DNA from: Rhizaria sp. SCN 62-66
Lineage: Eukaryota
Length of the DNA: 64,000 nucleotides
Assembly (NCBI GenBank): GCA_001724265.1
Contig: MEDY01000135.1
Location: forward strand, 1-64,000
Reading direction: 5' to 3'
The notes beneath the pieces are model-generated. The model saw only the letters and a list, made by a program, of their open reading frames with translations, searched no databases and was not told where the DNA came from. A program made the position numbers and the translations under genes. This document shows positions 1 to 64,000 of the stretch, piece after piece. The first letter of the stretch is position 1. Each line of letters starts with the position of its first letter.

Positions 1-1824
1 GCCGCCGCGGCTGCCGCGGCCAAGGCCGAGGCGCGGGCCGGCCGCGTCGCCGCGTTCGGCGTGTCGCCCGCCGACATCGACGCCGCTGCTGCCGCCGCCG
101 CGGCGGCCGCCGAGGCCGCCGCCAGGGCCGCCGCGGAGGCCGCCGACGCGGAGGCGCGGGCGCAGCTCCTCGCTCGCAAACCTGGCAACGCCATCAACAG
201 CAATGGTAGCGGCAACGGCGCTGACAGCGACGGCTCCGTCGGCCCTGGCACTGGCACTGGTAACGGCCACGGCGGGAGTACAAGTGACTGTGAACGCGAC
301 GCTGCGGGCCGCGCGCTGGGCGGGGGCGTGACCGCGACGCCTTTCGGCCCCGGCTCCGGGCTTGACGGCGGCCGCGGCGACAGCAGCGACAGCGACGCCG
401 ATTGGAGCGGGCTCGACCCGAGCGCCGGCGCTGACGACGCGGGCGCTGGTAACGATGCGGTGCTGGCCGTGCTGGACGACATTGCGGCCGCCGCGGCGAC
501 GGGGCTGCTGCCGCACAACATCCGCTTTGCGCCGGGGCCCGCGCCATGGCCGCGCAGACTGGCCTACCCCTGGCGCTCGGCGGGGCCCGCGGCCGTGGCG
601 CTCGTCCCCGCTGAGAAGGAGAAGGCCGGCTCCAGCACTGGTGTTGGCGGTGGCGATGACGGCGAAGCGGGGTCGGGGATGCGGCTGGTGGGCGCGCCGA
701 TGTGCACGCTGTTCGGGCACCATCACAGCCACGAGAACGGTCGGCCCTGCAGCCAGTATCAGAACGACTGCAGCACCGGTAGCACGCTCGCTGATAAGGC
801 GCACGTGCATGAGCATGGCGCGGGAATGAAGCAGATTAAGCCGCTTCCTGTCGAAATCAAGCCAGCTGCCGCTGGAGATAAGTCGCAACTGAATTGGGAG
901 CACGGCGCTGGTGGCGGCAGCGGCAGTTTAAACGGCATCAGCGCCGGCGCCAGTGCTCGTGGTGACGGCAGCCTCAGCGCGCGCAGTGGCAACGTGTCTT
1001 TTACGGGTCACCCGAGCGCGCCTGCTCGCCCCGCCACGGTCCGCCCCCGGCCCCCCTCTGCGGCCGCGCCAGGCGTCAGTGCAACGGCAGCGCGTGATCG
1101 TGAGCGCGAGCGTGTGACGGTGATGGTGGGCCCGGCACTCACAGTCCCCCGCACGGGCGGCTTAGCTTTGGACACGGTGCCCTCCGCGGCCGAGGTGGCG
1201 CGAGACACGGCGCCGCCCGCGGTGCCAGTCATAGTCGCTGTGCCGGCCACAAAGAAGAGCCAGAGCCAGTACTCGGCCCTCAATCTCAGCCAAGGCCAGA
1301 GCCGCCGACCGCTGACGGCCCGGTCGCGCGGCTCAACACAGTCCGCGTCTGTTGCCATGACAGCCACAACAACAACACCAGCAGCAGCAGGGGCAGGAAC
1401 GGGAACTCTGGCGACAGCAACAGCGGCATCAGCGGCGACTGCGGCGGCGTTGGGCTCGAGCCGCAGGCAGCGCGGGGCGGCGCCGGCGGGAGCTCTGGCC
1501 GCGGAGCTCGCCGCAGTTGCGCATTCCACGACTGCAGGTGCAACTGCGGGGTTCACAGCAACGGCGACAAGTGCCCCATTAGGCGTGACTATGCTTTCGA
1601 CTGCGAGTGCAAGTATTGGAGCCGCTGGTATCCGAGGCAGTGATGATGATGGTGCGGTCAAGGCAGGGACGGAGTCAAGTGTAGAGAACGGGATCAGCAG
1701 CTCGAATGCTGACTCTAGCAGTGTAAAAGTGAGCAGTGGTTTAGACGGTGGTGGTGTTGATGCAACTCCAGTTGCACCACAGCCACTTGCAGAGTCTCAG
1801 CCAGACTCACATGAACAGTGTTAA
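1..1824 (+). CDS. 3' part of an uncharacterised low-complexity (Ala/Gly/Ser-rich) protein; 5' end lies outside the window
   Basis: Frame 1 is open from base 1 to TAA at 1822-1824, is GC-rich with coding-like codon use, and is followed by an abrupt AT-rich spacer. No recognisable domain. Confidence 0.75.
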   Translation, partial: AAAAAAAKAEARAGRVAAFGVSPADIDAAAAAAAAAAEAAARAAAEAADAEARAQLLARKPGNAINSNGSGNGADSDGSVGPGTGTGNGHGGSTSDCERDAAGRALGGGVTATPFGPGSGLDGGRGDSSDSDADWSGLDPSAGADDAGAGNDAVLAVLDDIAAAAATGLLPHNIRFAPGPAPWPRRLAYPWRSAGPAAVALVPAEKEKAGSSTGVGGGDDGEAGSGMRLVGAPMCTLFGHHHSHENGRPCSQYQNDCSTGSTLADKAHVHEHGAGMKQIKPLPVEIKPAAAGDKSQLNWEHGAGGGSGSLNGISAGASARGDGSLSARSGNVSFTGHPSAPARPATVRPRPPSAAAPGVSATAARDRERERVTVMVGPALTVPRTGGLALDTVPSAAEVARDTAPPAVPVIVAVPATKKSQSQYSALNLSQGQSRRPLTARSRGSTQSASVAMTATTTTPAAAGAGTGTLATATAASAATAAALGSSRRQRGAAPAGALAAELAAVAHSTTAGATAGFTATATSAPLGVTMLSTASASIGAAGIRGSDDDGAVKAGTESSVENGISSSNADSSSVKVSSGLDGGGVDATPVAPQPLAESQPDSHEQC

Positions 1825-1973
1825 ATGCAAAAATAATGGCAGTGACCGTTTAAATACTATTTTAGTGACAGCGACATAAGTGTGTCGATGTTGAAACAGA
1901 CGTTACATTAGTTTAAATTGCTTATGATCCAAGTGATTTTCAAGAATACACAAGATTTTATTCGTTAAATATG

Positions 1974-2001
1974 ATATTGAATTCGCTATATTGAATTCGC
2001 T
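1974..2001. repeat. 14-bp perfect tandem duplication (ATATTGAATTCGCT x2) in the spacer between convergent genes
   Basis: Read directly: 1974-1987 equals 1988-2001. Confidence 0.85.
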
Positions 2002-2063
2002 ATGTAAAGAAAATCTGCTAGATAAAATTGAATGAGCTTGCGCAACAACAGAGTACGTATCAG

Positions 2064-3884
2064 TTACTCGTCGCCAGCCTCGTCGTCATTCGGCTGTTGT
2101 GGTAACCACAAAGCAGTCGCCTCGCTGGCAACGCCGGCAAGCCCGCCAAAGCGCGCAGTCGAGCCTTGCGCAGCGCCGCTGTCGGCACTGTCGTCATCCT
2201 CAGTCTCAGCCCTATCCTCAGCGTCAGCACCACCAAAGCCGAAGTCATCGACATTATCGCCGTCAACCATCTGCCCATTGTCACCGCCACTGCCACTGTC
2301 AGTGTCGCTGTCGCTGTGTTCGCTGTCAGGCCCCCACAGCCAGTCCTCGTCGTCCTCCTCATCGTCGCTCCCGCCGTCACCGTCGTCGCCGTGGTCACCG
2401 CGCCGCTGCCCCTTGCGCGGGCCCGGCCGGCCCAGCAGCGCCGCGGCAAGCCCCGGGCGCAGCATCTGCGCTGCAGGCGCGGGCCGCACCGCCACCCGCG
2501 CCTGCGCGCGCGCCGCGATCGTCGCGCTGTCAACCACACCGCTTGCACCGGCACTGGCACCGGCACCGAATGAAGCGCTGGTTGGCGCAGAGAGGGCGCG
2601 GCGAGCGGCGGCGACGGCGGCCAGCAGCACGGAGTCGGGGCCGGCGCCGGGCGCGGAGGCGGCGTCGGCGAGCGCGGACTGGTGCAGGCGCAGCAGGCGC
2701 GCGACCTCGCGCTCTTCTTCCTCGACGTAAGGGTCGCCAGTACCGTCGCCGTTGCTCGAGGCAGTAGCACCAGCTGGGGCGCTGGCAGAGTCACTGGCCG
2801 CGGTCGCTGCGCTAGTCGTTGCGCCGCTAGTTGTGACAGATGCATCGGTACTGGCAGCACTGACGTTCTCAATGATGGAAGATGCGCTCGCGTGTGCGTC
2901 GCTGACGAGCTGTACGTCGGCATCTTGTAGTCCAGGCTGTTTCTGCTGCAACGGTTGCAGGCGCGCGCGCTCCTGGCGCAGCACAAAGCGCACCGCGTCC
3001 GCGCAGTCCTGCGCAATGCGGCGCGCGCGGGCAGCCACGGCGGGCCGCGGCACTCGGGCGACGTGGCGCAACCACTCGTCCTGTGGACTCAGAAGAACAA
3101 GACGAATACAGACAGATAAACACAGTATAAGCGCATTCAAGTATATAAATTTAAAGATATACTAGATAAATAACATTATGGTATGATTAAGACATGTTAC
3201 TTCCGATACAAATCCAGTGCACGAACACATTGCTGATATGGAAGTTGTGATTCATCGTACCCAGTTGGCGACAGTAGGCGCCGAGGCCTTGTAGGCGAGA
3301 ACCCAGTCCTCCGCCACGGCCGCAAACCGCGTGCGCAGCAGCACCACTAGTACAGCCGGGCCGAGGATGCCTGTGTCCTTCGCACTCGCACTCTGGCTAG
3401 TACTCAGCGCAGAACCAGAGCCTGCAGACGACATGCTCTCCGCTGCTGCGATCGCGCCGACAGCGAAGGCCGATGCGCTGGGGCCTGCAGCAGGGGGCGC
3501 GCAACCACACAGCGTAGCGAGGGACTGAAGCCGCGGTAGCGAGCCGAGCCAGAAGAGCCTGAACGCGGCGCTGCGGTGGCAGAGCTCGTGGATCAAGTGA
3601 AGCGACAGCAGCCGCGTCTTGGCTTGCCGCGACTGCAGGCGCGAGAGAGCGAGCTCGGCGGCAACCGTCGCGCGGTCATCGGTGGCAGATAGTGCAGCAT
3701 AGCCGTGTGGTGCAACAGCCGATGTCGATGATGCCGACGGGTGGGGGATGCCATGACGAACAAGGCTCTTGACTAGCTTGAGCGCCGCGGGGGCTACATA
3801 CGTGTCGAACTCGGCGGTGTGCTTCGTTGCCTCTGTGACGGCGTCAGCCAACCTCTGGCGAATCCTTAGCGCGTCGTCGGCCAT
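2064..3884 (-). CDS. UVSSA: UVSSA-like protein (N-terminal VHS-like domain plus acidic tail), about 546 aa, 2 exons (3884-3261, 3080-2064)
   Basis: The intron 3260-3081 (GTACGA..CACAG) joins the two ORFs in frame. LKLVKSLVR..LALSRLQSRQAKTRLLSLHLIHELCHRSAAFR..LRTRFAAVAEDWVLAY..WLRHVARV resembles the N-terminal domain of UV-stimulated scaffold protein A. Ends in TAA. Confidence 0.65.
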
Positions 3885-4465
3885 GCGCAGAGAGCGACGC
3901 GAGATGCGCGCGTTGATATGACACTCGGGGAGTGAAGAGGGGGAGAGTCTTCAAGTCTCGCCGAAGGCGATGTCAGGCTCTGTGAGCCAGATATCACAAT
4001 ATATCAATCGTCAATTGCAATTATAAAACATCTACACGTATCATATATTCGTTTATACAACATACTTCATTTGTGTTACGATAGAAGCAGACCTTGCAGA
4101 TGTGGATGTTACGATAGACTCATTTCACTTGGCGCGTCGCAACAGTGCAGGCAACGGTCGAGACGAGTGGTGCTTTAAAAGCGGCATATCCCGCCATATC
4201 TACATCGTAGACTCGTCTGATATCGATGCTCTCGAATTGAATCTGTAGACTTTGACTCATATTTTAAATCACATTTCCAAACAAGTGCTCGCTGTGTGGC
4301 GTATCTCGCATGCAAAAACTGGACTCGTCACTCCATTTGATTTTTGCTTCGTCATCGTTTGCCATGCATCACCTTACTCTCCCATCTTTACATGTCCATA
4401 CACCACATGGCTAACAGTGCGATTTACGTTGTTTTCCTTGCTCTTGCTATCTTTTTCAGTCCCGA

Positions 4466-7400
4466 ATGAGTGAGCCCGAGGGCGGCGGCGCGGCCGCGCC
4501 CCCCGCACACTCCCAAGAGAAGCTCATGCTTCTCATCACTCGTCTGCGCGAGCGTCTGCAGGAGACCGAGCAGGCCCGCGACGCCGCGCTTGCGGAGAAG
4601 GACACTCTCTCCACGCAGAACGAGAAGTTGATGAAAATTGTTCCCGCAGTCAAGGCCAAGCTTGAGGAGACCCTCGCAGCGAAACAGGCCGCCGACGCCG
4701 CGCGCGCCGACGCCGAGGCCGCCCGCGACGCCGCGCTCGCCTCCGCCGCCGCGCCTGCGGCTGCGCCCGCCGTGGACACTGACGCTCTTGCTGCTGACGC
4801 TCTTGCTGCGGCCCGCGCCGACTGGGAGACCCAGCAGCAGACATTGCTCGCTGCTGCACGCGCTGAGGCCGAGGCCGCCACCGCCGCCGCTGTCGCTGCC
4901 GCCGTTGCAGCCGCTGTCGCCGCCGCCAAGACCGAGGCTGAGGCCGCTGCTGAATCCTAGGCCGCGGCGTGGGGTGCGAAGCTTGCCGCGCAGGTTGAGC
5001 TTATGGAGTCGTTGAAGACGCAGCTATCCGAGCTCGAAAGCTCTATGGCCGCCGCCAAGGCTGCCACCGCCTCCGCCGCCGCCGAGGCCGAGTCCGCGGC
5101 CATGGCCGCCGCTCAAGCCGAGGTCTCCGAGGCGCGCGCCGCGCTGGCTGAGGCCACTGCGGCGCTGTCCGCCGCGCAGGCCGACGCTGCTGAGGCCAAG
5201 GCCGCTGCCGCCGAGGCCAAGGCTGCCTCGGCCGAGGCTGTGGCCGCCGCGAGCGCCGGCCAGGCCGCCAGCTCGGACGCCGCTGCGGCGCTATCTGCGG
5301 CCGCCGCTGAGACTGCGGAGGCCCAGGCCGACGCTGCAGAGGCCCGTGCTGAGGCTGCCGAGGCCGCCGCGGCGCTGACTGAGGCTGAGGCCGCCGCTGC
5401 TGAGGCCAAGGCTGCTGCCAATGACGCCGTTGCTGCCGCCAAGGCTGACACCGAGGTCGCGAAGGCTGCTGCTGACGCCGCAAAGGCCGAGGCTGCTGCT
5501 GCGCGCGACGACGCTTTCCAGGCGCGCGAGGAAGCCGCCGGAGCGCGCGCAAAGGTGACTGCGGCGCTCGCCGAGGCCGACGCGGCGCGCAACGAGGCCG
5601 AGGCCCTCAAGGAAGCCGCCACCGCGCGCGCCGTCGCCGCTGCGGAGGCCGGCGAGGCGGGCGCTGAGGCTACGGCCGCCGCTGAGGCTGAGGCCGCTGC
5701 TGCCAAGGCCGAGGCTGCCGCCGCGAAGGCCGTTGCCGAGGCCGCCAAGGCTGATGTCGCTGCCGCTGAGGAGGACGCCGCGTTTGCCAAGGCGGCCGCT
5801 GCCGCCGCTGAGGCCGCCACCGCTGCCGCTGAGGCCGCTGCCGCTGATGCCAAGGCCGCCGCTGCCGAGTTTGAAGCCAAGGCTGAGGCCGCCGAGTCCA
5901 AGGCGGCTGCCGCCGCGAGCGAGGTTGCTGTCGCCGAGGCCAAGGCCGCCGATGCCGAGGCCAGGACCGCCGATGCCGAGGCCCGCGCCGCCAGCGCCGA
6001 GTGCGAGGCGAGTCTGGCCCGCGAGCAGGCCGCCGCCGCCGCCGCCGCCGCCGCCAATGGTGACTCGACCGCCGCGGAGCTTGTCGCCGCGCAGGCCGAG
6101 GCCGCGGCGGCCCGCAGCGAGGCCGCCGCGGCCAAGGCCGAGACGGAGAGCGCAAAGGCCGACGCCGAGGCCGCCAAGAACGAGGTTCAGAGCGTCAAGG
6201 CTGAGAGCGAGAGTGTCAAGGCTGAGGCTGAGGCCGCGAAGACCAAGGCTGCTGAGGCCGAGGCCAAGGCTGCTGAGGCTGAAGCCAAGGCTGCTGAGGC
6301 TGAAGCCAAGGCTGCCACGACCGAGTCCGAGGCCGCCAGCGCGCGTGCCGCTGTTGCTGCCGCTGAGTTTGCGTCCGCGACCGCCGAGGCCGCCGCTGTC
6401 GCCGCGCAGTCCGAGGCCGAGGCTGCGCGCGCGCAGGCCGCTGCCGCCGCGGCGGCTACTGAGGGCGACGCGTCGGCTGCAGCCGCGCTTGCTGCTGAGG
6501 CTCAGGCTGAGGCTGCGGCCGCCAAGACTGAGGCTGCCGCGGCTAAGTCCGAGGCCGCCGCGGCCAAGGCTGAGGCTGCTGCCGCCAAGGCTGAAGCGGA
6601 TGCTGCTAAGGCCGAGGCTGAGGCTGCCAGTGAGGCTACTGCGGCCGCGACAGCTGCTGCGGAGGCCGAGGCAGCTGATGCCAAGGCTGAGGCTGCCGCT
6701 GCCCGGGACGCCGCTGCCGCCGCCGAAGCCGCCGCTGCCGCTGCCACAGCCGCTGCCACCGCGGCCCAGTCCGAGGCCGACGCTGCGAACGTCCGCGCTG
6801 AGAGGTTCGAGGCCGCCGCTGCGGAGGCACGCGCACAGGCCGCCGCAGCCGCGGAGGCGAGCGGCGACGCGACCGCAGCCGCGCTCGCCGCCGCTGAGGC
6901 ACGCGCTGCTGCTGCGGAGGCCGCGGCCGGGACGGCGGAGGCTACTGCTACACAACTCAAGACTGCTGCTGCGGACGCTAAGGCAGAGGCTGAGGCTGCG
7001 GCCGCAGAGACTGCTGCTGCCAAGGCTGAGGCTGCTGCCGCCAAGGCTAAGGCTGCTGACGCCGAGACCGAGGCTGCTGCCGCGAAGGACGCTGCCGCTG
7101 CCGCGACCGCTGCTGCTGAGGCTGCAAAGGCTACTGCTGCCGCCGCTACGTCTGCGGCCTCTGCGGGCGACAGCGATGGCACCGCCGCGGCCGCAGAGGC
7201 GTCCGAGCGCGCCGAGCGCCTGCAGACGCAGGTGACGGAGACGACTGATAAGCTCAAGAAGGTGTTCGAGATGCTCAAGGCCGAGCGCGCGCGCACAGGG
7301 GAGCTGCAGGCGGACATCGAGACCAAGGCGGCGGCGCTGGCCGAGGCCGACGCGACGATCAAGAAGAAGGACCGCCGGCTGGCGAAGCTGGAGGAGCGCG

Positions 7401-9179
7401 CGACCGAGGTGCTGAGCCAGCAGCACGACTCGGCGCAGGGCGCGGCGGCCGAGGCGGCGGCCGAAACGACCCGGCTCAAGACGCAGGTCGCCGAGCTCAC
7501 TGCGCGGCTCGCCACGCAGGAGCGCGCGCGTGCCGTGTCCGAGTCGATCGGCCGCGAGATGCAGCAGCAGCTGCAGGAGAACAAGGAGCTCCGCCGCCGG
7601 CTCGAGGTCGAGCGCGCCGCGCACGAGGCCGCCATTGCCGGACAGGTACGCCAGAGAAACGCGACATGAAAGCAAGATATTTGTTTGTATTCCTTACATC
7701 AAGACCTCCTATGTTTAAATGTACACTGTAATTTTTCTGCTGTTCCTCCTGTTCGATTGTCTCACCCAACGGCGTTTCATTCACATTTCTCCCGATTTTG
7801 CTTTGTTCTCGCTTCAGACGGAGGCTTCTGCCGCGCGCGCGGACGAGGCCCAACGCGAGGCTGAGGCGCGCGAGGCTGAGCTCGTCGAGGTCCTCCGCGA
7901 GGCCCGCGCCGCTGCGCACGCGGCCGAGGAGCGCGCGCGCGCCCTGGAGTCCGACGTGGCCTCCGCGCGCGCCGAGACCCGCGACGCGGCCGCGCGCGGC
8001 GAGCGCGCCGAGGCCGAGGCGCTGGCCCGCGCCGCGGAGGCCGAGGCCGAGGCGGCGGCGCAGGCGCGCGACGCCGCCGCAACGGCGGCAACGGTGGACG
8101 CGCTGACGGCGGAGCACAGCGTGCAGCTGCAGCAGGTGACGCAAGCGGCCGAGAGCCGCGTCGAGACGCTCCGGGCCGAGCTCGCCGCGCTGCGCAGGCA
8201 GACGGAGCAGCAGCAGCAGATGCAGCAGGCGCAGCAGCAGGACGCCGCCTTCCCGCGGCAGCAGCAGTCCGCGGCGACGGCGGACGGCAGCGGCGCCGGC
8301 AGTGACGCCCAGCAGTCGCAGCACAGCGGCGGCGCGAACAGTGGCGGCGCTGCGGCCGCGGCCGGGCTGGGCGACGCGGAGCTCTCGCTGCTGAGCGCGG
8401 TGCAGGCGCGGCGCGACGAGATGCTGCGTTCGCTGACGGACGAGCTGGCCTTCTGCAAGGGCAAGATGGCCGAATGGCGCGAGTCGATGGCGGAGCTGCA
8501 GCAGGAGCACGCAGCGGCGCGCGAGCAAGTGCGCCAGCTCACCGTGTCCCGCTCGCGCGCGGCCGTGGACCTGGACTACCTCAAGAACATCATGGTGCGC
8601 TACCTGCAGTTCGACCAGCTGGGCCTCGAGCCCGAGCGCCGCGCCATGGTGCCCGTGATCGCCAACATCTTGCAGTTCTCGCGCGAGGACTCGGCCGCCG
8701 TTGACGCCGCCGCGCGCGCCGCGCAGCAGCGCGGGTGGGGCGCCTGGCTGGGCGACGCCGTGGCCAACTTCGTGCCCGACAACCTGCTCCCGCTGGCGGG
8801 CATCCCGCCCCCGCCGTCTGGCTCCTCCGCAGTCTCCAAGGCCGAGGACGAGGCGGGCTCCACCGGCGCCGGCGGTGGGCTTCACCACGGCAGCATCGGC
8901 GGCGCCGGTGCGACGGGCGCGGGTTTGGGGCCCGGGTCGCCGGCCAGCGGGCCCCTGAGCGCCGCCGCGGGCGCCGGGCCGGGCAAGATCGAGCTGGACC
9001 CGATGTCGAAGCTGCAGGCGCGCAACATGCAGCTCAAGCTCCAGGCCAAGAAAGAGGCCGCCGCTGCCGCCGCCGCCACCGAGGCTGCCGCTGCGGCTGT
9101 GTCGCCCGCCGCTGCGCCCGCGCCCGCGCCTGTGGCGACTGCAACGCCGTCCGGTGAGGCTGGGGCGGTGCAGGAGTGA
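4466..9179 (+). CDS. GRIP-domain golgin: long Ala/Glu-rich coiled coil with a C-terminal GRIP domain, about 1513 aa, exons 4466-7645 and 7818-9179, one in-frame TAG at 4958-4960
   Basis: ORFs 4466-4960 and 5003-7669 share a frame and are separated only by TAG. Intron 7646-7817 (GTACGC..TTCAG). GRIP motif VDLDYLKNIMVRYL..ERRAMVPVIANILQFSRED. Ends in TGA. Confidence 0.85.
4958..4960 (+). other. in-frame TAG, putative sense codon, in the golgin (AAES*AAAWG)
   Basis: GAA TCC TAG GCC GCG GCG TGG; coding-style sequence on both sides, no AT-rich intron nearby. Confidence 0.8.
6245..6313 (+). repeat. 21-nt coding tandem repeat (heptad KAAEAEA x3) within the golgin coiled coil
   Basis: AAGGCTGCTGAGGCYGARGCC repeated three times. 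Confidence 0.8.
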
Positions 9180-9762
9180 ACAATGTCGTTGCGTGTGAAT
9201 CACGAGCGTCAGAAACTGTGACTCTGAATAGGTCGACTTACACGGGATGACTCAGTGGATGGGTCTTTGAAGTAGGTTTTGAACTCAACGCATTGCACAC
9301 TACTAAAAGCCAGTAATCGCCCCAGTGTTTTTTATTTTCTGTGTCGCGCTCACAACTACAGTAGTGGCCACGAATGGCCTGTTCGTTCGACTTCTCACAA
9401 TGTTTACTGCTATCCTCATGCGAGTACTACCACTATGAATAATGTGAAATTCAATACAAATGCAATTAATTCAAAAGTTCGATGGGTGATTTGATCCAAT
9501 AATGTTAACATTGGTTTATTTCTAGCTTTGGTGTTCGGGTGACATGCAGGGTTGAAACAAGACCTTTGTGAATGCACAAAGTAGCGTCATGTTCAAGCAA
9601 CCAAACACAAACTGGCCTGTTTTGCTACATTACGTAACATGTGGTCAAAGTTTCAAGACTAGATAACAAAATTATCGCAGATTAATGCTTGTGTTTCCAG
9701 CAACAGCTTATTGTCATAGCATGAGGTGCAGCTGCAGTCTCAGCTTCATTGCTACGGCAGCC

Positions 9763-10434
9763 TCACTGGTGCTGGTGGCGGGCGCGCTTGTCGTCGCCGC
9801 GCTGCGGGGCGTCGGAGCTAAAGCGCTTCTGCTGCCCGCCCTTGTGCCCGTGCGCACCGTCGCCGTGCTTGTTGTTGTTGCCCTTGTGACCGTAACCGTG
9901 ACCGTGGCCGTGCGACTGCGCGCCGCGGACGCCCTCGTCGATGCCGTCCCTGTTCTGCTTGCCGGTCTTGCGGTGCGCGTCGAGCGTGCGCGCCATCTCG
10001 CCGGCCGTCACCGCGCCCGACTCGTGGTCGGCGACGTACGTCTCGGTCAGCTCCGCCATCGTCTTGGTCAGCGAGTTGTTGAAGCCGCCGAAGGAGCGGC
10101 GGCCCAGCCGCAGGCGAGAGACCTCGCCCGCCATCTCCGCGGTCGCTGCGTCCACCGTGCGCATGGATGAGTCCGCGGAGGACATGTCCATGCGGTCCAG
10201 AGAGGAAGAGGACGACGAAGCGGAGGACGCGGCGGCAGCAGCGGTGGAATTGGAGGAGGAGTTGGCTGACGGGGTCGTGGGGCCGTGGACGGAGGCGGGC
10301 GCGGCGGGGGCGCTCCACTTGGCCGCCGCAATGGTGGCGGTGCGCTCGGCCTCGAGCTTCTGAACGTTGAGCGTTTCCTCGCGGCGCTGCATGAACTTCA
10401 TGTTCGACAGACGCGACGACAGCAGCTTCGACAT
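9763..10434 (-). CDS. MPP6: M-phase phosphoprotein 6 (nuclear exosome cofactor MPP6)-like, about 223 aa
   Basis: The N-terminal LSSRLSNMKFMQR and central LGRRSFGGFN are the two hallmark MPP6 motifs. Ends in TGA. Confidence 0.8.
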   Translation of the reverse strand: MSKLLSSRLSNMKFMQRREETLNVQKLEAERTATIAAAKWSAPAAPASVHGPTTPSANSSSNSTAAAAASSASSSSSSLDRMDMSSADSSMRTVDAATAEMAGEVSRLRLGRRSFGGFNNSLTKTMAELTETYVADHESGAVTAGEMARTLDAHRKTGKQNRDGIDEGVRGAQSHGHGHGYGHKGNNNKHGDGAHGHKGGQQKRFSSDAPQRGDDKRARHQHQ

Positions 10435-11002
10435 GACTGGTGCGGACTGTGTGGAATAGAGCGGATAGAAGACCGGTTGAGTCAAACAGAATATATGATC
10501 GTGAGATTAGAGCATGATGTATCGGGAAATCCATTGCACGTAGCAGTTGACGGAAGTATGGATGACAGCGCGGCTTTTCCGTGCAGGCTTCTTGACGAGA
10601 CTTGGTTGTGGTTGCGGCGGCTTGTCTTCGTCCGAGCGTGGTCTCCTTGAGTAACGATTAGGATTTGTTTTGTTCATTTTCGACCTGATAACTCCGATGT
10701 CTCGACTAAACCTTCTGTTTCCAAATTTTTCAGTGTGACTTTTGCCTTGTCCGTTTATTATACTCCAGAAAACATATTAACTCCGACTGAATTCGTTCCT
10801 CAAAATTCGTGTTGTATGAGTCTTGGCGCGCTTACTGAAACCACTGTCTTCAACGCCCCTCACCGTCTTCCCCTTTGGGTATTTTCCGCGCTCTTCTTTG
10901 CTACCGAGCTGCTAGCAGACCTTTATTTTCCTCCTTTTTCCAACACTGCCCAGTTCCTGCTTGGCGTTTGTACCTGACGCCTGATCCCTCACCCCGCCCA
11001 TC

Positions 11003-12607
11003 ATGTCCTCCTCCACAGGAAACGTCTATCTGGTACGCTCCTTCGCCCATACTTTCTCCGATTCAACGCAAACTCCGCTCTCTGAACATTCTCTCCTTAC
11101 TCTATCAAATTAATCTTTTTATGCACTCCTCAACTCATTCTTTGCTGCGCAGGGCAACAAGTTCTACTTCGACACGGTGCGCGCACCCGCGTCGACGGGC
11201 CACGAGCGCTACCTGCCCACGCCCGTGCTGGGCGACCCGCGCCGCTTGGAGTACCCCTGGCGCGAAGACTACCAGGGCGAGCGCTTCCGCATGCAGCACC
11301 CCGAGCTGGCGAAGCCGTTCGTGGAGACTGCTGCCCCGACGCAGTGGGTGCACTCGCTCGACGGGACGCCGCTGCGCCTGGGCTTCTGCTCCGGGCTCAT
11401 CACCGAGGTCGGCCACAGCGTCATGTCGGGCTCCTTCCCCGACTACTCGCGCCCGCCGCCACGCGCCAAGGACAACTACGCGTACCAGGCGCTGCCGGCT
11501 GAGCCCCACCGCGAGGCCGACCCAGCCGGCTGCCCTACCTTCGGCTTCTTCCGCCGCCAGGCCAACAGCACCTACAACAACAGCAATAACAGCAGCAACG
11601 GTCACGGCCATGGCCATGCGGCCGCCACGGACGACAACGTCCCGCAGCAGTCCTCGCGCCGTCCCAGCGGCGCCGGTATCGCGCGCGCCACGACCCAGCG
11701 CGCCAGCTCCGTCTCTCGCCCCGTCAACAACAACGGCAACCACACCCATTGCAGCAACTTTGCTAGCGGCATGAACACGGTCCGCAGCGGCGCGCTGGGC
11801 CGCACCGCAACGGCGCGCCTCCCCGCGGCGGCCCACGGCCACTACCACGGCACCGCGGCGCTGGGCGGCGCGGGCGCGCACAGCCACTGCGCCGTGCCTC
11901 CCGCCGCTGCGGCCGCCGCTGCTGATGCCAACGACGGTTCGATCGCGGTCAGCATGCCGGGCTCCAAGCTCCCCGGCGCGACCGCGACGGCCGGCCTGCT
12001 GGCCCCGTTGTCGCGCACTGCCACTGGCCGCGCCTCCGCCGCCGCGGGCGCCCCCTCGGCGTCGTCCTCGGCGGCCTTCGCGGCGGCGGTGATCGCGCAG
12101 CACCGCGCGGGGTCGGGCGCCGACGACACGTACTATCGCCCGCAGTCGATTGAGCAGGCCAAAGCGACTGCGCCCGCGCTGGCCCGGCGCGCGCACCCCT
12201 CGGCGCGCGCCTTCCTGGCCCCGCGCGGCGTCGCCATGCGCGACCTCAACAGAGCCTCTGGCTCCAACCCCCTCGCTGCCCGTGAGTACAACGCCAGCAT
12301 CAACGCCAACGCCAGCGCTATGCACAGCAGCGGCGCGCTCGACCAAAGCGGCGGCGCGGGCGGCGCGACGGCCGGCCTGAACACCGGCGCGGGCGGCTTT
12401 GCGGCACCCGCGCGCACGGCTCTGCGCGCCGACGCGGCCCTGGGCGGCGCGCCCCTCGCAGGGACCGTGGGCAGCGCGCGCGGACTGCAGGTGGGGCAGG
12501 CCGCCGAGGGCTCGCTCTCCGGCTGCAAGCGCACGCGCCTCGAGGCCGCTACCACGGCCTATGGCGCCAGCTTCAACGCGCCCGCGCCCGGGCTGCACTA
12601 CCACTGA
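11003..12607 (+). CDS. uncharacterised protein, about 494 aa, exons 11003-11032 and 11153-12607
   Basis: ATG TCC TCC TCC ACA GGA AAC GTC TAT CTG|gtacgc..cgcag|GGC AAC AAG joins in frame to the 11177 ORF. About 150 N-terminal residues are complex, the rest low-complexity. Ends in TGA. Confidence 0.75.
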
Positions 12608-12681
12608 GCGCGGAGCGAAAGATTTACAGCACAAGTGAGAGCGAGAGCTTGACTCGATATTAGAGTTGCACTACCACTGAG
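12594..12681 (+). repeat. 15-bp direct repeat TGCACTACCACTGAG covering the stop codon and re-occurring 73 nt downstream
   Basis: Copies at 12594-12608 and 12667-12681. Confidence 0.8.
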
Positions 12682-13110
12682 TGAGACTGAGAGCTTGGCT
12701 TGTGATTTGGGAGCTTCCTGGAGAAGTGTGCTGTTTTGCAACAGATTGATGCTAGTGTGTTAAACGTATCATGGCCATGATAATTGCATAGCATGCTAAC
12801 TACAACATGGCAACACTTCCCAACACTGCATTAATGCTCACATGCGCACTAAGACAACAAAGAATACAAAAGAAGTTTCCAAGTCGTAAACTTAAGCCTA
12901 TCACCAGTCACACCTAAGTATCAACTTGCATGAATACGGGTATCATGAACTCATTGTTTATTTTTAATCAAAAACGCACAAAAACAATCATTACGCCTTG
13001 TTATTGATAACAAGGCCTCTGCTATGCTATCGCAACATTACTTAACCCCATTCTCCCGCACTCATGCAGTCGCCGCCCAGGCAGTCGTCGCTGCGACATC
13101 GATCCATCTC

Positions 13111-15141
13111 TCACTGCTTGGCGTCGGTGTCGGTGACGGCGTTGCTGCTGCGCGTCCAGAGAGCGTACCGCTGCAGCAGCGCGCGCGTGGCCGGGTTGAA
13201 GCCCGCGAGCCGCTGCTGCTCACGCTCGCTCTCGGCCTCGGCCGCCGCGGCCGCAGCGGCGGCGTCACCGGCCGCAGCGGCGCCGGCCGCGGCCGCAGTG
13301 TAACTCCGGTCGGCCGTGATGGCGGTGCGGACCTTGTCGGCGAGCTTCTTGCCCAGTTCGACGCCGAACTGGTCGAAGCTGTTAATGCCCCACACGAAGC
13401 CCTGGACGGCCGTGCGGTGCTCGTACAGCGCGAGCAGCGCGCCCACCTCGCGCGCCGCCAGCCGCGGCAACAGCAGCACCGTCGACGGCCGGTTGCCGGG
13501 CATGACCTTATGCGGCGCGAGCGAGGCCGCGCAGCCCGCCGCGAGGACCTCGGGCAGACTCATGCCCTCGGCCAGCGCGTCGGGCTGTGCGAAGAAGTTG
13601 CTCATGAGCTCGTCGTGGTTGCTGTGCGCCGCGCCGGGCAGCGCGCGGTCGTGCTGCGAGACGGCCGTGCCGATAAAGTCCACCGGCACCACGCGGCCCT
13701 GCGGTGCGAACAAAAACAATGACAATTGGAGACGTAGAGGTAAGAGAATAGAATCGTAGGGTCTCATAAAACAGAATTAAAACAGCAATAAAATATCCGT
13801 GATTCGATTTTAAGGCGCGATAGATCTTTATATCTTGAGATAGCGTACCTGGTGGAAGAGCTGGAAGAACGAGTGCTGCGCATTGGTGCCGGGCTGACCG
13901 AAGTCGATCTCGCCCGCCGTGCGCTGCAGCGGCTTGCCATCCACGCCGACGGCCTTGCCGTTGGACTCCATGTCAACCTGCTGGATGTGGGCCGCGAACT
14001 CGCTGAGCGCGTCGGTGTAGCACGCAATGGCGCGCGCGGGCAGCCCCAGGACGGAGCTGTTCCACACGCCGACGAGCCCCAGTAGCGCGGGCAGGTTGCG
14101 CTCCAGCGGCGCGGTGAGGAAATGCCCGTCCATGGCGCGGGCCCCCGCGAGGACGGCGCGGACCTGCGCCCAGCCCAGATGCAGCGCGAGCGGGAGCGCG
14201 CCCACGGCGGAGCAGACCGAGTAGCGGCCGCCGACCCAGTCCCAGAACGGGAACACGTTCTCGGCGTCCACGCCGAACGCGACGGCCTTGTCGACCGCGG
14301 TCGAGCACGCGACGATGTGCTGGCGGGCCACGGACGCGCACGCCTGCGCCTCGCTGCCGGCCGCGCCCGTGGCGGTGAGCGCGGGTAGCAGCGCGGCCTC
14401 GAGCCAGCCCTTGACGGTGCGTGCGTTGAGCATCGTCTCGGCAGTCGTGAAGGTCTTGCTGAGCACGATCACCAGCGTCGTCTCGGGGTCCAGTCCCGCG
14501 GTCGCGCGGGCCACGTCCACCGGGTCCACGTTCGCCAGGAAGCGCAGCGTGCGGCCCGCGCAGCCCGCGGCGCCGCCGCTCACGGCGTCGTACTGCAGCG
14601 CCTCGGCGATGAACTTGGCGCCCAGGAAGGAGCCGCCGATGCCAACGGCGAGCACGCTCGTGAGCGCCTTGCCCGTCGCGCCGCGCCACTCGCCGGCGCG
14701 CACGCGCTCCGAAAAGGCCTCGACGCGGCGCAGCACGGCCAGCACGTCGGGCACAACGTCCTTGCCGTCGACGACGTACCGGTCGCGGGCCTCGGCGCGC
14801 AACGCGATGTGCATCACGGCGCGGTTCTCGGTAGTGTTGACGCGCTCGCCCGCGGCCAGCGCGGCGATGCGCTCGGGGACCTTGGCCGCGCGCGCCAGCG
14901 CCGTGAGCAGCTCAAGCGTGCGCGGGGTAATGCGCTGGCGCGAGAGGTCGAGCAGGAAGCCGTGCTCCTCTAAGGTCAGCGCGGCGCAGCGCTCCTGGTC
15001 CTGCAGCAGCTGCTTGAGGTGGGTCGGCGCGATGTCCGCCGCGGCGTGCGCGTCAAGCGCGGCCCACGCGGCCTGCACCTCAGACGGGGTCGCGTTCGGG
15101 GGCACGGAAAACTCGGGCGCCGGGGGAGGAGTGGAGGCCAT
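13111..15141 (-). CDS. GPI: glucose-6-phosphate isomerase, about 626 aa, exons 15141-13849 and 13698-13111
   Basis: Motifs VGIGGSFLG, LSKTFTTAET, FWDWVGGRYSV, QQVDMESNGK, GTNAQHSFFQLFHQG, INSFDQFGVELGK. Intron 13848-13699 (GTACGC..CGCAG). Ends in TGA. Confidence 0.97.
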
Positions 15142-16094
15142 GCGAGACGAAGGCTGGGGCGAGATGGGAGAAGAAGCGGGGGACGACGGGAGCGTGAGGT
15201 GAAACTAGGGTGAAAGAAAGTCTTGATATGGCAAGGATGAAGAGCAGATCTTGCTGCAGAAAATTGACAAATATATATTTACTCTTTGTTAGATAAGAAA
15301 ATAGGTAGCTTGAAATCCTGGCATGACGGAGCGTCGAGTTATCAAAGCGGGAAAATTAGGTCTGCGCCCGGACCCAAATCCCTGGGCCTCGCGCATCTTC
15401 TAAAGTCTGCAAGCACCATCAAAAGCTAGCTGCACAGCTGGCTTATTCTTGAGATATTAGTTGAAACCCTGTGCTTGCATGGAATCAGGATTTAATGATT
15501 ATATAGTGTTGGTGAATGGCTGTGTAACTCTGTCTTGCAAAGATATCTCAGTGTAAGAGTTGTGAGGCGCAAGTGCGTTACTCGAAGGTCACGTGCTATC
15601 TACGGCTACAGTAAACGCTTGGTGCTTAACTTTGTTTGTAGTTCATGGATATAACTTATAAATAGTTTACAAGTACATTATACTTGCGTATTGAATCCTG
15701 ATCACCTGGTTCACATGTGCATATCCTCATGTTTTGTAGTGATGTCGTCAAGTGACAAGCGACACAAATTATGGGTTCTCATGACTACGTGCTAAGAACA
15801 CTTGTCGCCTAAAAAATAACAGCAACCTCATATAATTTTAAGTTGCTGTTAAAGATTTCAAGTTAGTCCGTTTGTATCTCTGCTTGTTATTTGATAGATC
15901 AGCTCTGACACAAATCTCACAAATTACTCGTGGTGGATCAAGCGCGGCGCCCTGCCAAGGGATATGCTTCGCAGAAGAGAACAGGATCTCGCCATAAATA
16001 TCGCCAATCTGATAAGACTTGTGTTATCCGAACATAAAAGCTATCTTTCTATAAGGCTTTGAAATTTAACACGTTAGAGTTGCGCTTGTCCTGC

Positions 16095-18951
16095 ATGTCG
16101 AGTCGTTCAAGCGGGGGCTTCTCGAAGCGCTTTAAGAGAGCTCGTGTCGTCGTGCCCCGCCCGGCCTCGCGCCCCACCAACACATGCGCAATCTCCCGCA
16201 GCGAGGTTGAGCGCGTGGCATCTGTTATTGCTGCCGCAGCCGGCACGCCTGAGCACATCTCCGCGGACTGCGCGCTCGGCAGCCACCTGCTCTCCGCTCT
16301 TTGGGCGCCCCCAGCGAAAGTCAACGTGAGGGACAAGGCTCCGCTCCCCTCTGCAGCCGTGGCCGCCACTACGCCACCAGTCACGCCCCTCGCGAAGTTT
16401 TCGTTGGTTGGCAAAAGCTCGGCGGACCCGGAGCACGTTGAGGCCGCGCGTGCGACGCTGAAGCAGCTGCTGACGACACTCCGCACCCAAGCTCGGCTCA
16501 TCACGAGCAGTACTGCGGCCGCCACCGCCGCGGCTACCGCTTCTGCCGCCGCCGCTACTGCTGCTGCTGCTGCCGCCATCGCGGGGGCTGACGGCGAGGG
16601 CAAGGCTGGCAAGGGCAGTCGCCGCAAGCGCACAGCCCCGTCGAGCTCGAGCTCGAGCTCAAGCGGCGCTGCTGCGGCCGCAACGGCGAGTGCGAGTGCG
16701 GCGGCGGTGGCGCTGTTGCCGGCTGGCGCGGTGGCGACCGTGCTGGCCGTGGCCGCGACCGGCGACGCGGGCGCCCCGCGGCCGCTGATGTGGCTGTGGG
16801 ACACCTTGGCGCTGCGCCTAATGCTGCCGCAGCCAGCCGCGCTGCTCGCAGCCAGCGCGAATGTGAATGACAACAACGGCGCTAACGGCGACAGCAACAC
16901 CCCCGCTGCGGGTAACAACAACGCGGCGCCCCCTGCGAGCGCGGGATCCGCGTCCCCCGTGCGCTGGCGCTGTTTGTTTCTGATTGCTGCCGCCATCGTC
17001 GAGGGCCTCATGCTGGCACAGGTACGAGGCTCACTTTACACTACAACAAAGCCGGTGAATTGTCGATATATTACTTGGTGCATTGTGTATTTTCCTTAAA
17101 ATTACGTTAGCTTTTATGTTTCCAACTCTAATTTATTCTTGTAACACGCTACCTTGTCTTCACATCCCCAGCCCGACAACGCCGACGACACCAACACAAA
17201 TGCTGACGACGAGATTAAACCAGAACCAGAGCCCAACACTCTCCGGTCTGCGGCCCTGACCCTGCCGCCCCTGTCCCGCTCCGCGCTGTCGGCGCTGGTT
17301 CTGTCCGTTGCCGCTGGCGCCCCGTCTGCCGCCGCGGCCGCGGATCCCGGACTGGCCTCGTTCCCCGCCGCCGCCGCCGCGCTGCTGCCGAGCGCAGTAC
17401 TGCGCGCTGCGCGTCTCCTCGAAGCCGTCGCCGCCGCCGCCGCCGCCACTGCGCCCGCCGCGTTTGCGCTCGCGCTCCCGCAACAACTCTCGCAGTCGCT
17501 CTCGCTGCCAGCGGCCGGCGCCGTCAACACCGGCAACGCTGCGGGCTCCGCCGCGGCAGCTGGCTCTCCGGCCGCGGCGAGCTCTGTGGCGACTGCGAGC
17601 GCGACGGAGGTGACGGAGGCGGCGCTGATCGCGCTTGTCGCGGCGGCGAAGCGGGCCGCCGACGATGCCGCGGCCGCGGGCCTCAGCAGCGCTGCGGGCG
17701 TCACGAGCACGGGCCCAGGGCTGGCCGCCGCCGCCGCGACCGCGGTTGCGAGGGCCGCCGCGGACGCTGCGAGTGCGGGGCCGCGCTACACGCTGTCGCT
17801 GTCGACGCCCAAGGCGGCGGGCGGCGCGAATAGCAGCTTTGCTATTGGCAGTAGTCTGGCTGCTGGCGGCGGCTTTGTCCTGAGTAACCTCGCCAGCGCC
17901 AGCGCCAATGCCAGTGCGAGTTCGCACGAGACGTAGCAAAGTGTCGGTGATGCTGAGGACTGGAGCTACGCCGAGTCCAGTGACGGCGCACCAGTGCGCA
18001 ACGCTCTCGGGCCGCTACTGCCTGTACTCGAAGCAGCAGCGACCGGGGCAGTATCGCTGCCAATTGGCGTGAGCTCAAGTACAAACGCGGACGCCGGCCC
18101 TGGCGCTAGCCCTGGCGCGGGCGTTGTTTTAACACCAGTCGCAACCAGTGCTGCCGACATTGCCACTGCTGCTGCCGCAGCTGCAGCTGCTGCCAGCGGA
18201 CGCGCTAATGCCTCCCCTTCTGTCTCAGCGCCAGCGAGCGTGACCAGCGCATCTGTGGTCGTCAGCGGTAGCGGCAGCGCCTGTGCTCTTGCTGTGTCTC
18301 TCGACGACGACGCGTACCGCGCAACCGTCCGCTCCTTGCTCACCGCGCTGACCGCCGCGCCATGGGCCGCGCCGCTCGCGCTCGCGGGCGCCGGCGCCGC
18401 CCCTGTGGGGTACGGCGCGGGGCTGCGGGCGCTGGGTGCGCTGCCGCCGCCGCTGCTGGCGCTGGCGCCGCCCTGGGCGCTCGCGGGCGGCGCGCAGCGG
18501 CGGCGGCTCACGGCGCGGCAGCGCGCGCTGGCTAGGGACGCGGCACGCGCCACGGCCGGCGGCGGCGCGCGCGAGGAGGTGCTTGAGAGCGGCACGGACG
18601 CGCCCGGGAAGCGCTGTCGCAACGCAGCGTGCGGGGCCAAGGGACGCGTCAAGGAGCTGCTCATGGCGACCAGGTACGGAAGATTACTGCATCATGCACT
18701 CTCTTATTATTGCTTTGCTTACATTATATTGAATCTTATGCGTATATTCTAAATTTGATGCGAATACTTGTTTTACAATACTGTGATTCTTTGCTCATCG
18801 AGATATCGAATGTTTCTCATTCTTCTGCTTTGCGCACAGGCGTGGCATCGCCAAGGCCGAGACGTGGGGCGCGCAGGACAGCGAGGGCGACAGCGTGCGC
18901 TTTGCTTGCGCGGCTTGTGGCGAGACTTGGGTCGAGAAGGAAGGCTGGTGA
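16095..18951 (+). CDS. Ala-rich protein with a C-terminal TFIIS-type zinc ribbon, about 846 aa, exons 16095-17021, 17172-18673, 18840-18951, one in-frame TAG at 17934-17936
   Basis: Introns 17022-17171 and 18674-18839 (GTACG..CAG) restore the frame. The spliced C-terminus reads KRCRNAACGAKGRVKELLMATRRGIAKAETWGAQDSEGDSVRFACAACGETWVEKEGW, ending in TGA. Confidence 0.7.
17934..17936 (+). other. in-frame TAG, putative sense codon (SHET*QSVG)
   Basis: ACG TAG CAA AGT GTC; ORFs 17154 and 17994 are in the same frame. Confidence 0.75.
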
Positions 18952-19201
18952 GACTTTGTATTACTCTACAATACTCTTCGTGATGCAGCAACAGACAGTC
19001 AAACGTTATATAGTAAAATAGTTAACATAGAAATTAGTCATGTTGAATACACTTCTGTATTTTTATAGTTGTAATTATAATTAATATGACTGAGCTAATG
19101 AACTCTACAGATCATTTGCCATAAATACGGATGACACACGGCCATCCTGACATAACCATCACTTAACACTCACACCTTGACATACATGACTGCACGTCGT
19201 C

Positions 19202-21630
19202 TCACTTGCTCTCGCCCGCAGCTGCAGCAGGAGCGGCGGCCGCAGGGGCGGCGGCGGCCACGACGACGGGCTCGGGCATCTTGAGCGACGCCGCGGGCGG
19301 CACGGTCTCGGGGAACACCGCGTCCTTGATCTTGCTCAGGACGCTCTGGCCGGTGCCGGGCGCCTTCCTGATGTCGTACTTGCCGTACACATCCTCGGCG
19401 ATGAGCACGAGACAGAAGCTCAGCTCCTTGAGCGCGCCGCGCATGGCGAGCGCGTCCTCGCCGGCCAGCACGGCGTCAGTCGCGTCCAGGCACCCGCGCA
19501 CGCGCTCGCACGTGCGCGGCTTGAGCGCGTGGCGGAACTCACGCATCGCGCCCTCGACCTTGCTGTACTTCTCGCGCACGCGGTTGCGCGTCGACACCAG
19601 CTCCATCAGCGCGGCGTCGTCGGACGCGTACAGAGACGTGTCGGCGAGCATCTTGTTCATCTCCTCCGCGCCCAGCCCCGTCGCGGAGGCCACGGCGCTC
19701 TGTTCCTTGCCCGTCGCGTGGTCGCGGGCGGAAATGCTTAGCACGCCCGAGACGTCGATCTCGAACGTGACCTCGATCTCGGGCACACCGCGGGGCGCGG
19801 GTGCGATCTCAGACAGCTCGACGACCGACAGCAAGGCGTTGTCCTTGGACAACGGGCGCTCGCCCTGTATCACGCGCACGCGCACAGTCTCCTGGCCGTC
19901 GGCCACAGTGGTGAAGACGCGCGAGACCTTGACGGGCAGCGTCGAGTGGCGCGGCACCAGCGGGGTCATGACGCCGCCCTCGGTCTCCAGGCCGAGGGTG
20001 ATGGGCGTGATGTCGAGCAGCAGCACGTCCGAGACTGTGCCGCGCAGCACGCCCGCCTGGATCGCGGCGCCCGCGGCGACAACTTCGTCGGCGTTGATCT
20101 CCTTCTCGGGCGCGCGGCCGAAGTGCTCCTCGATGAGCTGGTGCAGGCGCGGCCACTTGGTGGAGCCGCCGGCGAGAACGACGGCATCGAGCTTGTCCTT
20201 GGTGATACCGGCGTCCTTGAGCACGGCGTCGCAGATCGGCAGCGTGCGCTGCAGCAGCGGCATCATCAGGTTGTCGTGCTGCGAGCGGCTCATCTTGAAC
20301 TCAAGATGCTTGGGCCCCTTGGCGTCGGCAGTGATGAAGGGCACGTAGATGGTCGTCTTGAGCGAGTGCGCAAGCTCGACCTTCGTGCGCTCCGCCTGCT
20401 CGCGGATTCGCTGCACGGCCAGCGCGTTGTCGCTCAGGTCGATCTTCTCCTTGGCCTCGAAGTCCTTAAGCAGGAAATCGATCAGCGCGGCGTCCAGGTC
20501 CGCGCCGCCGAGGCGCCCGTCGCCGCCGGTGGCCTTGACCTCGAACACGCCGGACTTAACGGTGAGGACGGAAAAGTCGAAGGTGCCGCCACCAAAGTCG
20601 TACACGGCCACCGTGCCCACGTCGTTCTTCTTCTCCAGGCCGTACGCCAGAGCCGCAGCGGTCGGCTCGTGGATGAAGCGCTTGACGTTGAGGCTATATC
20701 AAGAAGAAAGAAAGCAAGAGGATCGGGAACGCAATACATGTGTGAGTGGAATCAACAAAAGTATGTGAAGTAAACAGGAAAATGTAGTGCAAATAGAGAC
20801 AGCCCTGAAGTGAGTGATCACAAGAGAATGTTGTGCTCGTGACATACCCAGCCATCTTGGCGGCCTCCTTGGTTGCATTGCGCTGTGCGTCGGAGAAGTG
20901 CGCCGGAATGGTGATAACAGCCTGATCAACCTTGCGACCAAGCGTCTCCTCGGCGGTGAGACGCATCTTGGCAAGAATGTGTCCCGAAATGTGCGAAACG
21001 GGGGTCTTCTTGCCGTTGACCTCAACCCATGCGTCGCCGCCGGCGCCCTCGACGATCTTGTAGCCCACGCGCGACAGCTCGGCCTGCACCACGGGGTCCG
21101 TGAACTTGCGGCCCAGAATGCGCTTCGTAAAGTCGAACGTGTTAGCCAGGTTCTGCACCTGCTGGCGCCGCGCGGGGGTGCCAACGAGCACGGTGCCGTC
21201 CGATGTGAAGGCCACCACGGAGGGCGTCGTGCGCACACCTTCGGAGTTTTCAATGATACGGAGCGCCTTGCCATCCATCATGGCCACACAAGAAGTGTTA
21301 GTGCCGAGATCAATGCCCACGACATCGCCCTGTGACGGCGCGGTCGCCGCGAAGGTGCGGCGCGGAACGGAAACGATGTTGCTGCCAATAAGGCTCGCGC
21401 TCGCGCTAGTTGCGGTAGCTAGGGCGCGGGGGGCGAAAGTGACAGTGCGGGAAAGCGCCGCACGCTGTAAAAGTATAAACATACGTAAGGTATGACATAT
21501 ATGAGTGGGGTTCGTCTCAGACTCAGTGATAGAGAGCTAGAAGGTACACAATGTGATGAGAGAAATGGGAGGGCCAAGTGTGGTGTGGACGGACCTTAGT
21601 AAGTCCACGCAGGACAGAGGACCTAAGCAT
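19202..21630 (-). CDS. divergent mitochondrial-type Hsp70 (DnaK family), about 714 aa, exons 21630-21595, 21464-20848, 20693-19202
   Basis: Arg/Ser-rich presequence [50 protein letters not shown], the mitochondrial/proteobacterial-type GDAWVE and GPKHL, and the linker DVLLLDITP. Two GT..AG introns restore the frame. Ends in TGA. Confidence 0.9.
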
Positions 21631-22135
21631 TGCGCTAAATCAAGAGCGTCTATCAAATATAGAGCGTATGAAGCTTGTCAGACGGGAAGGCTGCACACTG
21701 ATAGAGTCAGTATGAAGGTGAATGTTACGCTCCGCGATGAAAGAGACGGGCGAACGGTCTGTGAGTCCGTGGTGAAATCCGGGAGCGTGCAGCGTGAGCA
21801 ATACAACTTGCGTTGACATTTTAAAAACAGAATATACATACAATAGTCTCTTAATGCTATTCAAATCCTCAAAATTAAACTTAACGTCGACGGTGTTGCA
21901 CACGACCTCGATTTTCCAGGCTCACTCTTGGTAGCCGCTCAGCTGCCGCCGTTGACTAGCCTCACCGGTCAAAAGTGGCTGTCACGCGAGCATTTCGAAC
22001 TTAATGCATAGCAAAAGAAAGATAGAGTGACAATGTTTCTCTGCAAATTAGTTCTTAAATATGTATTTACTCAAGAATTTGAAATTTAATCTTCCTAAAA
22101 TCTCTTTATACACAGAAATCTATATAACGTAATCC

Positions 22136-25100
22136 TCACTCGCTGTCATCGAGCATAACAAAGTCATCGTCGTCGACAGCTGTACCACGCGCGCTCTGGC
22201 GCTCTATAGCGTTCGCACCCGCACTCTGGCCCAAGTACATGACCTCAAAGAGCCTCATGCGCTTCTGCTTGTGCGTCAACGCATCATCAGCTGCGTTGCC
22301 ACTCCCAGCTGCGCGCGCATTCGCTTTGTCCTCCTGACTCTGGAGCCGTTGAAGCTCGATCTGCTGTCGCTTAAACGCCTCCCGCTGCTCCAATGCGGCC
22401 CGCGCGGCCTCCGCAGCCTCCTTCTTCTCCTGCGCAGCCTTGTTTCGCGCCGCGTCTTCCTCAACCCTCGCGGCCGCCTTCGCAGCCTGCGCGGCGACCT
22501 CGCCTCGCGCGCGCGCGGCTAACTCCGACGCGCCGTGCCGCCGCCACAGCGCATCGACCGCGGCCGCAGCGGCGCCGGCAACGGGGGCGCCAGTCGCGGG
22601 GCTCGTCGTGATCACGCCCAGCTCCACGCTGCCCGCGCCCATCTCAGCCTCCGTCTCAGCCGCAGCCGCGGCCGCAGCCGACACCGACGCCGACGCCGAC
22701 GCCGAAGCCGACGCCGAAGCCGAAGCCGAAGTAGCGGCTGCGGCCGCTTGCTCCGTTCCTGAATGAGTAAGCGCCGGTGACTGTGTGAGTGAGGCGCGCC
22801 AGCGACGGGTAAGCGCGGTATGGCGCTCGCAGAGCCACTGGAGCTCCCAGTTACCGCCCAGCGCCGCGGGCCCCCTGGGCGGCCGCCACTGCGGCGACGC
22901 GCTGTGCGTCGCGGGCGTGAGTGTGAGCGCGTCGGTCAAACCGTCGTGGTCACGCTCCAGCGCCGCTTCGGCCTCAGCAGCGGCAGAGTCCTCTTCGTCA
23001 GCATCCATGGCGCTGCTTGAGTGGGCAGCGAGTGCTTGCGACGACCTGCTTGTGTGGCCTGCCGAGTTGTCTTTAATGGCATTATGTTTGTTGCTGCTGC
23101 TACCGACATTGGAGTCAACAATTCTGTCGATGTCGTTATCGTTGATGGAGTCAAAAGTACGCACAAATACGGGCACCTCAGGCACTGAGTCGGCATCATC
23201 ACTCTCAGCTGTACTGACAACATTTCGAGCACCGCGCGCCCCCTCGCTCTTGACAGCTGGCCCAGCAGAAGCAGTGATATCGCTGCCGTTGTTGTAGTCT
23301 ACCATGTCAGCGCTGCCGCTCGACTCGTCCTCCGCCGCCGCGTTGAGCCGCAGCCAGGCGCGCCTGGCCCAGGCCCGGACGCCGCGCATGCGCCTGGCGC
23401 TTCCGTCGGCGTAAAACGCCGACGCGCCCGGGTGCGCGCGCACGAGCGAGTCGAGCAGGCTGGCGACGGCGACGGGCACGGGCAGCACCGACAGCGGCAG
23501 CGCCAGCAGCGCGGGGCCCGCCGCGGGGTCCCACGCGCCCGCGCCGGCCCCCGCGGCGCCGCGGTACAGCGCGGTGGCGACTGAGGCTAGCGTGCGCGCC
23601 CAGTCCGCGGGCGCGGGCTGCGCGGAGCAGAGCCCGACGAGGCGGCGCCACGTGAACTCGGGCACCAGCTCCGCGCCGGGGCCTACGCCGCCGTAGCGCT
23701 CGCGCAGCGTCCACGTCGCAGCGCCGCTCGCAGGGCCCGCAGCAACGGCGCCCGCGGTCGTGGCGGGCGTTGCGGCGGCGTAGGGCGACGCAAAGGAGGC
23801 CGAGATGGCTTGGGAGGAGTAGATGGATGTGCCGCAGCTGTTATGCCCTGGGACACGGAGTTGCAACGCGCCAACAGAGCCGATGTTCGCACTCGCAGCG
23901 TTACCAGACCTGTGTCCGTAGAGGCCAGATAACGCCTGGGGATGTGCGTTCGGATGCAACTGGCGCTGCTGCTGCAGAGGATTAGCTCCTGCTGCTGCTC
24001 CGGCAGCGGGTTTGCGCGGCGGCGGCGGAGGCAGGACGTGCCTCACGGATGCAGCGATCGCAGTCAACGGGCCAATGTACCCGGTGTCGCCGCCCCCCAT
24101 GCCACCGGTGCCGAGCGAAACCAGCCCGGCGGCCACGGCGCCCACGCCGTCGTTGGCCTGCCGCGCGGGCAGCTTGAGCGTGAGGCCGCGCAGGGTCTTC
24201 ACGCGGGACAGCGCCACGTACGTCTGCCCGTTCTCAAACACGCGCGTGAGGTCTACGATGGCACGGTCCAGCGTCATGCCCTGCGACTTGTGCACCGTCA
24301 CTGCCCAGGCCAGGATCAGTGGGATCTGCGTGCGCCGCGCAATAACGCGCCGCATGTGCGAGTCGGCGGCCGCGCTGCTGCCGCTGCTGCCGAGGCCGTC
24401 GGCGCCGCTCCCGAGCCCCAGTGCGAGCCCCGCGTCGTCGGGAGGGGCGCGCAGGTCGTCCACGCACGGGGAGCCGCCGCGGGCCACCTCACCGCGCGCC
24501 TTGACGCTGACGCTCGCGCCGGGGGCCGAGAGTGCGAGGATGTCGGGGTCCATGCTCTTGAACCGCGGGTCCGAGCGCGGCACATCGACCTCCCACGCCT
24601 GGGGGTTCATCACGAGCGCAATGTCGCCGCTGAAGCGCACCACGGGCAGCCCGGGCGCGTGCGACACGGCCAGGCAGTGGCGCGTGCACTTGTCGCCGCC
24701 GCTGCTTTCGCCAGTGAGCTCGCTGCAGAAGCACGGCACGTCGCTGTCGACCTCGGCCATCACGGCGGGGTCGCAAGCGAACACGTCGTCGTCGTCCGCG
24801 GCCGTGTGCGCGCCCTCCGCCGCCGCGGCCGCGTCGAGGTCGGCCAGGACGATGGGGCCCTCGCTAGGCAGCAGGCGCAGCGCGGCACGCTCGAGCGCGC
24901 GCGGGAGCTGCCAAAGCGCGTGCCGCAGCCGCCGCAGTGCGGATCGCGGCGTGAGCGCGGCGTCGGCCGCGTCCTCGGTCTCGTCGCAGCTCACGGCGCC
25001 GCCCGCGGCACGCACGCGCGCGCGCGCGGCGACGGTCTGCTCGTCCGCGACGCGGCGCGCAGCGGTGACGGCGGCCGGGGCCAACGCGCGCACCATCGGC

Positions 25101-28100
25101 GCGAGGTCGAGCTAGGGCAGGTACAGCGCCGCGGCCACGGGCGCTGCGCCGCCGGCGGCGCTAGTGCTGCAGTGCGCGGCGAGCACGCGAACGGCGCTGG
25201 CGGCGGCGCGGCGCAGGGCCTCCCAGGCGGCGTTGATCGTGACAGCGGCGCGCACGACTGAGACAACCCAGGCCGCGTTGCTGCTGGCAAAGCCGACGAC
25301 GACACCGCGGGAGCCATTGCACAGGCCCTGTTAAGAGCAAAGATAGAAAACAAAAATAAAATCAGTACATATGAGTTAATAAAAAGCTCGACCTCGAATT
25401 GTTATGTTTAGACAGCATCTTTCTTGTTTTCGCGGTCGCACGTACCAGTCGCAGCGAGAGGTTCTTGACGAGCATGACCTGCGCGCCGGTGACGAGCGTC
25501 AGCTCCGTGGGCGCCGGGCACGCCTGTGCGAGCGCCTTGAGCGCGCTGGCCTCGCCCTTGTCCGTCGCCGAGTACCGCACCTCGCCCGCGCGCGCGGAGT
25601 AGCGCATCACCGGCGGTGCGGGCAACAGCGCGGCTGCGGGCGCTGCCGCCACAGCCGGCGCTGCAGGCGCTGCTGGAGCCTCTTCGACAACTGCAATAGC
25701 TGCTGCAGGCTCGGCTTTGACAGCAGCGGGTCGACCGTAAATGCTGCGATCGCCGCCACCGCCGCCCTGGGACATCGCGAGCTGGCGCGCCGATACAAAT
25801 CCGCCCATGCTCGCCACGCTGTTCGCGCTTACATCGCCAGAGTGCTGCAGCTGCTGCTGTTGCTGCTGCGATGCCGGGGCGGGGCGGTGCCAGGGCCGGT
25901 CGCTGCCCAGCTCCCAGACGCCGAGCCGCTGCAGCGCGCGCCACGGCGGCAGCGGCGCGCAGGCGTCCTGCTCCGCCGCGGCGGCCGCGAGCGACACTTC
26001 GTAAAGCCAGTCCGCAAACGCGGTCTCGAACCGCGCAGTGTCGCTGCTCTCGCTCACGGCGCGGCTCCCGGCGGCGCGTGCGGTCGCGGCGGCCACGGCG
26101 GCGGGCACGGGCGCGCGCGAGAGCACGGCCGTGAGCAGCGAGCGCAGCGCCACTGCCGACGGGTCGCCGGGGACGGCGCCGGCGGCGGCGGAGCTGGAGG
26201 GCGCGAGGCCAGCGGGCACACCGGGCAGCAAGCGCTCGGCCGCGCCGGCCGCGCCGAAGCCCCCTAGCGCGCGCACCGCGGTCGACATCGCGGTTTCTGC
26301 GGCAGATACAGTCACAGTCGCTGCAGCGCCGGGCTCGGGCTTCGCGCTGTGCGTGAGAGCTGGCGCATTCGCGCTTGTGCTCGCGTTGTTGCTGCCCAGG
26401 GACAGCGGCGGCGCGCAGACCGGCAGCATGCGCGAGAACGCGCGCGTATGCTGCGTGAGCGCGGGGTGCAGCGCCTCGAGACGCGCGTTGTTCTCGGCCG
26501 CGACGTCCATGCGCGTGGTGAACAACAGCGTGGGCTCGATTCCGTCCAGCGCCGAGTCCTCTGCGGCGCGCGCGGGGGCGCCCGCGTCCGCGGGCGACGC
26601 GCTCGCAGCGGCCTCGGTCCCCGCGGGCGCGAGCAGGGCGGAAACCTCGGCACTCCTACTACCGCCGCTGCTGTTGTTGCTGCTGCTGCGACAGCGGTTG
26701 CCGCCCGAGGTCAGCGCCAGCGATGCCACGTCCATGAGGTGCAGAACGGCGTCCGCCAGCGCCGCCGCCGTGGGCGCCGCCGTGGTGGCCGTCGCGTCGC
26801 CGCCCGCCGCGGCCGGGCTCGTGGGCGTGCCCGCGCCACCGGCACCGTGGGCTTGGTGCACGGCGGGAGAGCCCAAGAGGAGGAGCACGACGGCGTCGCC
26901 GACCGTGAGCGCGCCGGAGCCCTGGCGAATGCGGCCCAGCATGCTCACGAACGCTGTGTCGCCGGCCTGAGGCGTTGAGATAGACGAGGAAGAAATTGTG
27001 AGGAAAAAAGTGTAAGAGTGAATATGACAGTTGATAGAACTCTTGAATGGTTAGCAATAAAAAATCGATGTGTCGAGTTTTCCTCTTACATACCTGACGG
27101 TATACGTGCGTGAGCAAGTGCCGCGCCGAAGGGGGGATCAGCTCGCTAAAGCTATCTGCAGAGAAGCAAAACTGTGCGCTCGGATGGACTGTGCTCTCGC
27201 GCTCACGGTCACCGGAACTGGAACTCAAGGCACTGGCTGCAGAGCTGTTACTACCTGTGCTACTATAGTTACTGTTACTGATGCTGCTACTGCTGATGTT
27301 ATAGCTTGCCGCAGTGCCATACCGCGGTTGCTGTTGCTGTGGTTGCTGTTGTTGTGGCGGTCGCGACTCTGGCTTCGGCAGCCGAAAGCGCGCAATCGAG
27401 TTCTGCATCGCCGCAGCAGTCGGCTGCGCAATGCTAGAGCTGCTGTTGCCGCTGCCGCGCGTCCGCTGCTGCCATTGACCGTGCTGCCCCGCGCCCATCG
27501 GGACAGCGGCAGGGGCCGGGGACGGCGCGGGCGACTGCGACGGAGCGAGCCAGGGGTTGAAGGACGCGGCGGCGGCAGAAGCAGCCTGCTGCTGCTGCTG
27601 CACGACGCGCGCCTGCTGCTCGGCCCCCGCGTCGGGCACTGGCGGCAGCTGGAGGAAGTCGCCCGTGAGCAACAGCTGCATGCCGCCCCAGGGAGTCGCC
27701 AGCGTCGCAGCGCGCGCGCGCTCCTCCTGCTCCGACAGCTTGCTCCGCGCCTTGTTGCCGCCGCCGCCGCTGCCGCCGCCGGCGTTGCTGCCGCTGCTGC
27801 TGATGCTGCTGAGGCCGGCGCCGAGGCGCGGGCGCGCGGCGCGGGCCTCCCTGCCGACGACGTCGAGCTTGCTCCATAGGTCCGCACTGACCATCGAAGC
27901 CTCGTCGATGACGATCGAATGCGTGTCTCGCCAGCGCACGGCGGCGGCGCTGTCGAGGTTGGCCGTGATGCGGCGCGCAAGCACGTCTGCACCCTCCTTG
28001 GCGAGACCGACGCCCGCGAACGAGTGCAGCGTGAGCCCGCGCAGCGCGACGGCCGCAATGCCCGTCGACGCCGTGATGGCCGCGCTTTCGTCCCGCTGCA

Positions 28101-30189
28101 GCAGCGAGAGCACCACGCGCAGCAGGTGCGACTTGCCCGTGCCGGCGGGGCCCGTGATGAGGACGGAGCGCCGCCGCAGCAGCACGTCGGCCGCCGCCAC
28201 GAGCTGCTGCGGCGCCAGCGTGGCCAGCAGCGCCGCGGCGTCGCGCAGCAGTGGCGGCAGCCGCAGCGGCAGCAGCGCCAGCGCTCGCTTCGGCAGCAGC
28301 GCGGAGCCCACTTCGGGGGCGGCGGCTGCGGTCATAGCGCTGGCGGCGCAGCAGGAGGACGCCCACGAACGGTCACTGTGCTGCTGCGGCGGCTGCTGTG
28401 GCTGCAGCTGCGGCTGTGCGTTCTCGCGCTTGACAGAGATTCGGGCATAGATCGAGCTTGCGCTCGCACTTGTGCTAGAGCTAGAGTTAGAGCTAGGGCT
28501 GACTGATGAGTTATTGTTGATCGTCTCGCCGTTGTCGTTATTGTTCGCTGCAATGGCGCGCAGCTCCGGAGTCATCTCAGTCAAATGGTCCTCCGTGAGC
28601 GCCTGATACAGCGCCCGCTCGCTGTATCCGCAGCCGCAGTCGCAGTCCGCCAGCAGCGGCACACCGGCGTTGGTGACGAAAATGGAGCCCGCGATGTCGA
28701 GCTCGAGGTCAATGTCATGCTTGCCGTCCTCCGCCTTCACAGCCGCGCCGCCGCCGTAGCCGTTGCCGCCGCGCTGGGGAGCCCCGAGTAGCTGCAGCCG
28801 CAGCAACCTCTCCTGCCTCAGACTCTCCTGCCTCACAACATCGCCACGGGCGGCAGTGGCGCTCTCCGCGGGCGGCGTCTGCGTCTGCGTCGCCACGAGC
28901 GCGGCTGCGGTCTCGGTCGCGCGGCGCAGCGCGTGCGGACACCACCCGGCAACGGCCCGCAGCGCGCGCGCACGCCGCCGCAGCGCGGACACCCAGCTGT
29001 ACGCCTCGGCCTGCTCGCGCGCCCGCCTCATCAGTATGGCGCGCGTCTCGCGGTGCGCGGCGCTGGCGCTGGGGTACTTCGCGAGGTCGCGCGCGAGCGC
29101 CACATCGCGGTCGGCGCGGGCGAGGCGCGCCCACTGCAGCGTGGCCGCGTCGTCGGCCAGCGGGTCGTCGCACAGCTCGTCTGCCTCGCGCGCGCCGCGG
29201 AGCGCGGCGGCGGCCGCGGCCGAGTGCGGCGCAAGCGACAGCGCGGAGAGCCACAGGCAGCGCGGGCAGCGCGCGCAGGAGCCGGGCGGCAGCGCGTCCT
29301 CGCGCCACGGGTCCTCCGGCTCCGACGGTGACAGCAATTGCGACTGCGGCGCTGATGCAGACGCTGAAGCTGAGGCTGAAGCTGAGGTTGTTGTTGTCAT
29401 GTTAGCTGTGTACGTTGCTGGTGCGACGGGGACAAGGTCTTCCTCCTGCAGATTGCACAGCTCCAGCGGGTGCTTTTCGGCCAGCGCCAGGAGGATGTGG
29501 CAAATCAGCGCCGCGCTCGCCCGCGTCGCGCGGTTCCTAAAAAAGCGGTCCAGCGCCTCGGCGGGGACGCGCGGCAGCGCGGGCGGGCACTGCGGGGCCT
29601 GCGCAAGGGGCAACAGGCGAGGGGCAGCGGCGGCCGCAGTGGACGCGGGCGCGGTGGGCGCGGGGACAGCAGAGGATGCGTCGGACATCAGCATTGGTGC
29701 CGCTGGTGGTACTGCGGGCGTGATGCTTGCGGCAACAGCGGCCGCGGTCGGGGTAACAGGCGCGGCCACAAGAGGAATAGCTTGTTGTGTTAGCTGCTGA
29801 TGCGGTTGCCGCTCTTGTTTGGGGACAACAGACTCGACTGCCAGGAGAAGAAGTTGCTGATGCTGCTCCTGCTATTGCGCTTGTTGCTGTTGGTGCTAAT
29901 ACGACTGACTGGTGTTGGAGAGGGACGCGCAAAGCTCAAACGCCTCAAGCGGCGGCGGGCTGTCGTCCTCGCCACCAAAAAATCTCTCGGTGCAGCTCAA
30001 AGCCTGGCTGTACGTCAGCGCGACAGCAGAAGTGTTAACGCTGTCTAAGTCGTTGTCGCAACCACTGCTGGCCCCGGAAGACAGGAGCGCAAAATCGAAC
30101 GCGTACAACTCAGCGTCTGTCATCCCAACGGCGCCGTGTGAGGGGTCTGCGCTAGCAGAATGCCCGCAGGGCCGGGCTGAGTCACTCAT
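22136..30189 (-). CDS. PIF1: Pif1-family 5'-3' DNA helicase expanded to about 2600 aa, exons 30189-27094, 26966-25446, 25327-22136, three in-frame TAGs (29898-29896, 29874-29872, 25114-25112)
   Basis: [10 protein letters not shown] (I), TASTGIAA (Ia), [18 protein letters not shown] (II), GDFLQLPPV (III), [23 protein letters not shown] (IV), [10 protein letters not shown]..|[31 protein letters not shown] (V), GQTYVALSR (VI). Ends in TGA. The exact start codon is less certain. Confidence 0.92.
25112..25114 (-). other. in-frame TAG between the Pif1 GLCNGSRG element and helicase motifs V/VI (LYLP*LDLAP)
   Basis: Exactly 71 codons after the exon start at 25327 and in frame with the 25096-22136 ORF. 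Confidence 0.85.
29872..29898 (-). other. two in-frame TAG codons embedded in a poly-Gln tract (SQSY*HQQQQAQ*QEQHQQ)
   Basis: Minus strand reads TAT TAG CAC CAA CAG CAA CAA GCG CAA TAG CAG GAG CAG CAT CAG CAA and continues in frame into the 29769 ORF. Confidence 0.8.
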
Positions 30190-30651
30190 GCTAAGAACCG
30201 TTGTCGATCGGAAGTCGCAGAGGACTGGAACGGCGAAGGAAGGTGTCAGTGGTCTTTCTTCGCTCGACGATGAAAAATATTAGTTCAAGAAACACAAATT
30301 TGAGAGAATAAACCTGGATAAAATTATCATGCGGGACTAGTTGTATATATGTTACAGACGGAGAAATCAGTGCGAACTCCTACATTTTAACTACGCCTTT
30401 GAAGCGTTGACTCGGCGGGCAGATGGCGCGATCTCGGATCGCACTATATTTTGTCATGCAGCGTCATTTATACCGAATTTCTGCAAAATATTGCACTTTT
30501 TCTGTCTTTTTTGAACTTACCCCTTTACCCTCTTCAAATATCATCTCCACACCTCTTTTTTATTCACCTCTTTGTCACAGAAAACCTCCCCCAGTTTCGC
30601 ACTCCCACTTTCTCGTGCGGGTCCGTTCCTCTGGCTCGTGCTCCCGCGCGT

Positions 30652-33600
30652 ATGAACGACGCTTCCGAGCGGCGGCGTTCTGCCTCAGGTACCGCTCCTA
30701 CACTAGCTTCTGGTCGCAGTCCGAGACGCCAGGATCACTCTGCCTCCGCGCCGCCACACTCTATAAGATCAGCGCAGGCTCCCTCAGTGACTCCTGTCGC
30801 GCCCGCGACCCCGCGCCCCGCGAACACGCTCGCGCCTCGCGGACTGGCTATGGCCGTCGTTCCAGTGCAGCTCTCGTCGTTTTCCGCTTCTGGCCGCCTT
30901 CCGCCGTCGAAACAGCAACAACAGCAGGCAGAGCAGCAAGGCGATGAGTCGCCCGCTCTCCCCGGTCTGCACTCGATCTCGATGCCCGGCTACCTGCACT
31001 CCGCAACGCAGCCCGCCCCGACGCCCGCCGACTCCGCCTCCGCGGCCGCGGCGCCCGTGTCGGCCCTGCGGGGGCTGCGCGGCGCCACGAGGTCGACGCA
31101 GAACTCCCCGTTTATCGCCGGGCTCAACGACGTACCAATGTGCGCCGGCGTCAACAACAATGACGACGAAGACTACGATAAAGACGACGACGACCACGAC
31201 GACGACGACTACACCGACGTCAAGAGCGGCAACAAGCATCTGCCTCCTTCTGTTTCAGTGCCAGCGCCAGCGCCAGCCTCAGTCCCACTGCCACTGCCAC
31301 TGCCACTGCCGCTGCCGCTGCCAGTGCCGCTGCCAGTGCCGCTGCCAGTGCCGCTGCCAGTGCCAGCGCCAGCGCCAGCGCCAGCGCTGCCACGCGTCCC
31401 CGCCCCCGCCTTCCCGCTGCCGTCTCTCGTGGCGGCCTCCGCGCCTGCCGCCGCGCCGCCACAGTGGCCGCTGCCGCCGCGGCAGCGCGCATGGGCGTTG
31501 CTAGCGGCCGTGGCGCTGACGGCCGCGGCGTGTGACCCCTGGGGCGCGGACGCATGCGCCTACAGGGACGTTCTGGAGGAGCTGGCGGTGCGCGCGTGCG
31601 TTGGTGTGGACGCGCCGCGGCGGCTGGCCAGGGATGCGATCGCCATCGGTGGCGGCGGCAGCGCGGCGGGTCCGCGTGCGCGCGCGAACAGTAAGCAACG
31701 AAGCGCGCGTGTCATCGGCGATACCGACGACTTGGACGATGTCGACCGCGGCAATAATGACGATGAGGAAGATGATGATGCTTATGACGATGGTGACGAC
31801 AGCAGTGACTGTGAGTCTGAGGCCGAGGCCGCGCGGGCCGCCGCGGAGGACGCCGCGGGCAACGGCCACAGCTGGAGCGCGCCGCCGCTGTCCGTGGTGA
31901 GCGATATCCAGGCCAACCCGCAGCTCATGTTTCTGCACAGCAAACCAGGCAGCGGCAGCAACAGCAACAACAACTCTAACACATCATCATCATCGTTGTC
32001 ATCATCGTCATCGACAAGTGGCGGAAACGGGAGCGGCAAGAGCGGCTCCGGCGGCGGCGGCTCGAAGCTGCCCCCGTCGGCGCTGCTGCTGCAGCGCCTG
32101 GCGCCGCCCGACGCGCGCCCGCGCTGCCCGCTGTACGTCGCGGCGCTGGATCTCCCGCCCACGGGCCCCGTGCTGCCGCCGGACCTGGCCACGTACCGGC
32201 TGCAGGCGGCGCGTCGCAGGGTCGCCTTCCTGGCCTCGCTGGCGGCAGCGGCGGGCGCGGGCGGCGCGGGGGCGGCGGCAAGCTCTGCGGGCAGGGCCGG
32301 CAGGGGCGCGTTTGCGGCCCCGCTGTGCCTGGGCTTCCCCGTCACCTCCACGGTCGCAGCGAGCGCGAACGTGAGTGCGAGTAAGAGTGTGCGCGACAGC
32401 GACGACTCGGCGACGGACGTACTGACGAACTACATTGCGACGCTGCTGCTGTGCCTCGCGCCGCAGGTTGCTGTGGCAGAGGCCTACGACGTCAACGCCA
32501 ACGCAAAGTCGACGAGGGTACGGGAACGAACTTGAAAAAAATGAGCCAAAACAGCCACACTTAAACTGAATTTATGGTCTCGCAAGTATTGATTGTATAT
32601 TTACTAAATTGGCGTGTTTTATTTTCTATCTTGTTTTTATCAGTGTGCTCATCTCTGTGCGTGTAATAACCGCTGTTATCTTCCTTCAATATCGCCCACA
32701 GCCGTCCCTGTGGCCACTGGAGCGCGCCCATAGCCGCACGATGACGCTGCGTCGCCGCGTGGCCCTGGCGCTTGCCTCTCTGCGCCGCACGGTTTGCGCC
32801 GAGCCCGGCCAGGCGTGCGCGCGCGGCCGCCGCGTGCTCGTGGCGTCGCTGCCCGCGCTGCCGCTGGCGCCGCTGACGCTGCCGCAGCTCGCCGCGCGGT
32901 GGGCGCAGCCGCCGCCGCCGCCCGCGCACGAGGTCATGGAAATTGCCGCCGCGGCCGTCCACGCCCGCAACTTTGCCAACAACAACAACAACAACAGTAA
33001 TCACAGCCACTCGAACGCCGCGAACCACGGCACCGGGATTGGCAGTGCGAGTGGCCGTGCGGGTGGGGAAGGTGTGATGAACCCGCTCATCGTACTGGCC
33101 GACAAAGGCAGGCAGTTTCTCCCGCTTACCAAGCAGCTTGCGCGCAACTGCGGACACTACAACGACGACGACAACGAAGACCACAATAACAATAACAACA
33201 ACAATGCCGCGGCTGCGATTGGTGGCAGCCACGGGTCTGCCGCCCAGCCCCCGATGCGGACCGCGGTGGACCTCTACGACGACCCCGTCCTGGCCCCGCT
33301 GGCGCTCGAACAACGTCTGCTGCTGCTCGCACACCGTGCCTGGCCCGTCGCGGCCGCCGCGCTAGCGCCCAAGGACTCGAACGGCAACAGCAGCTTTGAC
33401 TCAGCGGGCGCGGGCGCGGGCGCGACTGCAGCTGCTGGTGCCAGGCCGTCGCTGCGCGCGCTGTCGCACCCTTCGGCGCGCGCAGCCGTGGCCGCCGCGG
33501 CCCGCGCCGGGCTGGCCGCGGTGCCACTACCGGTCTGGGGCGTGGCGACGGCGCTGGCGGACGACTGCGAGGACGCCGACGAGAACACGTTCGACGCCTC

Positions 33601-35524
33601 GCTCGCCGACGGGGACTGGGAGGTGCGCTGGGACGCCGCGGGCGCGGTTGCGCTAGACCGGTTGCCGCGCTCTCTCAGGGCCAGAGCCAGCCGCTGGGCG
33701 AGCACCCGCAGCGGCAGCAGTGCTGCTGCAGAGAGCCGAGGCGGCAGTGAGACTGACCCTGATCTCGCGTTTGCGGCTGCAAGCCTAGTTCACGGCTCCG
33801 CGACTGCTCGCGTCATTGCTCTCGCTGCAGCCAAGAATAGCAACATCAGCAGCAGCAGCGCAAGCGCAAACACAAACGCTGCTGACACTGCAGTTGGTGC
33901 GGGTGTTGTCGCGGCAGTGGACAACGACAAGTCCTTGAAAGCGAGAAAGAAGCCCCCAGCGTACGCGCCTCACATCGAAAATCAGGCTTTACTCCCCGAC
34001 AATGGCACGAACATCAACGTGAACACTACTGCAGACGTTGACAACGCTGGTGCTGGCCCGGGCGCTGGCACCAGCGGCGCTGCAGTGGAAAGCCCTGCCA
34101 CGGTGTCAAAACGCAGACAGTCTGCCCGTCTTTCGCCTGTGACCGCACGTAACCCGGACGCACACACTGCAGCCACGGCAACCGCAACGGCAACAGCGAC
34201 AGATGATGCTGGTGCAGGTTCAGGTGCTAAGAGTACGCAGCAGCAACAAGTGCGCACCCCACCAGCCAAGCGCAAGTCTCTTTCCCAATCGCTTCCTCAG
34301 TCTCTCTCACAGCAATCCCTGACACAGTCGCAGTCAGCGCAAGCATCGGTGCAGGTGCAGCCGCTACCGCTCCAAAACAGTACCCCGATGGAGCCCCCTT
34401 TGAGCCGCAAGACGACCGCCGCCGTGGCCACGATCGCGGCGCTGCTGCAGCCCTGCAACAACTGCGGCAGCACAAGCGGACACAATGCGAACGCTTCCAC
34501 GACTGCAGCTAAAAACAGCGCGGACTCTGGTGCAGACTCTGGTGCGGGTGCTGTCCCACAGCAACAACAGCAGCAGCAGCAGCAGCAGCACGTGTCTCGG
34601 TCGAACGCGCTCGAGGCGTGGGGCATCGCGCGCCGGGCGCCGCCGACAACCGTGCGCGGCGCCATCGCGGACACGCTTCATTCGTTCGCGGCCGCGGCGC
34701 GCGTGTGGCGACGTACAATTGCCGCCGCGCTTACTGGCTTGCGCAAGAGCAGTATCACCACGCTCGCCTCCGCAAACGATCTAGATGCCGTGACGCCCGT
34801 CAACAAGAGAGGAGCGAAGTCGGTGACGACTCCAGCGACGGCGGCAGCATCAAGTGCGACGTCAACGTCTTCTGCGGCGAATGGCAAGGCCGCTGCCGTG
34901 ACCGGAGCTGCCCCGGGTGCGCTCGCTGCAGTGCTGCGCGCGACGCGGGGGCTGCAGCTGCTGCGGCGGCTACAGCGGCGGGCGCTGCTGAAGGAGGCGC
35001 GGGCGCAGACGCGGGCCGAAAGCAGGGCCAGGGAGCGGGAGAAGGAGAAAGTCAAAGAAAAGAGCCGGAAGAGCAATGGCATCAAGCGCGCGAAAGACGC
35101 TGATGCAAAGCAGACACCAAACGCTCTCGCCACTGTCAACGCGAATCACCAGCAACAGCAGATTGACAAGGCGCACGGGCAAACGCAAGCGCAAGATGAC
35201 TTAGCTGTTGCGCCCAACGCCGCTGCACCTGTGCCTGTGCCTGCTGCTGCCAATGACGGCGGTGGCGGCGGTGGCGGTGGTGGCGAGAAGCAGTGGTGCG
35301 AGTGGTGCCGAGCCAGCTTCTACGACCCGCCCGCCGTGCACATCCTCTCCGCGCGGCACAAGGCCTACGTCAACGACGACAGCCAGTACGCTGAGATGCT
35401 GGCGTACGTTGAGTGGCTGCGGCGCACGCGCGCGCTGACGCCAGGCGTGGCTCCAGGCACCGCGCGGGGCAAGAGGACCTACCAGCAGACAGTATTTGAC
35501 ACTGACACCGACACAGAGAAGTGA
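30652..35524 (+). CDS. DBF4: Dbf4-like protein (candidate regulatory subunit of Cdc7/DDK), about 1562 aa, exons 30652-32517 and 32702-35524
   Basis: C-terminal DBF-type zinc finger QWCEWCRASFYDPPAVHILSARHKAYVNDDSQY; NPLIVLADKGRQFLPLTKQL resembles Dbf4 motif M. Intron 32518-32701 (GTACGG..CACAG). Ends in TGA. Confidence 0.65.
31285..31386 (+). repeat. hexanucleotide coding repeat giving (PL)n(PV/PL)n(PA)n
   Basis: Run of CCACTG/CCGCTG/CCAGTG/CCAGCG units. Confidence 0.85.
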
Positions 35525-36066
35525 GATTGCTGGACGATATGAGGTGTTGTTCTTGCTCTACACTTTATTTATTCGTGTGACTGCACTTATTTGTTATTTT
35601 CACCAAGATTAAACTTAGTTTAGTGATACATAGACTTACTTTTGCACAGGACATCTGATGAGCACATCACATGTATCTCATACTTTCACCAGAATACAGA
35701 TGACAATCGAGAGCATACTCGATAACCACCAGTTGTAAAGACGGCAATGGCTTGATAGCTGTAAGAGAACGTTGGGAGCAAGATGGAACAATGGGTTTGA
35801 CCATGATGAGTGCTTTTTTTAAAGTTGCCATAGCGTGGCGTACACAACTACTGGTGGCCCCGCTGGCAGACCCCAAGCGGTCAGATCGCATGGGCCTGTC
35901 CTGCTTTCAATCTTCCGACAGTAAACAAATAGCCTGTGATTTCGAATGAACTCTTCTTGTTTGTTTTATTTTCATTTTTCGAATTTGGCCTCACTTGACT
36001 ATCCCTGACATACGCTCTCCAGAACACCGACCGTTTCTACAGCTGCGACTCTTTTCCGGCGTCAAC

Positions 36067-39000
36067 ATGAACCCCACGCCGGGCTCCAGTCGCTCTCTGG
36101 CGTCGCACCAGTCGTCAAACGACGTGATTGCGACCTCACAAAGCACCTCATATCTCAACTCCCTTCGCGCAAGCGGTCTCGCCAGCGCCAGCACCCAGCA
36201 GCTCGGCGCCGCGCCCCGTCACGGCTCGGCGGCCAACGTCAACTCCGCGGGCGCTGCTGTGGCCCACGGCCCGCGCGCCGGCCCCATCGCGCCGAACTCC
36301 ACGCTTACCTCGGCCTCGTCCATCTCCTCCCTGGGCCGCGTTGTGCCTGTGTCCCCTGCCCCGCGGCAGCAGCCGCCGCTGCCGTCGCCGTCGTCCCTCC
36401 ACAACGTGACGCTCCACCAACGCAACCACTCGTACTCTCTGTCGCACTCGCACTCGCCCTCCGCGTCGCCCGCGGGCGCGGGCGCGTCCTACGGCCCTGC
36501 CGCACCCGCCGCGTACGGCTTGCCGCCCTCCCGCAGTCCTGTGGCGTCGGACTCATCGGCCGGCGCTGCCGTGCGCTTTGCTGGTGTTGTTGACACAGGT
36601 GCCGCCGGAACAGGTGCTGGCGCTGGCGCTGATTTTGTTCCTCTTTACGGCGCTGCGTCGCACGCCTCGCTTGGCCTCCCAGCCGCTCACAGTGTGGCGA
36701 ACCTCTACAGCAGCCCCGCCCCTCACGGCAACGACAACACGGGCGACGACCACGACGGCGACAACGCCAGTGTCAACAGCATCAACAGCGTGCGCGGCGC
36801 CTCCGCCGCCGCGCCCCCGCTGGCGGCCGTCTCGTCCACTGCGGCGCTTGCGGCGGCGGCGGACGCGCGCACCGCGATGTTGGCCTCGCTGGGTGACGCG
36901 TCCTCCGCGTTCGTGACGCAGCTGGCCTCGCTTGACGCGGCCGACGCGGCCGCGGAGGAGGCTGCGGCGGCCGTGGCGGCCAGCTAGGTCGCTGCGCTGT
37001 CGCAGTCGCCATCCCGCCACTCGCTGGCCGGGTCTGCACTGAGCGGCTATAGCGATGGCACGGCGCTGGCCACCGCGGCCGCGCTGCTCCATGCCGCGCC
37101 CGCGGACGGCGGCGCGCGCGCGCGCGACGACCTGCTCGACCTCGCGGCGCTTAACGCCGCCGCGCTGGCCACCGACACCGCGCTGCTCTCCCCTCCGCCG
37201 CCGCCGCAGTGGCGTCACCAGCAGCAGAATGACTCGGAGCTTGACTCCGCGCTGCTGCTACCCGGGTCCGAGCAGGAGGCGCAGGCCGCCGACGCCGCGC
37301 TCGACGCCGCACTCGTGGCCGCGCTCGCGGCGCCGCTGCCGCTGCCGCACGCGCACCTCGCGCTTGCGCTCGACAGCGGCGCGCTGAGCGCGGTCGGCGG
37401 CGGTGCGGGGGCCGTCACGCGCGCCGAGCACGAGGCCGCGGCGCGCGCGCTGTGCGACCGGTACACACGCGCGGTGACCGGCGCGATGCAGGCGACGCTG
37501 ACGGCGCGGCTGCGCACGGTGGCCGCCGCCGAGGCCGCACCCGTGGCTGAGGCCAAGCGCCGCGTGCAGGAGCTGCTGCGGTACTACCATAATAACGAGG
37601 CGGGGATCGCCGAGGCGTGCCAGCAGCTGCGCGAGGCCGACGTGGTGCTGGCGTATCTGCGGGAGGAAAACGCCGGGCTGCGCAGGGTCAGGGACAAGCA
37701 CCGCGCGCGCATTGCCGCGACCGCCAAGGCCAACGCGGCGGCGGCGGCAGCGGCCGCGGCGGCGGATGCGGCGGCGGCGGCGGAGGAAGCCGCCGCGTTT
37801 GAGGAGACGAGGAATGCAACGCGTCGCAACTACAACTGCAACAACAATAGTACGAGCGATAACACCGCTGGCAACGGCGGCGACGACGACGGCGACAACG
37901 ACGATGACGTCGGCATGAGTGACACGCTCGCGTCATCGCTATCAAGCAACCCCATCGACGCCGCCCTTTCGGCGCGCCTCAACAACCGCAACGACTCGAA
38001 CGGCAAGCCCGGTCTCGCGGCGAGCGGGCACCCCCGCAACGGCGGCGCCAACGGCGGCACGACGAGTAGCGACGGCATCCGCGGCGCAACGGTGGCGCAG
38101 CTGCGCTCGGAGGCCGCGCAGCTCAAGGCCGCGCTGGCGCGCAAAGTGGCGCAGCACAAGGAGCGGCGCATGCTCGTCGCACAGCGGCGCCAGGAGCTGG
38201 CTGAGACCAAGCTCGCGGTGGAAAACGCCAAGGTGGAGGCGCGCGCGCAGCTGCGCGAGTCGCTCGAGGCCATCGCGGACCGCGCGCGCGACACACAGCT
38301 GGCGCGCGAGGAGCGGCGGCGCGAGGTCGCGGCCGCGCGCGGCGCCGAGCGCGAGCTCAAGCAGCGGCGCGCGGCGCTGACGGAGCAGCTGCTCGACATG
38401 GGCGCGCTCGAGACGAAGCTACGCGGCATGGAGGCCACCAAGCAGGCTGAGGCCAAGGAGCTGGCCGCGCGCCGGCTGCGGCTGCGGCAGGTCGCCGAGC
38501 ACTCGCTGCGGGCCACCGAGGACGCCTACATCGCGGCCTGCCGCGCGCGCGCCGACACAGTCGAGGCGGCGCTCAAGGCGTTCGCGCGCGTCAGCGAGGC
38601 GCTGCGGCGCGCGACGGCGTGCGCGGTGTGCGCCAAGCCGATGACGGAGCCCTGCGTGGTGGTCGAGACGGGCGAAGGGTGCTGCCGCGCGTGCGCGCCG
38701 AAGTATTCGAAGCGCGACGCGCTGCAGCGGCTGCGCGACGACGCGCGCGCGCTCGCCGCGCTGGGCGTCGTGCTGCCACAGGGCCCGCCACCGGAGGAGC
38801 CGTGGGTTGAGCTCTATCTGCGCCAGGACCCGCCGGCCTCGATCGTCAACAGCAGCAACAACGAAGCTGACGGCGGCGAGCAGTGGGTGCCGTATGTGCC
38901 CGAGCTGCAGCGCGACCCCGTGACGGGCGAGTTCCAGACGCGGTTCGCGCTCTACGACGCGCAGCTGCAGGACATGATGATGCACTGCCAGCTTACGCCC

Positions 39001-39090
39001 GTCATTTTGCGCTCTTTCCTGGCGCAGAGGACGCGCAAGCCCGCGGCGCAAGCTGCAGCGCAGATTGCCGGCAACGGTGGCGACGAATAA
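36067..39090 (+). CDS. coiled-coil protein with a degenerate C-terminal RING-like finger, about 1007 aa, intronless, one in-frame TAG at 36985-36987
   Basis: ORFs 35995-36987 and 37315-39090 are one frame broken only by TAG. Long heptad region, then CAVCAKPMTEPCVVVETGEGCCRAC. Ends in TAA. Confidence 0.75.
36985..36987 (+). other. in-frame TAG, putative sense codon (VAAS*VAAL)
   Basis: GCC AGC TAG GTC GCT GCG CTG; the frame stays open to 39090. Confidence 0.8.
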
Positions 39091-39423
39091 GTGGCGTTGA
39101 TGTAGCACAACAACGATTTTTATTGCTCGAATGTTTATCTAGTTTTGATATTGGTTAAGTAATAATGAATCAATCAACACCAAGTTGGTGTTTTGCAAAT
39201 AATGTATTTTTGTGGCCTTAATGGTGGTCATAATGAATACGTAATCATGAATACACAAGAATTGTGACTTGTTCTAACAGTGTAACAAGCGACAGTCCAA
39301 CAATGATTTTGATGATGCGATATGCGTGAATCATCATAAAACAGCTATTAATGATAAAAATATAACATCATATAAAGTAAAATCAACTTGTCATTTGAAT
39401 AATTTTCGACCGTTTACAAACAA

Positions 39424-39459
39424 ATAATGACTCTGAAGGATAATGACTCTGAAGGATAA
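39424..39459. repeat. 16-bp tandem duplication (ATAATGACTCTGAAGG x2 plus ATAA) just 3' of the PDK-like gene
   Basis: Read directly: 39424-39439 equals 39440-39455. Confidence 0.85.
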
Positions 39460-39485
39460 ACAACTCTTTGTCAACCGTGGTCACT

Positions 39486-41757
39486 TCACACGTACGCGTG
39501 CTCAGCGGGCGTGAAGTTGAATGACTCCGGCGTGGGCTCAACGCCAGCGGCGGCCATCTTCTTAACGTAGAGGTACGCGTCGGTGCCGTAGCCATCGATG
39601 GAGGCGAGCCGGAGGTCGCCCTCGAGGTAGCGCGCCACCATGCGCGCGATGGGGAGGCCGAACCCACACCAGGCGGGCAGCTCGGGGATGCCGGTGCCCG
39701 TCGCTGAGTCCGCCGTGAGCATCAGCGACTCAGCGGCAGCGGCCTCGACGGCGGCCGCGGCGGCCGGGTCCGCGGCGGCGGCGGCGTCCTCGTGTTCCCG
39801 GTAGTCGCGGCACAAGCGCACGAGAGAGGCCGACAGCAGAGTCTCGGGGTGCCCGATGAGGCGCCCGCCCTTGGGCGCAGCGACCGCGCCCGCGCCCGCG
39901 GCGGAGGCCGAGGCGGCGGCGCGCATGGTGGCGTCGTACTCGGCCCACAAGCGGTGGTACTCGTGGTGGTAGGACCACACGGCCTCCAGCCCGGCGCGGT
40001 GAGTGCCGCCGCCCTGGTCACTGACTTTGACCACGACCTCCTTGTTCGTCTCGGAGAGCACGACCTCGATCGGCGGCGGCACGTTCCCCGCGGCACCAGC
40101 GTCAGAGCCGGCGCCGTCGGAGTTCGCGGCCATCATGGCCTTGCGCTGCGCGTGGCGGCGCATGGTGCGCTCGATGGCGTGCTCGAGCAGCTCCTGGATC
40201 ATGAACAGCAGGTGGCGCCGCGAGTAACGGAACTCGACGTCAAGCGTACCGCGAACGTTGATCACCGGCAGCAGGTCCTCGGGTGCGAGGGCCAAGCGCA
40301 GGCGGGCCCACGCGGCGGCGCGCGTCGCGGCCTCCTTCAGCACGTCGGCGGGGCGACAGCGGACCTCAACGAGACCGACGAAGCCTGGAGATAGACAAAA
40401 CAAAGCAGTATGACATAAACGATATGCTAATTATGTTAGAAACGTATATTTTGCAGTAACATATGAGTAAAATCAAGAACTACAAGTTAAATTCGGCATT
40501 AAATACGATATCAACAAACTGTCTCATGGTCGAATCGTAGAAGTGATACGTACCCGGGCGCGGCGAGAAGAGCGCGAGGTGGTGCGCAATGAGCACGCGT
40601 GCCTCGAGGCGCGAAGCATGGAACTGGTCCACGCAGTCCTGCAGGATAAAGTGCTCCGGCGCCAGCACCGACAGCGGGCACGGCGGCAGGGACTCGCCAC
40701 GGGCCGCCGCGGCGGACGCGGCGGACGCCAGAGCCTCGTTGCTCAGTGACGACGACGGAGACTTGGCGTCAGCAGAACCAGAGCCTGCGGGAGCGGGGTA
40801 CGTGGCCGCGCTATTATTGCCACTGTTGTTCGCGGAGGTAGACAGCGGGTCCGAGGCCGGCGCCGTGGTCCGGTGCGTGCGCGCGGCGTGCGTGACGCGC
40901 GCCTCGGCGGCCTTGCGCAGACGGTGGTCCGAGGCGTGGCAGATGATCAGCGACAGCGACGCCGCGTTGGCGCTGGTGGAGCGCGAGAGAAAGAAGCGGA
41001 CAAGCTCGGTGAACTTCTTCGCGTCCTCGAACGTCTCGGGGCACGGCGTCTTGTTGATGAGCGCGAATGAGCCCGTGTAGTGACGCTGCACAGCGCGCAT
41101 CAGAGGGGACTCGCCGATGTGGTACGGCAGGTCGCGCACGAACTGCACGCGCTGCGCAAAGCGGATAGACAGCTCGGAGTGCAGAAAGCGTGCTGAGGCG
41201 AGCAGGTTCCGCTCGGTGTTGTTGAAGCCGAACTGGTAGAGCTGGCGCAGCGAGAAGGACGTGATGGGGCGCGCGGCGTATTGGGTGAGGAGAGCGTTGA
41301 GCTCAGCGTCGGGCTCGACGGCGTAGGTCACGGGGTGGCCCTCCCACTCTGCAATGGTAGAGCCCCACATCGAGGTGCCGCCCAGCGAGGCCGGGGGCGG
41401 CAGCGGGGCGGACTCGGGGTGGATGACTAGCAAGGGCGCGGAGGAAAAGGACGACGAAGGTGGCGATGAGATTTGTGGCAGCTTCGTGTCTGCAGTCACT
41501 TGCTGTGTGCATGCATGTGACACTGCGGGGGGAGCAAGAGGGCGCGCAAGGCAAGAAAACGGGGCAGCGGAGACAGTCGTCCTTGTTGTTACGAGCGTAG
41601 GACTGAATGAGTGCTGCTTCTGCAACGACGGCGAAGTCGATGAGAACGATGGGGACAACATCATAGGCGCGCGCGGAGAGAACGAGAGGGGCGCCGGAAA
41701 GCCGGGCACAGAGCGGAGAGCCCGCGCCGTGGGCAAGGAGCGGAGGGCTGCGCGCAT
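39486..41757 (-). CDS. mitochondrial alpha-ketoacid dehydrogenase kinase family protein (PDK/BCKDK-like), about 700 aa, exons 41757-40554 and 40384-39486
   Basis: SLRQLYQFG, SARFLHSELSIRFAQRV, DQFHASRLEARVLIAHHLAL, VSDQGGG (G1 box), GFGLPIAR..GYGTDAYL. Arg/Ser-rich presequence. Intron 40553-40385. Ends in TGA. Confidence 0.88.
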
Positions 41758-42695
41758 GTGGGCTCAGTCACGCGGCGGTAGAACTGGCGAGGCAGCGGCG
41801 ACGAAGTGGGGACAGCTTTGAGCGTTTTTAAGCGTGCACAGCTTCTGTGCGAAAGAGAGCCTTTATGGGATAATGAAAACAAAATCAAGTAGAAAAGTGA
41901 GAATATGCACTGAGCAAAGTCGCTCGAGATGAGAATAACGGACATAGTCAGCTGTGCAATCTGTTTTTCAATCAGCCTAACGTCCCTTCGAATCTTCGCT
42001 CAATCCGGCCACCCGAGTCGGTCGCTGGCTGGCCGAGCGAGGAGGGCCCATCTGCGGCTGATTGGCCAAGAGCAGAGAGGAAAATGTTAAAATATATATC
42101 CTGCGTTGTATGTTCAATGAAATGTGGTAAATGTGTGTGATTTGTATAATATTAGTTCTTTTTTGTATGAATTCGAATCAAAAACTCACTTGTGCCGATT
42201 ATATTTGCTGTTTTTCAGTGCTTTTCGAAATGCAGTCCGGATGACGATAGCAGCCAGTCTTGGCGCACGCCGTTTCTTCTCCCACGCAGCCCATTCGCTC
42301 CCAAGCGCTCTTTCCGCGCATATGTACTGTTCCTTTGTGGTTTCCACCGCTCCCGCGCCCTTTCAACCCTCCTTCCGCAGCTCTTCAGGTCAAAACAGCG
42401 CTCACGTGCTGCGAGCGATGACGCAAGACTGATGCGAATCGACGCATTGCCCATTCTTGATATCGCTCTTTCTCGCCCGCATGCACGTTTACGCTCGCCA
42501 CAAGCCTCATCCCATGTGAATTCACAATATGCTGCACTTGAAGCTGCGTTTTACGCCATCTCTGCCCTCTCTTGTGTCCTCTCTCAGTGATCTCTCGCTT
42601 TCTGCCATGCAGACCGACCACCGAGTGACCCCGCATTTTCACTCCCTTTCGCGCTCCCTGTCGAATATTGCTCACTCAGTGACTCACACGCACAC

Positions 42696-44347
42696 TCACT
42701 CCACAAGAGCAATGGTGACAAGCGAGCGGTCGAGCTTGGGGGCCTCGCCGCGCAGACGCATGTGCTCCTCGGGCGTCAGGTCCATCGCGCCGATTTCCTC
42801 GCCCATCACTGGGTACTGCGACCCAGGGCGGCGGAACGTGTAGTACGCGTAGTTCTCTGAACAATGAAGAAAACGTGCAAACAAAACACAAATTGAAACA
42901 GTTTTTGCAAAAGATGTAGTATGATTTAAAACAATGTTAATTTCTAATTTTGATATATATCAACACATTAATGCAACAAAATCACAACTCTCAAAGTGTG
43001 CAAGCAGTGAGGATATGAGTCTTTATGATACCCTGTGAGCGTTACCTCTTCACGTACCCTTGATCTGGCCAGTGCTGCACTCGGCGCACTCCTCCTTGGG
43101 AACCATGCGGACGTAAACCTCGAAGCCGCGGGCGATCATGCGCGACGTCACGAACTCGTGCGTCTCGCGGTTCACCGACTGGATCGTGTAGAACACACCG
43201 GACTTGGTCAGAGTCGCGTCGACGAGCGCGAACAGCGCGGGCAGGGCCGAGTTCTGGATCTGGGAGTAGGTCACCTCGGAGCCCAGGATGATGTCCGTCG
43301 CCAGCGACGCCTGCTGCTCGCTCGACATCTTCGGGTACTGTAGGTAGCAGACAGCAGAGTGACGCCGAAAAAAGGGAAGAAAAAGGCAAAAAGAAGGACG
43401 TTGTTCGAGTGAGAACAGTGTCTTAAAGTTATCTCTAGCACAATATTCGTTGCTTTAGCCATTGTCCGCGCAGAAACCGTAACAAAGGCTCGCTCTCAGC
43501 GTGTATATAGCCCCACTCAATTACTTTTCAAGTCAGCTCTCACAGTGTGAATGTGTCTCTCAAGAGTGTGACGTACCTCTTCCCAGTCGAGCATCAGCGG
43601 CACAGCGGCGGCCGTCATGCGCGCGCGCATCTGCTCGCGGTACGCGTCCACGCCATCCGTAGCCTCGGGCCCAGCGAGCGCCTCTGGCACCGCAGGCAGC
43701 GCGGCGGCGGCTGCGGTCTGCACAGAGCAGTCGTCCTCGACGGCAGCGGCAGCAGCGCAGGCCGCCGCACGCGCCGCCGCGACGGCCTCATCGTCCGCCG
43801 TGGGGCCGTTGCGCGTCGCGTTAATCTTGATGTTGTATGCGATGTTGTCGACGAGCGTGGGGACGTAGTCTGAGATGAGCGCGCTGGCGGCGTAGCGCGC
43901 AGCCACGAGCCCGGGCAGGCCGACGCCGGCGCCGACCTCGTGCACGCGGCGGCCCGCGAAGTGTGCGCGCATGCGGTGGATAAAGCGCGCGAGCATAATC
44001 GACGCGTCCCACGCTGCGCAGCCGACGCCGCCGGCAGCGATGTTCATCTCGCGGATGTAGACCTCGTCGAGAAACTCGCGGTCGCGCTTGGGGACGGAGG
44101 CCGCAACATCACCGACCTGTAAGTTTTGGTGCAGGTATTCGAGTCAGAGGGTCAACAAAGCACAGTGCGAGTTTTTGTAAAAAGCGGATAATAATGTGAG
44201 CTCCAGATTTTGACGGCTGAAAGTGGGGGGTAAGGGGGAAATTGGCGCACGGGAAGCGGCGAAAGCACGGGCTTGGGTTGCGAGACGTACACGGGGACCG
44301 ACAGAGATCGTCTTCCGCTTGTAGCGAATGAACATTTCGTCACTCAT
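42696..44347 (-). CDS. seven-beta-strand protein lysine methyltransferase (Methyltransf_16 / METTL21-22-like), about 345 aa, exons 44347-44291, 44116-43577, 43337-43058, 42856-42696
   Basis: GCAAWDASIMLA, VHEVGAGVGLPG (motif I), LISDY, LDW, DIILGSEVTY. Three GTACGT..CAG introns restore the frame. Ends in TGA. Confidence 0.85.
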
Positions 44348-44846
44348 TATTGCGTTAATACAAACTTGTCAAGCGAAACGCTTGCTTGCTGTTCACGAAA
44401 TCTATAATCTGTTTGACGATCATCCAATGCGGCTAGAACCGCTTTTTTGGCAGGCCTAGCCTTGCTTGCCACACAGGCTGGCGAGCAAAGGAGGCTCGGC
44501 CGGTCCGCAGTCCGTCGGGAGCCAACGGGCGAGGCATGTCGCACTGTTTTGTTTTTGAAAGTATGACATGTATGATCGTGTATACATATTCATACGAGTA
44601 TATCTTTTATGCGAAGTTGTTTAGTAATATGGATTCTTATTAACTTTCCTTAAACCTGCGTCTATCTCCTCCGCATCAAGGCCCCTTCAGCCCTCATCAA
44701 CTCACGAATAGGTACCCTTGCTCCCAGAGTCCGCTAACCGTAACTCTTGTCCCCTCTCTTCTTTTCACTCTGTCGACAGCTTTCCAACGCGCCTCTGAAC
44801 TACATCTCCTGCCTCATCCTTGAGGCCGCCCTCTCTGCGCTCGTCT

Positions 44847-47800
44847 ATGCCTCTTGCCACCGCCCCGGCGCCAACGTCAGCTGCTGATGCAGCGGCCGCC
44901 GCCAGTGTCGGCTCGAGCGCCAACCCAAAGCGTCCCATGTCGGCCATCGCCGCAGCTGCCGCTGCTGCTGCCAACGCGGCCGTGGCCCCGTTGTCCAAGA
45001 CGGCGTTGGCGAGCAGCTACAGCAGCCCGCCGCAGCCTGCGTGGCTGACGTCCTTCTACCAGCGGCGGCGCAAGCTGCTCTTCTGGGCGCTGCTGCACAT
45101 GGTTGACGTCGTCTCGGACGTACTTCTCGTGCTTTCCTTCCTCTGGCACGGCGAGCTTCCCAGTTTTACCGCTGCGTTGCTGATCCTGGTTATCTCGCGC
45201 CTCGCCACGACGTCCTACCTCGTCGGCCGCGCCGCCGCCGACTGGGTGGCGTCCCCTCGGCGCACGCTGCTCGTGCTCTTCGACCTCTACCCGCTCGCCG
45301 AGGCCGCGCGGCTGCTGCGCCGGCCCGCGTCGGCCGCCGACGCCATGGACGCGCTGTCCCCCGCGTTCGCGCACCCGTCGGTGTTCTTCCTGGAGGCCGT
45401 GCTCGAGTCGCTGCCGCAGACGCTGATGCAGGCAACACTCTCCGTCGCCGCACTCCTCTCCTCGACCGCCACAATCGCACCCACCGCGGCCGCAGCAACA
45501 GCAGCAGCAGCGACAGCGACAGCGGTGCCTGGTGCTAGCAGCGGCGGCGGCGGCGGCCTGTGGGCCCTGGTGGCCGTGGTGCCGATGCCGCCGCCCGCCG
45601 TGGGCCTCGCGGCGTCCCTCTTCTTCTCGCTCGTCATGATCTCGCTCACGCTGACCGACCTGGAGCTCGGCGACGCGCGCCACCGCACCGTGCTTGATGC
45701 GCGCCGCCTGCGCCAGGGCCTGGCCGACGCGCGCGCGCTCGCTCTCATGGCGTTCCGTGCCGTCGAGGCCTTCGCGCGCTCGCTCACGCTCGGCCTGGGC
45801 TTTGCGCTCCTCGCCGCGCTCGCGCCCAGTGGGGACCGCAGCCGGCCTTTCCTCGCCTTCACGGGGCTGCCCGCGGCCGCCGCCGCGGTCGTCGCTGCCG
45901 TGCCGGGGCTGCCGCAGGCGCTGGGCTTCTTCGGCGTGACCGTGAGCGCGAGCTCCTCCGGGGCCGCAGTCGCGTTTTCGCTTACGTTCGTGGTCGCGGT
46001 GGCCGCGATTGTCATCGTCGCGGTGAACGTGTTTGTGCTTAACAAGTGGCTCCGCACCCCGCAGGCGCGCGCTCTTGTTGCCAGCTCCAACAACAACAAT
46101 AACAACAAATCCGCTCACAAGAGCTCAAATGCTGACACTGACAACAACAGTAACTCAAGTTCTCAGTCAAGTTCACGGCCGAAGACGCGCTCTCGCTCGA
46201 GCGCCAACGCCGACGCCGACGCCACCAAGCACAACTCTCTGAGCTCCGGCGACTCTGGCAACGGCGCTGGCGACGGCGCTGGCGACGGCGGCGGCGGCGA
46301 CGGCGGCCGCGTGACCGGCGGGCTGCGGCCGTGGATGCACTGCGTGTACCTGCTGCTGTACTGGGAGAAGCGGCTCGTGCGCGTGGCCGCCGACGGGCGC
46401 ATCGCCATCGCTTCGGTCATCTCGGCGCGCCGCTACTACGCGTTCCGGGCGGGTGAGACGGCGCTGCTGCTCGTCGCGGCCTGGCACCTCATCCCGCTCG
46501 CCGCCGCCGCCACCGCCGCTGCCGCCGCCGCTGCTGCCGCTGCCCATGCGGGCGCGAGTGCGCCTGTGAGCGGCGCGGTGGGTGAGATCGTGGTCGACGT
46601 GAGTCCGTTGTCGCTCGTGCACTGGCTGCTGCACCTGCTCGACTGCGCGACCTCGCCGCTGACTCTCCTCGCCGCGCTGCTCGCCGCTGCACGGACCGCC
46701 GTTGCCTGGCCCGCCACTGCAATCTCGGCCGCCCTCTCGACCGCGACCGCCCCCGCCCCTGTGAGAGCGACTGTGGCTGCAACCGTGAGCCACAGCGTGA
46801 GCGTGAGCATGAGCACGCTCTGGCTCGTCGCGCTCGCCGCGTCGGCCGCCACGCTGTTGCCCGTCGCCTGGCTCATCGGGCCCTTCCAGTGGTTCACGCC
46901 GCCCGCGCTCGCCGCTATCAACAGCAGCAGCAACGGCGCGAACGCAAACGAAGTTAAGCCGCGACTTAGCTTCAGCGCCGCGATGCGCCAGTTCCAGGAC
47001 TCGACGATGACGACTCCGCAGCGACACTTGCTGCATGTTGTGGCGCCCGACGCGGTTCGTGAGGCGCGCGAGCGGGACAGCCGCCGCCGGAAGCCTGCTA
47101 ACAGCAATGCCAGCAGCGCAAACACCATCACTAGTGACAGTATGACAGCCCAACCTACTGTTGCGAGTCCTGCGAGCGCTGCAGCTGTGAGCGCAAGTGG
47201 TTTTGCGAACAGCAGCAGCAGCAGCAGCAGCAGTGGCGGCGTTGCTGTGACCCCCGCGGCGCGGGGACGGCGCGCCACGCTTGCGCCCAACACCGTCGCC
47301 GGCGCCGGCATCGCGTCCCGCACCAACGCCGCCAGCACGGCCAACACTCCCGGCGTCGGCGTTGGCGTCGCGAGCGCAGCGGCGCCGGGGACGGGCGGAG
47401 TCATGCGCTTCAGCGCCCGCACTACCGGCGGGGCAGCCGTGGTTGCTGCAGGCAGCAGCAAGAAAGCTGCTCTTGCTCAATCACAACAGCAGCAGCAGTT
47501 TGACGGCAGTAACAGCGCCGTCAAAGCTCTGCGCCCGCGCGGGTCCGCCGCGCCGCTCCCGTCGCCCTTGGCGCCGGCGCCTTCGCCCTTTGCGCCCGCC
47601 GCCCGGACCCCGTTCACGCTGAGCGCGCTGTCGCCCTTCGCGCCGCCGCAGCGCGCCCTGAGCTCGGCGTTCGCGCTCGCTGCTCATCACACCGGCAATG
47701 ACAGCGCGCATGGCAACGACAGCGGGCTCGAGGAGGGCGGCGAGTGGACCGACGACGACACCAGTGAAGTGGGCTACGGCAACCGCAATAACAATGTCAA

Positions 47801-48611
47801 CAACGCCGGCAGTAGTAGCAAGAACGTGAACGGCGCGAGTCGCGGCGGCGCCTACAAGGGCGGATACGACATTAGCGACGGCGACTACAACTACGACGAC
47901 GACGACGGCGACGCAAACGATGACGATGACGACGATGACGTTGCGCTCGGTGATTATGACGACGACTATGACGACGACGACGGCGACTACGGCGACGCGG
48001 CGTCGGAAACCAGCGAAGCCTCGCGCTATACCAATACAAGCAGCTACAGGGGCATCAGCGCCCGCGGCAGCAGAGGCGACGGGAGCAACATCGCCAGCGC
48101 CAGCGCCGTTGCGAGCAGCGTCCGCGCTGCCGCTGCCGGACCGGGCAGGCCTGTCCCTGCGCGCCGCCGCAGCAGCATTTCGCGCGCCGCCGTCCCCAGC
48201 GCCAGCGCGGCCGCCACTCCCTCTGGCGGCCGCCGCCGCAGCAGCATCACGCCCGCGAATGCCGCTGCCGCTGCTGCTGCGGCTGCTGTTGTCAGTGGCA
48301 CTGGACGCAGAGGCAGGCGCGCCAGCGACGCCCGCGCGCGCTCGCCCGCCCGCTCCGCCGCGAACTTGACCGCGAACAACGCCGGCAGCCGCAGCGGCAG
48401 CCGCAGCCGCAGCTTTGCAGGCGGCGCATCTAGTCGTGGCACGACCCCTGTCCGCGGCCCCCGCGCCACGACGCCCGTGGGCACGGCGCCCGCGGCGGGC
48501 GCGGCGCAGCGGTCAGTGACGCCGGTGCGCCGGAGCCGGCGCAGCTCGATCAAGGGGCCCTGGGTGGGGCCCGACATCGCGTCGCCGCGCGGCGCCAAGG
48601 TCAAGTGGTGA
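44847..48611 (+). CDS. XK-related (Xkr) family membrane protein, putative phospholipid scramblase, with a long disordered C-terminus, about 1254 aa
   Basis: HMVDVVSDVLL, FLEAVLESLPQTLMQ and FRAVEAFARSL match XK-family signatures; many hydrophobic segments. Ends in TGA. Confidence 0.8.
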   Translation: MPLATAPAPTSAADAAAAASVGSSANPKRPMSAIAAAAAAAANAAVAPLSKTALASSYSSPPQPAWLTSFYQRRRKLLFWALLHMVDVVSDVLLVLSFLWHGELPSFTAALLILVISRLATTSYLVGRAAADWVASPRRTLLVLFDLYPLAEAARLLRRPASAADAMDALSPAFAHPSVFFLEAVLESLPQTLMQATLSVAALLSSTATIAPTAAAATAAAATATAVPGASSGGGGGLWALVAVVPMPPPAVGLAASLFFSLVMISLTLTDLELGDARHRTVLDARRLRQGLADARALALMAFRAVEAFARSLTLGLGFALLAALAPSGDRSRPFLAFTGLPAAAAAVVAAVPGLPQALGFFGVTVSASSSGAAVAFSLTFVVAVAAIVIVAVNVFVLNKWLRTPQARALVASSNNNNNNKSAHKSSNADTDNNSNSSSQSSSRPKTRSRSSANADADATKHNSLSSGDSGNGAGDGAGDGGGGDGGRVTGGLRPWMHCVYLLLYWEKRLVRVAADGRIAIASVISARRYYAFRAGETALLLVAAWHLIPLAAAATAAAAAAAAAAHAGASAPVSGAVGEIVVDVSPLSLVHWLLHLLDCATSPLTLLAALLAAARTAVAWPATAISAALSTATAPAPVRATVAATVSHSVSVSMSTLWLVALAASAATLLPVAWLIGPFQWFTPPALAAINSSSNGANANEVKPRLSFSAAMRQFQDSTMTTPQRHLLHVVAPDAVREARERDSRRRKPANSNASSANTITSDSMTAQPTVASPASAAAVSASGFANSSSSSSSSGGVAVTPAARGRRATLAPNTVAGAGIASRTNAASTANTPGVGVGVASAAAPGTGGVMRFSARTTGGAAVVAAGSSKKAALAQSQQQQQFDGSNSAVKALRPRGSAAPLPSPLAPAPSPFAPAARTPFTLSALSPFAPPQRALSSAFALAAHHTGNDSAHGNDSGLEEGGEWTDDDTSEVGYGNRNNNVNNAGSSSKNVNGASRGGAYKGGYDISDGDYNYDDDDGDANDDDDDDDVALGDYDDDYDDDDGDYGDAASETSEASRYTNTSSYRGISARGSRGDGSNIASASAVASSVRAAAAGPGRPVPARRRSSISRAAVPSASAAATPSGGRRRSSITPANAAAAAAAAAVVSGTGRRGRRASDARARSPARSAANLTANNAGSRSGSRSRSFAGGASSRGTTPVRGPRATTPVGTAPAAGAAQRSVTPVRRSRRSSIKGPWVGPDIASPRGAKVKW

Positions 48612-49141
48612 GCGCTTCTTCGCGCTGTGTTGCTTGAAATTGTCCGCAAAATTTTTTTTATGAGTGTCATTTGATACTCTTCTTGTTTTTGTTTTGTTTT
48701 TCAATCTGTTCTTTAAAAAAATTTACATCGTGCCCCCGTACTTGCACTTTGATCAATCCGTATTCGTAATATTCATACGATGTGACACTAGTATATAGAA
48801 TCGTTGCTCGCTTAATGAGACAATGTACATATGCTACTCTGAATTCTCTTCCACTACATTAGCTTTTTTTCTATCGCACCACTCTTCGCTTTGCACTGTC
48901 ATCAGTCAATACAGTTTGCTAAGTTAACTCCCTACGTCTTGTGAATAGAATATTATTGTTTATTATTATGTATCAAACCAGCGGCAAGCCATGCGCAACC
49001 GCCTTATATTTCATCAAATATTATTTTTACTACATACTCGTCCCACAGTAAACACCCACACACAAGCACCACACGTCAACATCACTCGTTGACTGTGACC
49101 TGACCACTCAGCACCTGACTGACTGGTTGAGTGAGTGCTGC

Positions 49142-50240
49142 TTACGCGGAGGGCTGGCCACTGCCGGCGGCGGCGGCCTCGCGCGCCTTCTGGTAGGCCG
49201 CCATCTGCGCGTTGAGGTCGCTCTCAGTCACCTTGGGCTTGGGGGCGGGGGCGGCCTTCTTGGCGGGCGCGGCAGCCTTCTTGACGGGGGCCTTGGCGGG
49301 GGACTTGGCGAGGGCGGCGGCGGGCTTCTTGGAGAGAACCTTCTTGGCCGGGGACGCAGAGGCCGAGGCGGGCACCGCGCGGGACGGCGAGGCGGCGCGC
49401 GCGGGGGACGACGGGCTGCGGGCGGCGACCTTGGCCTGGAGGTGGGCAGGCACCTGTTATATCAAACAATATGGAACAATGTCACGAAAGCAAGAGAGAA
49501 CAGAAAAGAGCAAAAGATGTTAGAATATAAAGTAAAAGTCGCAATATGTTTATGAAACTGCATATACACACATATTTACGTATTTACGATTAAAATGTAA
49601 AATTAATCGTCACATACCTTGTTCTTGGGGGCGGGCGAGGAGCGCTGGAGGGGCGCGGCGGCGCGGCGCGGCGCGGGGGCGGGAGAGCGCGAGCGGTCGC
49701 GGTGCGAGTCCAACGCAACCTCAAAGCCGACGTTGCGGTTGTTGTTGTTGTTGTGGCGGGGCGCGTTGAAAGGCGCGTAGCCCATGGCCTGCGTGTCGTA
49801 GCCGCGCACAGCGCCGGTCGCGTGGTGGGGTTGCTGCGACTGGGGCTTCACGGGGCGCGGGTCGGGCTTGGCGGCCGCGGGCGCCGGAGCGGGCGTGCGC
49901 TTGACGACGACGGGCGGCGCAGTGCCGAGCGTGCACTGGAGGTGGACGGACATGATGCGGCCGTCGACAGAGGCACCGTCGTACTCCTCGAGGGCGCGGC
50001 GCGCCTCCTCAGGGGTCGCGAACGTGATCAGCGATGAGCCGAGGGAGCGGCCAGCCTGGTCGTAGTAGACCGTGACGGAGGTGACGAGGCCGCAGTCGCG
50101 GAAGACGTCGTTGCGGAGCTCGTCCTCGCCGATGGCGGGGTCGAGGTTGGAGACGCGGATGGTGCGGTCGGCCTTGAGGGGGCGCTCGGGGGCCGCGGCC
50201 GCGGCGGGGGCGGAGGCGGGCTTGGGGGGGAAGCCGGACA
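49142..50240 (-). CDS. ALYREF: ALYREF/THO4-like mRNA export adaptor (RRM plus C-terminal UAP56-binding-like motif), exons 50240-49618 and 49453-49142; the first base of the ATG probably comes from an upstream exon ending at 50639
   Basis: RRM TIRVSNLD..VTVYYDQAGRSLGSSLITF..YDGASVDGRIM; C-terminal VTESDLNAQMAAY. Intron 49617-49454 (GTATGT..AACAG). Ends in TAA. Confidence 0.75.
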
Positions 50241-51052
50241 CTGATGACGGAATATCAAGGGCAGATGGTGGTGTAAAACGCAAGAAACACGATGCAAGAA
50301 AGAGTGGGGTAAGTGGTGATGCGGGGAAGCACAGGACGAAAGAAAGCCAATAGTGAAGTGGCCAAGCGAGACCAATGAGTGTTTTGTTAACGCCTGCAAG
50401 ATCTGATGACAGAATAGTCATAGTACCACATTGGCACAAATTTAGAAGCAGATCTGTACAGAGATGTGCGTTGTGCAGAACAAAAGGAGCTGATGGTCAC
50501 GGCAAGCGTGAAAATAGAGAAGGCGGGAGCTGTTGTAACCCGAGATTCGGGCCGAAGTTTCGCAAGGCTCGGCGAACACGATCCGAGACGAAAAAAGGCA
50601 AACCTTTAAATAGGTTGTGATATGAGACAGTGACGTACTTTGCACAGGGAACTAAAGATAACTAGACGACCTAGTTATGTCTGTCAACCCTCTCCAACAT
50701 CACCCTTCGTGATCAGTCAGTGTTGCCAGTCCAGCGAGCCAGACCAGCCGACCGGCCCCGGCTTGATTTCCTCTTGGTCAGTCGGACTGTGACAGACGAC
50801 GAGGCAGGCGCCCATGAGGAAACTAAAAAGTGTCGTGTTCGCGAGAGACTCTCCGTCAAATAGCTTCTGTCGCAGTGTACAGGTACTGCCTTGCTTTGAT
50901 ATCTTTGTCATTTTGATTATATCTTACCAGTCGCTCGTCTCACCCCTCAACGGACTTTCTGCAGCGTTAGCTCTTCGGTGACGAACGACACACACGTATA
51001 GTCCCTTCCGACCTCGCTCAGAGACACCTGTCTGTCTCTCTGTGTGGGGGAC

Positions 51053-52948
51053 ATGTCGCGCTTCCAGCTCCTATGCCAGACGGGTACGTCCTTGAATCTC
51101 CTCTTGTCTCTCAAGTTTTGAACCGTATCTCTCAATCGCTCTCTGCCCCAAGTGATCTAATTCTATCATCAGTTTCTCTACACCACGCTTCGCTCACACG
51201 CTCTGTCTTTTTACTTTGGTTTTCTTGTACATCTTTCACAGGCTTTTTCATCCCGTCGGGCACCTGCGACTCGAACGCCGACCTCATGAGCGGCTACCGC
51301 ATCGCCAGCGTGGTCATATGGTCCATCGCCGTGCTGCTGCTTCTGCCTAACGTCATGTGCCGCCGCCGCCGCTCCCGCTCGCCCTGCGGCAACCTCGTCA
51401 TCCAGACCCTCTTTATTGCCGCCGTTTTGCGTCTCTGTAGCTTTGCGCTGGCCCTCGCTGAGGCGCTCCCGCGCGACGCCGCGTTGTTCCTCTTCGGCTC
51501 CGGCTCGTGCCTGCTCGCGGCATGCTTCACCACGCTGTCCTTCCGCTGGATCAAACTGGGCATCCAGATCCGCTCCCAGCGCCTCGACCACCCGCGCGTG
51601 GCGCTCGTGCGCGTGCTCTACATTATCCTCGCCGTCCTGCTGCTGAGCCTCTACCTCGCCTCGCTCGCGCCATCAGCGCCTGACGCGCTCGCGCTAGCCG
51701 GCCAGGCCAGCATAGGACTGCTCTTCCTCGTCGCCGCGCTCGCCACGGCCGCGCAGCTCCAGACGCTCTACGGCATGCTGCGCGCGCTCCACGTCGTCAC
51801 CGTCGCGGTCGGGGAGACGTACCCGTCCCCTCGCTCCTCGTCCGCAGCCGCTGCCGCTGCTGCGGGTGGCGGCTCCGGCGGCGTCAACAGCCCCACACAC
51901 AGCCAGCGCAAGGAGCCTCTGCTCAGCGGCGGTGGCGGCGGCGGCAGCAGCGACAGCGCGGGCGGGCAGCGGTACAACTCGACCGGGCACCGCCACGGCG
52001 ACAGCGACGGCATGGCTCTGAGCCACGGCCACGACGGTGGCCACGCGGCCGGCGACAGCGATAGCGCGCGCCGTCTGCGCGCCGTGGGCGTGACGGGCCT
52101 CATGGTCGCGCTGCTGACCGCGCTGTACCTCCTGTGCACGGGCCTCGCGCTGGCCCTGCGCGCGAGTATGGTGCTCACGCCGCTCTTCTTCTTTGTACTC
52201 CGCACCGCCGAGCTCTTGTTCGCGGTGCTCATCTTGCTCACGGCGCACCCGGAGGCGCTGCTGCTGGGCGACGCCGACGCCGACGCCGACGCCGCGGCCG
52301 CCGAGGCCGGGCTCACCGGCAGCGCCTCGGCCTCGGGCTTCACACTGGGCGGCAGCGGCGGCGGCGGCGGCGGGCTCGGCGGTCTGGCGGCGGCCTCGTC
52401 GGTTGGCACGGACCCCAACTCGTTCTCGACCTACAACAACTACAGCTACGGCGCCGGGCTGGTGATGGACGACGACCGCTACGCGGCCGGGTACGACGTG
52501 TATGCGGCGCACGGCGTTGATGTCGCGGGCACGCCGCTCGCCGGGTCCGTGCGCCTGCAGGCCGGCTCGCTGGGCGCCGCCGCGGCGCGGCTGGGGTATT
52601 CGCCCGCGGTGTACAACAGCGGCGCCGGCAGCGGCAGCGGCGGGCTCAGCGGCAACAGCGCGGGCGGCATCGGCAGTCTCGGCGCCGGCAGCGCCGCGGG
52701 GGGCGTCATGGTCATCGGCAGCGCAGGCTCGGCGCACGGTCACCGCATCCACGGCCACGGCCACAGCAGCCACGGGCAGGGCGAGACTGTGGGCTTCTCA
52801 CGCTTCAGCCCGCTGTCCCCCGCGGCCGCTGCGGGGGCGCTGGGCGGCGTCGGCTCGGCCTCGGCCTCGGTCTCGATGGGGCCCTCGATGGCGGCCACCG
52901 CGGCCGCGCACGCCACTGCCAGTCACACCGCCGCCGCGGCCAACAACA

Positions 52949-53011
<63 letters not shown>

Positions 53012-53214
53012 TGGAGCCCGGGAGCGTAGCTGGGTCGAGCGACGGCAGCGGCGGCGTCACCATCGGGTCTCGGTACTCGGTGGCGTCGACACCGATGTCA
53101 TACGCGTCCTACGGGCAGTTCAGCCCTTACGCGCCGCAGGGCCACCGCAGCAGCAACTTCGTGCTGCACGCGCAAAGCCCGCCCGGCAAGAGCATCGGGT
53201 CGCCGCCCAACTAA
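51053..53214 (+). CDS. seven-transmembrane protein, TOM1/THH1/GPR137-like, with a Gly/Ser-rich tail, about 667 aa, exons 51053-51083 and 51242-53214
   Basis: Intron 51084-51241 (GTACGT..CACAG) gives MSRFQLLCQTGFFIP. Seven hydrophobic segments counted by eye; the family assignment rests on topology only. Ends in TAA. Confidence 0.65.
52951..53007 (+). repeat. pure (GGC)19 microsatellite encoding poly-Gly
   Basis: Read directly. Confidence 0.9.
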
Positions 53215-54538
53215 GAAACCGGGGGACTGAGGTGAGGGGAGGGAACAGCAAGATGTGACCGCTTCAGTTAGAAAGGTTGGGTCAGTGTCTGGAGTGTCGC
53301 TTATTTCAATATAAGCACAACGAGGCAAGGCACTTGGTCTGATCATGAATGATTTTTATACGTACTACATGGAATGGACTTGGACTTGTGCGATTAATCA
53401 TGAATGACCAGAGGGAAGATGATAACATATAAACGCTACAATAGGGACATGTATAATGATTTAAATAAATACAATAAGCACTAATTTCTCGCCTTACTTC
53501 TCATCCACACTCGCAACACATGGTGAGTGTGTAATTTGAGGCCGTATAGCGCGGTGATAGGAATAAAAGAAGAAAAAAAAAGAAGTGTGCAAAGTTGGAA
53601 GTGAACTTGGTTCCTTCAGAAGTTTATGCTCGTATTCGTGCAAAAGTTAACGCACCAAATAGCAAAAAAAAATGAGGATTATGCCTATAAATCAAAATTT
53701 AAAATATTTAATGTAAATAAATATATTTGACGGAACAGAGTTCACCCCCAATGGGTGGCTACTACGACTGGTGAGCAAAGACGGGGAAACACCTTTTGCA
53801 CGAACGACAAAGACTGGTTAATTTACGGCACTGGAAATTTCGCCGGCTTCATCCAGCCGTGGTGATAAAGAGGTTGTGAATACGGCGATTGACAGAGTTG
53901 GTAATATTAATTTTCTATTTCGATTGCTTCCGCCATTTTCTAGTAGTCAGGACAGAGCTTGTTTGGGAGCTTAATAGGATGGCTCGTTTGACAAGCAGAA
54001 CGAAGTTTTTCTTGCCCTTTTAAAAGGGTTTTGTGCTTATCAATGCTTATTTTGGGGTATTAGGAGTGAAGACATCAGTTGGAAAGTTGCACGCGCCACG
54101 TTTTCTTGCGTATATCTTTTTTGGCCATTAGCTACGATCTCTTTTAGTTCTCACCTTACGTTCAACTTCTATGCTCTTTGCGACGTCGCTTCGCACTTTT
54201 TAATTCCCGTCCCCGTAGGAGCGACGCAGTTTCCCCCGGCGTCCTGCTCATTTCTATTCTTCTCATTTCTTTCACGAGGCCTAGGTTTTATTCCTACGGC
54301 TGCGCTCTGTACTCCAGTATTTGACCGATCCCGCTGTTGTGCCGATATTCGATCGCTCCATTGTAGGATCTCATTCGGAGTCTTTGCTTCCTCCTCCGGC
54401 CTTGAGCCGTCCTCACAACTGTTCACACTTATACCAATCTTGACAGCGACGTAAAACACTCGTGAGACTTTTCCTGGCACAAGAACTGAAGGAGTGGACA
54501 CGTCAAGACACCAAGCACGTGGAGTTATTGTTACGACA

Positions 54539-57500
54539 ATGTTGCGTTGCTTTCGCTTCTTGTCAGCGCATCTACCGATGCTGCTATTGCTGCTGTCTTC
54601 GCTGTCCATTTTTCTGCTCCAAGTCTCAGCGTCATCGAATTTCTTTTTTCCGTCCACCAGCAACTCTCGCGGTGCCAATGTGTTCGTGCACTTCGTTCTT
54701 GATGGCCCGCACTCCGTCAACGTGGCCACCACTATCTTTCTGTCGACGCTCTCGCCCACGTCCTCGATCCTGTTCGCGGAATTCAGTGGTGGTCTTTCAA
54801 ACTGTTTTTTTCATGACATTACGTCGGCGTCGACCCTGTCTGCGATCTCTTACGCTGCGTCCACGTACACCTTCACCGTCACACACACCGCCGACTCGTC
54901 CTTGGCTAAGCTCGTCATCTGCTCTGTGCTGGTGGCCGACGCTGCGGATGTCAATGCGAACAGCACTGCGACAGCGAGCTTTGTTACAGACACTGTGGTA
55001 GTAGCCACGGCCTCAATCTACATTGCCGCGTCGTTTCTCACTCCAACACTGTCGATGTGGCGTAACAGCGACCAATTCGTACAGTCGCGCCAGAGCACGC
55101 CGGTGTACATCTACAACACTTTCACCACGCCAGTGGTTTTGGGCAGCGAGGCTGGTAAGTCTACGGCGTTTATGACTATTAAGGTTGCTTGGGCATCTGA
55201 GCTAATGACCTGTTCCATGGTCTTCGAGGGCGGACTTGCGGCAACGGTCGCTGCTCCAACCGTCTCAGGCACTGTTGCGACGTACGCCGTCACGTTCCCG
55301 ACGCAGATGCGCGAGACCACCGAGTTCGAGCTCCGATGTCTTGCATATTGGCGCTCTTCCAATGAGTCTGTTTTCTCCGGAGTCAGTATCGATGTTGCAC
55401 TTATCTTCCCGTCTGGATTCACGCTCACCAAAAGCCCAAGCTATTTCTACTCCATCGAGTCGACAATGAACAAGACCTTGATCCCTATTGCTAGCACCAG
55501 TGATGGCGAGTGGGTTCCCGCACTCTCTGGCTCGTCGCACGTGCTCGGCCTTGCGGGTAACGTCGCTGCGGCGAACAAAAGCGGTACTTTTTATTTTGCT
55601 ATGAAATCCCCCGTTGGGGCAGAGGTCTACCGCGGCGCGCCGGGTTCATACTGTTTCCTCTTCGCAACACCGCTTAAGGACGACTTCACGGGTCCCGCTG
55701 TGTCACACTCACCCCACACACGCGTTAATAGTCTCACGTATGGCTCTGAGGGATGCACGTTCAGTGTTGCGCAAATGACTATCACAGGCACTGTGTCGGC
55801 GGCGCAAACGTCGCTCCAAGTGACTATGGGCATTGTTCTTATGGATCCCCCCCTTTCGCTCACCAACAATGTCCCGCAGTCCTCTGTGACGTTCACCAGT
55901 ATCCAAAACGTGTACCGTGGTGTGCCAACTGTTCTTGGCCTTTCGCCACTCTTTCAGACCGCGCCGACATACGTTACCACGTTCACGCCGGCCGGCCTAT
56001 TTGTTCCGCCGCGCTCCTTTACCGTTACCGTGGGGTCTGAAACTCTTCTGTACCCGGACGACTGGGGCCGGCAAATGCAGAACGCACCCGTGACCTACCG
56101 CTCCAACATCACTAGCCCTCGCCTTTACACGCGTCCCCGGGCTCGCTACTTGCACGCGCAGACTACCAACGCGGCCTCTGCGCCGGTGCTTGGCCGGCTG
56201 TCACCCGCGACGTCCGGCCAGCTCACGTTCTGGTTTGGCGGCATCGCGTTTGAGAAGGCCGAAGACGTGGCGACATCGATCAGCACAATTCGACCCATTC
56301 TTGCCGACCTGTGGATGTTTGACGCGCTTGGTAACACAACGACGCTGCTGTCAGGCGACCCGTCGCAAACGCGCTCCTCAGCGCGGTTGTATAATAACGG
56401 ATAGTTCGTTCCCGTTGCCGGCGATTACCACCCAGATCTTCACCCCGCGGCGCGGCACTCGGCGTCGCTCGCTTTCGACGCCGCGCTCGAAGTGCTTTGG
56501 CTCTACGGCGGCGCCGAGGGACTTATGGGCAACACCACGTCCGACACGCCTATTGCGCAGCAACGCTTCTTTGATGATCTGTGGTCCTATAACCTCAAGA
56601 CCAACATGTGGGCGTGGTGGCGCGGCAGCGTGGTCCCGTTGTATCGTGCGCAGAATGCGACTTTATTCGGCTCGCTCCCGCCGCTCGCCGGCGCCGGTGC
56701 TGCAGCGCACGATGGCGTGTTGTTGATCTACGGCGGCCTGGTTATGAGCGCGGCCAACGCGCCTGAAGGGCGCAAACTGCCGTACTTTGAGCTTGACGCG
56801 ATGATGATGTTCAACTCCTCCGATGGGAGTATCACGCGCTTGGCTGGTGGTAGCAATGGTTACGACTTCACATTCAACGGCGGGACTCCCTTCGTTGGCG
56901 CCGCGACAAGCCCGCCTGCGGCAGCGTATCCGACGCTAGTGTGGAACACGCACGCCGCCACTGGAACGAGCGATGTGTACATGTACGGCGGTGTGCTTGC
57001 GCCCAGTCAAGCCGGATTCAGCTACTTATCGCTCGACCTGGCCAACTCGCTCAACCCGCACTCTGACTCGAGCGTTCTTACCGGCCTCTGGCGTTTCTCA
57101 GTTTTGTCTAAGATCTGGACTCGTCTCGACGCGCCCACTGTGGCCATGTCGGCTAACCGCGGCCACCCGCGTATTGCGGAGCCGTTGCAGTCGGGCTTCC
57201 TCTCGCACCCCGGCGGACGCGTGTTTGCGGCGATGAACATTGCGCCCAACGGTGATGTGTATCTCTACGGGGGTCGTGGTCACTCGAGTGGGTTTATTAT
57301 TACACCTAGCGGGTACGGCATCAGCAATGCGACTGTGCAGACGCTGACGAGTGTGCCTGCGCTTTCACCATTTACTTACCCGCTGTCGAGTCGGTTTGTT
57401 AATGGCGCCGATTCAAACGCAGTGACATTGTACGCGTTTGTCTACTCGGCCAGCGAGCTTCAGAATTCTGGCGTCAGTGTCAATGTGCCGCTTAACGACT

Positions 57501-60500
57501 TGGACATTATGCTGCGTCTTATGTCAACATCACTTGCCATCGGGGCGAGCACGACAACCGCCTTTAAGGTGCGCGCGATGTTGAAGACACTCGAAGGCGT
57601 ATCGTTCTTTAATGATACCGATAAGTACAACGCTGCTGCGCTGCGTCAGTGGGGCGAGGAAGTGTTTTTGTACCCTGAGCACGCGTTTGACGCGCGCACA
57701 TGGAAGGCCGGTACGTTTATGGCTGTCAACTCGCCGATGCACTCCACCGGCATCGACAGCGCGTTGGAGCCCAACCAGTCGCTCCTGCTCATCCTTCGCA
57801 TCGAGTATTCGTTCAGCACAGCGCTGGGTTTGGCTGCACCGACTTATGTTGTCGACATGCTGCAAACAAGCGGCGATACAGGTGTAGCGCTTATCACTAT
57901 CCCTGGCTATCCGTTCAAGAACGAGTACTTCACTCGGTACGCTTTTAAGCCAATTCTGATGCTGCGTTCGCGGCTCCCGCCCATTGGCATGCCTTCGCCG
58001 CGATCGTCTTTGTCACTGTACTCGCGCCCGCAGCTCGATGACCTATGGGTCTTCTCCGCGTCACTTCTCCAGTGGCGTTTGCAGTACGGTTTTCCCACCG
58101 CTCTCAAGCGCAACGTTGTTTCGGGCTCCCAACGGCAGTCCGGTGTCGACTACCATTGGCCCGGCGCGCGTCAACAGGCGTCACTTATGATTCCGACATC
58201 GTTTACCACCGCTACAACCGCGTCGGCGTACGACGTGTCACTGTTCCTGCACGGCGGTTACGCCGTATCCCCCACGGTCCACGAGGACTACGAGCTTGGA
58301 CTCAACCCAGATGCCCCCATCGCATTGCACCGGCGTCGCATCACGTTCTACGATGACCTGTGGTCGATCGACATGGGGCCGCAGGTTATTGACAGCGCGG
58401 CGCCCGGCGCAGCGGCGTATTCGACGAACTCGGGGGCCTCCACCGCGGGGCTGAACCTTTACACACGTGGAATGCCAGTGTATGACGAGTTCATGTACTC
58501 GCGGTTGTCGCAGTCGCTCGGCAATACGTGTCCCTCGAGCTCCAGCTGCGCATCCACGGCCACGTGTTTGGCGGGCGGCGGGTCTTACTTCTGCCGCTGT
58601 GCGTCGTACACATTCGGTGCGAGCTGCAACAACACTGCGCAAGAAATTGCTCTTATGCAAGGCATGTTCAAGCCGATCGGAGGCACCACGACTCTGGCCT
58701 CTCTCGACTTACAGGCGCAGCACAGGCCCTTTAGCGCGGTCGCAGTGCACCCCGTGACGAAGGAGGTGTGGGGCTACGGTGGCGTCACATCTAACTCTGA
58801 TCACGGGCCGCGCATACAGTCATCGTTAGTCCGCACAAACCTCGCCTTACGGACACACTCTGAAGTGTCGTACGTGCGGGGGCAGACACAAAGCGAACAG
58901 CTCTCGTTCACTACTTCAGTGACTGGCTTCTACCCCGTTAAGGAGGTCGGTGTGACGTACGCGTCCGCCACGGAACCCCCCCCGTCCGCTGACGCTATGA
59001 TGTCTTTTTCCCCCTCTGGCAACGCGCTCTATTTGTACGCAGAGAGTCTCGTGTGCTCACCGGGTGTGTGGTGGTTCAACACATCTTCTCTCACATGGGC
59101 ATCGATTGGCAGCTTCATCTCTGAGAACTACCCCGCGACGAACGATCACAGTGCAGTTTATGGCAGCTACGGTCAGTACAATTATTCGTACCACCCCGAC
59201 GCGCGGCAGGGTGCGGCCAAGGCGAGTCGCCCCGGTTTGATGTGTCTTTATTCGGGTTCGCAAGTCTACTTCCCCGACTTTTCCGCCGGCACTAATGATG
59301 ACTTATGGTGCGCGCGCACGACTGATGACCCCGCAGGGATCACTTGGTCGCGTTTGGCGGGATTGACGAGCCGCAAAGTCGCTGGCTTGCTGCCCGTAGC
59401 CGCACAGCCCGGCGAGTTTAGCACCGTGTGCACGCCTGGTGCACGTGTTGGCGCTTCGCTGGCTTTCTCGACCGATGGCTATTATCTGTACCTCTTCGGC
59501 GGCAGCTTGGTGCAGTATGGAAGCACAGCACAGGCGCTTATGGCTGATTTGTGGGTGTTTTCGATAACCAACATGACATGGGCCTATCTTTCCGGCCCCA
59601 CAGAGCCTGTCACATCGCTCATGTCGTCGCATGCCTCGAGTCACTCAATCACCTCAGGCTCGCCCTCGCGGTTGCAGTACCCCGGCGCGCGCATGTTTGC
59701 CTCCATGGCAGTCTCCGGCGACGATATGCTCTACGTCTCTGGCGGTATTAGGCTTCCCACGGAAGGCACAGGCGCAACCATGGTTGAAAAGACTACGTTT
59801 GCGACTTTCGTTCGTCCATTGCACGACACGAACACAACGCTGCCGACAGCGGTGTGGGCGCCGTCATTCACCAACAAGACAGCTGCACTTGCGTGGGTGT
59901 CGATTGAAGTTGAGACAGGCGCTGAACCTATAACAAATCAGTGGTTCTGGAGCACAAACTTCATTAACAACGGCCGCTTTGGCACAAGTATGGTTTTTCT
60001 CCCGTCGACTATTAGTGTAGAGGCTCCGTTTGCGACTGACAACACGATCATGACAATGACAGCGGGAATGCAGATGCGCGGTTCCGTCGTCGCTGCTACT
60101 GCGTATTACCCATATTTCTCGTTCCCGCTTTATGACAGCGAAACCGCTGGTCTCGTGCTGCGCACGTCGCCGTGCCGTGTGAATCCATGTCTGAATGACG
60201 GTGTCTGTACGATCTGCGCTGCCGAGGATGCTATGTGCTCCAAAGGTTACATTGACACTGGTATTACATCCTCAGCGTACCATTGTATTTGCTCGACGCG
60301 ATTTTTTGGTCGCCACTGTGAACTCACGCGCGAAACTTATAGGCCCCCATCGGCAGCAACCTCACTCCCGTGTTTCCAGAACGCTGAGTTTGGAACGTCG
60401 ATCTCAAGCCCGTGTCAGTGTATCATCACCAGTCCTGCATCTTTTTTCGGTGTTTTTTGCTCACCTCTTGTTTCGTATTCGATCTATCACAATATCTCAA

Positions 60501-63500
60501 GCATAAATGACTTGAATCTCGCCACTGACGCAGCTATTGCTGTTGTTCACAATGCCCCCGAGTTCATGTCACTCTCGCTTGGTGCAGAGATTAACAGTAC
60601 TGTGATCTTCGTTGCCGGTGGCTCTACTGAACCCAGCAGCTGGGTTACTTCGGATGTGCTCACAGCAGTACTTGTCACGTCACGCACCACAGTCAAAGTC
60701 CACCCTCCAACGAGTAACAACAGCACTAAGGCGATCTACTCGGGCCCCAACACGTACATCGGCCGCCACATCGGTGCCACACTTGTCTACTCACGCTCTT
60801 CGGGAATGCTGTTTCTCTACGGCGGGCTTCATTTTGACCCCACAGGCACGCGGCGTAACCTATACGAGCGCCACTGGCTCATCACGCCTGGCGCCATGGG
60901 AACAGTGCGGCTGCCTCAGATCCTCACGCTCGAGTCACGCCGGGACGTGGTTCAGATCAGGTACAAGCTGGACACCCCCTCACAGGTCACGAGTGTGGAT
61001 CAATCGGGCCTCACGTTTCACAGTCGCTCCGACCTCTCTGTTTACCCTGTAGGCACCCCCGGCGCGCGTGCGTACCACTCTGCCGCCGCGGTAACGATCG
61101 GTGAAGTCGAGTGGATTTACATGTTCGGTGGCGCAGTAATCAACTCAGGCGACACTGACGTCGAGTATCTCTCTGACTTGTGGCGTCACCGCGCGCTTGC
61201 CTCGGGCACTGTGCAGTGGGAGTACGTTGGCTGCTCTCTCGACACCGGATACTTACCTCCGGCCAACATCACGATAGGCGCTTCGCTTGATATCAAGGAT
61301 GGGTGCCCGATGGCGCGCTCGCACACCCAGCTCGTCGCTGTTGGCAACACGCTCTGGCTTGTCGGCGGCCGCGGTGTGCGCGGCGGGTACGATGACGTGT
61401 GGTCGTTCAACACGGAGACGGAGGTCTTCACACTCCGCTCAGGCCTCGCTCTCAAACCTCTTCCCGCAACGTCGTCGAAACATCTCATCAGTGCTTTCAC
61501 GGGCGATGTGGCGACTACGACCATGGGTTCTCGGTACGCACACCGTTGTGACGTGCTGCCGACGGGTACTTCCGTGTACTGCTACGGCGGTTTGACTGCA
61601 CATGGTGTGGCGGCTGATATGTACCGCCGTATTTTGCCGATTAATCTTGCCAAGCATGTTCATTACATTGGCATGAACGATGTGGTTAATCCCTTCACTC
61701 TTACGAGGTCGGGTCTCTTCGTCGCGTTGCTCCCAGTGGCGCACCTTGATGCACCAGGTCTGACGACGCAGAAGCAGACGATTTATGGCGTGACTTTTTT
61801 TCTGGCTGACGATTATGACATGACGAGCGATGCAATGACCGAGCTCGTGTTATCCATCGGCTATCTTGCAGCCGCGCCCACAGATGAACCGAAGGATATT
61901 GACGTGCCGCTGTCAAAGACGACACACTTGATCAAGGCATCAACATTCACCAACCCGCGCACATTTCAGTTCAGCTTACAAGCACCGGTCGAGCGGACGG
62001 CGTCGTCTCAGTATCTTGTGATCCGAATGAGTCTGTCAGTCACTAGGCCAACAAGGATCGATACACGGTTTGCGTTTGGTTCCACTGCAACAATAATTAG
62101 TCAAGTTCCCAACACCACAAACGATTATTTCACAACCTACAACAATTCGCGCACCAAGACGTGCTTTTTCTTCAACAAGGACTACAGCTAGACGTATGAG
62201 ACAACTATAATCCCACAGATTAGGCTACAAATGCAGCCACCTGCTGAGCAGCAGGGCCACACGACTGTTGCTGAGCTCATCAAAATCGACACGACATCCG
62301 GGCTTATTTCCCAGGTCTTTGGACCCTCAACGCAGGGCAGTGTGCCGCTGTCTTTGTCCAAGGCGAGCATCTTTGCGCGCCCCACTGACGTGCCGAACCT
62401 TCCCGACTCCGTGCTGGAGCCGCTCGATGGCGGTGTGGCCGTTGCAGCTGGTATTTTAACAACCGACTTCTATGCATCGTCAAAGTTTGTACGGCCGTGG
62501 ACAGTACCGGCGGCTGCGCTGCCTGTGTTTGCGATGTTGCCACTTGGAAAACCCACTCTTGATCTCATTCCTTCGTTCATTGTGTCGTCGGGCATGTGGC
62601 GAATGGAGACAGCGCTGTCAGGCACGACGTGGTCTGGTTCTCACATCATGCTCAGCCGCTCGTCGCCGATTACGCAGAGCAACCAAGTCTTTTCCGCGCA
62701 AGGCATGAACACAATTTTTGGAGGCGTGCGCCCTGCGTACTACACTAACACTGTCCCTGAATCGCCTTATCCTGTTGTGACTGCAGCGACCTTTGCTGCG
62801 ACAATGACGAGCGTTGAGCTTCTTTTCACCACAACCACGCAGCAACCGCGCTACAGCACATCAGCGTCGGCTGAAAACTGTGCTCTAATGTTTCCCGCCG
62901 CGAACCTTGCACACTTCGGCAGCGGATATACATGTGCGTGGTTAACTCCCTCTGCGTTAAGTATCACACTTGGCGCATCTTTTACTCTGCGCCCCGACGA
63001 CACGTTAACTGTACTCGGTGATGTCATCCGTAGCGGCAGTACACTTGCTGAGGGACAGACCCCGCTGTATCTGCCCGAGACTGACTTGCTCGTTATAACT
63101 GCGACTACTCCTGTAGTGCCGACTGTTGCACTCACAGGCTACAATACGGTCGGACCCTGCGAGGGGCTTACGCTCAGTTCCGCTGGCAGTGTTCACGCCG
63201 GTGGCCTTGCCTTTGAGTATGCTTGGAGCATTACTGGCACGGCGGCGCAGCAAGACAAGCTCGCCGCCATCGTGAGTGCGGCGTACGGTTCCCGTAATAG
63301 CAGTATCCCGTTTACTGCAACTACGTCACCGCTCTATGCGCCCACGGTTACTGTGCCCGTGGGCGCGATGGTGGAGCTGTTTGGCGCCACAGGGGAGGAG
63401 ACTACAACGGCGACGTTCACGCTGCAACTCACCACGTGGTTTGGAAAAACTTCTACAACAAGCTTCTCAGTTTCTCGTGCAGCGTCGATGTTACCTCAAA

Positions 63501-64000
63501 TCTCCATTGCCGGCGGTACGCGCGTTGATGTTAAGCCACCGCGCAACGTGCTAGTGAATGCGCTTATATCTCGTGTCGGCCTCTGCTCCGGCGCTATTGT
63601 TCGCACCGATATTACATACAAGTGGAACCAGGTGCTCAGTGATGGCGAGCAGACTGTTAATTTCACTGGCAGTCTTGCATCGCTTCGTGTGCGCGCATAT
63701 GACTTGCCCGCGCGATCAGCGCCATACGTCTTCCGCGTTTTTGTGTCTGATACTGATACTACCACTGGCATGACGTACAACAATTCCGACACCGTCAACG
63801 TCTATGTCACGGCATCCCCACTGCGTGCAGTGCTCACGGGCGGCGATAAGGTCCACAGCTCTGCCGTCACACTTAAACTCTCTGCTTCAACTTCGCGCGA
63901 TCTAGATGTTAACCCCACGGTCAGCTCCCAGTCTTTGAATCTCACATATGCGTGGGTGTGCCGTGACGCTTCCAACGCGTCAGTTCCATGTTTCCCCTCC
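54539..64000 (+). CDS. giant secreted/surface protein: signal peptide, kelch beta-propeller repeats, EGF-like modules and the start of a PKD/REJ-like region; more than 3150 codons, intronless in the window, runs off the 3' end; in-frame TAGs at 56402-56404 and 62189-62191
   Basis: One frame from 54539 to 64000 with no TAA or TGA (I translated 62192-64000 by hand). Kelch units (PGAR..LYLFGG..DLWVF), EGF units (CRVNPCLNDGVC..YHCICSTRFFGRHC) and REJ-like ASPLRAVLTGGD..LSASTSRDLD..LTYAWVC. Confidence 0.85.
56402..56404 (+). other. in-frame TAG in the linker between two kelch repeats (LYNNG*FVPVAGDYHPDLHPAARHSA)
   Basis: AAC GGA TAG TTC GTT; the next kelch unit (PAARHSA..LWLYGG) starts before the 56492 ORF start. 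Confidence 0.85.
62189..62191 (+). other. in-frame TAG upstream of the REJ-like region (KDYS*TYET)
   Basis: TAC AGC TAG ACG TAT; 603 further open codons to the window end. Confidence 0.85.

Follow-up and report, generated by a model that had tools for sequence, protein, structure and literature searches.

The nuclear code of the organism behind this window (the whole 64,000-nucleotide stretch of DNA analysed) very probably reads UAG as a sense codon and keeps UAA and UGA as terminators. This reading, proposed in the original prediction for an intron-bearing eukaryote, is upheld by frame scoring, homology across two of the TAGs, intron anatomy, gene ends and independent assemblies. The organism is an uncultured, GC-rich eukaryote with GT-AG introns that recurs in bioreactor, wastewater and activated-sludge metagenomes, and nothing in the analyses of the window indicated a ciliate or a green alga. 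The PGI encoded in the window groups with sequences near plant and Planctomycetota PGIs.

In-frame TAG codons and their reading frames

All eight predicted places hold a TAG, which on the plus strand reads CTA at the three minus-strand sites. The sites, the open frames obtained when TAG is read through, and two of the genes concerned are as follows.

4415..7669, plus strand: open frame with TAG read through, 1084 aa
4958..4960, plus strand: TAG in the Ala-rich coiled-coil exon 4415..7669 of a golgin-like gene
17145..18752, plus strand: open frame with TAG read through, 535 aa
17934..17936, plus strand: TAG in the low-complexity ORF 17145..18752, which belongs to no known family
22136..30279, minus strand: Pif1-like helicase gene, interrupted by two AT-rich introns and carrying large inserts of low complexity
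22136..25330, minus strand: open frame with TAG read through, 1064 aa
25112..25114, minus strand: TAG in the last Pif1 exon, 22136..25330
25408..30279, minus strand: open frame with TAG read through
29872..29874, minus strand: TAG within the CAA/CAG polyQ run that the Pif1 gene has in its N-terminal part
29896..29898, minus strand: TAG 8 codons upstream of TAG 29874, in the same polyQ context
35950..39090, plus strand: open frame with TAG read through, 1046 aa
36985..36987, plus strand: TAG in ORF 35950..39090, which has a coiled coil, a Cys-rich C-terminus and no Pfam match
54455..64000, plus strand: open frame with TAG read through, 3182 aa, open at the window end
54539..64000, plus strand: kelch/EGF/PKD/REJ receptor gene, starting at a signal-peptide-like Met and running beyond the window end
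56402..56404, plus strand: TAG where the first kelch propeller of the receptor gene begins
62189..62191, plus strand: TAG of the receptor gene, past the last kelch domain and ahead of the REJ region

The hundreds of open codons predicted on the 3' side of the TAGs were recovered, with 271 to 1928 codons following each site except one, where 7 codons lead to a second TAG and then to 1070 more; at 17 TAA or TGA ORF ends, the frame stays open for merely 2 to 29 codons beyond. Long open frames alone are weak evidence, since the DNA is 55-71% GC and 11 further stop codons also have at least 150 open codons on each side. An unbiased scan of the window for stop codons flanked on each side by at least 150 open codons yielded 16 (10 TAG, 1 TAA and 5 TGA), and frames were scored by codon usage trained on 3017 codons of Pfam-supported exons. 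Five of the 16 lie in the best of the six frames on both flanks, all of them TAGs from the original prediction (4958, 17934, 36985, 56402 and 62189), and none of the other 11 (5 TAG, 1 TAA and 5 TGA) does so. The sole TAA with long open flanks, at 54452, precedes the signal-peptide Met, and its upstream flank scores best in another frame. Over all eight sites, the claimed frame scores best in 15 of 16 flanks of 300 nt, and every interruption of a best-scoring frame is a TAG, in agreement with the prediction that the exons contain no internal TAA, TGA or frameshift.

The domains assigned to these genes fared unevenly: GRIP, PIF1, kelch and REJ are recognised by Pfam, whereas the proposed Zn ribbon in the 17934 gene and the RING-like domain in the 36985 gene are unsupported by it, and four of the six read-through proteins match no Pfam family at E <= 0.01. 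TAG 4958 has 181 open codons before it and 902 after it in a frame that is best on both flanks, and the GRIP domain of the golgin-like gene follows in the next exon (7719..9179; Pfam E 1.8e-10). TAG 36985, with 345 open codons before and 700 after, likewise lies in the best frame on both flanks. TAG 17934 is the least secure of the eight sites, because its ORF is unassigned to any family and the scores on its downstream side are equivocal, the frame being best of six with 450-nt flanks and second best downstream with 300-nt flanks. In the Pif1-like gene (PIF1 match at E 2e-25, Pfam), TAG 25114 is located in DNA of 0.79-0.81 local GC and shares its frame with the two motifs that flank it, GLCNGSRG of the 2B domain and HKSQG. 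The polyQ sites 29874 and 29898 give the reading SY*HQQQQAQ*QEQHQQ amid CAA and CAG codons; should translation begin at the next Met downstream, both would fall in the 5'UTR.

The receptor gene, identified by kelch families (E 1.7e-17 and others) and REJ (E 5.3e-10) in Pfam, has a total open frame of 4643 codons, or about 4615 aa from the signal-peptide-like Met, with a GPS domain contributed by its continuation beyond the window (P0128). An exhaustive homology search with a 1001-aa query around TAG 56402 returned 48 proteins at E <= 0.001, and six relatives, 265 to 3754 aa long, extend across the TAG. The alignment has no gap at this TAG, which is flanked by blocks that are invariant across the seven aligned sequences (DLW..N.T.LL.GDP upstream and PAARHSA downstream). 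TAG 62189 falls inside a single 562-column BLASTP alignment with P0135. Both TAGs are contained in one colinear alignment with an uninterrupted relative: residues 197-3180 of P0006 form one alignment with residues 204-3159 of P0180, a single 4671-aa ORF, and P0128 is 59% identical to residues 2584-4450 of the same protein. In-frame UAG codons amid regions conserved on both sides are therefore found at 56402 and 62189, with 25114 positioned between two Pif1 motifs. As predicted, standard-code annotation fragments such genes, and the kelch/REJ gene is on record as three separate proteins (P0133, P0127 and P0128).

Gene ends, introns and independent assemblies

None of the callable gene ends is a TAG and five are TAA, as originally predicted, although the total is 15 with 10 TGA rather than 16 with 11 TGA. 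Candidate TGA ends at 3252 and 32535 were rejected, both being inside introns. With TAG at 8 of 8 internal interruptions and at 0 of 15 ends, the one-sided exact probability is 1 in 490,314. All four bases occur at position +4 after TAG (G, C, C, C, C, G, T and A), confirming that part of the prediction, and the downstream codons are unrelated, so that no shared 3' context of the kind seen in programmed readthrough is present.

An ambiguous or leaky UAG, which would terminate translation in some genes and be read through efficiently inside genes, either by context or position as in the Condylostoma type or by a near-cognate tRNA-Gln, is an unlikely explanation. The great rarity of TAG in coding sequence (eight sites, and none in the 3017 conserved-exon codons) would suit it, as would the finding of no tRNA(CUA) within the window, and occasional use of UAG as a stop is possible because the sample of gene ends is small (n = 15). 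However, TAG serves as terminator at none of those ends, neither the +4 bases nor the flanking codons share a readthrough context, and efficient decoding is needed to make a protein of some 4600 aa across two TAGs.

It is highly unlikely that UAA has been reassigned as well, as in a classical UAR code with UGA as sole terminator. The absence of in-frame TAA says little by itself, because the CAA:CAG ratio of 9:106 in conserved exons shows A-ending codons to be rare and leads to an expectation of less than one TAA alongside eight TAGs; a TGA also follows merely 6 codons after two of the five TAA ends, and a related locus (L001, below) has an in-frame TAA. Nevertheless, TAA 54452 falls outside the best upstream frame, and at least three TAA ends (2064, 39090 and 49603) are clearly genuine: they coincide with a drop in GC to about 0.3, and the next TGA comes only after 25 to 88 AT-rich codons (GC 0.28-0.33) that include 1 to 5 further TAA or TAG codons. 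In the following example, the next in-frame TGA lies 25 codons on, beyond one TAG and two TAAs.

39088..39090, plus strand: genuine TAA terminator, GC falling from 0.65 to 0.32

Introns with which the TAG sites may be compared include two controls.

20694..20846, minus strand: intron of a mitochondrial-type HSP70 gene, GTATGT...TATAG, 153 nt, GC 0.40
40385..40553, minus strand: intron of a BCKDK/PDK-like kinase gene, GTACGT...CCAG, 169 nt, GC 0.33

All eight introns defined in the window are AT-rich with a G|GTAYG donor, the two measured being the controls above. The TAG at 40477-40479 belongs to the kinase-gene intron and does not count as a sense codon. The 150 nt on each side of the in-frame TAGs have a GC content of 0.44 to 0.81, and the TAG sites do not resemble the defined introns. 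Correction of the TAGs in RNA under the standard code, whether the U were edited to C to give CAG or atypical introns, short and GC-rich, were spliced out, is very improbable. In its favour, no RNA piece listed covers a TAG site: the polyA metatranscriptome run X5 contains parts of the stretch, but among its listed pieces, which are a minority, none covers the five TAG sites compared or an intron junction. Yet no G|GTAYG donor occurs within 300 nt upstream of six of the eight sites, and exactly one residue is needed at both receptor-gene TAGs because the homologues are gapless there. The differences among the X5 pieces listed are C>T, G>A and T>C, with no other sign of editing among these three; the T>C, at 25750, is also found in run X4, which may be DNA or RNA.

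That the five genes are pseudogenes, or that the contig contains assembly or sequencing errors, is hardly credible given that only TAG, and no TAA, TGA or frameshift, interrupts the best-scoring frames, that about 4000 codons remain open after the first receptor-gene TAG, and that the same TAGs appear in independent assemblies. Contigs from two other studies (X3 and X4) cover TAGs 25114, 29874 and 29898 without change there: an X3 DNA contig (record 3) covers 25114 with a single difference, at 23915, and the contigs that span 29874 and 29898, from X3 (record 5) and X4 (record 14), match the window letter for letter. ORFs ending or starting at TAG 56402 recur on four contigs, and ORF P0127, which runs from TAG 56402 to TAG 62189, is recorded from four contigs. 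Two related metagenome loci of the same gene family also have an in-frame TAG, L001 at 700 and L002 at 156. L001, which favours the pseudogene or error explanation in having a frameshift and two different in-frame stops, has its in-frame TAA aligned to R/E/K/T/Q of homologues directly after a conserved Trp; the locus could represent a pseudogene, a contig prone to errors, or an organism whose code is different.

Amino acid identity and decoding of UAG

No amino acid is demonstrated for UAG, because none of the eight TAGs falls on a conserved column. Two TAG columns can be aligned and both are variable, with E, T, A, T, E and V at 56402 and K at 62189. Polar residues fit them better than Leu, Tyr or Trp do: summed across both columns, the BLOSUM62 scores are +6 for E, +2 for K, +1 for S, 0 for Q, -10 for L, -13 for Y and -19 for W, and the residues at these two sites place T and E above Q. 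Gln, the original proposal, stays plausible in view of the two TAGs in the polyQ run, and would be the best guess, at somewhat less than an even chance; Glu is possible at a little under half that likelihood, with the remainder distributed over Lys, Ser, Leu and others.

From what is established about such codes, a tRNA with the anticodon CUA would insert the amino acid by pairing with UAG and not UAA, and recognition of UAG by eRF1 would be lost or outcompeted. The window contains no tRNA genes of any kind, and Pfam scans of it found no eRF1 gene. Usage of UAG is 8 per approximately 18,000 coding codons, a rough sum over ORF lengths, and the TAGs are found in long, fast-evolving or low-complexity genes; the conserved housekeeping genes of the window have no in-frame TAG. 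Usage as low as this resembles codon capture at an early stage. It is conceivable, if doubtful, that an unsampled eukaryotic lineage common in engineered and freshwater communities is midway through a code change, with UAG captured, UAA still terminating, and a relative, L001, having both. If true, this would provide a natural series to test whether UAG capture precedes UAA capture in the evolution of UAR codes. The availability of genomic contigs with introns and gene ends, together with recurrence in several public metagenomes, makes this a tractable case for the co-evolution of eRF1 and tRNA(CUA). Standard-code gene callers cut the organism's long genes at each TAG.

Relation to known UAG-only codes

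A code in which UAG alone has passed from stop to sense is already known but rare, and the present organism most likely joins as a new case. In the available text of two reports, nuclear codes separating UAG from UAA outside ciliates are confined to a fornicate, a rhizarian and a green alga (PMC11687900, PMC5304391). The list of uncoupled cases in the original prediction, which named the fornicate, the rhizarian and a few ciliates, is out of date, and Scotinosphaera (UAG = Ser), Protocruzia tuzeti and several phyllopharyngean ciliates are to be added from the accessible part of PMC11687900.

The fornicate Iotanema spirale, as described in the available portion of PMC5304391, reads UAG as Gln and stops at UAA and UGA. 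It resembles the present organism in being a non-ciliate that has reassigned UAG alone and kept UAA, and Gln is the leading candidate here. The Iotanema assignment, so far as that text extends, drew on many UAGs in conserved alignments and a likelihood test, whereas eight sites, none in a conserved column, are available here; the present organism is also distinguished by its GC-rich genome and its origin in wastewater-type metagenomes. The rhizarian exLh (Sainouroidea) reads UAG as Leu, its in-frame UAGs, 384 over 71 genes, occupying conserved Leu positions according to the same portion of PMC5304391. By that account exLh is likewise an uncultured organism represented by sequence data only, in which UAG alone is sense and is excluded from the terminators; UAG is frequent in exLh, however, whereas it is rare here and Leu scores -10 at the two alignable columns. 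Phyllopharyngean ciliates, Protocruzia tuzeti and the green alga Scotinosphaera have reassigned only UAG, to Gln, Leu or Ser, in separate lineages (PMC11687900, available part), and to that extent share with the present organism the uncoupling of UAG from UAA. Unlike them, the window exhibits ordinary GT-AG introns, a GC content of 55-71% and a PGI near those of plants and Planctomycetota.

Reading frames across in-frame TAG codons

The 64-kb window has a GC content of 55-71% and carries eukaryotic genes on each strand. Pfam matches to zf-DBF, HATPase_c, Pif1_2B and UVSSA_N fell under the curated cut-offs and were used as hints only.

Genes of the window
GRIP-domain golgin
13111-15204 (-), glucose-6-phosphate isomerase (PGI)
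DnaK-type HSP70, N-terminus presequence-like
22136-30279 (-), Pif1 helicase
BCKDK/PDK-like kinase
MPP6
RRM protein
Lysine methyltransferase
54539-64000, giant kelch/EGF/PKD/REJ receptor, continuing past the window end

The eight in-frame TAGs named in the original prediction are all present in the sequence, at 4958, 17934, 36985, 56402 and 62189 on the forward strand and at 25114, 29874 and 29898 on the reverse strand. The longest read-through frame (54455..64000) spans 3182 codons and is interrupted by two TAGs only, and a neutral scan of the window found 16 stop codons flanked on each side by 150 or more open codons (10 TAG, 1 TAA and 5 TGA). Long frames alone are weak evidence in DNA this rich in GC, and therefore all six frames were scored on both flanks by codon usage, trained on 3017 codons from TAG-free, Pfam-supported exons. 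The interrupted frame was the best on both flanks at five of the 16 stops, namely TAGs 4958, 17934, 36985, 56402 and 62189; the remaining five TAGs and the six TAA or TGA codons are antisense, offset in frame, intronic or ahead of a start codon. At the eight predicted sites, the claimed frame was top-scoring in 15 of 16 flanks of 300 nt, the exception being the downstream flank of TAG 17934. All interruptions in the best-scoring frames are TAG; TAA, TGA and frameshifts do not occur there, which speaks against pseudogenes and sequence errors. TAGs that precede the start codons of HSP70 and PGI were assigned to the 5'UTR and a TAG in the BCKDK gene to an intron, and these were not counted as sense.

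Removal of the TAGs by splicing was weighed against the intron anatomy of the window. The HSP70 profile is matched in one frame at positions 1-160 and in another at 161-595, with an intron linking the two, and at six further junctions a G|GTAYG donor precedes AT-rich sequence, this donor being common to all eight introns.

Introns of the window
20694-20846, HSP70 intron, GTATGT...TATAG, 153 nt, GC 0.40
40385-40553, BCKDK/PDK-like kinase intron, GTACGT...CCAG, 169 nt, GC 0.33
13720-13830; 7650-7750; 26950-27090; 25335-25440; 32520-32650; 3110-3260, further intron regions

Exons have a GC content of 60-80%, and introns and flanks downstream of gene ends one of ~30-47%, a contrast sharp enough for introns to be easily spotted by composition. 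The TAG sites were rejected as introns: GC in the 150 nt on each side is 0.44 to 0.81, versus 0.33 to 0.40 in the measured introns, and the G|GTAYG donor is absent within 300 nt upstream at six of the eight sites. TAGs 25114, 29874 and 29898 are unchanged on contigs of two other studies, and P0127, the receptor ORF bounded by TAGs 56402 and 62189, is on record from four contigs. Four public sequencing runs were compared with window positions 17001-37000; the RNA pieces listed for X5 (a polyA metatranscriptome) and X8, a minority of the pieces, reach neither a TAG site nor an intron junction in this region and are uninformative either way.

TAG 25114 has the 2B-domain motif of the Pif1 helicase on one side and the HKSQG motif on the other, in the same frame throughout. 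This protein has a long N-terminal extension and very large low-complexity inserts, with ~320 residues from the 2B domain to the HKSQG motif. Contigs of several runs, DNA runs included, join positions 25866-25869 to 26667-26671 and skip ~800 bases, some with 28 other letters between. The short sides of these joints are ~20 nt long and lie in CAG/CTG repeats; given these repeat sides and their occurrence in DNA runs, the joints were not read as splicing and may reflect a low-complexity insert that varies in length or cross-matching between repeats.

Homology across the receptor TAGs

The protein collection splits the receptor at its TAGs into three ORFs: P0133, P0127 and P0128, the last of which continues past the window end. 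An exhaustive HMMER search with 1001 residues around TAG 56402 returned 48 proteins at E<=0.001 and 10 at E<=1e-30, and six relatives span the TAG itself, in a gap-free column ~20 residues past one invariant run and ~12 ahead of the next. TAG 62189 is enclosed by one 562-column alignment with the homologous protein P0135. P0180, a cluster mate, is a single uninterrupted ORF of 4671 aa; residues 197-3180 of the read-through product within the window (P0006) match its residues 204-3159 as a single stretch, with 35% identity, and P0128 matches its residues 2584-4450 at 59%. Since these matches are colinear, P0133, P0127 and P0128 constitute one gene, with a whole open frame of 4643 codons. The alignments indicate that each receptor TAG is exactly one residue.

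Behind a start that resembles a signal peptide, the receptor carries several kelch propellers as well as EGF, PKD/REJ and GPS domains, and its close relatives are known solely from collections of metagenome type (ENA, Logan, JGI/IMG). Comparing the giant protein with itself revealed no internal repeats usable as paralogous columns. A search of genome contigs with P0127 gave no match, nor did a search of viral contigs; alignment A2 against genome contigs gave 10 loci at 24-33% identity (nine titled bacterial MAGs and one a metagenome chromosome), which were judged to be unrelated kelch proteins.

Gene ends and the residue at UAG

The original prediction that genes end in TAA or TGA only was borne out by the 15 callable ends (5 TAA, 10 TGA, 0 TAG), after which 2 to 26 open codons follow and GC mostly drops to ~0.3 to 0.5. 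With TAG at none of 15 ends but at all eight internal interruptions, an exact test gives a one-sided probability of 1 in 490,314. That no in-frame TAA occurs carries no information, since A-ending codons are seldom used (CAA 9 versus CAG 106 in conserved exons). Support for UAA termination comes instead from three TAA ends, where 25 to 88 AT-rich codons with further TAA/TAG precede any TGA; two of the five TAA ends are ambiguous. Frame scoring, homology, gene ends, intron anatomy and independent contigs thus uphold the predicted code, and it is well supported, and very probable, that UAG is a sense codon while UAA and UGA are stops.

Two TAGs lie inside SY*HQQQQAQ*QEQHQQ (asterisks marking TAG), coded by CAA/CAG, and this polyQ context fits Gln, with Glu appearing less likely. 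One of the two alignable TAG columns contains E, T, A, T, E and V and the other K; for the one-step neighbours of UAG, the BLOSUM62 sums over both columns are +6 for E, +2 for K, +1 for S, 0 for Q, -10 for L, -13 for Y and -19 for W; as the aligned rows are mutually related, the preference for a polar residue is only mild. Gln is a tentative guess that could easily prove wrong. Among the relatives, the ORFs P0134, P0138, P0140 and P0141 end mid-homology, which may reflect a stop codon, an intron or a contig end; the residues aligned to their ends are inconsistent (I/S/T, M/L/L/M, S/L/N/G, W), and these ends were left out of the amino-acid inference. No tRNA genes or Rfam families were found in the 64-kb window.

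Relatives, environment and known codes

Window DNA was found again in 11 of 13 listed public runs from six studies (one run possibly being the source sample), labelled as bioreactor, wastewater and activated-sludge metagenomes; each of the 11 contains part of it. The organism's longest recorded contig measures 164,395 bp. The HSP70 search returned bacterial DnaK or nameless matches plus one metagenome relative at 71%. Two Atlas look-ups gave nothing more specific than 'eukaryote' or 'PGI'. Named PGI matches, 55-61% identical, come from stramenopiles, plants and Planctomycetota; in a tree of 29 of the 120 listed proteins, the window PGI clusters with two metagenome sequences, adjoining plant and Planctomycetota PGIs, and lies outside the named stramenopile groups, the source of most named matches.

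One metagenome scan yielded two short loci of the receptor gene family. L001 has an AT-rich intron and an in-frame TAG at 700, within the tblastn alignment, and L002 has an in-frame TAG at 156, suggesting that the trait is possibly clade-wide. L001 also shows an apparent 1-nt frameshift near 2715, where the alignment passes gap-free from frame 3 to frame 2, and an in-frame TAA at 3683-3685 that aligns to R/E/K/T/Q of its homologues directly after a conserved Trp. The TAA and the frameshift may reflect a different code, a pseudogene or damaged copy, or contig errors. Judged from these sequences, the UAG trait may be common to a clade, and one relative may also read UAA.

Among the papers listed by full-text searches, none has a title or abstract opening that describes reassignment of UAG in a eukaryote from wastewater or activated sludge. 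PMC5304391 describes UAG-only reassignment to Gln in Iotanema spirale and to Leu in the rhizarian exLh, where UAG is frequent, and PMC11687900 describes it to Ser in Scotinosphaera and also in Protocruzia tuzeti and several phyllopharyngean ciliates. The probable code of the window works as in these organisms, with UAG alone reassigned.

Follow-up and report, generated by a model that had tools for sequence, protein, structure and literature searches.

In-frame TAG codons in a GC-rich eukaryotic contig suggest that UAG encodes an amino acid, possibly glutamine

Changes of the nuclear genetic code are rare, and those that give UAG and UAA different meanings amount to a handful, according to excerpts of two papers (PMC5304391, PMC11687900). 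Excerpts of PMC11687900 describe reassignment of UAG alone to glutamine, with UAA retained as a stop (the type of NCBI table 15), in Iotanema spirale, Protocruzia tuzeti, and two phyllopharyngean ciliate lineages; reassignment of UAG alone to leucine in an uncultured rhizarian and some ciliates; and to serine in the green alga Scotinosphaera. Reading of UAR as Gln (NCBI table 6) is given there, and in excerpts of PMC5304391, a further source on nuclear UAG reassignment, for ciliates, diplomonads, oxymonads, ulvophytes, and the aphelid Amoeboaphelidium; in the same excerpts Gln is the commonest outcome of nuclear UAG reassignment (PMC5304391, PMC11687900). UAG-only reassignment is, hence, already known in a few lineages, and what is new in the DNA considered here would be a further case of that class. 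A different route to in-frame UAG is programmed read-through, seen in leaky contexts such as UAG-CAR-YYA.

We analyzed a 64,000-nt stretch of DNA (below, the window), with GC content of about 63% (0.53–0.72 in 2-kb bins, with exons reaching 80%). Its open reading frames (ORFs) include eukaryotic genes for phosphoglucose isomerase (PGI), a DnaK-type HSP70, a BCKDK/PDK-type kinase, MPP6, proteins with a GRIP domain and with an RRM, a Pif1-like helicase, and a kelch-repeat protein. Where homology makes introns visible, there are 0–2 per gene, short (118–127 nt), AT-rich, and of the GT..AG type, with CTAAC- or TTAAC-like motifs. As a part of the best explanation, the window would be nuclear DNA of an uncultured, GC-rich, intron-poor eukaryote.

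The same DNA is present in bioreactor, wastewater, and activated-sludge metagenomes, and the close relatives of the window proteins are metagenomic throughout. HSP70 has one relative at 71% identity, all others being at most 53% identical, and its named matches are all bacterial DnaK. For PGI, the nearest PDB entry is 7e77, followed by 3ujh; in excerpts of PMC9436075 these are wheat cytosolic PGI and 'ToPGIc', respectively. Scans of genome contigs returned either no match or only bacterial kelch proteins at 24–34% identity, and a scan of viral contigs returned no match. Keyword searches of the open-access literature yielded no report matching this organism, which is not proof that it is unpublished.

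Analysis of stop trinucleotides shows that TAG is the rarest of the three on the two strands of the window (646 occurrences; TAA, 748; TGA, 1669). Single-stop junctions between open frames of at least 200 codons are formed by TAG in seven cases of eight (some of the seven being antisense frames), by TGA in one, and by TAA in none; when TAG is read as sense, long frames that are split under the standard code become continuous. The 16 gene ends, all from one 64-kb window, are TGA (10) or TAA (6), and never TAG; such absence would have a probability of 0.028 if TAG terminated 20% of genes, and 0.003 if 30%. The GC content of the 150 nt following real stops is 0.29–0.52, while after in-frame TAGs it is 0.52–0.81, about the same as before them.

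Eight isolated TAGs interrupt sense frames, at 4958, 17934, 25112, 29872, 29896, 36985, 56402, and 62189. They lie at depths of 72 to about 2550 codons within their ORFs, are followed by 270–1928 coding codons, and number at most three per gene. A codon model was trained on 7213 codons of TAG-free genes, none with an in-frame stop. In sense frames, the isolated stops that are coding-like on both sides are exclusively TAGs (4958, 36985, 56402, and 62189): the one in a coiled-coil (golgin-like) gene (4958..4960, plus strand; codon 165 from the ATG at 4466) has scores of 60.5 bits upstream and 89.1 bits downstream, and the one in a 1007-codon gene (36985..36987, plus strand) has 98.0 and 53.9 bits on its two sides. 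TAA sites with comparable two-sided scores are all within introns; the frames are delimited by TAA and TGA, hence the absence of in-frame TAA is partly by construction. The weakest of the eight is in a low-complexity ORF (17934..17936, plus strand) and precedes a CAA codon; TAG CAA at this site was a side observation of an earlier note on this DNA, which we confirm.

Two TAGs fall in a giant kelch protein of about 3150 codons (more than 3154, before it runs off the window end). A full search of its residues 251–1450 against 1.84 billion representative proteins yielded 42 matches, two of which are the window's own kelch pieces, cut at TAGs (621 aa and 1888 aa). At the first of these TAGs (56402..56404, plus strand), six homologues align on both sides: the metagenomic proteins P0004–P0008 and P0011 (38–44% identity) continue unbroken through the codon, which is flanked by conserved blocks, LLSDLWMFDVLGNTTTLL upstream and RPAARHSAALAYD..LWLYGGA downstream. 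Homologue P0005 also aligns through the second TAG (62189..62191, plus strand), with 33% identity over 600 residues. We also considered whether the points at which fragmentary kelch homologues end could reveal TAGs of the relatives; these ends lie in variable loops or intron-like tails, and the approach was rejected since they are indistinguishable from contig ends. The third TAG with homology around it (25112..25114, minus strand) is in exon 3 of the Pif1-like gene, between conserved helicase motifs, and the motif blocks on either side of it align to the orthologues P0165 and P0166; termination here would deprive Pif1 of its last helicase motifs.

Taken together, these data argue that UAG is very probably read as an amino acid in this organism, with UAA and UGA as terminators. 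The earlier note had proposed, from two TAGs in a poly-glutamine tract, that UAG encodes glutamine; the first half of this proposal, an amino-acid reading of UAG, is well supported, mainly by evidence from outside the tract (homology at 56402, 62189, and 25112, the terminators, and base composition), while the assignment to Gln finds no TAG in a conserved column.

Two other explanations of the in-frame TAGs bear on this point. UAG might still be a stop, although a leaky one, read through by near-cognate tRNAs with no dedicated tRNA(CUA), as a transitional state. The rarity of TAG, which accounts for 8 of 15,064 codons (~0.05%) and is absent from the most conserved genes (PGI, HSP70, and BCKDK), would fit such a state; C follows four of the eight TAGs, and CAA, CAC, or CAG follows three, resembling known leaky contexts. 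In other eukaryotes, near-cognate read-through inserts mostly Gln, Tyr, or Lys. However, one gene carries three TAGs and another carries two, so that partial read-through would compound, lowering the yields of both Pif1 and the kelch protein; furthermore, TAG terminates none of the 16 genes, and the bases after the kelch TAGs are T and A rather than C. We consider a leaky stop quite improbable.

Sequencing or assembly errors, or decay of the genes into pseudogenes, are hardly credible as a source of the TAGs. The metagenomic origin of the assemblies is all that speaks for them; on the other side, the interruption is TAG at all eight sites, even though the TGA trinucleotide is 2.6 times as frequent, the frames flanking the TAGs retain homology and codon bias, and three other records are identical to the window at the tract, although one of the three may share its data set with the source of the window. 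These records are a JGI metagenome contig (L001, 1177 nt), identical to the window over its whole length, including the poly-Q site; contig record 5 of run X3 (27839–31243); and contig record 14 of run X4 (29603–31196), the latter two spanning the tract with no differences. A metagenome scan for DNA of relatives returned L001 alone, which, being identical, offers no variation to read.

The tract itself is on the minus strand (29901–29854) and reads, as the earlier note had it, TAT TAG CAC CAA CAG CAA CAA GCG CAA TAG CAG GAG CAG CAT CAG CAA, that is, 16 codons of a Q-rich sequence (Y X H Q Q Q Q A Q X Q E Q H Q Q; 29854..29901) with two in-frame TAGs. The first TAG (29896..29898, minus strand) is codon 98 counted from the ATG at 30189 and is the same in L001, X3, and X4; the second (29872..29874, minus strand) is codon 106 and is the same in L001. 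Both share the frame with the open frame 26659..30279, which carries the motifs of a Pif1 helicase.

Spliced, this gene has three exons joined at phase 0 throughout, 2603 codons, three TAGs, and a TGA stop, all on the minus strand. Exon 1 (27094..30189) contains a PIF1 domain (PF05970, E-value 9.8e-26) with a Walker motif and is followed by AT-rich intron A (26967..27093, 127 nt, GTATGT..CAG). Exon 2 (25446..26966) closes with the first part of the 2B domain (PF21530, E-value 1.5e-4; its 21.8 bits are under the cut-off of 23.9 bits) and is followed by intron B (25328..25445, 118 nt, GTACGT..AACAG). Exon 3 (22136..25327), with the stop at 22138–22136, encodes C-terminal motifs that align to P0165 and P0166. 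The combination of a PIF1 domain, Walker A and B, 2B, and C-terminal motifs assigns the predicted product to the Pif1 family of helicases.

The position of the start codon decides whether the tract is a part of this gene. The frame stays open upstream of the tract as far as 30279 and contains two ATGs there, the likely start at 30187..30189 (minus strand; 'MSDSARP'), suggested by the rise in GC content and by the coding score, and an alternative one at 30121..30123 (minus strand). Near 30240, toward the ATG at 30189, the GC content climbs from about 0.35 to about 0.6, and it is 0.55–0.64 from there on. In the Pif1 frame, the 97 codons between this ATG and the first TAG have a coding score of +40 bits; the scores are -60 and -87 bits in the other two frames and at most 11 bits in the antisense frames. 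These 97 codons contain no stops in the Pif1 frame, and five and six stops in the other two. Leave-one-gene-out calibration of this score gave medians of 51 bits for in-frame coding windows (5th percentile, 17 bits) and -42 bits for intergenic windows; of 270 intergenic windows, only 2 score as high as the 97 codons.

Alternatively, Pif1 might start downstream, at the ATG at 29694 or 29688, leaving the tract TAGs outside of the gene and the 97-codon frame as an uORF or a coding-like leader. Consistent with this, the 58 codons that separate the second TAG from the ATG at 29694 have a neutral score (-2.5 bits), and a pair of TAGs eight codons apart easily arises in non-coding sequence. Of 8000 candidates, none is a homologue of the N-terminal region at E-value ≤ 0.001; the search did not return the window's own ORF either, hence it was probably swamped by low-complexity words. 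The coding-like character of the upstream codons in the Pif1 frame points the other way, as does the GC content, since the ATG at 29694 is preceded by 100 nt with GC content of 0.64, compared to 0.49 for the ATG at 30189 and 0.44–0.61 for other genes. TAG, moreover, is not seen to terminate any gene here, and Pif1 would have to read the TAG at 25112 in any case to make its last helicase motifs. A start downstream of the tract is, hence, unlikely, and the earlier note's reservation that its two TAGs might then be non-coding loses most of its force.

We also considered removal of the tract by an intron. The only candidate (from GTATTA at 29902 to AAG at 29781, 122 nt), with a GC content of about 52% as counted directly from the sequence, shifts the frame and has no GTAYG at its 5' site, whereas the two verified introns are visibly AT-rich; it was rejected.

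Four sequencing runs were compared over 17001–37000, all as Logan contigs, a form unable to show transcript ends. A polyA-RNA run (X5) has a mean word depth of 0.23 in the bin 29674–30340; at this depth, the RNA pieces listed cover no TAG and no joint at either of the Pif1 introns. From the composition and the coding scores, we consider it likely that the two tract TAGs belong to the Pif1 coding sequence.

Glutamine is somewhat favored as the residue encoded by UAG. Among nuclear UAG reassignments, it is the most frequent outcome in excerpts of the two papers (PMC5304391, PMC11687900), and Gln is found within two codons of three TAGs out of eight (37.5%), a share matching that for true Gln codons (37.4%) and higher than that for all residues (11.2%; 15,064 codons). 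The excess of Gln neighbors at TAGs has P = 0.051, which rises to 0.18 if the tract is counted as a single event. The likelihood of neighbor composition over all eight sites places Gln first by about 2 bits; Gln is 17th when one tract site is omitted and 19th of 20 when both are, and, hence, the Gln signal depends on one tract.

That UAG is sense but encodes another residue (Leu, Ser, Glu, Tyr, or other), the TAGs in poly-Q being substitutions in a tolerant tract, is a less likely alternative. The tract already holds CAC, CAT, GCG, and GAG; the neighbor statistics put Gln near the bottom once the tract is set aside; the codon preceding TAG is Ser at three of the eight sites; and UAG-only changes to Leu and to Ser have been reported, according to excerpts of PMC11687900. 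Homologues also never have Gln at the two kelch TAGs: the column of TAG 56402 contains Ser, Glu, Thr, or gaps, and that of TAG 62189 contains Lys in its one relative. However, these kelch columns are too variable to favor any residue, and all eight sites together, as well as the share of Gln neighbors, still favor Gln. At TAG 25112, the insertions of the orthologues do not align; all alignable TAG columns are variable, and Gln is found in none of them.

The earlier note had also drawn on the kelch protein, comparing G*F at the TAG with GQY in the same protein. The underlying sequences, GGA TAG TTC at 56402 and the GSYGQYNYSYHPD stretch, are indeed present as described, while the comparison amounts to one weak paralogous match in a column that is variable in homologues.

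The overall reading that we prefer has UAG translated, UAA and UGA terminating, the tract TAGs lying within a 2603-codon Pif1-like gene, and Gln as the probable residue; we assign it a probability of roughly 60%. Under this reading, the Pif1 coding sequence would start at the ATG at 30189 (or 30123) and include both tract TAGs, and the third TAG of the gene, between the conserved C-terminal motifs, would also be translated. The decoder would be a dedicated tRNA with anticodon CUA, which, for Gln, is one base change away from tRNA-Gln(CUG), and the release factor eRF1 would have lost recognition of UAG. If the residue is Gln, a change of CAG to TAG in the poly-Q tract would be a silent transition. 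ARAGORN predicts no tRNA genes in the window, and so none with the CUA anticodon there; an Rfam scan of the window gives no matches; and the release factor/eRF1 family is not among the Pfam matches of the window ORFs scanned.

We see about an even chance that UAG alone was reassigned independently, in a case not reported to date, in an undescribed eukaryotic lineage seen only in metagenomes of wastewater and bioreactors; with UAG usage so low in a GC-rich genome, it would perhaps be at an early stage of codon capture. A GC-rich case outside the AT-rich ciliate setting, with UAG at such low usage, would bear on stop-codon capture, where the routes at issue are codon disappearance with GC pressure versus an ambiguous intermediate. 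If the reassignment is true and the residue is not Gln, the code would be rarer still. In practical terms, standard gene callers cut the proteins of this organism at TAGs, as exemplified by the two kelch pieces, so that its genes are mis-annotated in public metagenome catalogues.

Compared to programmed read-through, the TAGs here are similar in having a CAA, CAC, or CAG codon after three of the eight, and differ in that there are several per gene, deep in long ORFs, and in that TAG is absent as a normal terminator; the pattern is not that of one leaky stop closing a normal ORF, with a short extension behind it. The table 6 codes share with the window the conversion of UAG from stop to sense, in table 6 often in Q-rich regions; unlike in these codes, TAA is a working terminator here (six of the 16 gene ends). 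The codes in which UAG alone became Leu or Ser have the same codon-level pattern as the one suggested here, UAG being sense and UAA a stop; apart from the non-Gln residues in variable columns and the three TAGs after Ser codons, the window has no specific pointer to either residue. The table 15 type differs from the window in that here Gln is a conditional assignment, the GC content is about 63%, the introns are AT-rich and 118–127 nt long, and UAG makes up 0.05% of codons; a GC-rich genome with AT-rich introns also seems unlike a ciliate macronucleus. In common with the table 15 type, UAG is in-frame here, UAA and UGA are the terminators seen (6 and 10 of 16, respectively), and UAG and UAA are decoupled.

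Across the window, GC content contrasts strongly between exons (60–80%) and intergenic regions (about 30–50%), and introns are visibly AT-rich. Of all encoded residues, 20% are alanine. In public protein sets, genes of this organism stand cut at TAG codons.

Two pairs of neighboring ORFs on the plus strand are probably single genes joined by an intron. The coiled-coil ORF at 4466–7669 and the GRIP-domain ORF at 7719–9179 probably form one golgin-like gene (4466–9179); if so, TGA at 7669 would not be a true terminator, and it was left out of the count of gene-end stop codons. The ORFs at 16038–17099 and 17145–18752 share one frame, with two TAA codons (17097 and 17142) between them, and probably belong to a single gene (16038–18752) whose intron keeps the frame; nowhere else in the window are strand and coding status as uncertain as in this low-complexity region.

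The Pif1-like helicase gene (22136–30189, minus strand) is unusually long, with 2603 codons over three exons. It contains large low-complexity insertions, rich in Ala, Gln, and Ser; one of these, of approximately 200 residues, lies in the 2B domain (PF21530) between a ten-residue segment and PVVRF. Two metagenomic orthologues, P0165 and P0166, have insertions of roughly 300–350 residues at the same place of the 2B domain; these do not align. Comparison with contigs from other sequencing runs reveals two base differences in exon 2, neither of them at a TAG: T>C at 25750, present in contigs of the polyA-RNA run X5 and of run X4 and absent from run X3, and C>T at 25760, present in one X5 contig. 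Both are strain variation or noise.

The giant kelch-blade protein is encoded on the plus strand from 54539 to 64000 and continues past the window end; its length exceeds 3150 codons. Numerous kelch blades are accompanied by EGF-like stretches rich in Cys; the only relatives of the protein are metagenomic proteins at 35–44% identity, one of them 4671 amino acids long. By our own reading of the sequence, its N-terminus starts with a hydrophobic, signal-peptide-like stretch.

The DnaK-type HSP70 (19202–21482, minus strand) is highly divergent. A single metagenomic relative reaches 71% identity, all other listed matches are at most 53% identical, and, among the matches listed, all named ones are bacterial DnaK. 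This points to a lineage that is deep or evolving fast, or to a specialized paralogue.
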